A stretch of 64,000 bases of DNA from Octopus vulgaris (Eukaryota), in NCBI GenBank assembly GCA_951406725.2, contig OX597815.1, positions 151,280,001 through 151,344,000 on the forward strand, written 5' to 3'. Below, in pieces: positions 1 through 64,000 of this stretch. Both the position numbers and the translations under genes were made by a program. How positions within the stretch are numbered: position 1 is the stretch's first letter; every line of letters begins with the position of its first letter. The notes under the pieces are model-generated. The model was not told the DNA's origin and searched no databases. It was given only the letters and a program-made list of their open reading frames with translations.

Positions 1-19
1 GCACGCGCGCATGCAGAGG

Positions 20-355
20 GAGATCAAATGATAATCAACATGAACGTGATACTGTTATCAAGGATGATGTGGGAAGGAAATGCCTCTCAAATGACATATC
101 AGTCTCATAAGATAGCATATCTTTCAATGAAATGAAGAAATACTCCAAATATAAAGATGTGGAAACAGAGATAAGCCGAATGTGGAGGCTGAAAGCGAAA
201 AACAATTTCTATAATAAAAATAATAATAATGTTCTGGGAATGATTAAAAACCATGTATTTGAATATATAGGCAAGGACTTAATACATACAACATACAGAG
301 AATAATAGCACAGCTAGTCAGTGCACACATCTTGCACAGTGTACTCAATACAATA
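20..355 (+). mobile_element. Old degenerate 3' fragment of an R4/Dong-type (RLE) non-LTR retrotransposon
   Basis: Hand translation gives remnants KYSKYKDVETEISRMWRLK...VLGMIK...AHILHSVL, homologous to the better-preserved copy at 2170-2716. Confidence 0.6.
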
Positions 356-420
356 GAAACATCAAAACCAACACAACTACATCTACCCAAAGCACAAATT
401 ATTATTACAAAACATTACAC

Positions 421-586
421 ATAGGTGCAAGAGTGGCCATGTGGTAAGAACCTTGTTTACCAACCACATGGTTCCAGGTTCAGTCCCATTGCATGCCACA
501 TTGGGAAAGTGTCTTTTATTAAAGCCTCAAGCTGACCAAAGCCTTGTGAGTGGATTTGGTAGACAGAAACAGAAAGAAGCCTGCCA

Positions 587-621
<35 letters not shown>

Positions 622-845
622 GCGTGTGTGTGCGTGTATTTGTATGTCTGTGTTTGTCCCCCAACCATCGCTTGACACCAATGTTTGTATGTTTACCTCA
701 CTGTAACTTAGTGGTTCAGCCTAAGAGACAGATATAATAAGTACTAGGCTTACAAAGAATAAGTCCTAGGATTGATATGTTCAACTAACGACAGTGCTCC
801 AGCATGGCCGCAGTCAAAAGACAAACAAGAAAAACAATAAAAGAA
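421..845 (+). mobile_element. tRNA-derived SINE (family A)
   Basis: Head aggtgcaagagtggccatgtggtaagaa...ggttcagtccc with A/B-box-like motifs, internal microsatellite and tail gtgctccagcatggccgcagtcaaa. At least 9 copies in the window. Confidence 0.8.
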
Positions 846-2169
846 AATACTTAAAGAACACATTATCTCATACAAAGCTTCTGTTGATAATAATAATAAT
901 AATGATGATGTCTAATTTAGGCAGAAGGCCAACAATTTTAAGTGGAAGGGGTTAGTCGATACTATCAACCCCAATATATGACCAGTACTTTATTACCATC
1001 ATTATTGTCGTTTAATATCCGCTTTCCATGCTGGCATGGGTTGGATGGTTTGACTGAGAGCTGGCAAGCCAGGAGGCTGCACCAGGCTCCAATCCAGTCT
1101 AGCAATGTTTCTACAGCTGGATGCACTTCCTAACACCAACCACTCCAAGAGTGTAATGGGTGCTTTTTATGTGCCACCAGCATGAAGGCCAGTCAGCCGG
1201 CGCTGGCATCGACCATGCTTGAATGGTACTTTTTACATGTCACCAGCTCATGGTTCAGTCAGACAGTACTGTTAACGGCCTTATCAATCCTGAAAATATG
1301 AAAGGCAAAGTAGGCTGACAGGATTTGACCTCAGAATGTGAAGAGCTGGAAGAAAAGCTACAAGACATTTTTTCTCAAGCTCTGACAATTCTGCCAGCTT
1401 TTATGTCTTTATAAGAAAATCAATAGTTTCTAATTTAGACAAAATGCCAGCAATTTTTAAATCAAAGAGAAGTCAATTGTATCAACTCTAGTGCTTCACT
1501 AGTACTATTTGGGTTTTTTTGACCCCAGAGAGATGGAAGATAAAGTAGAGCTTGGTGGGATTTGAACTCGGAATGTAGGGCTAGAACTAAAGGCATTGTG
1601 CTTAACACTTCTTTCAAATACAGACATAACGACTGAAATGTTGGGGAAATGTGGGTAGTTGATATCAACACCAGTACTTGACTGGTACTTTGATTTAGCC
1701 AGTCACATATTAATAATAATAATCCTTTCTACTATAGGCACAAGACCTGAAATATTGGGGGATGGGGTTAAGTCGATTACATCAATCACAGTGTTTCACT
1801 GGTAATATACTGACCCCAAAGAGATGAAAGGCAAAGTTGACCTCGGCTGAATTAGAACTCAGATTGTGCAGACAGACGAAATGCTGCTAAGCATTTTACC
1901 CAGCATGCAAATGATTCTGCCAGCTTGCTGCTTTAATAATAACAATAATTATTATTATTATTATTATAATTTCAAATTTTTGCCACAAGGGCAGCTTGGA
2001 GAAAGTGTGGATGAGTCAATTCCATCAACCCCAATGTTCAACTGGTACTGAAAGGTAAAGTTGACCTCAGCAGAATTTGAACTCAGAATGTAGCAACGGC
2101 TGAAATACCACTAAGCATTTTGTCCAGTGTGCTAATGATTTTTCTAGCACACAGCTTTAGTAATAATAA

Positions 2170-2716
2170 AGCTATATTAACACTATGGAATAACAACAGA
2201 AAAAAAGATGGTATAGGCACACACCAGAAAAGGTCACAGAAAACGAGAAAGCAGCCATACTCTGGGATATGCCAATACATACAGAGAAATTAAGGCCAAT
2301 AGGCCAGATATAGTTGTCAGAGATCATGAAGGAAAAAAAAAGCTTTCTAATTGATGTATCAATACCAGCAGATGACATTTCTCTGAAAGAAATGGAGAAA
2401 CTTTCAAAATACAAAGACCTGGAAATAGAGGTAACTCTAATGTGGAATCTAAAAACAGAAACATTTCCTATCATAGTAGGTGCATTAGGCATGATAAAAA
2501 GATATTCAGACAAATACATAACAAAAACACCAGGACTTACAAATATATATAACATACAGAAAATAGCACTACTGGGCACTGCACACATCCTATGCAAAAC
2601 ACTTTCAATACAGTAACCATAAGAGCATCACAGCAAACCACAGCACATACCCAAGGCACACAGAGCTGTGTTCAGTAATGAAGTGAAAGCACACTATAAA
2701 AATAAAACTACTGAAT
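2170..2716 (+). mobile_element. 5'-truncated R4/Dong-clade LINE, restriction-like endonuclease (PD-(D/E)xK) domain
   Basis: ILWDMPIHT..IKANRPDIVVRD / FLIDVSIP..EKLSKYKDLEIEV..FPIIVGALG..IQKIALLGTAHIL (ORF 2314-2616). Flanked by (TAA)n on both sides. Confidence 0.85.
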
Positions 2717-5429
2717 AATAATAATAATAGTATTTTCTGGTGCAAGGCCACACATTTGAAGGAAACGGAGGAGTGTGTATTGAAATGTATCAGCTCAGTA
2801 TTATAACATTGTGTTACAGAACTCAAAGGGGAGAAAAATAAAGTTGTTCCTATCCTTGCTACTTGAATAGTACTTTTGTTAACCCAGGAAGGATGAGAGA
2901 CAAAAATCTACTTTGAGAGAGATTTGAACCAGAACACAATGGGATTTGACTAAGCACCATAAGGTAACATGTTGGGTGATTTATCAATCCAGCTGTCTAC
3001 TCAATCCTCCTCCCCATCTTGACCGTTCTGTGCTTGCATGGGTCAGACAGCATTTGTTGCGGTAGATTTCCAGTGGTCTCATGACCTCCGGTTGTCAACA
3101 CTCACCTGTTTCCAAGCAAGATAATATTTCATATGACCAGACTTTTTCTTTTTTTACTGCAAACTGGAAATGAATAACAGCTTGTTTGACAGTGATTCTA
3201 GTTTACAAGCCTCATGTGATACCAAAATAAGGGCACAAACACATATATCATCATTTAACATCTGTCTTCCCTGCTGGCATGGACTGGATGGTTTGACAGG
3301 TGCTGTCTCTTTTTTTTGCAATGGTTTCTACGGCAGGATGCTCTTCCTAACGCCAACCACTTAACAGAGTGGACTAGCTGCTTTTACATGGCACAACAGG
3401 TTTCTTTCAGTTTCCGTCTACCAAATCCACTAACAATGCTTTGATTGATCCTCGGCTATAGAAGACACTTGCCCAGTGGGACTGAACCCGAGACTATATG
3501 GTTGGGAAACACACAGCAACGTCTGCACATAAAAATATCAAAGAAGACCTGCAGACATGAATGTAATTCTATATATATATATATATATATATATACCGCG
3601 TGTGTATATGTGAGAGGGTGGGGGGAAATACGTTTCATCCGTGCTAACGGGTGTGGTTTGGAAGGCAGTTTCGTTCGTTCCACTCTCTAGGAACAAACTG
3701 TATTTCTTTATAAATGTCATACTTCAAACCTGAAATTCTTGGCAAACGCTCAACTTCTTAATGTTTCTCACAAATAAGGAATGCCAAGCTAATTAATATT
3801 CGGTGGAGGTGCGAAAAATAATTGCAGTGACGCTCTTGTTTCTGAATGAATAAATAAATCGATAAACGATAACAAAGTCGTTCTTGTTAAAATATAATTA
3901 CATGACAAAATAAAGTCACAGCATTCGCTTTTCAATTCCAACTTGGATAAGCTGTAGACAGTGAGGAGTCGCATCGTGGTTGTGCGAGTTGCTAAAAAGA
4001 GCAGCTACATCTCCTTTGGGTATTTCTAAAGATATTGAACAATGTACTACAAGATATATATATAAAAAGGTTAAACAACAGAATTCCACGAAAAACAGGA
4101 CAAATCGGTTGAAATTCAGGAGACATTATTATCAAGGGGGAAATCCCTGAGAGATAATTTATCTACAAATATGCGTGAAGTGGAAGTTGTTTATGAAGCA
4201 TAAATATAAGATATATAAGTAGTGGTGTTAAGAGACGAGATAGTCGAAGAATGGCCGGCAGTTTAAAGAATCTAAAAACCTGGAGGAAAAGTTGGATATA
4301 ACTATTTATTGTTTGTTGTCGTTATTGTCCAACGATGATATACACAAATATGAGATATACTACTACTGCTAATAATAATAATACTTACAAGGAAAAGAAT
4401 TATGACGTGCAAAGACGAAATTAAGAATTAAAAAAGAAATATTTGAAGGAATGGTAATTATAATTATAATACTAGGTTACAGTGGTAGTTAAAGCCATCA
4501 CAAACAAGAAACAAAATACCAGAACGTACCAGTCATGTATTTGCATCAACAAGCCGATATCAACAAACGTCATTATCCAGCAGCCATTGTTGTATATAAA
4601 TTGTGGAATGTGGTGAAAACGAAATTGGAATATTTTATAGTTACAATTTCACTAAAATATCGTATGAAAATGAAAATTCGACAAAAAGAAAAGAGAAAAG
4701 AATTCAGGTGTTAGTTTATTTATTGCTAAACTTAATTTAATGTTTAATAAATAAAAACAATAAATAACGTCAAATCAAAGTATTTAACTAGGAAAGTATC
4801 TTATTATTTTTAAATTACAACGTTCGTTACAAATTCACCGAAACGAATAAATATAATGAATGTAATATATTTTTGTTTTTAACTTTTCTTTAAAACTAGG
4901 GTTAAACAGTGGACGTCGCTTCTCAGGATTTTCTTACATTACCTAGGTCGAAGCTGATAATGTTGAGTTTGAAATTCTTTAAAAAGGTACGACTCAATTC
5001 AGCGGTTAAGAATTCTGTTTTGCAACCAGATGGTTCCAAGTTCGATGCCAATGTGCGACACCTAGGGCAAGTGTTTGCTCCCACAAACTCGTGTTGTTCC
5101 ACTCTTTTGAGTGAGTGGAAACCAGACTTATGTGTGTCTGTGTGTATTACTGAATGACAGGGAACAAGAATTACGCAATCGCCTTCCGCTGTTTCTGCAA
5201 TGAGAAGCAATGCACTTAGAGCTAAGTGCTCGTGCGACATCTTGTAGCTTTTTCAGAGCCATTAAAACGAAGTGTATGTTTATTTCAGAATGCATTTACA
5301 TTGCAATTCAATTAATTTATATCATGCTCAGTATTCACCTACTCTAATCTATTCCATAGAATATGTATATTCAGTTCTAATAACTGGTTATTAGTATTGC
5401 TATGTCAAAGGAAAATCATATATATATAT

Positions 5430-5630
5430 ATTAGCACACCGGGCGAAATGCTTAGTGGTATTTCGTCTTCTGCTACATTCTGAGTTCAAATTCCGCCGAG
5501 GTCAACTTTGCCTTTCATCCTTTCGGGAAAGATTAAATAAGTACCAGTTACGCACTGGGTCGATATAATCGACTTAATCCGTTTGTCTGTCCCCTCTGTG
5601 TGTAGCCCCTTGCGGGCAGTAAAGAAATAA
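5430..5630 (+). mobile_element. SINE family B (Meta/MESC-like central domain)
   Basis: gcctttcatcctttcggg..ataagtaccag core. Further copies at about 6330-6545, 8445-8640(-), 12115-12325, 36370-36590 and many on the minus strand. Confidence 0.7.
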
Positions 5631-5684
5631 GAAACGTTAGCACACCAGGCGAAATGCTTAGCATTATTTTGTATATATTATATA

Positions 5685-5715
<31 letters not shown>

Positions 5716-5894
5716 CAATGAGCAAAATATGTGAACCCTGACAAGAAAAATAGAAGCAGTGCTTTACAAACAATATTCTTTGCAATATTTTTTCACATTG
5801 AATTACATTTACACTTTTGTTACTATAATGATCAGAAATGCAGTGAAAGAGTTGCTAACTTAAAACTAATGATGTTAGTGTTCACCAATACAAC

Positions 5895-6006
<112 letters not shown>

Positions 6007-6213
6007 AAAGCAAATAAGTAACAAGGATATCTAGGCATCATTGCATTACAGCTGTTTCAAGCAGCTCCATTTAAGCGATCAATGGTCATACGTGTCCAAG
6101 GAAAGCAGTTTATTTCAAATTGATGTAATGTTTTCATTGATCGATTAAATGGAGCCGCTTGAAACTGCCGTAATGCATTGATATCTGGACATCCTTGTTA
6201 CTTATTTGCTTTT
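6007..6213. repeat. Inverted repeat with ~80-bp arms, probable Penelope-like pseudo-LTR remnant
   Basis: aaagcaaataagtaacaaggat...tcaatg pairs with cattga...atccttgttacttatttgcttt. The arms carry the gaaacagctgta-type 3' half of a hammerhead motif. Confidence 0.7.
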
Positions 6214-7108
6214 TATTCAGGGCTGTGTGGACAATACCGGACTGACTTGATGCCTTAACTTAAATACCTAATTCAACTGAATCTGAATTATTTCGTGTGT
6301 GTGGACAGGTTGGTGTTAGGAAGAGCATTCAAAGGCGATGAACTGGTAGAATTGTTAGCATGCCGGATGAAATGCTTAGCGATATTTCGTCTACATTCTG
6401 AGTTCAAATTCTGCCAAGGTTAACTTTGTCTTTCATCCTTTCAGGGCTGATAAATAAAGTACCAGTTGCGCACTACGGTCGATCTAATCAACTGGCCCCC
6501 CCTCCCCAAAAAGTTCGAGTCCTCTGCCTTGAGTAGAAAAGATTAGGAAAAGCATCTAGCCATAGAAATCAAGTCAAAACAGACTATAGAACGTGGTTCA
6601 GCCTTTCAACTTGCCAGTTTCTGTCAAGCTGTCCACAAATGCTTTTTATGTGACACCTTGATTTCAGGATCTCAATTTTGTTGTGGTGGGCAGGTTTTCT
6701 TGAGTACAACAACACACCACATATATTTGGTCCAGTCTTCTCTTTTGAAAGGTTCAGTGTTTTGAGATTCATCATCATCATCATCGTTTAACATCCGTTT
6801 TCCATGCTGGCATGAGTTGGACGGTTTGACTGAGGACTGGCAAGCCAAAAAGCTGCACCAGGCTCCAATCTGATCTGGCAAAGTTTCTACAGCTAGATAC
6901 CCTTCCTAACACCAACCATTCTGAGAATGTAGTGGGTGTTTTTTACGTGACACCAGCACAGGAGCCAGTCAGGCAGACCTGGCATCAACCACATTCGAAT
7001 GATGCTTTTTACATGCCACCAGCATGGGAGCCAGTCATAGGATTGTGGTATATTTATAGATGTTACATTACTTGGGTTTTGTAGGGTGCACAAATTCTGG
7101 ATATTAAA

Positions 7109-7326
7109 CCCTTTTGCTACCAACCCAGCTGAAACCAGCTCTGGCTCTGAGTACAAATGTCTTGTTTTCATAAGTTTTGGATTAAAATCTTTCACCAAAC
7201 CTTAGTTACAATTTATGTTCCTAACACTAGCTGAATGATAACTAAGTTATTTTACTAAATTCTTTGTTATATTTGAAGTAATTGAAAGAAACAGAGCATC
7301 TCAAAACGAATGCAGTAACAAAAGGG
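7109..7326. mobile_element. piggyBac-like MITE
   Basis: Termini ccctttt...aaaaggg with TTAA-type flanks. Near-identical copy at 37847-38068. Confidence 0.75.
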
Positions 7327-7689
7327 TTAACACTATTAGTGAATGCAGATGTTGAGTACAAGGATTCCTTCAGACACTACATGTTCTAGGTGTAGGTTAA
7401 TGATTCTGTATACAGACTTTTTGAGTTTTTGAATTTTACTGTGGGTTTTGGGTGTTCAAAAAAAAAAAAATTATCAAAATCATAGCCAAGATAGTGGGCA
7501 GGTATTTTTATATTCATGTTACTGTCTTCTTTGTGTAGTTCTTGGAGACTGATTTTCAAGAAATGTCTGACAAGGATATTTCTTTGGTGTTGCAGTGTGG
7601 CTAGGTTATTTGAGGCTTATAATTTTGAGGTTTATAATGACAAAGAGAGAGGTGGTGTGACAGCTGCTGATGATACTGTTGCTCTAATC

Positions 7690-8440
7690 AGATGGCTGTA
7701 CCAGGCTCCAATCTGATCTGGCAGAGTTTCTACAGCTGGATGCCTTTCCTAATGCCAACCACTCCGAGAGTGTAGTGGATGCTTTTACGTGCCACTGGCA
7801 TGAGGGCCAGTACTGGCAACAGTCCATGCTCAAATGGTGCTTTTTATGTGCCACCTGCACAGGAGCTAGTCCAGCGCACTAGCAACAACCTCGCTTGAAT
7901 GTTTTTTCATGTGCCACTAGCACAAGTGCCAGTAATGCAACGCAAGTAACGATCATGCTCGAATGGTGCTTGTTCTGGCAACGATCACGCTCAGATGGTG
8001 CTCTCAGCGCTCCACTAGCACGGATGCCAGTCATCGAATTTGATTTTGATTTCAATTTCACTTGCCTCAACAGATCTTCGCAAACAGAGTTTAGAGTCCA
8101 ATGAAGGAAAGGTACACATAAGTGGGCTGGTTACACCCCTGGCATAGGCCACAAGGTTATGGTCTCACTTGGCTTGCCGAGTCTACTCAAGCACAGCATA
8201 TTTCCAAAGGTCCCAGTCACTAGTCATTGCCTCGGTGAGGCCCAATTTTCGAAGGTCATGCTTCACCACCTCATCCCAAGTCTTTCTGGGTTTACCTCTT
8301 CCACAGGTTCCCTCAACCGCTAGGGTGTGGCACTTTTTCACACAGCTATTCACATCCATTCTCACCATATGGCCATACCAGCGCAGTTGTCTCTCTTGCA
8401 CACAACATCTGATGCTTCTTAGGTCCAACTTTTCTCTCAA
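7690..8440 (-). mobile_element. 5'-truncated RTE-clade LINE (ORF C-terminus plus 3' UTR)
   Basis: ORF 8183-8440 RQLRWYGHMVRM..GRGKPRKTWDEVVKHDL is the typical RTE C-terminus. It is followed by a 3' UTR with internal repeats. Confidence 0.9.
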
Positions 8441-10156
8441 GGTAAGGCCAGCAATTTCGAGAATGGTGGGTTAGTCAATTACATCGACCTCAGTATGCAA
8501 CTGGTACTTATTTTATCAACCCCAAAAGGATGAAAGGCAAAATCGATATCAGCAATTTGAACTCGGAACGTAAAGACAGATGAAATACTAATAAGCAGTT
8601 TGCCCCGTGTGCTAATGATTCTGCCAACTCACCTACCTTATATTCTTTTACTTGTTTCAGTCATTTCAGCGCTGCCATGCTGGAGCACTGCCTTTAGTTG
8701 AACAAATCGACCCCAGGACTTATTCTTTGCAAGCCTAGTACTTATTCTATTGGTGTCTTTCACCAAACCACTAAGTTACGGGGATGTAAACACACCAGCA
8801 TCAGTTGTCAAGCTATGTTGGGGGGACAAACACAAACACATATAAATAAATATAAATATATATATATATGATCAACCGCTAGCCACTAAAGCTTTTTTAA
8901 TTCTGTTTATTTTCTCATATTCCTTTCTGTTGAAGAGCATAGGCTCGAAACATAAGACTTTCTCATCTTCCCGAGCATTAAACTAATACACCTGTTTGTT
9001 GTTTACACACCCGTCTTCGTCTTTTGCTGGGTTTTTTTTAAAAATTCCAACTATATATATATGACGGCCTTCTTTCAGTTTCCGTCTACCAAATCTGCTA
9101 ACAAGGCTTTGGTCGGCTCGAGGCTATAGTAGAGGACATTTGCAACAAGGTGTCACGCAGTGGGACTGAACCCAGAACCATGTGGTTGGTAAGCAGGCTA
9201 CTTACCACACACCCACTCCTGCGCCTATGTATCCTATCGTGTGATGACTGCTTAAGCCCCAGGTCAACCTTGATCATCTAAATCTCAGGCTTCTCTAAGT
9301 CTATTTACATCCAGGTTACTTTATAAGAACATGAAACCGACAGCAGTATCTGACAGGTACTTTTATTTTATCGACTCTAGAAAGAGGAAAAGTGATGTTG
9401 ATTTCATCACGACTTAATGGTGAAAGGCATTCCAGCCTTAGCCATCGCGTCTTTCCTTAAACACGCTGTTATTTAAGACCTATGTTACCCAATGTTACAC
9501 ATTCATATCTATGTGTATACGTGTGTAGAATACATTAGATACCTTTGATGTTGTTTTTTATAGTAAAATCACTATAAATATTTAGAACTCTCTATTTCTT
9601 GTGGTTCTTTCTAAACAAATAGTGCCAAGGTGGGGATGTATTCTACACACGTATACACATAGATATGAATGTGTAACACCCAACGTGTCTTTTTTTTTTT
9701 CTTTTCTTTTTTCTATTAAAGACAATACGGTGTACAAATGGCCGCGTTGAAGCTAACCGTGGTAGATTAGTTTGTAAAGATGTGTGTTGTATGTGTGTGT
9801 AAGAGACAGAGAAAGGGGGATTGCTATAAAGGAAAACAAAATAGTGACAAGCAGAAAATGAATATATTAAAACGGTTGGATAGTTAAATGTGTCATCATT
9901 CGAAGTAATAATAAAATATGAAAACGAAAAATAACAGAAGGTTGACAAAAGATTGCTTTTGTATGAGACATAATAGAGATTTCTCAAAGGGACGTAACTC
10001 TAAATTTACACGTTATATGAGCGGTTCTTAACAATATAACCACAGCTGATTAAATTATTGATGTTGGTGTTTAACCCAAGGCCAGACCGGATTGAGTCGA
10101 CTCATTCGTTAAACTTACTTTAGACATAATCTACCCGCCTCCCCCACCATACAGTG

Positions 10157-10510
10157 CAGGCGTGGCTGTGTGGTAAGAACCTTGCTTCCCAACCACATGG
10201 TTCCAGGTTCAGTCCCACTGCGTGGCACCTTGGGTAAGTGCCTTCTACTATAGCCACGAGCCGACCAAAGCTTTGTGAGTGGATTTGGTAGACGGAAACT
10301 GAAAGAAGCCCGCCGAGTATATATGTGTGTGTGTTTCCCCACTACCGCTTGAGAACTGATGTTGGTGTGTTTACGTCCCTGAAACTTAGCAGTTCAACAA
10401 AAAAGACCGATAGAAAAGTACTAGGCTTACAAAGAATAACCCCTGAGATCGATTTGTTCGACTAAAGGCGGTGCTCCAGCATGGCCGCAGTCAAATGACT
10501 GCAGCGTGTA
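10157..10510 (+). mobile_element. tRNA-derived SINE (family A)
   Basis: Same head, body and tail as 421-845. Confidence 0.8.
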
Positions 10511-11149
10511 AAACTGAGTGCATCTAGGACTGCGTGATCCAATATATCCTTCCCGCTTATTTTTATTTTAATTTATTATTTTTTATTTTTTTTTGTTAAA
10601 GACGGTGAAGGTGCTTTTTGTGGGAGATTTAACTGTTATTTCTAACAGTTCGCAGGGGCTCCAAATATTTCTACAAGCAGATGTAGTTTATTGTAACTGC
10701 TTTACAGCTTTGAAATATCTTAAGTTATTGTTATTTAACTCCTGGCATGACTATGTGGTCAAAGAAGCTTGCTTTGCAATTCTGTGGCTCTGGGTTCTAT
10801 CTCACTGCAAAGCTACCTTGAGCAAGTATCTATGACTATTGTCTCAATTTGACCAATATCATGCAAGTGGACTTTGGTAGACGGAAAGTGTACTGAAGCC
10901 TTTGTGTATGTGTAACTAGTAGGCACTTGATTCCCTCCCCTTTAAATGGTGAATGCAATAATTCAGGTGGTAGGAAGGAATGTTAGAAGGATATATTGTG
11001 GGGAAGAGATTTGACAAGGACCCAGAGTGCAGATGAGTTTGCAAGGGAACTTGGGAGATATAGGGGTAGGGGAATATAGCGAGTGTGAGGAGGTATTGGA
11101 AAGGTAGGATATAGGGGACAGGTTCGTCAAAGACAGATTGTGTGTGGGA

Positions 11150-11900
11150 GCATGGGCACAAAGGACACACCCTATTGACCTCGTTGCTACTTAGATGGAC
11201 AGGTCTCCTCAAGCACAGCAAATCATCAGCTGTCTTGGGCTTTTGCCATCATTTTTCATCACTTTGTCCTGTGTCTTCTTTCCACAGGTTCTCTCCACAT
11301 TTAGAGATTGGTACTTGTTTATGCAGCTATCATCCATACATGCCACATGACCATACCAGCACAGTCTTTCCGCCTGCACACCACATCTGATGCCTCTTGC
11401 AATTTGTCTTACATACACACTGACTTCATTTCTTTCAAGCCATTGCATAGCCTCTGCAGTCACAGCCCATGTTTCACTATCACATACCATAGCTGTTCTT
11501 ACACAGGCATCATACAATCTGCCTTTCACTCTGAGGGACAGGTCCTTTGTTTCCAACAAAAGTAATAGCTCTCTGAATTTTGCCCAGCCAGTTATTATTC
11601 TCATGACTATGCTTTCAGAGCATCCTCCTAAACTGCTAATTTGGTCACCTAGGTAACAGAAACTATCTACTACCTCTACAGATCCCCACCCCCAGGACAT
11701 TTGAGAAAATCTATTTCCTATGTTCTTAGTATATATTGTTCCTGCACATCTTCCACACATTAAAACTTTCTCTATTAACCTTTCTGTGATTCCACTGTGC
11801 TTCTTACATGTTCATAGCTTGCACGAGGTACACTGTATGGAATTTCTAACTACATATCAAACAGAGACATTTTTCTGAAGGGGTCAGTAATTTGGAAGTC
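11150..11900 (-). mobile_element. Degenerate RTE LINE fragment
   Basis: ORF 11209-11760: VDSFCYLGDQIS..WAKFRELL..KGRLYDACVRTAM..SETW..RLCWYGHV. Confidence 0.85.
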
Positions 11901-13039
11901 AAACAAAATGCTTTCTGATATTGCATTTGACACATTACATTATTCGTTTGTTTAATGTCTGCTTTCCATGCTAGCATGGGTTGGATGATTTGACTGAGGA
12001 CTGGTGAACCAGATGGCTGCACCAGGCTCTAATCCGATCTGGCAGGGTTTCTACAGCTGGATGCCCTTCCTAATGCCAACCACTCCGAGAGTGTATATTA
12101 TTACAATTATTATTAAGGTGGTGAGCTGGCAGAATTGTTAGCATGCTGGATGAAATGCTTAGATGTATTTTGCCCATCACTATATTCTGAGTTCAAACTC
12201 TGCCAGGGTCAACTTTGCCTTTCATCCTTTCAGAGTTAATAAATTAAGTACCAGTGAAACACTAGGGTTGATGTAATCAACTAACCCTCTCCCCCAAATT
12301 TCAGGCCTTGTGCCTTTAGTAGATATTATCATCATCATAATTAACACAACCATGTATTTTTGGATTTTCTAATACACATTCCTAGCAGTAACATATGTTA
12401 ATTACTTTAACTGCTGATAAGTCAACTCAAAGAAGTACATTATAAGCTATAGAGTACGAAGTACAATGACACAAATGGCAATAATGAAACCAGACACAGC
12501 AATAATACAGAGTGGATTTTCCTTTGTAAGGAAACAAAATATTTGAATTTATCTTCATATGCTCCACTTAATGTACTTTTGAAGTAATAACAAAATTTCT
12601 AATTAGCACAGAACCTCACACTTCTTCTCAAACCAACCTTTGGTAGACTTACATTAACTAATATATGCCACTTGAAGACAAATAATGAAAGCTTATAAGT
12701 CATTATGTAGCAGTTATGTTGCTGTATAGTTGTTGAATAACTAAACAATCACTTTAAAGTGTATCTAGTCTTGCTTACCAGTGGTTTAAAAAAAACACAG
12801 TATGCTAACTGTAAACCATGTTATGCTTATCACGAACTGATGTATGATAACATGGGTCAGTGATCACTCAAAGATTCTGCTTGTACTGCAAAAGTGCACC
12901 CCTAATAACCATCTATGATGCTTAGGACAACTTGGGGTTTCAGAACAAAACCTATTTCTCCCATATAATCTATTATTCATTTATCACTGATTTATTTAAG
13001 TGATTTTTCAGGGTTTTTTTTAAAACCAAATACCTATGG

Positions 13040-13375
13040 TAAATGAAGATGACCTAGCACTCCATCAGTTGAGATAACGAGCATTCCAGTGGGTTAGTCA
13101 ATGGAAAAGCCTGCTAAGGAAATTCATGTTCATGTGGCCAAGCACTCCACAGACACATGTACTCTTAATGTAGTCCTCAGGGAGATTCAGAGTGATATGG
13201 AAAGTGATAAGGCTGGCCCCCTTTGAATTACAGGTACAACTCACGTTTGCCAGCTGAAACAAACTGGCACAACAAGAAATAAAGTGCCTTGATCAAGGAA
13301 ACAACAACATGCCGCCAGGAACTGAACTCACAACCTTACAATTGTGAGCCAAATACCTTAACCATTAAGCCATGA
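13040..13375 (-). mobile_element. tRNA-derived SINE (third family)
   Basis: Minus-strand head catggcttaatggttaagg...gagttcagttcc. Shares its tail with the copy at about 19999-20380. Confidence 0.6.
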
Positions 13376-16167
13376 GGATATATCCTATATCATCATTATA
13401 TGTCTGCTTTCCATAGAGGCATGGGTTGAGCAGGTTACTGTAGTCCAAGTCCTTTTTTTTTAAGTTACTGCCCTCCAAGACAGGTTGGAAGACCACAACT
13501 CACTTGTATGTTTCAATTTTGGCATTGTACAGTTAGACACCCTTCTTTTCACCAACCATTTTATTTATTGGACATTCTTCATCCATTAATATTGCTCTCT
13601 ATACCCACATATTATACTGGCCAGCCCATCCCCCTCCTAAAACCACCAAATTATCTCCTCATACACTACGCCTATTTCTCTCTTTCTCTTACTCTGTACC
13701 CACTCCTGCAACCTACCCAAATATATCATCTCTCCCATCCAATTGTATCATCATTACTATCCTGCTGCCAGCATCCCTCTAGCCTCCCTAACTCATGTGC
13801 CTATAGATGTTGCCTGCCTTAACTCTCCCATTTTTTCCTATCTCTTCCTCATCCTTACCTACTAACACTCACCTTGGACCCTGGAGTGCCACCTGGACAC
13901 CTCATTACCATTGTCTCTTTGGAAATGCCAATACTTCATTCTCATTCTTCTATATGTGAGTACACATGTAGCTCCTCTACAACACGAACCTGCTCTACCC
14001 CAATTTCTTTCCTCATACCTTAACTCCTGTCTAACATAAGGATGAACCCCATTCCCATTCTTTGGGTTTTGCAGATTTGCAAGCTGCATGGTAACCTCAA
14101 TAATACTAGTGACATGAAAAAAAGCCCATAATAAAACAAATTCTGCATCCACACAACCATTATTGCCCCTCTTGCTCATAATAAAGTGCTTACTAAATTT
14201 TACATTGGCAAATCCTGACATACTGGCATCAAATACTCTAACAAGTAAAAAGAAAAAAAATTATAATCTTTCGGTTACACCATTGCTTATTTTAACAATC
14301 TTCATAAGGCTGTTGTGAAGCAATTAAAACCGACTCAACAGAGATTGAGACAGAATTCTAAGCGTCAGCCTCACTTACAGCAATCAGTAATACCAGCACC
14401 AGCTCTGTTGCATATGTCAAGAGTAAAACTGATTGTTTTAACAATCAGTTAGCAAACATAACAAGCAATTTAATTTAGAAACAAACCAATTTCTAATGCC
14501 ATTTTTAAATTGACTAATAATTAACGAATGCTTGTCGTTGAAAGAGCATCTGTATTTTCAACATTTAAATAAATAACATTCAGAGAATGTTCACTAGCAA
14601 CAAAGTGGAATGCTTTCTCTCTCAAGAAAGACTTATCTTAATGCCACAAAAACTGAGTTATTCATTAACCTATGAATTAGTAGTTGTTTCAGAAAATATT
14701 AAGAATACTATTGCAGGCATTGTTGTAAGAGGTTAAGAAGTTAGCTTCCTAAAATGGCTATGGGTTCAGTCCCACTGCATGACACTTTGGCAAGTGTCTT
14801 CTGCTATAGCCTTGAGAGAAGATGGACCTCATCATTGTTTAATGTCCACCTTTCATGCTGGCATGGGTGGGACGGTTTGACAAGAGTCAACCAGGCAGAA
14901 GCCTGCACCAGACTTCTGTAACTGTTTTGGCAGGACTTTTACAGCTGGATACCCTTCCTAACACCAACCACTCAGCAGAGTGGACCTAGTGCTTTTTTAT
15001 GTGGCACAAGCATAGGCAAGGTCGGTTTTGGCAAAGTTTTTACAGTTGGGTGCCCTTCCAAACACCAACCACTTTACAGTGTGGACTGGGTGCTTTTAAG
15101 TGGCACCTGCACTGACAGGGTTACCAAGTACTTACAAGACGTGGTGGAAAAAAACTTAAACAAGCCCGTCATATTCATGTGTGTGTGTGTGTGTGTGTTT
15201 GACATTATGTAATAGCTGTAAACAAATGTCACTGTCATACAAGTGGCGTCTTTCATTTCCAATCTTTCATGGAAACATGTTCAAGCACAGGAGAAAGTAT
15301 CTTTCCTGGAAATAGTTAAGTGTTGGCAACAGGAAAGGCATCCAGCCCCTTGATGAATTCTGTCTGACCCATGTAAGCATTTAAAAAGTGGATGCTAAAA
15401 TGATGGTGATGACGACCGTTCCTACAAAAATGGCTTTGTTTTCATCAAAATAAAGCATTGTGATTTACACAAAGTAATCTTAATCACAAAGAAACAAAAG
15501 AAAAAATACATATGAAAATTTTTTTACTTGTGTACAAGATTCCAGAATGTGTTATGCATATTAGAGGTTATATTAAAGTTAATAACTTTTATTACATTAA
15601 ATCTAAACACAGAAACACACACATCTATCTTTTACTTAGACTATGGCCATGCTGGTGCATGGACCTCAAGAATTTTTAGTCAATTGAATCAATTCCAATG
15701 CTTACTTTATGAAGCTGGTACTTATACTATCAGTCTCTTTTCCTGAGCCACAAAGTCATGGGGACATAAACACACCAACACAGGTTATCAAGCAGTGGAG
15801 GGGGACAGACTGACACACCCACACAACAGTCTTCTAGTTTTTGTCAACCGAATCCATTCACAAGGCTTTGGTTGGTCTGTGGCTATAGAAGACACTTGCC
15901 CAAGGTGCCACACAGTGAGACTGAACCCAGAACCAAGTTAGGAAGCAAGCTTCTTACCACACAGTTACATCTGTGCCTATGCATACAATCATCAACAGGT
16001 TTGCAAAAGTTGGGGGAAACAAGATTGAGGTAGTTAGATCACACGCGGACAATAGTAGAAGTTCATCTGCAAATGGTAAAGTAATGACATTGTGTTATTT
16101 CATGAAGTTCTGGTCCAGAATAATGTTAGCACATAAGTTAGATAGAATTGATAATGTTGCTTTCATC

Positions 16168-16550
16168 TCTTTTACTTGTTTCAGTCATTTGACTGTGGCC
16201 ATGCTGAAGCACTGCCTTTAGTCGAGTAAATCGGCCCCAGGACTTATTCTTTGTAAGCCTAACACTTATTCTATCAGTCTCTTCTGCCGAACCGCTAAGT
16301 TACGGGGACGTAAACACACCAGCATTGGTTGTCAAGCGATGTTGAGGGGACAAACACAGATACACAAATACATATATACATATACACATATAAAAGATGG
16401 GCTTCTTTCAGTTTCCGTCTACCAAAACCACTCACAAGGCTTTGGTCGGCCCGAGGCTATAGTAAAAGACACTTGCCCAAGGTGCCATGCAGTGGGAATG
16501 AACATGGAACCATGTTGTTGGTAAGCAAGCTACTTACCACACAGCCACTC
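16168..16550 (-). mobile_element. tRNA-derived SINE (family A), uninterrupted
   Basis: Full copy showing the intact target site gcaagctactt^accacacagcc. Confidence 0.85.
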
Positions 16551-16647
16551 ATTCATTCTTGCAAAATAATAATGAAAGAGCAAAACTACAGGAATTTTAG
16601 TAATGAATGTTGTAGTCATCACTTCAAAACTACTATTTCTTCTATGA

Positions 16648-16846
16648 CAGAGATTCCCAACTGGTGGTTCCTGACTCCTTGGTGGGATCGCAGAGCCTTG
16701 ACAGTGGGGTTGCATAGCCTTGCTAGAAGTGGCTTGGGATAATATTAATTAATTAAAATGTAAATCAAGATGCTGATAGTAGGGGTCACATGGGTTTCAA
16801 GCTTTTAGGTAAGGGGCTGCAAGCGCAAAAACGTTGGGAACCGCTG
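16648..16846. mobile_element. hAT-type MITE
   Basis: TIRs cagagattcccaac / gttgggaaccgctg; 8-bp TSD ttctatga / ttctgtga. Confidence 0.7.
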
Positions 16847-18298
16847 TTCTGTGATATGAAATCTTGAATGTCCCAGTTATATTTTTACTCATAAAGCTTT
16901 CCGAGCTTCCAATACCAGAGCAGAGACTGTGCAATCATTTTTAAAGACTTTGAAACAATAGGTTGGTCATGTTGATAGGAAGCTTGCTTCTCAACCACAT
17001 GATTTGTGTTCAGTCCCACTGTGTGCCACCTTGGGCAAGTGTCTTCCACTATAGTTTCAAGACAATCAAAAGCTTGTGAGTGAATTTGGTAGGTGGAAGT
17101 TCCATTGTATGTATGTGTGAAACTGCTTGTGCCTCCTTTAACAGATAGGAGAAAACACTAGTATGGCATATTCTGTAGCAGTTGTTTCAGGTGAATTCTT
17201 TCACAGTACATTAAAAACAAGTAGAATGTATGTTTCCACAATAAAAGGAAAGACTGCATTAGGCCTCACAGAGGCAAAGTGGCTGAGTTCCTTTCGAGCG
17301 TTGGGCCTCATGGAGGCAATGACCAAGACCTTTGGCATTATGTCATGCTTGAGGAGACCCATCAAGCCAAGCAAAATTAGTCATGACAGATACTGGTGTC
17401 ACATAAATGGCACCCATGACTGTGGCACATAAAAGCACCCATTACACACTCTCGGAGTGGTTGGTGTTGGGAAGGGCATCCAGCTGTAGAAAACCATGCC
17501 AAATCAGACTGGAGCCTGGTGCAGCCTTCCAGTACTGGTCAAACAGTTCAACCCATGCTAACATGGACAACGGACATTTAATGATGATGCACCCCAGTGT
17601 CATGCAAATGGCACCTGTGCCAGTGGCACATAAAGGCACCCATTACACTCTCAGAGTGATTGGCATTAGGAAGGGCATCCAGCTGTAGAAAACCATGCCA
17701 AATCAGACTGGTCAAACTGTCCAACCCATGCAAGTATGGACAACAAACGTTCAATGATGATGATGATTGTGGAGTCACGGTAGCTATGGTGGTTTTAGCA
17801 ATTAACAGCATCATTTGGATACTTGTGATATTTTGTTAAAGACATAGCAAACAGGTGCAGGCACATGGTTTTTGGTTCAGTCTAACTACAAGGCACCTTG
17901 GGCAAGCATCTTCTACAGTAGTCCTGGATCAACCAAAGTCTTGGAAGCAGATATGGTAAACAGAAACTGAAAGAAGCCTATAGCATGTATGTGTGTGTAT
18001 ATATATTATATATCATCCTCATCATTGTTTAACATCCATTTTCTAAGGTGACATGGGTTGGATGGTTCAACAGCAGCCAACAGTGCCAAATTCAAATAAA
18101 TTTAGCATGGTTCTATAGTTGGATGCTGCTTCTAATGCCAACCGCCTTACAGTGGGTGCCAGGTGCTTTTTGTGGGACCAACACTAGTGAGGTCATCAAG
18201 TAACTTGCAAAACAAGACTCCTTGACTGATGAGTGTAAGTAACAACAGAGGTGGCTTTACGCAAGGTGACAAGAAGTCAAAGTATAATAAAGGGACAG

Positions 18299-18303
<5 letters not shown>

Positions 18304-18341
<38 letters not shown>

Positions 18342-18442
18342 TGAGTGAGTGAGTGAGTGAGTGAGTGAGTGAGTGAGTGAGTGAGTGAGTGAGTGAGTGA
18401 GTGAGTGAGTGAGTGAGTGAGTGAGTGAGTGAGTGAGTGAGT

Positions 18443-18489
<47 letters not shown>

Positions 18490-18505
18490 AGAGAGAGAGA
18501 GAGAG
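18304..18505. repeat. Compound microsatellite (GT)n(GAGT)n(GA)n
   Basis: Directly visible. Confidence 0.95.
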
Positions 18506-19502
18506 TTTGTATTTCTTCAAGTGTGTTCACTGCTTGTAAACAACCACATCACTGATAGCATCGCTTGTAGTTCCCCACAAAAGCAAGTCTAGGCTTTGCA
18601 AACTGTCTCAATGTGTGCAATCTTTCTAAACAAAAGGTTCATTTTTGATGTTGTTTGCTTCCATCTTCCATGAAACTATGTCCAGGTTCTTTATTGTCAA
18701 ATAAATGGGAAATCATTACCTCACTTGGAAATGGATAGCTGATGGAGAGGAAGAGTATCTGGCGACTGAAAAATCTGTTCCAATATTCATTCATCTAATT
18801 CATGCAATCATAGAGAAGTAGATGTTAAAGCTTTGAACAATGGAGAAGTTGGTGCAAGTATACTGTTCAGAGTCCTTGTGGACCAAATCTAGAGCTTGCG
18901 CGATCATAAGCTGTAGTTAGAGTCAATGGTATATTCTCTAGATGTCATTGAGAAAATACATTTGTGTTAAGACTAGAAATAAAGACATCTCTTATTGATT
19001 TTTTGCAGTATAATGCAGCAGTAATATTCTGAAAATTGCAGACATTCACCACTTGGCATGGTGCCTGAAGAAATTCATCAATTGACTCAGCTAGATATTG
19101 TTTTCATGCAGCTAATTGGTGTCTGGTATTATCTCATTCCTCGCCTTCATCATCATCATCATCATCGTTTAACATTCGTTTTCCATGCTGGCATGGGTTG
19201 GACTGTTTGAGTGAGGTCTGGAGAGCCAGCGGCAACATCAGGCTCCAATCTGATCTGGCAATGTTTCTACAGCTGGATGCCCTTCCTATCACCAACCACT
19301 CCAAGACTGTAGTGGATGCTTTTTATGGCACAAGAGCCAATCAGGTGGGCCTGGCATCGGCCACATTTGGTTGGTGCTTTTTACATGCCACCAGCACAAC
19401 AGCCTGTCAGGCAGACCTGGTATCAACCATGTTCGAACGGTCCTTTTTACACGCCATATATATATATATGTATATACACACACACACACTCATATATACA
19501 TA

Positions 19503-19825
19503 CAGTGGCAGACTGGGTCTAAAAATATTGGTTGCCAGGAGACTAAGAAGGACAAACTGCTACTACAAGGGGTCCACCCGCAACTACAAGGGAGCCCACC
19601 TGCAACTACAGTGCTATCATTTAATTATTTTTTTTTGTTAAAAGTATTATTTTCAACTGTCTACAAATACAGTCAGGCTGAAATAATACATTCTTCCAGG
19701 GGTGAATAAAAAATTCTCAAACTTGAGGGGATGGGCCCCTTAATTACTAACACGGGCCCCCATATATGGATTCTAATGGTGCAGGGGCCCACTCGCCATC
19801 AGGCAAGCTGGCCAGTCCACCACTG
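19503..19825. mobile_element. hAT-type MITE
   Basis: TIRs cagtggcagactgg / ccagtccaccactg. Confidence 0.6.
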
Positions 19826-21493
19826 TGTGTGTATGTATGTAAATATATATATATATATATATATATAATGTGGCCTGCTTGCTCAGCCAGTGGGTGGCAT
19901 CATACAAAATCTAAAATGATGCAAAATGCAATGTGACCAGCGATGTTTAGCAACATCAGATAGTCTGGTGTGTGTGGGGAGGGGAGGTGTGTGTGTGTGA
20001 AGGCACAATGGCCCAGTGGTTAGGGCAGTGGACTCACGGTAGTAGGATTACAGTTTTGATTCCCATACTGAGCGTTGTGAGTGTTTATTGAGTGAAAACA
20101 CCTAAAACTCCACGAGGCTCCGGTAGGAGTGGTGGTGAACCCTGCTGTACTCTTTCACCACAACTTCCTCTCACTCTTTCTTCCTGTTTCTGTTCTACCT
20201 GTATTTCAAATGGTCAGCCTTGTCACACTCTGTGTCATGCTGAATCTCCCTGAGAACTACGTTAAGGGTACATTTATCTCTGGAGTGCTCAGCCACTTGC
20301 ACATTTAATTTCACAAGCAGGCTGTTCTGTTGGTTGGATCAACTGGAACCCTCGTCGTTGTAACCGACGGAGTGCCACAACAATATATATGTGTGTGTAT
20401 ATATATATATATATTTAGTAGAGAGCAGACAATCTCTACATAACAGCTTCAAGAGAGATAGAGTCAGTAATGTATTCATCAACTGTTGGTGATATAAAGT
20501 TCAACATATTAAGCTTATTTACTGCATCTTCCTACTTCAGTTGATAGGTCTTGTCTTACATGTTATTTGTTGATGTGACTAGTGCCATGTAAAAAGCACC
20601 TTGTAGACACTGGAGTTTTGTGCATTCCTCTAGTTAACCAGCACCTGTCAAACCATCTAACCCATGCCAGCATGGAAAACAAGCATTACATAATAACAAT
20701 GATGCTTTTAGTGCTTGAAAGATTTGGGAATATCTGTACTAGCATAATTATTCCTTGGAAATAGAAGTGGTATTTGGATTAACTACCCATGGTCAAAGGT
20801 ATTTTTCTATCTTTTTGAGTAAATACAATTAAGTAATTGGAGTGAAAAGCCAATTGCACCAGAGGCATTGAAAATGCATGTTTGAGATTACTATCAAAAG
20901 AAATGATTGAAAAGAAGGTTAGGATCTCTAGTATTATAAGCAACAGGAAATATTCTTGGTATCAGTTCATCACAGGGACTCCTTTAAACAGAGTTCTCTT
21001 TGTTTAGAGTAAACTCGGTTCTAACATTATAATCCTGAAAATAGTACAAGATAAATTTTATTCAATCCAATTCTTCGATTCAGCTTCCATTCCTCTTCAG
21101 TGCTACTTATGTTTTTACTATTACACCCATTTCACGAGACAGTTGTAATAGTAACAAAATACCAGAAAAGGGTGCAAAATTGAGAGACACAAGATAACAA
21201 CTACTCAATTCTTTCTCCATGAACTAGTAATGGCCATTCCAAAAGTCTGCTGATCAAATATTGCATCCGTCTCATGAGATAGGTTTATAGTCAAAATTCA
21301 CCCCTCAGTAACTATACGTCACTTGCATTATTAAAGCCACAAAGAAAGACATAAATATCATATAATGTCATTTCTCTCTATTTTTATACATCTAAAAGCT
21401 TTTACTAAAGTTGTTGCTGTTTATCCAAAGCTCAGTCCTGACCAATCACCAAGTTGATATTGTGACACAATCTTGCCTTCAATCCAAATGTTT

Positions 21494-21883
21494 GAAAGAC
21501 TTCCTTTTATACTACCCCAACAAAATTTTTTTTTAAATATTACACATGGGGGAAAATTGATTTTCTACCATGTTTTATAATAATAATGAGGAGGAAGTCA
21601 TAAAAAATTGAGAATTCCTATTAAAAAAAATTTATTGTATTATGTATATTCATGTCCCAAGGCAAGGCAAATTTCATAAATTTAGGCAGTTTAAGCCTTA
21701 ATGTTAGGCAAATTGAGACATGAATATACATAATACAGAAATTAAGGTTTTTTTTAATAGAATTTTTAAATTTTTATGACTTTCTCATCATCATTATTAT
21801 TAGATGCGGTAGGAAATCAATTTTCCACCATGTGTAATATTTTTGAAAATAATTTTATGGTGAGACACAAAAGGAAGTCTTTC
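21494..21883. repeat. Long imperfect palindrome (~167-bp arms, ~50-bp spacer)
   Basis: gaaagacttcctttt...gtattatgtatattcatgtcccaa is the reverse complement of ttgagacatgaatatacataatac...aaaaggaagtctttc. Confidence 0.85.
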
Positions 21884-23738
21884 CCAAATAGGTTCCATAA
21901 AATTCCAGATACCCAAAAATGTGAATAGAATTATGATAAAATACCAAGGAATAAATTTAGGACACAGAAACACACGTTTATGTGGTTAAGAAGTTCATTT
22001 CACAACCACGTGGCTTCGGGATCAATCTCAATGCGTGACACCTTGGACAAGTGTCTACGATAGCCTCGGATGACGAAGGTTTGAGAATAAAATGTTAAAA
22101 CATTGGTGGACGGAAACTGTATGGAAAAACTCGCCGGGGTCGTCTATAGGTGCATTTAATATGTCGCCCTGTTTAACGCTACCACCTGACGATTTGCGAA
22201 GTTAACCTTGTTACAAGCATTCTGACTAAGTTTCCAGCCTGGGAATAACTGGCTCCTATCTTCCCACCAATTTCGGAAGCTCTAAATAAAAATAAAATGG
22301 GAGGAGGGGATCATAGGTATTTCCAGTCCTCTTTAGATTAATAGATTACAAAAAGCGAAGAATGTTTGTCTACTTTTTTCTAGCAGGTCGAGCGACAACG
22401 TAGAAATGTTCTTATTAATGCGCTTGCTAATGAAGTAATCGCTGTTGTTGTTGGCAAACATGGTTTATTAAAGGACAGACTGATTCAGGTTTCGCAGACG
22501 TTTTTTACGTTTCATGTTTTAAGAAACAAAGCGAGGTGGGTACAATTTAGAACAGTGGGAGAAAGAGTTAATAAATAAATATTAGGAATACACTGTAATC
22601 CATTATTCTTATTCAATACAACACACACACACACAAATAAATGACAAAGCTTTGCGTATATCCCAAAGAAAATACCAGTGCGTTGCAGACATCATTACGT
22701 CTCAGTCCTTGTAATGTAAAAAAAAAGTGAGTACATGTATTGCTACAAATTATAATGCAAAGTAACATTTGTTTTAAAATGCAATGGCAAGAAGAAAAGA
22801 AGTAAAAAATACCTGAAATTAGTTGTAGGCCGGCAAATGGGGGGAAAAAATCTACCATTCATATATTCACATCAACAAGCTGCTATCAACAAACGTCAAT
22901 CCGGTAGCCATTATTGAATGTAAAATTTGGAATTAGCGGTAAACGAAATGCAGATTTAAGTAAAATAAATACCGTTTTATAATAATTAACCTCGTTTGTT
23001 TTTGCAATTTAAGATGATTATAATTAAAAATTTTTCTTCAATGAAATTACTAAGTACTTTTTAATGAAATTAGCATATCAATAATTTGCAACATTTAGGG
23101 GCATCCGTTACAAAATTTAAGCGAAACGAAATAATAATCTCTTCGAAACCTGTTCAACATTTAGTTTTTCCCTAATTATGTTTTTTAAAAAAAGAGCAAT
23201 GTTAATTAAATTTCTTTTAGCATGCTGAGTCTGGAGGAAAAGGCAGATCCCAAAACTCTTGCAGCCCTTCCGAGACTGGCAAGATTGAAGCTGTTAATAA
23301 CCCGTTTTATACTTTGCAAGTTAACACTGCAGTACGATATAAACAGGAAAAAATTCCACATTACTAACTCATTGAACATAAAACCCCAGAAACAGCTGTA
23401 AAGTGTTATCTGCATTTTTCACTTTTTTATTTGGACAGTTCAGCATAAACCACTATGAAGGACTACTGTGACATTAGAATATTAACTCTCATGATATGTA
23501 CCTATTTAAAAATAATTACTATGAACTCCGACTTTCTTGTAGAACTTGATACTGTTTACAACTGCCTGTCCATTTTTACTATGTGTGTGTATATGTGTGT
23601 ACTATGAGCTTCTTTTAGTCTCTATACAAGTCCACTTGCAAGGCTTTAGTTGCTATGGGGCTACAGTATAAGACACTTGTCAAGGTGCTATGCAGTGGAA
23701 CTGAACCCAGAACCATGTGGTTGGGAAGCAAACTTCTT

Positions 23739-25183
23739 TACTTCTTTTAAATTGCCATAAAGGCATTACATAGAGGGGTCACTACAACATATGTGGAGAC
23801 ATATAACAATTAAAATTAAAATATGATGCTATGAACGACACATGAAAAGCATTAAAATCAAAATATTAAAATAATGACACATGAATGGTAAATGAGAATA
23901 TGAAAAGTGTTACCCCACACTAAGTAACACTACTTGCCATCTCTGAGTCCTGAGTCCTCTGTAGTCTTTGATCTAATTTTTTGTTTACCATTTTCCTCAT
24001 CGCTGAGTGACAACACTCTCTCCTCCATGTACACGTAACCTTTTTCACCGTGAAAGGGGGTCTTGTAAATTTTGTAGTGTCTGTTCTTTCTTCTTCTTTT
24101 TTTCCTGTGGAGAGAGGGGGTGGGTGGGTTTGGTGTCTGTATGGGGAGGGTGGGTTTGAGTGGTCTTGGGTGGGATGGTGTTGGTCTGGGGTCCCATATC
24201 ACACTGATTGTTCTTCCTCTTCTTTCTCTTTTTCCTTTTATTCTCTGTCACTGTCCATTCATCCTCCTTGTTCCTTTCATCTATCTGTACTTCTTCCTTT
24301 TTCTCCTCCATCTCCACCACCACTTCTACTCTTGTTTTCCTCTGCAGAGGGCAGTGCATTCTAATGTGGCCCTTTTGGCCACATTTAAAACATCGTGGGA
24401 TTCTTCCCACTACCCACACTCTCAACACAATCTCTCCCAACGTCACTGTCTCCACCAAACTCTCCAATTGTCTCTCCTCTGCCCGTATAATGAGGTCCAG
24501 TGTTTTTCCTCTCCATCATCCATTCTCCATTTCTGTAACTTGGAGGACAGCCACCTCCTCACTTCCAACGAGGACGGCTGTGGCAACCCAAGCCACTTCT
24601 ATATCAGGTGGAATTCCTTCTACCCTCACCTTAGAAGTCCTTCTTCCAAGGTACGTGGGCAGAAGTACTACTTCCTCCATTTTTACAGTTGCAGTCGCCA
24701 GCCTCTTTACCTCATCTGCTGTCCTAAACTGGACAACCACCATTCCATATCCATTTCCTTTCGCTATGTACGTCACTTCCTTCGAAAGCCCCTTCAATGC
24801 TACTTTTTTTTTTACTTTTTCCATCTCCATCCACTCCACCTTCCTACTCTCCACTGAGTACACCTTGTAGGTAATGGTCTTCTTTTCCATATTTACCATA
24901 ACTCTTTCAGAGGTAATAACTTTATGTTGCTTTCTGTGTCATCTTACTCAGCTCCTTCAGTCTGGCTAGGTCCACCTCCCTTTTCTTCACCTCTGCAGCC
25001 TCAGAAAAACTCTTTACTCTTTCCAAATGCTCATCCATTCTATTTACTGCCTTAATGAGCTCCTCCTCTGCTGAGGATGACTCAGACTTGTCTTTACCGG
25101 TATAACACCCGCTGCCAAGCAACACAAAAAATTCCATTCGACTCATCAAAAATCAACACAGCGAATAGACCGATGCAGGCGAT
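23739..25183 (-). mobile_element. ORF1-only (HAL1-like / half-Tx1) non-autonomous retroelement, copy 1, inserted in a family A SINE
   Basis: 15-bp TSD ggaagcaaacttctt (23724-23738 and 25184-25198). Frameshifted ORF1 (ORFs 24922-25149, 24516-24899, 24045-24467, 23930-24202) with zinc knuckle CFKCGQKGHIRMHC and basic tracts. No RT between the TSDs. Confidence 0.85.
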
Positions 25184-25531
25184 GGAAGCAAACTTCTTAC
25201 CACACAGCTACACACACACATAATATGTGCCACTGTGGAGAATGGACGTTAAATGATATGATGATGATATACATATATACATATATGGTAGTGAGGATTG
25301 ACCTGCAAGACTCCAATGCCACTGCTATGTAGAAAGCACACATGGTGGTGCCACATATATGCACCCTGCACATTCTATAAAGTGGTTGGCATTGGGAAGG
25401 CCATCCAGCCATAGAAACCATGCCAAATCAGATTGGAGTTTGGTGCAGCCTCCAGCTTGCCAGCCCTGGTCAAACCATCCAACCCATGCTAGCATGGACA
25501 ATGGATGTTAAATGACGGTGATGATGATATA

Positions 25532-25582
<51 letters not shown>

Positions 25583-26080
25583 TTACACATCTTTTCACAC
25601 ATGCCACCGGCACAAGCAAGGTCGTTGCCAGTACCGCTTGACTGGCCTCCGTGCCGGTGGCACATAAAAAGCACCCACTACACTCTCAGAGTGGTTGGCG
25701 TTAGGAAGAGCATCCAGCTGTAGAAACTCTGCCAGATCAGATTGGAGCCTGGTGCAGCCATCTGGTTCACCAGCCCTCGGTCAAAATCATCCAACCAATG
25801 CTAGCATGGAAAGCAGACGTTAAACGATGATGATGATATATAAATATATATTTTACAATTATATACATAATTATAACATATGTAGTGTGTTCATTCTCAG
25901 AGAATTTATGGTGGTAATAATATCTTTTGATGTCTATTTTTCAGTGTGTGGTGAGGCGCAAGTCAAGCCCTTGTTATAATTATGTATATAATTATAAAAT
26001 ATTTGTAAAATTTTAACTATGAGGTTTTATTTCTGCACTGACCACCTGGTAAAAAATCATTAATGATTTTTACCCTTAAT

Positions 26081-26154
26081 TATGTATGTATGTATGTATG
26101 TATGTATGTATGTATGTATGTATGTATGTATGTATGTATGTATGTATGTATGTA

Positions 26155-26203
<49 letters not shown>

Positions 26204-26205
26204 AT
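26081..26205. repeat. (TATG)n/(TG)n microsatellite
   Basis: Directly visible. Confidence 0.95.
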
Positions 26206-27983
26206 ATGTATAAAAATTAATAGATATTCTTTTACTTGTTTCAGTCATTTGACTGTGGCCATGCTAGAGCACCTCACACACACACACATGTATGTATGTG
26301 AGTATCTTTAGTATACCCCTCCTTTAATCAAGTATGATTCTGTTGTATTTATTAACATCTCTTCTCCCGGGTGTATGCAGTGACCACTTACAGCTCTCTT
26401 AATATCAATAGTTTTGTATTTCTATCACGAAAATTTGAATTGTTCTTACAAAAAGTTTCAAAAAAAAAGTCTTATTATCTTGTCTCTCTCAATAAGATTT
26501 GCATTTCACTTGCTCATGGTATTCCCGTATATTCATACTTCCACCACCTACACTAGGAATTTCCCTTTCTCCTGTCCTCCCATACTCCTTGCTTATACTA
26601 GCATCCTATCAATGATGATATAAAAAGAGCAGAGCAGTCCCGCATGATATTATAAATATTAATGATTTAAGAATACCAATAATTCATTCTATACTTACTA
26701 ATAATAGTTGTAAGCTATACCTTAGTGGTTAGACACAGGAAGTGTGAAAAGTGAATGAATGATGATAAATTTAATGTGAAAACAGACAGACATAAAGCTT
26801 TCTCTTATAGGCACAAGAGCTGAAATTTTGTGGGAGGGCGCTATTTTATTACATTGATCCCCAGTGCTTGACTGGTGCTTATTTCATTGACTCTGAAAGA
26901 CAAAGTCAACTTCAACAGAATTTGAACTTAGAATATAAAGATGGACGGAATGCTGTTAAGCATTTTTCCAAGCATGCTAGCAATTCTGTCAGCTCATTGT
27001 CTTATAGAACAGGCATTATAATAAACCTTTTTAGGCAGAAGGCCTAAAATTATGTGGGAGGGGGCTATTTGATTACCTTGATGCCAGTGCTCGACTGGTA
27101 CTTATCAACCCTAAAAGGATAAAAGACACAGTCACCCTTAGTGGGATTTGAACCCAGAATGTAAAGACAGACAAAATGCTGCAAAGTATTTTGTCTGACA
27201 TGCTAACAATCCTGGCAGCTTGCCACAGGACAAACATAATAATTCTACTTTTGGCACAATGTCTGAAATTTGGGACTGGTGGCGGTTTATTTGGGGCTAG
27301 TCGATAATATCAATCCCAGTGCTCGACCGATAGTTATTTTATTGACCCTGAAACAAACAGACACAAATACATACAAACATACATCATCATCATCATCATC
27401 ATCATCATTGTTTAACGTCTGCTTTCCATGCTAGCATGGGTTGGATGATTTAACTGAGGTCTGGCAAACCAGATGGCTGCACCAGGCTCCAATCTGATCT
27501 GGCAGAGTTTCTACAGCTGGATGCCCTTCCTAACGCCAACCACTCCAAGAGTGTAGTGGTGCTTTTATGTGCCACCAACACGAAGGCTAGTCAGGTAGTA
27601 CTGGCAGTGGCCACACACAAATAGTGTTTTTTACGTGCCACCTGCACTGGCAATGACCTTGCTTGAATGTTTTTTTCATGTGCCAGTAAGGCGATGCTGG
27701 TAATGATCAACACAAATGGTGCTTTTTACATGTTATCAGCACGGAAGACAGTAAATGCTCTGGCAACAATCATCCTTGGATGGTACTTTTAGCGCTCCAC
27801 TAGCACGGATGCCAGTCATTGAATTTATATACATATGACAGGCTTCTTTCAGTTTCCATCTAACAAATCCACTCACAAGGCTTTGGTCGGCCCAAGGCTA
27901 TAGTAGAAGACACTTGCTCCAGGTGCCAGCAGTGGGACTGAACCCAGGGCCATGTGGTTGGTAAGCAAGCTACTTACCACACA

Positions 27984-28165
27984 ATAACATCGAAAAATAC
28001 CTTAGGAATGAGAACCCAGGTTTGAAATTTCCCCAAGACACCTGATGAAGGCTGGAGAGTACATCAGCTGAAACATTGTGCTAACAACAAACAAGATGAG
28101 GACAAATATCTGTCAAATGTAAATAATGTACAGAATTCCTCATCTCTCGAGTATAGAACTGTATA
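27984..28165 (+). mobile_element. Penelope-like pLTR fragment with degenerate minimal hammerhead (28038-28081)
   Basis: acac-CTGATGA-aggctgg..tcagct-GAAA-catt-gtgc. The same sequence forms the inverted pair at 35590-36165. Confidence 0.6.
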
Positions 28166-29584
28166 ATGTTTCTACTATTGGCACAAGGTCTGAAATTTGG
28201 GACTGGTGGCAGTTTATCTGGAGCTAGTCAATAATATCAATCCCAGTGTTTGACCAATGGTTATTTTATTGACCCTGAAAGAATGAAAGACAAAGTGGAC
28301 CTCAGTGCAATTTGAACTCAGAATGTAAAGATGAACAAAATGCTACTAAACATTTTGTCCAGCATGCTAATGATTCTGCCAGCTCACTGCATTATAGAAC
28401 AGACATAATAATAATAATCTGTCAACTCTGCTAGCTACCAGTAAGCAATGGCACGACCCTTCTTCTTCCTCTCAAATGCAGATGCATTCATACGGTTATG
28501 CATCAATCATCCAACAGTCTTCCTGCCAAAGCTTCATCCCTTCTGCCTGTGGATTCCAAATTTCCAGGACTGCAACTATAAACATAGGCACAATGGAAAG
28601 TAGTGAGATTATGGAAATGATGGAATGGAGATTTGTGAATGTCTGCTACAAGAAGTAAACTGGCCTTGCTTAATATGCAGTAAAGGAGTAGGTGTTAACT
28701 CTGTACACTGTGCCCAATGTAAGCTGTGGACACACACCAGATGAAGTGGAATCAAAAGGCAGACTAGTAAAGAAAATAGGCCAGCTATGAATTTTTTAAT
28801 GATTTTTGATGGCTGCATCCAATGAGGAACCACAGTACTTATAAATATTTTTTTAGGACCTCCACCTTCAAGAGTAGCAGTAATATTGGAATAAGTATAC
28901 TCAAACCAAGGATCTAACTTACTTTCTAGCAATACAGTGTAACTTTTCTAATGGCTCTCAAAGACCAGATGTTGGCGTTAAACCAAGGGACACTTATGTC
29001 TTCTACCCATGGACTAAGATGGTGGTCCCTATGGCAGGTTTCTGCTCAGTTTTTACATATTTTACTATTTACTTGTTTTGGTCATTGGACTATAGCCATG
29101 CTGGAGCACTGCTTTGAAAGGTTTAATTAAACAATCTGAGCTCAGTAGTTATCAATTCTGGTACTTATTCTATCAGTTTCTTTTTTCAAACTGTTAAGCT
29201 ACAGGGATGTAAACAAACCAACACTGGTTGTCAACTGGTGGTAGGCGATAAAACATAAACTTAAACATGCATGTGTATGTATGTGTGTGTGTATGTGTGT
29301 GTGCATGAAGGTGTATGGTTTAGTGGGTAGGATGTTGTACTCATGATCACTAGATCATGAGTTCAATTCCTGGACCAGATGGCATGTTGTCTTCTAGAGC
29401 AAATCATTTCATTTCATGTTGCTTTCTAGTGACAGAATAGCCTTCCAGTCAGTGGGGGTGGGAATGTTGGCCTGCTTGCCGCACCAGTGGGGTGGAATAA
29501 TTTGAAAGCTAAACAACAATGAAGCACATTGTGACCAGCAATGTATAACAACATACCGTTGTTTGTTTGTATGTATGTATGTAT

Positions 29585-29960
29585 GTATTTCATTGTCCAG
29601 TTTTATTTCAAGATTTCTCGCCAAGAGAGAAAGAGCTGGTTTCTAACCTAGATCCAAGGCTCCTTCACTGGAATTTCAACATCAACAACAGAGTATGTAT
29701 GTATATGCGCAGATTTGCATATTTTGTTTTATTTATTCTCATGCATATAGTTGCATATCTAGACATGCTCCTATCAATTTAAATGATAATCTTTATGAAA
29801 GTTTTACAGATTTTTACAGTTCCAGTGATGGATTAGATCTGTAGTCTTTGAATCAGCTTTCTCCTTTCTGGTTTTGAGAAGCCTAATTTCTCAAGATTGG
29901 AATTTAGGCAATGTGTTACATATCCCAGTGCTCCAATAATTACAGGTATAAACCTGAACT
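29585..29960 (-). mobile_element. 3' end of an RLE-type LINE (second family)
   Basis: Minus strand reads FIPVIIGALGYVT..LQI.SITGTVKICKTF. Same family as 48305-48680. Confidence 0.6.
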
Positions 29961-31559
29961 TGTAATCTGTATGTATGTATATATGCATGTATGTTTACGC
30001 AATGGGTTTCTATACAGTTACCACCCAGGAAATTCACCCACATGGCATTGGATGGCCCCAGGCTATAGCAGAAGACACTTGCCGAAGGTGATGCTGTGTA
30101 GCGAGACTGGATCTGAAACCACATGATTACAAATCAATCTTCTTAACCACACAGCCATGTCTATCCACCAAATTTCATTTATAAGGATTTTGTTGGTCTA
30201 AGGGTGTGGATAAAGACACTTGGCTGAGATCCCATGCAGCAGGATTGAAACCTCAGACAACATGGTCACAAATAAACTTCTTAGCTATTCAGCCATGCCA
30301 ACTGGTTAATACTGTGTCTGTTGTCTTTTTAACCTCTTATCTTTATTAATTTGCATTGTCAATTTATCAGATTTAAGATAAGAAATGTGATTCATCAATG
30401 TGTATTTATCCTCCTTTCTCATTGTCAGCTTTTGAAATTAGCAGTTTTCAGTATAATGTCACGATAATATGTTTCCAGCATGAATTCATATTGCACTGGT
30501 GAGTTGAAGAGAGGGGGGGGGAGAAAGCACTTAAACAGGATGCAATCAACATATTTATTTTATAAAACAATGATTTTTTTTTTTTTATGTAAGCTCAAGG
30601 TCACAATTTCTTTTAGTGGGTTGGGTAAAAGGGAAATGGGGCTTATGAGTTAAACAGAATGTGAAGTGATGATATTAAGCATTTAGCATTCAGATTACTC
30701 TGTTAATTGTAATATTTATTTATTCACGTTGCTTTGAATTAATCATGTTTTATCTTATAGCTTTGAGATTTCAATGATGTGATTGTATATTTTTAGAATG
30801 TCATTGTAGGGTAGGTGTTAGAAGTCAGACCTGGCTAGATGTGGCCAGTTTAAAAGCTGATTGGTTAAATACTGTACAGTGTTTCTACCCATGCGATACT
30901 AATTCATCTCCCTACTGTTTATTTTGTCTTAATAATTGTTTCTAATACAAGCACAGAGCCAGAAATTTCAAGGAAGGTGTTTAATTGATATCATCCACCT
31001 CTGTATTTGATTAATACTTTATTTTATTGACCGTAGAGGAATGAGACCATAGTTGACTTTGATTGGATTTGAAATCAGAATGTAAAAAGCTGACTAAATA
31101 TCCATTGGTCTTTTTTTGTGACACTCTAATGCAGTGTTTCTCAACCTTTTTTACCCTTGAAATAAATTACAAGTCCCAAGGATCCCCTCACAAGAAACAT
31201 TATATGCCATATCTTTCTCATATTTTTTTCATTGTAATTCATGTGGCAAATATATATATATATATATCATCATTTAACATCCGCTTTCCATGCTGACATG
31301 GGTTGGTCGGTTTGACTGAGGTCCCTATCCATCTAATAATGGCCCCTATTCATCTAAGTGAGTAATATCCTTGAATATATTCTAACTTTGTGATGCTCTG
31401 TCCAACCCATGCCTACAAGAAAAATCGATATAAAATGATGACGATAAGTTTTGGGCAAATAAGAAAAAAGAAAAAACAAACAAAGGAAAAGAGAAATGAG
31501 AGTACTTAATACTAAATGTAAAGGGAAATGGATTTTATTGGAAACTGAGGACTTCCAGA

Positions 31560-31625
31560 ATCGTTACTCTTAGTTTCACGTCTCTGATCTTCGCGCGAAA
31601 ATCGGAACCGGGGAAACTTAGAATT
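31560..31625 (+). promoter_or_regulatory. CpG-rich putative promoter of the RING gene, with a palindromic E2F-type site
   Basis: TTCGCGCGAAAA at 31590-31601 matches TTTSSCGC on the minus strand. Local CpG enrichment in unique sequence ~600 bp upstream of the CDS. Confidence 0.45.
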
Positions 31626-32225
31626 TTCAGCAGCTGATAAAATTTTACACACACATGAATCCCATTAACACTTTAAACATGAGGTATCAGGATTAATCTG
31701 GCAATCATTTTTAAAGTTTCCGTCGACGTAATTTAAGTGATTTATCGAGTTTTGCAACGTAGAGATGCAATTCACATTAAGAATAATAGTTCAGTACGTA
31801 TTTAATGTACAGATTATCTAATTCGAAATGCTTTTGTAGCGAGGGAAAACATTACACAATGTTTCTAATATTTTTCGTTCCAGCTTTAGATGTATACTTT
31901 TTTTTAATTCTCAGAGTGAAAGTTTTTAAAAAATGGTCCAAAACAAAAAGAAAGAGAAAAAGTGGTGTTGGTAAACAGTAAACAGATTGCAAATAAAATT
32001 GTTATTTCGTATTCATAAAAATGTTCCTTTTTATAATTTAACTTTATTAAATGTAAAAGTATTTTTCGTTTCGGATTCAAAATCTGTCTCCATTTTTACA
32101 AACAACTTCAGTAAGTTGTTCCTGTGTTCAATTGTCTAACAGATACTTATACCATTTCTTCGTAAAAAAAAAAAAAGGACTCTTGCCAAAATCTTTGGCA
32201 ACACCACCATGTGAATGGCTTTAAA

Positions 32226-32918
32226 ATGGGATTTGCGAGATTAATTGGTAACTTAATTCATATTTTAGTCATTGTAAATGTATTTTGCTTCGTCATCACT
32301 TATATTCCTTCCACACTCGGGGAAAGTATCAATCATGTTTGGGGTCTAACTTTCAAACCGCTTTATGTGATAATCCGACAGATGTTTGTGGAATTATTCC
32401 AGGACCATTACCAAGATTTTCTGAGAGTCGTCGACACTTTAGGCTGCGGTCATTTCCTTCCTGTCAGCTTCATCGGTTATTTAATGTTCATATGTGATTA
32501 CATTGTTACATCTGTTTGTATGTTTATAAAGTGTTTTTATAAATGGATCACGTTACAAAAAATCCTTTTCTCAATGCCTATATATTTAATACTTACTTGG
32601 ATCTGTTCTACTGTGGAGAATTTCTTCCGTACATCATCTGCTAATGTTACCCCAAACCGTTCCAACCAACAAAATACCAGGAACAATGGTGATATATATA
32701 ACAACCTACTACAATACCAAAGTATTAACCACAATAGGGACAATCTTTCTCTAAAGTGCGTGTTGTGTTTTCAAAACGACCGAAGTGCTCTTTTTCTTCC
32801 CTGTGGACATGTCTGCTTATGTTTGAAATGTGCCAAGACTGTTATAAATGCTAATCACGTCTGTATTGTATGTCGAACGCCTATCACATCTCTCAATGAA
32901 ATATGTATCTGTTATTAA
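32226..32918 (+). CDS. Transmembrane RING-finger E3 ligase, RNF26-like (C3HC5-type RING), 230 aa, intronless CDS
   Basis: Intact ORF from the first in-frame ATG. Several hydrophobic N-terminal segments and a polar linker lead to a C-terminal CVLC..LFLPCGHVCLCLKC..CIVCR. This architecture matches RNF26; orthology is not established. Confidence 0.85.
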   Translation: MGFARLIGNLIHILVIVNVFCFVITYIPSTLGESINHVWGLTFKPLYVIIRQMFVELFQDHYQDFLRVVDTLGCGHFLPVSFIGYLMFICDYIVTSVCMFIKCFYKWITLQKILFSMPIYLILTWICSTVENFFRTSSANVTPNRSNQQNTRNNGDIYNNLLQYQSINHNRDNLSLKCVLCFQNDRSALFLPCGHVCLCLKCAKTVINANHVCIVCRTPITSLNEICICY

Positions 32919-33142
32919 ATTTATCTATTTCAATGTTTTACTTGTTTCTCTTGATTATAGTTGTTTATTAGATTAAAACCTGTTTTAAAATTAAAACAAG
33001 TTTAATTATTAATTGACGTAAGTATCAACTTTTCAGATGTTCATTTGTTTATATTTACTTTATCGATGTCATCACCTGTTGAAATGAAGTAGGTGAAAAA
33101 AGTACCTGCTCACACAAACTCATACGTGAACGTGCGCGTGTA

Positions 33143-33185
<43 letters not shown>

Positions 33186-35589
33186 CGGTATGTGGTAAGG
33201 CAATTCGTTCTGATTATTGCTATATTATAAATTTTCCTCGAATGAGGCTTTTACATGCGAGACTACTTGGTGTAATTGATAATTATTCCAAATTAATTAA
33301 TTTCACCCTTCATTATATATATATATATATATATATAATGTATGTGTGTGTATTTTGAGCCAAGCACGACTCTGATTATAAATAATTATCTCTAATTAAA
33401 TAATAATCAATCTGGCGATGTTTGGGGTTTTTTAGGTGCATATAACTGCGTGATTGATAATGAAACCAAAACAACATAGGACATGTTCGATCGGCCTGGC
33501 AGAAATAACAGCCAAATTTCAAATTAACAACTTGCCATTTAAAGAAAGAGAAAGGAAGTTAGGATAGTGTCGATCCTATGTGGACAGAAACACGAGATAA
33601 TCACTGTTGGGACATTTTTCATGATACATGTGTGTATTAAAATGACCACTAATGTCACGTTTGATGACATGATTGCTATCACTGAAAGAGATACGGTTAA
33701 CACATATACTCTCTCTCACACACGCACAGTCACATATGGTGCATTAACCTGTTTATATTTATACTCAAGTAACCAAGTTGTCAATAATGATTGAGGTATT
33801 GTTGAAATTTTATGAAGAGTGTATGTGGAAGTAAATCATCGTTTAACGTCCGTTCTCCATGCTAGCATGGGTTGGACAGTTCGACTGGGGATCTGGGAAA
33901 CCAGTAGGCTGCACCAGGTTCCAGTCTGATCTGGCAGTGTTTCTACAGCTGGATGCCCTTCCTAACGCCAAAAATAAAATACCAAAATATCAGGTAAAAT
34001 AAAATTATATTTATCACTTCGAAAATACTATACAGGTATGATTAACTACAAAAGCTAATGAAAATAGGAGGAGGTACTGACACACCTTTGTCTTTTGAAG
34101 TTTCAGTCTGTAATTGCAAATTGTTCGTGTTTATTGTTCTGCTTAAAACAACATAGAGTTGACCATGGCTAAACAATGTCTTTGGCAGGTATACTCCTAA
34201 TAATATCAAATGATTGACCCTGAGACTTATTTGTAGTCATAGCAAATGAAGAGATAACAGAGAAATGCCTCCTTTTCAAATTAAAAGGTAAAGATGTATC
34301 ACCTGGAGTTAAATTCACTCTTGGTATGGAGCACAGCTTCTCTGTTGCTGCCAGATTTAGTTTCTAAATAGGTCTCACTGGTGCTGAATCCATGTAAAAA
34401 GCATCCAGTCCATTCTGTAAAGTGGTTGGCATTAGGAAGGGTTTCCAGCTGCAAAAACCATGCCAAAGAATGACAGTAGTAATTAGCATAGTCCTCTGGC
34501 CTGCCAGCTCCTGTCAAACCATCTAACCCATGCCAGCATGGAAGATGAATATTAAATGATGATGAAGTCTCAAATCTCTGATGATAAGTCTGATCCAGTT
34601 TAGTAAACCTTTTCTTGGGTTGAGCATAACAACTGAATGAATTTTTAGCTATAATTCTTGCACAGGTATCCGTAAAGTTGTCCCGAAATTCCTTATGAAT
34701 GTTGCAATGTTGGGCAAAGTTTCAGAATTTATGAACATTAAAACATTAGTTAAGCATCATGAGACACTGAAGACAACAGAATGAACTATCAAATGCAAAA
34801 ATTAAATGGAATAAATCCTGTTTGTGTCAAATCATCATCATCATTGTTTAACGTCCGTTTTCCATGCTAGCATGGGTTGGATGGTTTTACTGAGGACTGG
34901 CAAGCCAGGAGGCTGCACCAGGCTCCAGTCTAATCTGGCAAGGTTTCTACAGCTGGATGCCCTACCTAACACCAACCACTCCAAGAGTGTAGTGAGTGCT
35001 TTTTACATGCCACTGGCATGGGAGCCAGTCAGGCGGCACTGGCATCAGCCATGTTCGGATGGTGCTTTTTACATGCTTCCAGCACAGGAGCCAGTTGGAG
35101 TGGTGGGGCTGGCATCAGATGGTGCTTTTTACATTCCACCGGCACTGGGGAGCCAGTCAGGCAGTACTGGCAATGACCCATGCATGAATGGTGCTTATTG
35201 CATGCCACCAAGGCACGGGAGCCAGTCAGGCAGTACTGGTATCAGCCACAATTTCCATTTTGATTTCAATTTGATTGTGATTTTAATTTTGATTTTTGAT
35301 TTTACTTGACTCAATAGGTCCCTTCAAGCACGGCATGTCGGCTGATGATTCATGGTTTAGAAAATAAATCTCATTAAGTGGAACAAATCCAAAAGCTTCA
35401 AATTCTGAAGTGTTACTCACAAAAAATATTTTATATACACAGACACTTAGTGTATTATGTATATTGGTTTCAAATTTTGGCACAAGGCCAGTGATTTTGG
35501 GGTAGGTGGATAAGTCAATTACATCAACCCCAGAGGTTAACTGGTACTTATTTTATCAACCCCAGCAACATTTGAACCGAGAACAAAAC

Positions 35590-36165
35590 AGTTCTATATT
35601 TAAGAGATGAGGAATTATGTACATTGTTTACATTATTTACATTTGATGGATATTTGTCCTCATCTTGTTTGTTGTTAACACAATGTTTTGGCTGATTTAC
35701 CCTCCAGCTTTCATTAGGTGTCTTGGGGAAATTTTGGACCTGAGTTCTCATTCCTAAGGTATTTTTCAATGTTATTATTATTATTATTGAGGTCACTGCT
35801 TGGAATCGAACTTGGAATCTTGGGGTTAATAGCCTGTGCTCTTAACTATGCCATATGCCTGTGGACAATTATGGAGTGAATTTTGGGGCTTATAGATCTA
35901 ATGTTAAGGAAGGATAGAAAAATATTAGATTTATACGCCTTAAAATTCACTCCATAATTGCCTACGGGCATATGGCATATTGGTTAAGAGCGCAGACTAC
36001 TAACCCCAAAATTCCGAGTTCGATTCCAAGCAGTAACCTGAAAAGTAATAACAACAACATCGAAAAACACCTTAGGTTCGAAATTTCCCTGGAGGGTATA
36101 TCAACCAAAATGTTGTGCTAACAACAAACAAGATGAGGACAAATATCCGTCAAATGTAAATAATG
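35590..36165. repeat. Inverted pair of Penelope-like pLTR fragments
   Basis: 35626-35905 is the reverse complement of about 35921-36165 (with a deletion). Contains a decayed hammerhead-like motif and a tRNA-like segment. Confidence 0.65.
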
Positions 36166-36842
36166 AGAACAAAAGTCGGGAGAAATACTGCTAAGCATTT
36201 CTTCTGGCAGAGTAACGATTCTACCAGTTTGTCACCTTAAATTACATATTCTGACCACGTTTCCCATTTTGTCTTTGTTTGATGAACTTCAAAAAGAATC
36301 TATATTTTTCTCTTGAACTTGTACTGTCTATCTACCACACAGACAGGATATATGATGTGGTTGTAATAATAGGTTGTGAGCTGGCAGAAATGTTATCAAG
36401 CCGGATGAAATGCTTAGTGGTATTTTGTCTGTCTTTACGTTCTGAGTTCAAATTCCACCGAGGCCGACTTTGCCTTTCATTCTTTCGGGGTCGATAAATT
36501 AAGTACCAATTGCATACTGGAGTTGATCTAATCAACTGCCCCCCCACCCACTCCCGCAAAATTTTATGCCTTGTGCCTAGAGTAGAAAAGAATAATAGGT
36601 GGGTTGGCAAAATCACAGGATTGTCAGACAAAATGCCATGTATTTGTTCTGGTTCTTTGTATATTCTGTGTTCAAATCCTGCTGATGTCAGCTTGACCTT
36701 TCATTCTCTCAAGGTTGATAAAATATAATAGCAGTCAAATCCTGAAGTCAATAGAAATGGGCAGTGTAGCTGGGAAAATTGCTTTGTAAACTTGTGTTTT
36801 GTGTTTTAAACAATGTACTGGGGTGGATTTGTTCAACTAAAC

Positions 36843-37425
36843 CAGAGGTTCTCAAACTTTTTGGGCCACGCCCCACCCCCTTTCATGGCTACATAATACC
36901 CTCAGCTCCCACACCCCTATTTTTATGTATAAATAAATATCTTATATTTTACTACTAGTGTTGCCTTGGCTGGCTTCCGTACCGGTGGTACGTAAAAAGC
37001 ACCAACCGATCATGGCCATTGCCAGCCTCCTCTGGCCCCTGTGCAGGTGGCACGTAAAAAGCGCCCACTACACTCATGGAGTGGTTGGCATTAGGAAGGG
37101 CATCCAGCTGTAGAAACACTGCCAGATCAGACTGGAGCCTGGTGCAGCCTCCTGGTTTCCCAGACCCCAGTCGAACTGTCCAACCCATGCTAGCATGGAA
37201 AACGGACGTTAAATGATGATGATGATAATTTTACTAATTTATATGTACTCTGAATCATTTGATATTTAATATATAATTTGTATACATTACTATAATAATA
37301 ATATAAATTCATAGCCTCCCAATGCTTCCATTTTCTCTCCCCCCACCCCAGATATCAGCACCCACCTGGGCCCTCTCAATGACCACCGGGGTGGGGTGTG
37401 GTAGTGCCCACTTTGAGAACCTATG
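36843..37425. mobile_element. hAT (Charlie-like) MITE with nested RTE 3' end
   Basis: TIRs cagaggttctcaaa / tttgagaacctatg; perfect 8-bp TSD aactaaac. RTE tail inserted at about 36955-37225. Confidence 0.8.
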
Positions 37426-37846
37426 AACTAAACTCTTGAAGGTGGTACCCAAGCATGGCCATAATCCAGTGACTGAAACAAAAGACTATAGCTTCCCTGA
37501 ATTTGAAAGTCTTGAACCTATGTAAGAAATTACTTGTTATTAAAAATAAAATTATTTTTGAAGCACATTTGTTTTTAGAATGTCTTTATTTTGATTGCTA
37601 TTTCCACGTTTTTTTAAAACAAATATTTGTTCATTTATTTGTTTTTGAAGTACTTCCATCTCATTTAACTTTTTTTTGTTCTATTGCTGAAACCTTATGC
37701 TTGTTGTTCTCGCTGTTCTAGATTTTTCTTGTCCCATGAGTAGCATTTACTCTGGATCAGAAGGAAATATTCTGCAAACTAATATGTTCATTAGTTTCTT
37801 TTCTTCTTAGAAATCATTTTGAAAGGATTACATCACATGTTTTTAA

Positions 37847-38068
37847 CCCTTTTGATACCAACCCGGCTGAAACTGCCTCTGGTTCTGTAGTACTAACGTC
37901 TTGTTTCCATAAGTTTTGAATTAAAATCTTCCTCCAAAACTTAGTCACAATTTATGTTCCTAACACTAACTTAATGATAACTAAGTTATTTTACTAAATT
38001 CTTTGTTATATTTAAAATCAATTGAAAGAAACACAGAGCATCTCGAAATAAATATGGTAACGAAGGGG
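37847..38068. mobile_element. piggyBac-like MITE
   Basis: TTAA|ccctttt...aagggg|TTAA; same family as 7109-7326. Confidence 0.8.
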
Positions 38069-39009
38069 TTAATTAAGAGATAAATCTAAAATTTATGTTT
38101 AGTTATCATAACGAAAAACAAAAATGGATTATACAGTGTTCACACCTTTTGTGTAATTTGTCATATCACTAACACTGCAAAACTGTGTACCATATTTGAT
38201 GGCATTGAAGATGCGTTTTAAGAATAAAAAAAAAAATGAAAACTCACTCTGAGGCCTATATTATATCTCTTAATGTACTAAAATCTTTTTGCCAGAATGT
38301 ATGCTACTGAAATTGAGATGTGTCCTGTGATATCTGTCCTATGCCATCCTACGTTGCCTACAGCTGTCTATTAAAGAATGTGAAAATGTGAAGAATTAGT
38401 AACATATACAGAGAATGAAAAAAAAATGTATACACACTTCAAGAAAGGAAAAATCTGTATGAATATTCTAATTACATGTTATTGCAATTTTTCCAGTGTT
38501 ATGGCAATTTGATAAAACATCAGAAGAGGCAGCTAAAAGAGGTATTTTATACAAGTTAAATATTTCTGCAGGGAACACTAAACTCTGCTTGCGAAGACCT
38601 GTTGGGGCAAGTGAAATCGAACTTGAACCAATCCTACGACTGGCACCCGGCAGTTTCCAGGACCGCTGGACTGACTCCTGTGCAGGTGGCATGTGAAGAA
38701 ACACCAATTCGACCCTGTGCTTGAGGAGATCCATTGAGTCAAGTACACCGACATCAAAATCAATGGAAACTGCAGTTGTGATCCCTGAGCCGGTGGCACG
38801 TAAAAAGCACCATCTGAAGGTGGCCGATGCCAGCGCCGCCTAGACTGGCTTCCGTGCCGGTGGCACGTAAAAAGCACCATCCGAATCGTGGCCATTGCCA
38901 GCCTCGCCTGGCACCTGTGCAGGTGGCACGTAAAAAGCACCCGCTACACTCACAGAGTGGTTGGCGTTAGGAAGGGTATCCAGCTGTAGAAACACTGCCA
39001 GATCAGACT

Positions 39010-40165
39010 GCACACTCACATTACACATCCAACAAGGCCTACTAGCTTCATTACACATCCAACAAAGCCTACTAGCATGTCCTTAACAGTCACAACCCTT
39101 GTTTCACTGCTGTGTAGCATGGTTGCCCAGTCTACTTGTATTGTAGTAGCTATGCTCTCGGAGCATCTACCCCAACTACTAACTTGGTCGCCTTGGTAAC
39201 AAACTATAAACTACTTTTAGTCTTCCTCCTTGGCATGTGATGGAATCTATTTTCTGTACATTTTTGGTGTTTATTGTACTAGTGTGCCTTCCACACATAA
39301 AAACTATCTTCCTCTGATATTGCTGCACTTCTTATGTGTCCATAACTTACAACAGGTACATCTTATAGAGTTTCTACCTGCACCTTTTCTACAGACTGAG
39401 CAGGGCTATCAACCTGAAGAGATTTGTGATTTGTCAGCCTTCCTACTTGCTATGACTTTGGTTTTTGCTTGGTTAACTCTAAGGCCCTTTGATCCTAGAC
39501 TTTATTTCCACACCTGAAACTTCTTTTCTAGTTCTGGTAGTGATTCAGCTATTAGAGCTAGGTTATCGGCATAAAGGAGCTCCTGGGAGCAGCCTGTCTT
39601 GAATTCCTCTGTTATTGCATGGAGGTCTATGATGAACAAGAGGAGGCTGATGATTGATCCTTGGTGAACCCTTACTTCTACCCTGAATTCTTTGCTATAC
39701 TTGTTGCCAACCCTCACCTTATTGACAGCATCCCTGTACATGGCTTGTACAGTTCTTACCAACCACTCATCTATCCCAAGTTTTCACACTGACCTCCAGA
39801 TAAGGGATTAGGGGACCCTGTCAAAGGCTTTCTCCATGTCAACAAAAGCTAGGTACAGAGGTTTATCTTTGGCTAGGTATTTCTCCTGCAGCTGTCTCAC
39901 CAGAAATATAGCATCAGTGGTGCTTCTCCCTGGCACAAAACCAAACTGCATCTCATCTAAACTAACTCTCTCCCTAATTAGTTGGGCTATGACCTTCTCC
40001 CTGACTTTCATCACCTGATCCAACAATCTGATACTTCTGTAATTATTTCTATCTAAGGCATCACCTGTACCTTTGTAGCAGTTGACTACAGTGCTGCTAC
40101 ACTAGCTTTTGGGGATGACTTCTTTGTGTATCACCTGGTTAACTATACAGGTAACTATAACCTAC
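39010..40165 (-). mobile_element. Degenerate RTE LINE reverse transcriptase fragment
   Basis: QFGFVPGRSTTDAIF..FVDMEKAFDRVP; HQGS..YADNLAL. Confidence 0.9.
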
Positions 40166-40487
40166 ATCGCTAGATATTTTAAGATCTATATATTGTCAGT
40201 GGATCTTATATTCGAAAAGGAACATACTCTAAAGAATAGAACAATAATGTATTTACAAGCAGTTAAATATATGTTGGGTCATAGAGTGAGTAATGGCTTC
40301 ACAACCATAAAGTGCCAGGCCTTATAGATGGCTCATCAACTGACACCCATCTATAAAGGCCAAATGCTTTATGAATGCAAAACTATTGGTCACTTGTTGA
40401 CCGGACATTATTTAACTGCTTGTAAAAATATGTATGTATGTATATGCATACACACACACATGACCATATACCTCATTGTTACTTGTA

Positions 40488-41758
40488 CAGGGTGGGGAAG
40501 CAAAATTTACAATGAATGTTAAGTTGTTTTTTCAAAGCAGGCACTGAGTCAATTATTTTGAAACGTAGCAGATATTGATGTCATAATCATACCTAACACT
40601 ATTATCCTTACCTTTACAGAAACTTTTGCCCATATGAGTAATCAGGAAAGCAAGTGTCAAAGAGTGTGTAATTTGCTGAATGCACTCGTCACACCAAAGG
40701 AGATTTCAAGAATAGTTGGAGTGTCCATAAAGACTGTTTATAATGTAAAGAATAGAATGACTATGAGCAAAACTATTACGAGGAAGTCTGGAAGTGGAGG
40801 AATCAACAAAAAACGTACCAAAGCTTTTATCAAAGCTCTCAAATCCAAAATCCTAAAGGATCCAACCAAATCCATGAGAAAAATGGCAATTGAACTTGAG
40901 GTAGACAACAAGACATTTAGAAATTCAGTAAAATATGATTTGAGGTTAAAATCTTACACAAGAACATCAAAACGCTTGTTGACAACAGCTATGAAGGAAA
41001 AGAGATTGGAAAGGTGCAAGAAAATTATTACATGGTTCAGATGGAAAGATCTTCACTGTTGATGCTGTTCTGAACTGCAGAAATGACAGATTTATCGCAA
41101 AATCAACAGCTGAGATTATGGGGACATTCAAAACAAAACATCCTGCTCAGGTTATGGCTTTTGGTTTTGTGGCTTCTGATGGAAAGAAAATGCCTATAAA
41201 ATTCTACAAAACTAATGAAAAGATCAATGTTAATACTTACTACAAGACGCTGAGATACCGGGTATTGTCATGGCTTAAAGCAAACTACCCAGATGATAAT
41301 TATGTATGGACACAGGATGGTGCTCCAGGATGGTGCTCCAGCCTACAGAGCTAGAAAAATACAAGATTTCTGCAAATCCAACTTAAGCAATTTTTTGGAA
41401 TCATGTTTATGGCCGCCTTCTAGCCCAGATCTAAACTCTCTGGATTATGCTATTTGGGGCGTTTTAGAACATGCTACCAATAGAACATCACACAGCAATG
41501 TCGACTGTCTTAAAGATACTATTAAAGAAGAATGGGAGAAGTTGTCTCCTGAATATTTGAGGAAGACTTGTGCAAGTTTCAGGGAGTGTGTGAATGTAGT
41601 TATTGAGAAAGAAGGAGGACACATAGAATAAAAATATTTTCTCTTACGTAAATTTTCTTGTGGCCAATAAATTCTCATGACTTTCAATAAACTAATTGGT
41701 CATACACTGTCTTTCAATCCCTGGCTCAAAATATTGTAAATTTTACTTCCCCTCCCTG
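40488..41758 (+). mobile_element. Tc1/mariner DNA transposon, DD37D (maT) family, pseudogenised
   Basis: 26-bp TIRs (cagggtggggaagcaaaatttacaat, 24/26 match) and TA TSD. HTH in ORF 40634-41062; QDGAP-x-WPPSSPDLNSLDY with 37 residues between the 2nd and 3rd D. A 13-bp duplication at 41313-41338 frameshifts it. Confidence 0.92.
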
Positions 41759-42653
41759 TAGGTATTTTACACTCAACTTTTAGCAGTGTATCAAAAATTT
41801 TTATGAAATAATGCAATATTTTACAATAATGCAAGATAAAATATTTGTCACCAAACAATGCAGTAGTTATTCACCATATTTTATTTTATTGTGGGTCAAA
41901 AATCTGAAGTATTCAAATACTATTACATCCTTTTCATTTTATCTTAGTAAATTTATTTATATCTTAGTATAACCCAATGAACAAGTTTTGTCAGGCGTAC
42001 CAAAACCTGCAAAATCATGCACAGCAGATGTACTTGAAATTCAAAGTCACTGAAAACAAATTTCATTTTCAATAGACAACAAATGAAAATAAATGTGACC
42101 AACTATTCATATCCGTGAAGATCAAAATGACATTGGAGCCTCTTTGTGGTTGTTAGATCTGCTAGAAATAGCAGTCAAATTTCTCTCAAATCAAAGCCAG
42201 CCATCTTAAAACAATGAACAATACATTGAATAATGTAGTTCTAGATACCCAGAAAATAAAGATGGAGTGGCCATAGTTGGAATGCTTTTGAGTGAAGGTC
42301 ACTGTAATCAGGGGACTGCTTGAGGTCCAAATAACAATAACCAATAACAAGGCTATTGTGTTATAGTTTTGAAAATAATTTAAACATTTTAAAGCTATAT
42401 ATCAGTAATCACATGTTTCATTTATTTTGACTTAATAATACTAAAATTGGCTCCATTAAACTCCCATGGGCCATGGATATGTTTACACACATACGTATGT
42501 GCCTATATATAAATGTAAGTACATATATGTGTTTGTGTGTGTGTGTATACATATATATATACATATATAATAATAATAAATATTAGGGAATAAATCCAAA
42601 TTTACAGGGAAAAATCAGATTTAGGATTGAATCCAATTTTATAGTAAAATATT

Positions 42654-42976
42654 ATATTATATTAAATTAGAGACAAAACCACTATTATGCAAATCAAACA
42701 AAGAAAGACTTAAGCCAATACATAAAATAATTTATATAAATTAAATTTAATTAAAATAACCACTACGATCGTTTTGTGTCAGCACTTCTATGAGACATTC
42801 TTCAGGTGGTTTCAAAATCTTCTTTGCAAGTTTTAAACTATGAAGTGCTGACACGAAACGATCGTAGTGGTTATTTTAATAAAATTTAATTTATATAAAT
42901 TATTTTATGTATTGGCTTAAGTCTTTCTTTGTTTGATTTGCATAATAGTGGTTTTGTCTCTAATTTAAAATAATAT
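42654..42976. repeat. Inverted repeat (~135-bp arms), Penelope-like, with a hammerhead motif
   Basis: Near-perfect arms. The minus strand at 42759-42810 reads accac-CTGAAGA-atgtc..gacac-aAAA-cgatcg-TA-gtggt. Confidence 0.75.
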
Positions 42977-43033
42977 ATACATATATATATATATGAAACT
43001 CAAATATTTTCTCTATTTAACCTTCTCACACCA

Positions 43034-43079
43034 TCTCTGATGAAGGGATATCCATAATATCCCAGAAACAGCTGTAAGA
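43034..43079 (+). ncRNA. Minimal type I hammerhead ribozyme (Penelope-type)
   Basis: tct-CTGATGA-a-gggatat(ccata)atatccc-a-GAAA-cagctg-TA-aga: intact core, 7-bp stem II, palindromic stem III. Confidence 0.75.
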
Positions 43080-43776
43080 CTATTTCCTTATAAATGTCCT
43101 GAAAACTCCTTACAGCCTTGCCTTTGTTATCTCATTCTGTTTAATATATATATATATATATATGTATCATTATCATCATCATCGTTTAACATTCACTGTC
43201 CATGCTAGCATGGGTTGAACGATTTGACTGAGGACTGGCAAACCAGATGGCTGCACCATGCTCCAATCTGATCTGCAGAGTTTCTACAGCTGGATGCCCT
43301 TCCTAACACCAACCACTCCAAGAGTGTAGTGGGTGCTTTTACGTGCCAGTCAGGTGGTACTGGCAACGGCCACACTCAAGTGGTGTTTTTTACGTGCCAC
43401 TTGCACAGGAGCCAGTCAAGTGGCACTGGCAATGACCTTGTGATACACAACTAAGAGAATTACTAATGGTTTCATACTTTTACAGTACTTGAAGAGGCAT
43501 ATTTATAAGATACACCATGTATCCCTAAAGAATCTTTTAGGTTCTGTTAAAGACCTATTGAATGTTCTAGAGCAGTGACGGTACTGAAGAATCAGAGTAA
43601 TAGCAAAATATCAATATCTATCATTCTTCTTCCTCTTCATTGGAGCAAGTTGTCTCACCTAGTCTAAGACATTCAGTACTCTTTAACTTTTGGCATCATG
43701 TAAGGATCTTCCCATTCATGCTATCTAACAGCAAACTGGCATATAAACTAAACACATATGTATGTGCAGCTGATAA

Positions 43777-43818
<42 letters not shown>

Positions 43819-44852
43819 TGGCTATGTGGTAAGTAGGTTGCTTACCAACCACATGGTTCTGGGTTCAGTGTCACTGTGTGGCATCTTGGTCAAGGGTCTT
43901 CCACTATAGCCTCGGGCCGACCAAAGCCTTGTGAGTGGATTTGGTAGACGGAAACTGAAAGAAGCCCATCGCAAGTGTGTGTGTGTGTATATATGTATGT
44001 ATGTATGTGTGTGTGTGTTTGTTCCCCCACCATTGCTTGACAACCAATGTCGGTGTGTTTATGTCCCCGTAACTTACCAGTTCAGCAAAACAGACTGATA
44101 GATTAAGTACTACTCTTACAAAGAATAAGTCATGGGGTCAATTTGTTCGACTAAAGGTGATGCTCCAGCATGGTCACAGTCAAATGACTGAAACAAATAA
44201 AAGAGTAAAAGAATATTATATATGTATATATAATTTTTTTTTCTGAATTTGTGTAAATATATATAGAATAATATATCAGTTGAATAAAGTTAAAACATGG
44301 TCTGGTTTACATATTTTTTTCTTTTATTACAGTAGTTAAAAAAAATAATAATTTTTTTTACAATGTTGAAGTGTGTTGAACATTAAAAAAATATTTTGTA
44401 ATGTTCATAAAAGACAATTAGTGCTTATCTGATTTTCTCCACTCCAATACACACGCAAGCATGTATCTGACTCATACACTGTTCACTTCCCAGACATTTG
44501 TACATTAAGGCACATGCTTTATACGCACTTCATCATCATCATCATCATCATTATTATTATTATTATTATTATTATACATTTGTAGTAATCATCAAATTTC
44601 AAAATGTATTTAACTGACACTAGAGGTCTTGACAAATGTAGTAAAATTACTGATTTCTTCCTTTTTGTACCTCTTATGGGCATAGTGATATTACTGGTAT
44701 AGATCCCACCTCTAGTTTAACTAATTAGCCTGCAGTTTATGAGTGAGTAAACTTAATTGGTTTTGATCATTTTTATTTCAATTGGTGGGAGTTTCTGTAA
44801 TTTGTTTATATTCATATGTTATTTTTTAAATCCACATCATTAACTGGTTGTT

Positions 44853-44921
<69 letters not shown>

Positions 44922-44939
44922 CAGGTTGTTATATATATT

Positions 44940-45303
44940 GGCACAGGAGTGGCTGTGTGGTAAGTAGCTTGCTTACCAACCACATGGTACTAGGCTCAGT
45001 CCCACTGTGTGGCATCTTGGGCAAGTGTCTTCTACTCTAGCCTCGGGCCAACCAAAGCCTTGTGAGTGGATTTCGTAGACAGAAACTGAAAGAAAGCCAT
45101 CGTATATATGTATATATATGTGTGTTTGTATGTCTGTGTTTGTTCCCCTAACATTGCTTGACAACCGATGCTGGTGTGTTTATGTCCCCATCACTTAGCA
45201 GTTTGGCAAAAGAAACTGATAGAATAAGTCCCAGGGTTGATTTGCTTGACTAAAGGCGGTGCTCCAGCATGGCCACAGTCAAATGACTGAAACGAGTAAA
45301 AGA
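44940..45303 (+). mobile_element. tRNA-derived SINE (family A)
   Basis: Full copy. Others at 43815-44212(+), 8645-9228(-) and 56318-56718(-). Confidence 0.85.
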
Positions 45304-46399
45304 ATATATATATAATACAAAGTAATAGGTATTTTTAAATCCAGGCACTTGTAAGCACTCAGTGGCTATGCAAACTTATGTCAAGCTATAAGAAACTGTT
45401 AAATCCAAATAGAATGTACATCTGCTGTAATACATTGAATAATTTCAAAAAATTCCAAAGTATATTAAAAGACATTAACAAGAATAAAGAATAACATATA
45501 TTTAATACAGGATAACATTATACAAAGACCAACACATGTTTCTATTACTTCAGTATTTTTAGATATAATATATGGTACAATATACAAATCAGTCCTTATT
45601 AGATTGATTGTGAAATCCAATATACCCAAAACTTCTACAAACACAATGTTTTCAAGGCAACCTACACAGACATGAATCTAATAAGAACTGAGAATTTAGC
45701 AACAATACAGGGAAATCACTAATTTCAAGAAGAAAATGGAATGCAGAAAAATGGAAAGCTAAGATGGAATATGACATGCTAAGAAAAGTTAGTTTGGTAT
45801 TTAAACTGGCCATAACCGGCCAAAAGTATTCTGCCTGTTTTATGTTCAAACTGGCCAGATCTGGTCTCTCAGATCAACCCTACAATATCGTTTTAAAAAT
45901 TAACTTCTCCCTCATTGAAATCTCATAGCTACAAGATAATGCATGATTAATTCAAAACAACGTGGATAAAAAAAGCATTAATTTTGGCAGAATAATGCGA
46001 ACACTAAAGGGTTAAAGTTAAGATGACCTCTGTAGAAAGCGTAGGAATATATAAATAAAAATGCAAAAAAGCTACCTCAGTGAGTGTAGGTAGCTGGTTG
46101 TTTAGGTCAGCTAAAAATACATTTGAAAAAGATCACTGATGTCAATAAAATGATAATATTTTTATAATGTTATAACAAAAAAATGACACAGTGAATCAAG
46201 AATGTAATGTTGAATGTCTCTCAGGAAGTAAAGAGACATGTTCACTTAAATAATGAGTACAAAATCAATAATAGAAAGGCTAAAACATGGGATTGGAGAA
46301 TTGGAGGAAAAAATTCAATTATGTAAGCATTTTTACGTCTCCTTTTTCCAAGAACAATGTGATTTATTGACAAACGGTCACTGGTGTTGGAGAGCATAA

Positions 46400-47900
46400 A
46401 TGTTAAAGTTAGCTGACATAGAGCCAGCCGGACATTGGAAAAGAGTTACCTGTATCATGATGATTCATGCTGGGTGTGAAAATGCTGACATTATGACTGC
46501 TGTTCAATGCTATGTGAACATTGTAAAGGTTGTAATTGTGACATGGATAGCTGCAATGGAGACTCTGAAGCCATGGCCAGCAGGCATTCTTACTGTGTCT
46601 ACATGCAGGATTCATTCAACAACTGATGAACAGAGCCTTGGGTTCAGTTCAGAGCTCTATGTGAAGCTGCTGGAGACAGTGGTCAAACCCTAGCTGGAAA
46701 GGGTTGCTGCTGGAAAGCCATGTTGTGGTTGCAGGTTTTGGTTCCTTTTATTTGTATAATTTGTCATAAGGACGTTACACAGATGTAGCTGCAGGCTGGA
46801 CATTACATTAATGAGATGAAATGATAAACAAAATTATGATATTAATGAGAGGAGCAAAAGACGCCCACTGATCTTCTGCTTCTCTAAAACATTGTTCTTT
46901 TTTTTCCAAAACAAAAAACAAAACGAGGTATTAAACCTCTTACCTCAGTTCTACAATTACTGGACTTAATAGTACATTACAAATTGAGGTGCTGAGCCTC
47001 TTACAAGTAATAAACATTTAAGCACTAAAACCTCTTCATCCTTCCTCCCCAAACAGGCCATATGCATCCCGCAGGCAATGCTCCAACTCCAGGTCGGGGT
47101 TCCAGAAGGTGAACCTAAACTGGTCCTTCGGGAATGAGTCCAACACCCTGAATATATCGACTTCTGATATGACCTCTGTAGTCACCTGCAGAGGCCAATC
47201 CGGGTCTTCAGTCCACAGCATGGGCTCCTTCCCATGGCCCTCTAGTTTCCTTAAGAAACTCTGTATTGCCCTTCCCTTATGGAAGAAGATAAGAAAATCG
47301 TCTCTCATCGCTCTGGCAGTGGCCAGAGTTTTTTCTCTTGGTGGCACACTTCTCACCAGGACATGCCGGCAGTGTATCACCAACCACCGGCAATGTCCCA
47401 TTGTTTATATTTTTCTTTTTTCTTTTTCTTCCCTTTGCTATGGGAGGATGTAGTACCTCTGCTTTATCTGGAGGATCTTCCCCTGCTCCCACAGCTTTAG
47501 GGTCGTTCGGTGGGCAACCATTGTTGACCACCTTTTTTTTTTTTGCTTTCTTTTGAGGAGGTTTTGGCTTGTTGCCATACTTCCAGAAAGATTCAGAAGT
47601 GGTTGTTGGAGAACTTCTATGACTTCACCAGCCCCAATTTCTAGTCTGCTAATTCCTCTGATTGTAATCCCATACATTACTATGCATCAGGTGCAGTTGA
47701 GAAAGACTGCTCTGCTGACAACAAAATGCTTGAGCTGGTGGCCATGATGAAGGACGTTTTTGAAGATCTTCCCAGAAACACGGTGAGGAATGCATGTGCC
47801 AGGTTCCAGGGCCATCTTGAGGCTATGGTGGAAGCTGGGAGTGGATACTTAGAGGAAACAGTTATCCCCCAGCTATAATCTAGTTGATATTTTTTTGATA
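46400..47900 (+). mobile_element. Degenerate, internally deleted maT-like (DD37D) transposon split by a retroelement insertion
   Basis: YVKLLETVVKP*LE.. before 46747. After 47573 it resumes as CHTSRKIQKWLLENFYDFTSPNF*..DCNPIHYYA..VRNACARFQGHLEAMVEAGSGYLE. Confidence 0.7.
46748..47558 (-). mobile_element. 5'-truncated ORF1-only retroelement, copy 3 (same family as 61692-63522)
   Basis: Shares NNGCPP.DP, KG.AI.SF, P.WP.QV and 3' UTR cttctctaaaacattgttcttt with copy 2. Degenerate 15-bp TSD aggttttggttcctt / aggttttggcttgtt. Confidence 0.8.
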
Positions 47901-48706
47901 TTCTAAAATACTTTTATTTTTGGATGAGATGCCAGTGCTGCCTGACTGGCTCCTATGCTGGTGGCATGTAAAAAGCACCATCCTAACATGGCTGATGCCA
48001 GTGCTGAGTGGCTCCTGTGCCAGTGAAACATAAAAAGCACCCACTACACTCTTGCAGTGGTTGGCATTAGGAAGGAGATCAGGCTGTAGAAACATTGCCA
48101 GATCAGATTAGAGCCTGGTGCAGCCACTGGCTTTCCAGACCTCAGTCAAACCGTCCAACCCATGCCAGCCTGGAAAATATACATTAAACGATGATGATGA
48201 TGATGAGATATTGTGTTCCCTTTTCCTTTTATGTGAAACTGTCAAATTCAGCTTGAACACACTGTACACACACACTCACACACACACAAACACATACATA
48301 CATACTTTATTCAGATTACAAGTTCAGGCTTATATCTGTACTTATTGGGGCACTAGGATATGTAGCACACTACCCCTAATATCAATCTTGAGACCAGAAA
48401 GGAGAAAGCTGATTTGAAGACTACAGATCCAAGCCATCACTGGAACTGTAAAAATCTGTAAAACTTTCCAGAAGATTAACATTTATGTCTAGATATGCAA
48501 CTATATGCATGAGAAGATATAAGACAAAACATTCAAATCTGCATGTATACATACATACATACATACATACATACCCTGTTGTTGATGTTGAAATTCCAAT
48601 GAAGGAGCCTTAGATCTAGGTTAGAGACTGGCTCTTTCTGTATTGGCAAGAAATCTTGGAATAAAACTGAATGACATACATACATATGCACATACATACA
48701 CACACA

Positions 48707-48762
<56 letters not shown>

Positions 48763-48879
48763 CGCACACACATATGCACCACAATACTAACTCCCTATGT
48801 GGCACGATGTTGTTGCTAAAACAATTTACAATGCCATCCGCTAAAAAGACTGTCCTGAAATAAACTTAGAAAATCCCTC

Positions 48880-49380
48880 TGTTACATTCATTTACACCAA
48901 CACAAGGAATACTGGTGGAATATTCCCATCAAAACTTCTGTCAAATGTAAATACAACAGGCCAGATATTGTTGTTTGGGACAGAGATTCAAAGGTATCTA
49001 CCATCATAGAGGTCAGCTACCCTGCAGATATAAACATTTCTTTGAAAATCAAAGGAAAAATTGATATCTATGGATAACTGCTTCAAAACCTCCAGACTAT
49101 GAATTCCTATTCATACCAATAATAATTGGAGCACTAGGTCTTGTCAGTAAATGCTTAAAGGAGAATCGAGATAAACTGAGATTTTCCGAAAGAGAAATTG
49201 ACTGGCTGATTCGTACATTACAAGTGCAATCTGTGAGTGGAACAGTAAAAATATGCAAGATTTTTCTCAAGTTACGAATGTGAATTTGTCTGTATTAACT
49301 ATATCCCAAAGATAAAGCCTTGTATCTTTGTTGGAGACCAGCACCCTCCTCAGTGGAAGATTTATAATAATTAAAAAACA
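48880..49380 (+). mobile_element. RLE-type (R2/R4/NeSL-like) LINE endonuclease fragment
   Basis: EYWWNIPIKT..NRPDIVVWD..IIEVSYP..IPIIIGALG..LQVQSVSGTVKICK. Confidence 0.75.
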
Positions 49381-50319
49381 GAAGAGACATACACACATGC
49401 TTCCACAAACTGTTTTAGGAGGCCTTATAATCACAAGCAGACACAAACATATTCTCATCTTTGTCCCCACTCTGGACCCAGTGGCATGTAAAGATATGTA
49501 ACAGCTGGAAGAAAAGGAAGCTGTACAAATACTGAGGCGTGTCTCTTAAACTGGCTTCAATAATGTCCATTGCAATAAAGTTTTGCCTTCATTCACAATA
49601 TGAGTCATGAGGATATTTGTCATTGTAAACTTAAAAATCGAAAAAATGCACTTTGCTATATAGGACACGTGTAAATCTTATGAATGATATTTATACATTT
49701 ATAGATTTTAGTATTTTTTTTTTTTTTTTTTTTTTGTACTTGTTTCAGTCATTTGACTGCGGCCATGCTGGAGCACCGCCTTCAGAGTGGTGAAAGAGTA
49801 CAGCAGGGATCACCACCTCCTGCCGGAGCCTCGTGGAGCTTTTAGGTGTTTTTTTCGCTCAATAAACACACACAACGCCCGGTCTGGGAATCGAAACCGC
49901 GATCCTCCGACCGCAAGTCCGCTGCCCTAACCACTAGGCCATTGCGCCTCCACAGTATGTTCTGATGCACTAAGTAACTTCTCTGTTATCTTAAAGAGAT
50001 AAAAATAGAATTGCTAAAAAAATAAAAAGAAATCTGTAAAATAAAAAAAAAGAATAAAATTGATGTGAGGGAAGAATTAACAGGTGGTTTGTATTATAAC
50101 AATCAGTCATGCTGTTGGTTGGAAAGTGAAGGATGTCTACTTTAAATATTGTTAGTGAATGTGATGAATATAACGTCTAATATCACATACATGCACACAC
50201 ACACACCAGTTTGCGCACAAAATATTTCTAGCAAAATAGTAATTTCATAAGTAGTAGTTCATCATTTAGTTTAAGTGACCTTTTCAATCTACATCATATA
50301 TATACTTTATTCTCTCCAG

Positions 50320-50640
50320 TGCTGCCAATGTGGAGAATATACCACCAGTACCTCCCAAATGATCTCAGCATTAGCTTCAAAATTCATCCAAGGCTAGGAC
50401 CATGAGCCATACATCCCCTACCCAGTTCAGGATCCCAACACATAAACATACTGCAGCACAATTTCTTTTCCTCAACAGGCCCTGCCTTCTTTAACATTGT
50501 CCCAAAACAGATCAAAGAGGAGAAGGATCCCATTACCTTTAAACGGAATCTGGACAAATTTCTTCAAGAAATACTAGATAAGCAACCTATAGCTGCATAC
50601 TACTCACTCAACATGAACTCCCTACTCGAATGAACCATGA
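50320..50640 (+). mobile_element. CR1/L2-group LINE ORF2 C-terminal remnant
   Basis: HNFFSSTGPAFFNIVPKQIKE..ITFKRNLDKFL. Confidence 0.6.
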
Positions 50641-50683
50641 TACCACAAAACTTGACTTTAAAAGGATTTAGCTAATCTTATCA

Positions 50684-51048
50684 TCTCTATATATATAAAC
50701 AGCAAAATGTCTGTGTGTGTGTCCTTTATACAAATCCACAATTTTTTAGTTAAAGGGGCTCGCATTTTCTATAGTCATTTAAAACCGTCCAAGGGTGGTC
50801 GTGCATATCTTTACATTTCCCCAGTCACCCCGCAAAGCCGTTAAAAAATCAATAGAAGTAACTTTTTTGTGAATTTTCTATCCAAAACCCAATCAAAATG
50901 CCCGAAACTTGATACGCCAATTGAATGCGAGCTAGCTGTATGTGATTGGCAGGAGATTTGGCTAGTACTCGTGTTTATGTGCACACGCACACAGCTGTAT
51001 ATGCATACACTAGCACTATGACCCAGTGTTGCCGGGTCATAGTGCTAG
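50684..51048 (+). mobile_element. Non-autonomous Helitron
   Basis: A|TCtctatatatataa 5' end, 3' GC-containing hairpin and CTAG|T terminus, no TSD. Confidence 0.7.
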
Positions 51049-51057
51049 TTGTATATA

Positions 51058-52324
51058 AAGGGATTGGACAAAATAATGGAAACACCTTAAAATTTCAAAC
51101 AAATTTATTTTAATATTGGGTAGGATTGCCTTTGGCCATAATTGCAGCTTGAATTCTACAAGGTATGGACTTGTACAAATTTTGAATTGTTTCCAGAGAA
51201 AATTTGTCCATGCTTCAGCTAAAACAGTCTCCAGTTCTTGTAGAGATGATGGTGGAGGATCTCAACTCCTAACTTGTTTTTCTAAAATGCACCATAAATG
51301 TTCAATAATATTGAGATCTGGGGACTGTGGTGGCCAAATAAGATGTTCAACTTCACTAGAATGTTCCTCGTGCCATTTAGTAATAACTTTAGCTGTGTGA
51401 ATTGGTACATTATCATCCTGAAAGATTGTGTTTCCCTCCAGAAACAGTTCCACAACCATAGGATGAATTTGATCAGATAAAATGCTTAAATAGTCTTGAC
51501 TATTAATTCTGCCATGAAGGGAAACCATTGAGCCAGTGGATTTCCAAGATATAGCCCCCACAAGATCATCACAGATCCTCCTCCATGTTTAACAGGTGGA
51601 AGAAGGCAATCTGGGTCAAATGCTTCTTTTGGCTGTCTCTACATATATACTTGGCTGGTGGTTGGAAATACAGTAAAAGATGACTCGTCCGAGAAAATAA
51701 CATTCTTCCACTGCTCTAGGGATCAATTCTGTAGGTTTTTACTCCACTCTAAACGCATTGCAACATTTGTTTTTGAAAGTAGTGGTTTTCTGTTTGCAGC
51801 CCTCCTGTGAAATCCAACTTTGTGCAGCTCCTGGCGAACAGTTATTGTGGAAACTGGGTTCTCGAGGTGGTCATTAAGCTTTGCAGTAGTTTTGGGAGTT
51901 GTACTTTTGTGATCCTTTCTAACAATTCCTGTAAGAGTCCAATGGTCCCTATCTGAAAGTTTTGGCTTTCTTCTGGAGTTTTGTTTTGATGAGGATGTTT
52001 TACATCTTTCTCAAAGGCTGTCATTACTTTTGAGACACTTCTTGATACACCAAAGATTTTGGCTGTTTTCATTATGCTAGTGCCTGCCATATGAGCACTA
52101 ACAATTTGACCACTGTGAAAGTCCGATAGATCTGTAATTTTAATGAATTTTAATTACCCTTTTCTGATGATATCTGAAAAGAAACAGCAATTTCAGCAAA
52201 ACATATTAAGCAACACTAATAATAAATAAAAAAACATAAAAATAAACAAGCTTTTGACGATTTTATAGACATTTCAAAATTATGATGCTATGTTAGGTGT
52301 TTCCATTATTTTGTCCAACCCCTG
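51058..52324 (-). mobile_element. Tc1-like transposon with DD36E spacing, pseudogenised
   Basis: 30-bp TIRs (caggggttggacaaaataatggaaacacct, 28/30 match) and TA TSD. FSDES..FQDDNVPIH..WPPQSPDLNIIEHLW, with stops and frameshifts. Confidence 0.9.
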
Positions 52325-52394
52325 TATATGTATACATACATACATACATATATGGTCCCTATCTGAAAGTTTTGGCTTTCTTTCTTCTGGCAAA

Positions 52395-54183
52395 CAGCCA
52401 CGATCGGATGGTGCTTTTTATGTGCCACCGGCACGGGGGCCAGGCGAGGTGAGGCTGGCAATGGCCACGAACAGATGGTGCTTTTTACGTGCCACCGGCA
52501 CTGGTAACTCAGCTGCAATTTCCATTGATTGATTTCGATTCTGATTCTCACTTGCCTCAATGGGTCTTCACAAGTAGAGTTTTGTGTTCCAAGAAGAGAA
52601 GGTATGCATAAGTGGGCTGGCTACATCCCATGTAGAAGGTCACGGGTTATGGTCTCACTTGTCCTGCCGGGTCTTCTCGCGCACAGCATACTTCCAGAGG
52701 TCTCGGTCTCTAGTCATTTCCTTGGTGAGACCTAAAGTTCGAAGGTCGTGCTTCACCACCTCGTCCCAGGTTTTCCTGGGTCTGCCTCTTCCACAGGTTC
52801 CCTCAACCGCTAGGGTGTGGCACTTTTTCACACAACTATCTTCATCCATTCTCACCACATGTCCATACCAGTGCAAATGTCTCTCTTGCACACCACATCT
52901 GATGCTTCTTAGGTCCAGCTTTTCTCTCAAGGTACTTACATTCTGTCGAGTATGAATACTGACATTACACATCCATCAGAGCATACTGGCTTCATTTCTT
53001 GCGAGCTTATGCATATCCTCAGCAATCACAGCCCATGTTTCACTGCCATGTAGCATGGCTGTTCGTACACACGTGTTATACAGTCTGACTTTTACTCTGA
53101 GCGAGAGGCCTTTTGTCACCAGCAGAGGTAAGAGCTCTCTGAATTTTGCCCAAGCTATTCTTACTCTAGCAGTTACACTTTCAGCACACCCGCCCCGGCT
53201 GCTGACTTGGTCACCTAGGTAACGGAAGCTATCAACTATTTCTAGTTTTTCTCCCAGAAGTTGGTCTCAGAGCATTTTCAGTGTTTATTGTTCCTGAGCA
53301 TCTGCCACATACAAAAACCATCTTCCTAGTTAGCCTTCCTTTGACATTGCTGCACCTCTTATGTGTCCATAGCTTACACTTCGTGCATCTTATAGAGTTT
53401 CTACCTACACCTTTTCTACAGATCGAGCAGGGCCATCTACCTGAAGGCGTTTGTGATTTGTCTACTTGCCTACTTATTAGGACTTTGGTTTTAGCTAGAT
53501 TGACTCTAAGGCCCTTCGATTCTAATCCTTGCTTCCACACCTGAAACTTCTCCTCCAGTTCTGATAGTGAATCAGCAATTAGAGCAAGGTCATCAGTATA
53601 GAGGAGCTCCCAAGGGCATCCTGTCTTGAATTCCTCCGTTATTGCTTGGAGGACTATGATAAATAGGAGGGGGCTGAGGACTGAGCCTTGGTGGACCCCT
53701 ACCTCTACCCGGAATTCTTCACTGTACTCGTTGCCAACCCTACCTCACTAGCAGCGTCCCTGTACATGGCTCGCACAGCCCTCACTAACCATTCATCTAT
53801 CCCTAGTTTCCTCATTGACCACCAGATAAGGGATCGGGGGACCCTGTCGAAGGCTTTCTCCAAGTCAACAAAAGCCAGGTACAGGGGCTTATCTTTGGCT
53901 AGGTATTTCTCCTGCAGCTGCCTTACCAGGAATATAGCATCAGTGGTATTTTTCCCTGGCACGAACCCAAACTGCATCTCATCTAAACTAACTCTCTCTC
54001 TAATTAGTTGGGCTATGACCCTCTCCGTAACCTTCATTACCTGATCCAATAGCTTGATACCTCTGTAATTATTTGTATCTAGGGCGTCACCTTTACCTTT
54101 GTAGCAGTTGACTATTATGCTGCTACACCAGTCATTGGGTATGACTCCTTCGTGTATCACCTGATTAACTATACGGGTGACTA
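52395..54183 (-). mobile_element. 5'-truncated RTE LINE: RT, PHD-like finger and C-terminus
   Basis: ORFs 53705-54160, 53232-53540 and 52655-52972: NYRGIKLL, FVDLEKAFD, QGS, YTDD, C4HC3 finger, WYGHV. Few frameshifts. Confidence 0.95.
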
Positions 54184-54271
54184 GGCTATATATATATATA
54201 CATACAGGTATGTCTGGCTTTCCAATTTATGATTCTTTTCATTCTTAGTATATATGTATATATATATGTAC

Positions 54272-54317
<46 letters not shown>

Positions 54318-54489
54318 CACCCACTACACTCATGGAGTAGTTGGCGTTAGAAAGGGCATCCAGCTGTAGAAACACTGCCAGATCTGATTGGCCTGGTGCA
54401 GCCTTCGGGCTTCCCAGACCCCAGTTGAACCGTCCAACCCATGCTAGCATGGAAAGCGGACGTTAAACGATGATGATGATGATGATGAC

Positions 54490-54540
<51 letters not shown>

Positions 54541-54627
54541 TTATAAAATGAGATAGGGGTTGAAAATTCAACCCACCATGGGATTTAAGTATGCTTTATT
54601 GATTTAAGTATGTTTCTCCATTCTCTA

Positions 54628-55050
<423 letters not shown>

Positions 55051-55627
55051 ATATATATATATAAGTATATATATGTATATGTATATATATATATGTGTGT
55101 GTGTGTATCTGGGTCAGACAAATTATTGCGGTAGATTTTCTATGGTCAGATACCTTTCCTGTTGCCACCTTTATCTTGCTTCTAAAGAAAGTAATATTTT
55201 CCCATAGCCATTCATGTTTTCACAGAATGTTGGAAATGAATGTCATTAGTGTGATGACAGTGACACCTAGCTCCAACAATGATGCAAAGGTCAAGACAAA
55301 GTGGCACAAACAGACACACAATTAAAACTTGTTCCTCCCATGCTGTCTTCCATTTGTGCTTATTGTCTAGCATATACAGAAAGAGGTACAAGTTTTAATT
55401 GTATATTTTGTGCCTCATTGTCATGACATTGCATCACTGTTGTAATTGTCATTGTTATAATAGCGTCATTCATTCCCAGCATCCTGCGGAAACACGCTTG
55501 GTTATGGGTAAATATTGCTTTGTATGGAAATAGATGAGGGTAGCAACAGGAAGGGTATCTGATCATAGAAAATCTGCCTCAATAATTTGTCTGACCCAGA
55601 TATACACACACACACACACACACTCAT

Positions 55628-55666
<39 letters not shown>

Positions 55667-55729
55667 CACACATACATATACATATACATATATATATACA
55701 TAGAGAAGTAACTAAAAAATGTTGATGAT

Positions 55730-56155
55730 CAGGGCTGGATTAAGAACCATCAAGGTCCTAAGCACTTAAAAGGTTTTGGTGCCTCTATAAAATATTATGA
55801 AATTCAAAATATAAACAATAACAAATCATAAAATAAATTTTTATTTTCAAAACAAAACAAAATATTAAGAAGGAAAATAATGTTTATTTTTGTATACTTC
55901 CACTTTATTTATATTTGAAAAATTTCCTTCTACATTTTTGAATTGCAAAGTCTTTGATCAGATCCTCAAAATTATTCATCGGTAACACATCTGCATCTAT
56001 ACTTAATAGAGATAAAGGCACTCCGAATATTACTTAAGCAAGTTTAAAGTGATTTCTTTTGTGCTGTAAACCATTTACCATTTCTGTGGTGCCCCCCTCC
56101 TCTCCTTGGTGCCCTAAGCATGAGCTTATTTTGCATAATAGTTAATCCAGCGCTG
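55730..56155. mobile_element. hAT-type MITE
   Basis: TIRs cagggctggattaa / ttaatccagcgctg; TSD ttgatgat / ttgttgat. Confidence 0.75.
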
Positions 56156-56919
56156 TTGTTGATGGATGGTGGTAATGAATTTAAATTTTGCTCTTTTTAT
56201 TCTGAGTTCAAATCTTACTGGGATTAATTTTGCATGGCCTGCTAGGCATTCATGTGCTTTCAGGTTTGGTAACAATGTGTAGCACTTTAAGCAGGTTCTT
56301 CATCTTGGGTTGACCATACTCTTTTACTCTTTTACTCTTTTACTTGTTTCAGTTATTTGACTGTGGCCTTGCTAGAGCACCGCCGGTAGTCAAGCAAATC
56401 GACCCCAGGACTTATTCTTTGTAAGCCCAGTACTTATTCTATCAGTCTCTTTTGCCGAACTGCTAAGTTACGGGGGACATAAACACACCAGTATCGGTTG
56501 TCAAGTGATGTTGGGGGACAAACACAGACACACAAACATATATATACATATATACAATGGGCTTCTTTCAGTTTCTCTTTATCAAATCCACTCACAAGGC
56601 TTTGGTTGGCCCGAGGCTATAGTAGAAGACACTTGCCCAAGGTGCCACACAGTGCGACTGAACCTGGAACCATGTGGTTGGTAAGCAAGCTACTTACCAC
56701 ACAGCCATTCCTGCGCCATATGTATATTTTTATTAATATTTTGCAGAAGCAATTGGGTGACTCACGGGCCACGAATTTCATGTGTTGGCACTTATCAACA
56801 CATGAAACTGTCAGCCCTTGAGTCACTCTGTTGCTACTGCTAAATATTAATAAAAATACACATATACTCATATTCTGAGTTCTATGTTTCCTGTTTGCAT
56901 CAACAGACTTGCATATTTA

Positions 56920-58152
56920 TTAGGGCGCTCAGAAACTAATTGCATTTCACCAGAAAGGATATAAAAATGAATGTAAACTATGTTTGTCTGAATAGTTTTA
57001 AAGAATAGTTTTAAAGAACAACTGCAGCCCAACAGGAAAGTAACCTTCTTATATGACATTCAAAGAAATCTATTTCTTTTCCTGAAAAAAGTCTGAAAGA
57101 CTGTTTCCCACTTCCTCTCTGTTTCTGAATGCTCTGCCTCTTATAAAATGTTCTAGTGATTGGAACAGATGAAAATCTGTAGGTGCTATATCAGGTGAGT
57201 ATGGAGGATGTTTAAGAACTTCCCATCCTAATGATCTTATTTTTTCTTGGGTTTGTTTTGAATAGTGTGGCTGTGCATTGTCATGCTGGAGAATAACACC
57301 TTTACCATTTACCAAAGCTGGCCACTATTGACGTAATTTTTTATTTACCTGATCAAGTTGTTGGCGATAGATATCTTAATTGATGATCCTTCCATGTTCC
57401 AGTGGCTCATAATGAACAATACCTTTCATATTCCACCAAACACAGAGCAAGGATTTTTGTGGATGAAGTTCTGGTTTTGGTGTTGACACTGGCCTCTCAT
57501 TACATAATAACCATTGACTTTTTCATATTCTATTGTGATGCAAAATCCATTTTTCATCACCTATAATAATGCGCTGCAGGTTGTTATTCTTGGTTAGAAG
57601 ACTGCTGCAGATAGTGGAATGCTGTGTTTGATTCTCAAGCATAATCTCATGTGGAACCCAAATTCCCTCTTTGCATGTTTTCTCAGTTTACTTGAAATGT
57701 TTATGAATAGTTGAACATGGCACATTAAATTTCTGGTGCTTTGACATGGAACCAATACAATAATCTCATTCAAAAGGCTGTCATTTACAGTGGGTTGTCT
57801 TCTAGAGCAAATTTTGTTGGATGCATCACAATTGCCATCTTTAAACCTTTTAAATCACAGCTGACATGTATGAGCTTTCACTATATCCGGATACACTTCA
57901 CAAATATTTTTCATTGCTTTTGTAGTGGTACTTTTCTTTCAAAACTTATACAGTAAGCAATGGTGAATATATTGTTTCATAAAGTTCTTTTCCTCCATGA
58001 GGTTAATTACTGAAAGAACTACCAATGACATGTTGTGTGACAGAAAGGATGATATACTATTTCTAGACGTTTGACCTTGGCTCTGATGTGTTTGGTTGGT
58101 TCATATTTCATAGTGGTAGAAAAAATGCAATTAATTTCTGAACACACCCTAA
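56920..58152 (-). mobile_element. mariner (DD34D) transposon, pseudogenised
   Basis: TIRs ttagggcgctcagaaactaattgcattt / aaatgcaattaatttctgaacacaccctaa and TA TSD. WVPHEI, GDEKW, HDNAQPH..HPPYSPDIAPTDFHLF. Confidence 0.9.
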
Positions 58153-58932
58153 TATCTATCATTATCATCATTTAACGTCCGTTTCCCATGCTGGCATGGG
58201 TTGGACAGTTCGACTAGGGTCTGGGAAGTCAGGAGATCAGGCCCCAATCTGATCTGATAGTGTTTCTGCAGCTGGACGACCTTCCTAACGCCAAGTACTC
58301 CAAGAGTGTATTGGGTTCTTTTTACGTGCCACCGGCACAGGGGGCAGAGGAGCTGGCATCGACCATGATCAGATGGTGCTTTTTATGTGCCACCAGCATG
58401 GAAGCCAGTCATGGTGGCACTGGCATCGGCCATGTTCAGATGGTGCTTTTTACATGCCACCAGCACGAGAGTCACAACTGCAATTTCTATTTGATTGTAA
58501 TTTGATTAGATTTGATTTTGATATTGATGTTGATATATGTGACTCAAAAGTTCACCTCAAGCACGGCATGTTGCCCTATGATCCAAGGTACTTTTGAGTG
58601 GGCTGGTTATACGATGCTGGTGTATGTTACAGCCGGGTCTTCTAAGTCACAGCATACCTCCAGAGGTCTTAGTCTTTTGTCATTGCCTCTGTGAGGGCCA
58701 ATGTTCAAAGGTCATGCTTCACCACCTCATCCAATGTCTTCCTGGGTCTCCCTCTACCCTGGATTCCTTTCACTGTTTGGGAGTGACACTTCTTCACACA
58801 GCTCTCCTCGTCCATCTGCAGTACATGACCATACCAACACAAAGTCACTCTCTCTATATACAAGTTAAATAAAATGAGACAACAAAGCCAAGGCAGTGTG
58901 AAATTTCTAAGACATTTATAAAGAGAAAGGTA

Positions 58933-58980
58933 GTCTTACAGCTGTTTCAAGGATATAAAAGATATCCCATCATCAGAGAC
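58933..58980 (-). ncRNA. Minimal type I hammerhead ribozyme (Penelope-type)
   Basis: Minus strand: gtct-CTGATGA-t-gggatat(ctttt)atatcct-t-GAAA-cagctg-TA-agac. Confidence 0.75.
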
Positions 58981-59075
58981 GATATGAGCGAGTTAAACAG
59001 AAGAAAATAGTATAGTTTAATATAAGAAGTTATCTTGGATGTTACAGTTGGATGTTATATATATATATGTGTGTG

Positions 59076-59415
59076 AAGGCGCATGGCTCAGTGGTTAGAG
59101 CGTCGATCTTACGATCGTGAAGTTGTGAGCTCGAATCCCGGACCGGGCTGCGTGTTGTGTTCTCGAGCAAGGCACTTTATTTTCGCGTTGCTCCAGTTCA
59201 CTCAGCTGTAGAAATGAGTTGCGACGTCACTGGTGCCAAGCTGTATCGACCTCTGTCTTTCCCTTGGATAACACTGGTGGCATGGAGAGGGGAGGCTGGT
59301 ATGCATGGGCGACTGCTGGAACTTCCATAAACAACCTTGCCCAGACTTGTGTCTAGGAGGGTAACTTTCTAGGTGCAATCCCATGGTCATTCATGACCGA
59401 AGGGGGTCTTTACGC
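59076..59415 (+). mobile_element. tRNA-derived SINE
   Basis: A box tggctcagtgg, B box gctcgaatccc, followed by a conserved SINE body gagcaaggcacttta...cactcagctgtagaaatg. Confidence 0.75.
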
Positions 59416-59463
59416 TTTATATATATATATGTATGTATATGTATATATGTGTGTTTGTGTGTG

Positions 59464-59550
<87 letters not shown>

Positions 59551-59659
59551 ACACACACACACACACATGCAGACATACATATTTATATAGGCAAATTTGT
59601 TGTTGAAAATGCACCTAAATTTGAAAAACTTGTAATTGTTTTGAAATAAATTTATTTAC

Positions 59660-60040
59660 ATATATACTAAACTAGTTTCTGCAATATTTTTTGTTTATCT
59701 ATGGTAAAAAAGGAAGGGTAGTTATTTGTGGCTGTATTCCAATGTGAACTGGATACTGCAGTTAATGCTGTCGATTAAGTTTTAAAATTTTGAGTGTTGT
59801 TTAAGGTTGTGTGGCCACAGAATGAAGCAATTATCCAGGTAGTGTTTCCAGTTGGTGAGTTAGTGTCTCCAAATTTCAGTCTAACATGCTCATATATTTG
59901 GACTTCCAAGTATGCCATGACAAGGTTGGCAAAAGTAGGGGCTTCCTTCATTCCCATCGCTGTGCCTGATTACTGTCTATAAGTGTTCTCGCTGAAGTTG
60001 AAGAAGTTGTTCCGTAGGATGAATTTTAACGTTGCTTTTA
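59660..60040 (-). mobile_element. Penelope-like element reverse transcriptase remnant
   Basis: LKFILRNNFFNFSENTYRQ*SGTAMGMKEAPTFANLVMAYLE, followed by a frameshifted (Y)LDNCFILW motif. This is a PLE-type RT. Confidence 0.75.
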
Positions 60041-60439
60041 ACCTACCACCATTGAAACATGTTAGAATTGTTAAGGTTGTTACCTCTTCTGGGTGGGGGG
60101 AGTGAGGAAGCATTGTATATGAAAGTGTTTGGGGTATTGTAAATATAAGCATTATGAGCCTAGTGGGTGAAGCATTATTGATGCTGCAGATATAAATGTG
60201 TAAATAAATAAATAAAAAAAGTAAGTGGGTTACTATCTGGTTCAGTTAGTCTAGAGATGGGGGGGGGGAGAGAAAGGAGAGAGAGGAAGGGCAAATGGGT
60301 GCTTGGTGAGAGAAAAAGATTTCCAGTAAGACAGAGAGAGAGAGAGAGAGAGATTTCCAGTAAGAGTGAGAGAGAAAGAGATTTCTGGTATTGGAGGTGG
60401 GGTGGGAAAGGGTGGGCGCAACCACCGATACTAAAGGTT

Positions 60440-60975
60440 ACCACCGGCACTAAAAGTCATTTTAAGGGCTAGAGCAAATAAGGAGTTATTTTAGAGAAAA
60501 GCACGAAATAAGTATATACATGGCGCCAAGAAACAAGGTTGGTCATTGTAGGGTTAGAACAAACAAAAAAGGATTATTTTAGAGAATAGATGAGTTTGAA
60601 TGAATGAAGGGATTAAAAAACAAGAGAGATTCTTAGCTTAGATGTGAATACTTTCAAGTTTCATCAGCCACCGATACTAAAGGTCATTTTATGGGCTAGA
60701 GTAAATAAGGAGTTATTTTAGAGAAAAGTACGAAATAAGCATATACATGGCGCCAAGAAACAAGGTTGGTCATTGTAGGGTCAGGACAAACAATAAAGGA
60801 TTATTTTTAGAGAATAGATGAGTTTAAATGAATAAGGGGATTAAAAAACAAGAGAGATTCTTAGCTTAGCTGTGAATATTTTCAAGTTTCATCGGCCACC
60901 AATACTAAAGGTCATTTTAAGAGCTAGAGCAAATAAGAAGGAGTTATTTTAGAGAAAAGTATGAAATAAGTATAT
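60440..60975. repeat. Tandem repeat, ~228-bp unit, ~2.4 copies
   Basis: Units start ccacc.atactaaa.gtcatttta at about 60440, 60668 and 60896. Confidence 0.9.
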
Positions 60976-61297
60976 CTCTAAGCTTTGTCAGAGAGTTTAG
61001 AAAGTTCATAAGGTTAAGTTATAAATATAAATACATACATATATACATACTTTTACATATACACACATATATATATAAATATATATAATCACATATACAT
61101 ATATTAAAATGTATATGCTTATGTATATGTATATGCATACAAAGTAATCAATTATTATTATTATTATTAGGTGTAAACTCTCTGACAAAGCCTAGAGACA
61201 CACCTAAGTACCTTAATCTTATCTACAAAATACTTCAGTTTACTGGCAGGATAAAAGTAGGATGGGGTACTATGGTCTCTTGGCTGAAACAGCTCTT

Positions 61298-63555
61298 TTA
61301 CTCTTTACTCTTTTACTTGTTTCAGTCATTTGACTGTGGCCATGCTGGAGCACCGCTTTTAGTTGAGCAAATCGACCCCAGGACTTATTCTTTGTAAGCC
61401 TAGTACTTATTTTATCGGTCTCTTTTGCTGAACCATGAAGTTACGGGGACATAAACATACCAGCATCTGTTGTGAAGCGATGTTGGGGTGGACAAATAGA
61501 CACACAAACATAGACACACACACACAATCATATATATATATACATATATACGAGGTGCTTCTTTCAGTTTCTGTCTACCAAATCCACTCACAAGGCTTTG
61601 GTCGGCCCAAGGCTATAGTAGAAGATACTTGCCCAAGGTGCCATGCAGTGGGACTGAACCCGGAACCATGTGGTTAGTAAGCAAGCTACTTTTATTAATT
61701 TCATTTGCCATAGTGGCAGTACAGAGACGGGTAGCTTTGCAGGCTGGACAAGACATTGATAAGGTGACTGATAATAATACAAGATGATAAGGATGGGAGA
61801 AGACAGAAAGTGCCCGCTGACCCTCTACTTCTCTAAAACATTGTTCTTTAAAAACACATATATAGTGGTATTGACCCTCTTACAATATAAAATACAATAT
61901 ATTTGGACTCAAAAGTCCACACAAATACAAAACATAATTTATACACAAATTAGAGGTGATGAACCCCTACAATTCTTCCCCGAGCAGTTTTCTTGTGACT
62001 TTCAAGCATTCCTGCAACCACAATCTGGGGCTCCGAAAAAGAATTCTATAATTCTCGTTTTCACATGAGTCAATTATAAGATCACAGTACTTTCTTTCCA
62101 GCACCAGGACAGCCACCTGCGAAGGCCACTCTGGGCTGTCAATACAAGTCGAGTCCCTCAGGATCCGACTATCCATATCATTCTCCACGAAACTGTCAAT
62201 AGCCCCTCCCTTGAGATAGAAGAACATAAATTCTTCACCACTTTCACTGGGAGGGGCCTCAACTCCCTCGCTCGATGGCACCCCACTGACGAGGTTATCT
62301 TCTTCCCCCTCCCCCTCCGGTGGCACACATCCCATCGAAGGGGTTTCAGGACATGTTGTCACCGGCAATGCCCTGTTTTTCTTTTTTCTCTTCTTTTTTC
62401 CTGTTATGACGTGAGGGTGGAATTCCTCCGACATCTCCGGAGGACCTTACCGCCCCGCCCGCCATGTCAGGATCCATCGGTGGGCAACCATTGTTGTCCA
62501 CCTTCTTTCTTTTCTTCCCCTTTGTTTTCGAGGAGGTTACCCCCTCCTCAACTTTTTCCTCCACTGGGGGAGCAGGGGACGCCTTTTCAATTAACTGTTC
62601 CAGGACTCTTGCCTGGTCCTGGTGACAGTTCTTTTTTATATGGCCCAATTCCAGGCACAGGTGACACTTAGGGGGACGTCCCTCAACCATCACCGGGTAC
62701 CTTGAACTGGCCATTGTTAAAAAATCTGGTAAAACCAGATCATTGGCTGATTGGGTCCATAGGGTCAAAATTGCTTTTGACCCGACCCAATCAACTGCAG
62801 GCAACATTTTTACATTTAAGAGCCTGACAGGGCTGCCACCCAGGCCCCGACGAATAGTGTCTTCTATCCATTTGGCCTCTATACCGGGTGGCAGCCCACC
62901 ATCCAGGCTCTTGTCAACTTTCTACTGCCATAAGTAGGGAGAAACAAAATTTTTTCCCCTTCCAAAGGCATGCTCGCAAAATCATGAGCCTCTGCAAGGG
63001 TCTCAAAAAGTACACACACAGTTCCATACTTCACACCCCTCTGGATAAAGCTAGCAGTTGACAGATAGTCTGCCAACTCCTTAATTTCTTCCTCAGAGAA
63101 GGCCTTGATGGTGTCAAGGGCCCTGGAATAGGTCCTTAACACCACCATTCTCCCCGTATAATTTTTCAACCATTCTTTGGGGGCCAAAATTTTCCACTCC
63201 ATAGCGGATTTCACAGATGCCATGTTGATAGCCAAAACAAAAATAAAAATCCACAAAGAAAAATCAAAATATTCAAATGAAAGTCTATAAAGAAACTCAA
63301 AAAAGATCAGAAAGACAGACTCGAGAAGAAAGAGTGAAGGAAGATAATCCCAAGTGGGGACCCTTGTTCGAAAAAATAATAACCTTACGAACAACAGACT
63401 TCACTAAGCTCCCAAAAAACAAATGCTTTACCTATGTTTGTGCTTCAAATGTTCAATTTTTCACTTATGATGTGACTTCCACCACGACGAAAAACAATGC
63501 AACAACTTGGTAGCAGTCATCGAGCTACTTACCACACACCCACTCCTATGCCTGT
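61298..63555 (-). mobile_element. Family A SINE split in two (61298-61691 and 63523-63555) by the ORF1-only element
   Basis: The SINE sequence resumes exactly after the duplicated agctactt. Confidence 0.85.
61692..63522 (-). mobile_element. ORF1-only (HAL1-like / half-Tx1) non-autonomous retroelement, copy 2
   Basis: 8-bp TSD agctactt (61684-61691 and 63523-63530). ~300-nt 5' UTR, then ORF1 from ATG 63223 to 61967 in three frameshifted pieces with CHLCLELGHIKKNC, then a ~275-nt 3' UTR ending AATAA(A). No ORF2. Confidence 0.88.
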
Positions 63556-63967
63556 AAGATTTTATCCTTCTTTCTATGTTCTACATTATATATTTTAATA
63601 ATTACTGGTATTTTTATATTTTATATTTTATATATTATATATTTAAAGCATAATAGGTTATACATGTATGTATATTGCTATAATTGTCTTTTTAAAAAAA
63701 AAAATAAGTAGACATAATATAATGTCTATAAGTTTATAAATACCATCTCTTGATCAACTCCATTTTCTTAATGATATATTAATTAAGGGTAAAATATCTT
63801 TTTACCATCACCCATTTATTACACTCGGTAATGTAACTGCTATGCAATGAAAAAACACTTGTGTATTAATAATTGGGTATTCGACCACCAGTATATTGGA
63901 TAGATATTATCCCTTAGTTGGTTGGATTCACAACCTCTCCCTTGGAATTATATATATACATATATGC

Positions 63968-64000
<33 letters not shown>

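Follow-up and report, generated by a model that had tools for sequence, protein, structure and literature searches.

An L1-group LINE lineage of Octopus vulgaris and its ORF1-only derivatives have very probably inserted, over and over, at a single base of a tRNA-Lys-like SINE head, GCTWCTT^ACCAC as read on the antisense strand, and are likely to have done so through APE nicking of the SINE and reverse transcription in trans. The analysis set out from a 64,000-nucleotide stretch of contig OX597815.1 (GCA_951406725.2, positions 151,280,001 to 151,344,000 of the forward strand), referred to here as the window, and coordinates below are positions within it.

Two elements in the window occupy this identical base. 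E1 (23739–25183, minus strand) is a full-length ORF1-only non-LTR retroelement of 1,445 bp with no ORF2 and a broken ORF1 carrying a CCHC knuckle (zf-CCHC, E=0.0018, below the curated cut-off); its relatives are about 1.45 kb long. An exact 15-bp plus-strand repeat flanks it, the 3'-end copy at 23724–23738 being the original target, with the first-strand nick after 23738, and the 5'-end copy at 25184–25198 being followed by ACCACAC. Both copies deviate in the same way from the letter usual in the SINE, and the duplication was therefore made from its own locus. The minus-strand SINE is split into a 5' head (25199–25212, with an A-box-like motif at 25200–25210) and a body (23659–23738, with a B-box-like motif at 23697–23708). 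E2 (61692–63522, minus strand) is a full-length ORF1-only retroelement of 1,831 bp with a broken ORF1 at about 61967–63223. It is bounded by an exact 8-bp plus-strand repeat at 61684–61691 (3' copy, nick after 61691) and 63523–63530 (5' copy, then ACCACAC), and separates a minus-strand SINE head (63531–63553, A-box-like motif 63532–63542) from its body (61555–61691, B-box-like motif 61650–61661). The orientation is the same in both cases, the SINE head flanking the element on its 5' side and the SINE body on its 3' side. A first-pass annotation of the window had placed these two insertions at the same SINE base between the A and B boxes and had described the elements as divergent, and both statements held: E1 and E2 showed no DNA match and were similar only in the ORF1 protein (tblastx 26–39%).

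The third element, E3 (46748–47558, minus strand), is 5'-truncated, ORF1-only and related to E2, and lies outside the SINE in a Tc1/mariner-like remnant. With 71–73% DNA identity to E2, it is classed by sequence as a truncated E2 relative rather than a third independent family type. The target CCTT^GCCATAC earlier proposed for it is present at the left copy of the duplication (46733–46747, plus strand), but the right copy (47559–47573, plus strand) reads TGTT^GCCATAC and the repeat is imperfect (12/15 match, 9 exact). All three elements were checked for an ORF2 remnant and none was present.

The window holds 10 empty copies of the target SINE, an example being the uninterrupted head at 56600–56720 (minus strand; homologous nick after 56695), and 12 target sites in its 128,000 strand positions. 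Genome-wide, the count of exact empty sites exceeded 66,000, with 30,074 for a GTTAG variant and 36,023 for the other variants counted. The young LINE family described below uses the GTTAG variant in about half of its direct insertions; against these empty-site numbers that is no enrichment, and a preference for the variant was rejected. The SINE head received no Rfam call and no ARAGORN call. It did align colinearly to tRNA-Lys(TTT) of the same genome, the best match among the sampled tRNA types, with z about 6 against shuffles. The tRNA D-arm had been named as an alternative target, and this was not upheld: the best match to the 11-nt site among sampled tRNA genes had 3 mismatches, no real tRNA gene was an insertion site among 196 loci, and a genome-wide scan of tRNA-Lys(TTT) genes, to which type it was confined, found 0 with an element tail at the homologous base. 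On these scans, real tRNA genes were rejected as targets.

It had been predicted that a full-length APE-RT partner would share the junction of these elements, and one was found: a 5.4-kb LINE encoding ORF1 and APE-RT, with copies 98–99% identical, inserted at the same SINE base. Pfam identified zf-CCHC in ORF1 and Exo_endo_phos, RVT_1 and zf-RVT in an unbroken ORF2 of 1,133 aa, and no further domains (RNase H, RLE). Both frames were unbroken in 0/22 full-length copies, owing to decay or assembly indels. Compared with solved structures, ORF2 matched human L1 ORF2p best (E=1e-66; R2, E=1e-19), and its endonuclease matched L1 EN (E about 1e-12), with no other retrotransposon endonuclease among the matches listed. 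On these sequence comparisons the partner is a non-LTR retrotransposon of the L1 group (L1/Tx1). Its named homologues were unclassified proteins of Argonauta (50–64%), Branchiostoma, Holothuria, Paramuricea and others; none of them was labelled Tx1, naming the clade from its homologues was abandoned, and the Tx1 clade suggested at the outset is a putative assignment. No relatives with flanks were found in metagenomes. The partner ORF1 is about 30–35% identical to those of E1 and E2 (33% for E1, E=6e-23). Copies of E1 and E2 are older, about 76–92% identical to their relatives, which rules out the young partner as the agent that moved them; older ORF2-bearing relatives at the site were seen in part.

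Next, the 3' ends of each family were followed through the genome. Among the 30 best matches per family, the same SINE base was used by 26 for E1, 21 for E2 and 11 for E3 (with 13 off-site), the window copy being counted in each of these sets, and by 26 for the young partner, with a further 4 in tandem. The binomial P per family ranged from 5e-23 to 3e-67 (20-nt tolerance, window SINE-site density). On-site fidelity ran from 37% to about 98% by family, and in all four sets (26/30, 21/30, 11/30 and 26/30) it lay above the 20% of flanks by which a family is called target-specific in the account of PMC4494074. Exact matches to the filled junction numbered 612 genome-wide, against 0 for the control. 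Of 104 exact partner 3' ends across the genome, 98 are preceded by GCTACTT; five of the ends without it were inspected, and four of these proved to lie at the identical SINE base, a single letter being changed. A generic TT^R-only preference, which would have spoken against a specific site, was not seen.

The motif first read from the window, CTT^RCCAYAC, survived in part. Its CTT^R core was retained, while off-SINE targets kept WCTT^R(C) and not CCAYAC (n=8), and it was the upstream GCTWCTT that on-site copies had in common. The off-site logo was drawn from the 8 of 24 loci in which the script, which asked for a terminal TT in the 3'-side copy, found a usable duplication; the other 16 loci were dropped. 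As read from these alignments, the motif core is WCTT^RC, centred further 5' than first proposed. Because E3-like copies are less faithful and off-site targets are common only in WCTT^R(C), a 7-nt motif alone may fall short of explaining the near-total use of the SINE by the young family.

Classification of 70 of the 612 filled sites gave 41 ORF1-only elements and 8 ORF2-bearing ones. ORF2 was present in 0/40 elements with an E2-type tail and in 6/6 scored coding elements with a partner-type tail; a seventh, L063, was counted as ORF2-bearing since its ORF2 end was seen. The ORF1-only families were found again and again as complete units of constant 5' end and length, flanked by duplications, and all families, the partner included, have in common a 3' tail of about 45 nt that contains a small hairpin. 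This shared tail, hairpin and target would be consistent with mobilization in trans by the partner ORF2p. The median dN/dS of ORF1 was 0.27 (65 non-independent distant pairs, with a local alignment that favours conserved parts), and by this measure ORF1 of the ORF1-only elements is under purifying selection. Judged by their structure, with ORF1 alone, no ORF2 remnant and LINE-type ends to the unit, these elements are HAL1-like. Descent from mammalian L1, as in HAL1 proper, was ruled out by an ORF1 that is of CCHC type and akin to that of the local partner, and the elements are best described, from their sequences, as being of independent origin and working like HAL1.

At the 5' side, the first 6–8 nt of full-length young partner copies mimic the target. 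Since 10/11 full-length copies whose own target lacks the GTTAG variant nevertheless start with GGTTAG, this 5' end is borne by the element. The same arrangement is suggested for E2, whose 5'-most 7 nt (63516–63522, minus strand) are target-like and likely element-borne. It was considered that the 8-bp duplication of E2 is a decayed 15-bp one, and this was rejected: a G at −9 occurs in 3/6 full-length E2-family 5' junctions and is absent from their own targets, so that the outer part of the junction is likely carried by the element. Target-derived duplications are mostly 8–14 nt where distinguishable. The variation in duplication length noted at the outset thus reflects a second nick that does vary, but in part also the target-like 5' end. 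Insertion restores the target site at the 5' end of the new element, where later elements are stacked in tandem (4/30 young copies).

It could be that the shared base reflects copying of the flanks, through a SINE–LINE composite copied whole or through segmental duplication. The target-like letters at the 5' end of full-length copies would fit the former, and one E3-family pair, L172/L175, does have common flanks. Against this, the SINE head follows 5'-truncated inserts of many lengths (49–2,040 bp, in 20/70 sites), target-site duplications hold locus-specific letters (E1; L136, L195), unrelated families share the base, and copies differ by about 8% in the flanking SINE (mean pairwise identity 91.9%) while the last 230 nt of the element are about 100% identical. 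Varied truncations, site-specific duplications and flank divergence together exclude segmental duplication, and copying of the flanks is held to be extremely improbable overall. Flanks shared beyond the SINE, named earlier as a point that would count against independent insertion, did not appear as a general pattern, and the fixed 3' end, 5' truncation and variable duplication form the TPRT signature of independent events that had been predicted.

Another interpretation is that the complex is tethered to the Pol III machinery (TFIIIC/TFIIIB) or to open chromatin, where the nearest CTT^A would be cut by an L1-like endonuclease of loose specificity, after the manner of Dictyostelium TRE5 or yeast Ty elements near tRNA genes. 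The octopus site adjoins the A-box, and off-site targets retain only WCTT^R(C); one E2-family copy (L029) entered another CTT^GCC within the same SINE and one E3-family copy (L173) lies just outside a SINE copy. However, tandem copies use the regenerated site, where kilobases separate the A and B boxes, many target SINE copies are old and mutated, and among the loci and tRNA-Lys(TTT) genes scanned no insertion was seen in a real tRNA gene, although such genes are the strongest Pol III sites. Tethering is judged distinctly unlikely. The ORF1-only elements, for their part, might be repeated ORF2-deletion products of unsampled autonomous parents, their low dN/dS having been earned in those parents; the partial coverage of the classification and the limits of the dN/dS pairs leave some room for this. 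What speaks against it is that ORF2 divides between the tail types and that the ORF1-only families keep recurring complete, with constant 5' ends and length; it is considered rather unlikely.

Under the favoured reading, of insertion at the SINE site with machinery acting in trans, ORF2p would bind the shared 3' tail and hairpin, and the endonuclease would nick after WCTT, as the fixed 3' junction and single orientation suggest. The freed TT-3' end could pair with the terminal A residues of the RNA and prime cDNA, and the second nick, which varies, gives the target-derived duplication, mostly of 8–14 nt. Target-like 5' letters may arise from transcription starting inside the duplication of the source copy and may aid the 5' join by annealing, with the regenerated 5' site permitting tandem stacking. 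The reverse transcriptase of the full-length element likely copies ORF1-only RNAs in trans, and to judge by purifying selection the ORF1-only elements would still require their own ORF1p. With the A and B boxes pushed 0.05–5.4 kb apart the SINE copy would be silenced, and a target repeat with so many empty sites would limit gene damage. A broader picture, in which a LINE has long landed on the promoter of the most abundant SINE, independent ORF1-selected 'half-LINEs' outnumber it by about 5:1 and a target-mimicking 5' end seals insertions, is offered tentatively, its chances being a little short of even.

Tx1 LINEs that target transposons, and HAL1 with ORF1 alone, are each already known. As described in PMC4494074, crocodilian Tx1-Mar LINEs and SINEU (Kojima 2015) have fidelities of 90%, 23% and 13% among families, and resemble the octopus system in an APE-type LINE preferring a high-copy transposon, non-autonomous partners with the same target, tandem stacking across the target-site duplication, family-dependent fidelity and, for SINEU-2B, target-derived 5' extensions. 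They differ in that the Tx1-Mar target is a Mariner DNA transposon rather than a tRNA-like SINE head, and in that SINEU are snRNA-headed SINEs whereas the octopus passengers are ORF1-coding elements of 1.4–2 kb (PMC4494074). Tx1L, which targets Tx1D in Xenopus, Keno (U2 snRNA) and Kibi/Koshi (microsatellites) are likewise sequence-specific APE-encoding LINEs entering multicopy DNA, but the account in PMC4494074 names no SINE target for them. Mammalian HAL1 (half-L1) is also a non-autonomous L1-group derivative encoding ORF1p only; a difference is that in the octopus the partner is outnumbered, at a single specific target base, by several ORF1-only families that diverge from one another, and the portion of PMC5753468 drawn on gives no target specificity for HAL1. 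Dada, as presented in PMC8869645, also inserts at the Pol III A-box of tRNA-type sequence or next to it, but is a DNA transposon of real tRNA genes, whereas the octopus retroelements use a SINE-specific sequence absent from sampled tRNA genes. In the literature searched, no description was found of a LINE whose target is the head of a SINE, of such octopus elements, or of a SINE target combined with an ORF1-only radiation, though one may exist.

The system adds the SINE Pol III promoter as a new target class for APE-type sequence-specific LINEs and links SINE targeting with an independent origin of ORF1-only retroelements. It offers hundreds of datable insertions, families of differing fidelity and a young unbroken ORF2, which makes the basis of APE target specificity, LINE 5' joining and ORF1 retention by non-autonomous elements testable. 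For cephalopod repeat annotation, such nests split SINEs and conceal ORF1-only families. Should the broader picture hold, the endonuclease of the young family would be a natural nickase of high precision, directed at a short site, and every insertion would knock out a SINE promoter, setting LINE directly against SINE.

The junctions described in the first-pass annotation for the three ORF1-only retroelements, E1 (23739-25183, minus strand), E2 (61692-63522, minus strand) and E3 (46748-47558), were all found in the window, with an exact 15-bp duplication at E1, an exact 8-bp duplication at E2 and an imperfect one at E3 (9 exact, 12/15 matching). E1 and E2 were confirmed at the identical base of the same SINE, between an A-box-like motif (5′) and a B-box-like motif (3′). 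E3, a truncated relative of E2 (71-73% DNA identity), lies outside the SINE in a decayed transposase frame (about 46300-47890, plus strand), which we take from its motif to be Tc1/mariner-like. ORF1 remnants, related to each other or to the ORF1 of the partner LINE described below, were present in E1, E2 and E3; none contained an ORF2 remnant, and no tRNA or Rfam family was called anywhere in the 64-kb window. Elsewhere, a 250-aa open frame (32166-32918, plus strand) with hydrophobic stretches at the N terminus and a C-terminal C3HC4 RING finger (PF13920, E=2e-14) is presumably a single-exon RNF26-type ubiquitin ligase. Tc1/mariner remnants lie at 40562-41631 (HTH_29 and DDE_3 matches) and about 51260-52150, and minus-strand LINE fragments with RT matches, unrelated to the SINE-targeting family, at 52655-54226 and 39460-40116.

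The assembly (2.8 Gb, 227 contigs) was searched with the last 209-222 bases of each element, free of SINE sequence, giving 1,436 (E1), 229 (E2) and 1,392 (E3) candidates, of which 40 per element were scored and 30 fetched. The 3′ end abutted the same SINE base at 26/30 E1-like, 21/30 E2-like and 11/30 E3-like fetched loci, window copies included. At two more E1-like and five more E3-like loci, the final 13 nt of the site were matched but no SINE body was scored; two of these five E3-like loci form a duplicated pair that is truly off-site. Against a chance model of 12 SINE sites in the window with 20-nt tolerance (0.0019 expected per copy), same-base targeting gave P < 1e-22 for every family. 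The filled-junction pattern had 612 exact genomic matches and its control 0, while the patterns for empty, uninterrupted sites had 36,023 and 30,074. The SINE variant was mostly GGGAAG..TTCTT in E1-like copies (L031-L060) and mostly GGTAAG..TACTT in E2-like copies (L001-L030), a difference that may reflect age or family-specific preference.

The predicted APE-RT partner was found among the filled sites as a full-length 5.4-kb LINE with CCHC in ORF1 and APE, RT and a zinc motif in ORF2; it shares both insertion base and orientation with the ORF1-only elements. The family is young, with 97-99% identity between the reference copy and each of 22 full-length copies. One copy has an unbroken 1,133-aa ORF2; both frames are unbroken together in 0/22. 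The best solved relative of the protein is human L1 ORF2p, and its closest named relatives are from the octopod Argonauta. The genome contains 104 exact copies of the element's 32-nt 3′ end, 98 of them preceded by GCTACTT; of the other six, five were fetched, and four of these lie at the SINE target base with a single letter changed, the fifth being off-site. Among 30 sampled copies, 26 were directly in the SINE and four at a site regenerated 5′ of an earlier element. On contig G000:C9 (2664555-2680900; loci L123, L124, L150, L196), three full-length young partners are stacked head-to-tail in one SINE copy, each occupying a regenerated site. At loci L145, L153, L139, L126 and L152, young partners and ORF1-only elements from other families share the site and lie side by side, in either order. 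A 277-bp truncated young copy (L112) has no duplication and has apparently lost two target bases.

Segmental duplication, which would leave shared flanks, and co-mobilisation of the SINE are excluded by varied insert lengths, locus-specific duplications and flank divergence. The SINE head resumes after inserts of 49 to 2,040 bp in 20/70 position-ordered filled sites, and locus-specific letters are repeated in both duplication copies at E1, L136 and L195. Among 20 young copies, mean pairwise identity is 91.9% in the flanking SINE body, whereas the last 230 nt of the elements are nearly identical (171/190 pairs the same).

On-site copies have GCTWCTT^ACCAC in common by virtue of the SINE sequence. 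An off-site logo was built from eight usable duplications of 24 tried. All have TT at -2/-1, in part a requirement of the script; five have C at -3, six A at +1 and four C at +2, with no signal 3′ of +2; TACTT^AC was frequent in off-site junctions examined by eye. The proposed motif CTT^RCCAYAC is therefore reduced to a WCTT^R(C) core, CCAYAC being mainly the SINE's own sequence. Among the sampled tRNA types, the SINE head aligned best with tRNA-Lys(TTT) of the same genome. The target site was absent from sampled tRNA genes (best match, 3 mismatches in 11), and the suggestion that real tRNA genes might be hit was not borne out, with no tRNA gene within 196 fetched loci and no tRNA-Lys(TTT) gene carrying an element tail at the homologous base. 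At another locus (L202; contig G000:C12, about 25.267-25.270 Mb), many tRNA-Cys genes and variants are clustered within 3 kb.

In 24 full-length young copies, GGTTAG almost always opens the 5′ junction. For 11 copies, the 3′ flank shows that the real target lacks the GTTAG variant, yet 10/11 retain this start. The stretch shared exactly in these 11 is 6-14 nt long, in most cases 9-12. The young element's 5′ end therefore bears 6-8 target-like bases, and the apparent 15-16-bp duplications are partly element-borne. In the E2 family, 3/6 full-length 5′ junctions share a letter missing from their own targets, which hints at a similar end. Such bases would be acquired if transcription began within the source copy's duplication, and could anneal at the 5′ join. 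Precedent is provided by SINEU-2B, for which target-derived 5′ extensions are described (PMC4494074).

Coding content was classified for 70 of the 612 filled sites: 41 contained ORF1 without ORF2, eight bore ORF2 (seven scored by the classifier, plus L063) and 21 had no coding match. ORF2 was found in 0/40 elements with an E2-type tail. The last ~45 nt, common to all families, contain a predicted hairpin (3-5 bp stem, 3-5-nt loop) followed by a short A-rich end, and are likely a signal for trans-mobilisation. ORF1 differences between E2-type families numbered 1,591, 1,354 and 2,705 by codon position, a third-position excess, with a median dN/dS of 0.27 (65 distant pairs, not independent). The elements therefore behave like HAL1, an L1 derivative with ORF1 only (PMC5753468), although of independent origin.

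Targets of Tx1-clade LINEs include DNA transposons, LTR elements, snRNA genes and microsatellites, and are shared by non-autonomous partners (PMC4494074, PMC4640811); Dada DNA transposons insert at the tRNA A-box (PMC8869645). An O. vulgaris repeat paper describes 13 recently active L1-Tx1 families, and a word search of it did not return 'target' (PMC13282606); an octopus tRNA-SINE paper is merely cited in PMC4758252. The literature searched did not describe any LINE that targets a SINE head, Repbase and several primary papers being outside that coverage. The octopus system is a variant of the target-specific behaviour already known for LINEs, and the observation is real and strong; new here are a SINE promoter as target, a target-specific radiation of ORF1-only passengers and a target-like 5′ end. 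The pattern suggests an endonuclease specific for the SINE site, with ORF1-only elements mobilised in trans; insertion would abolish transcription of the SINE, and its targeting would offer the elements a safe harbour.
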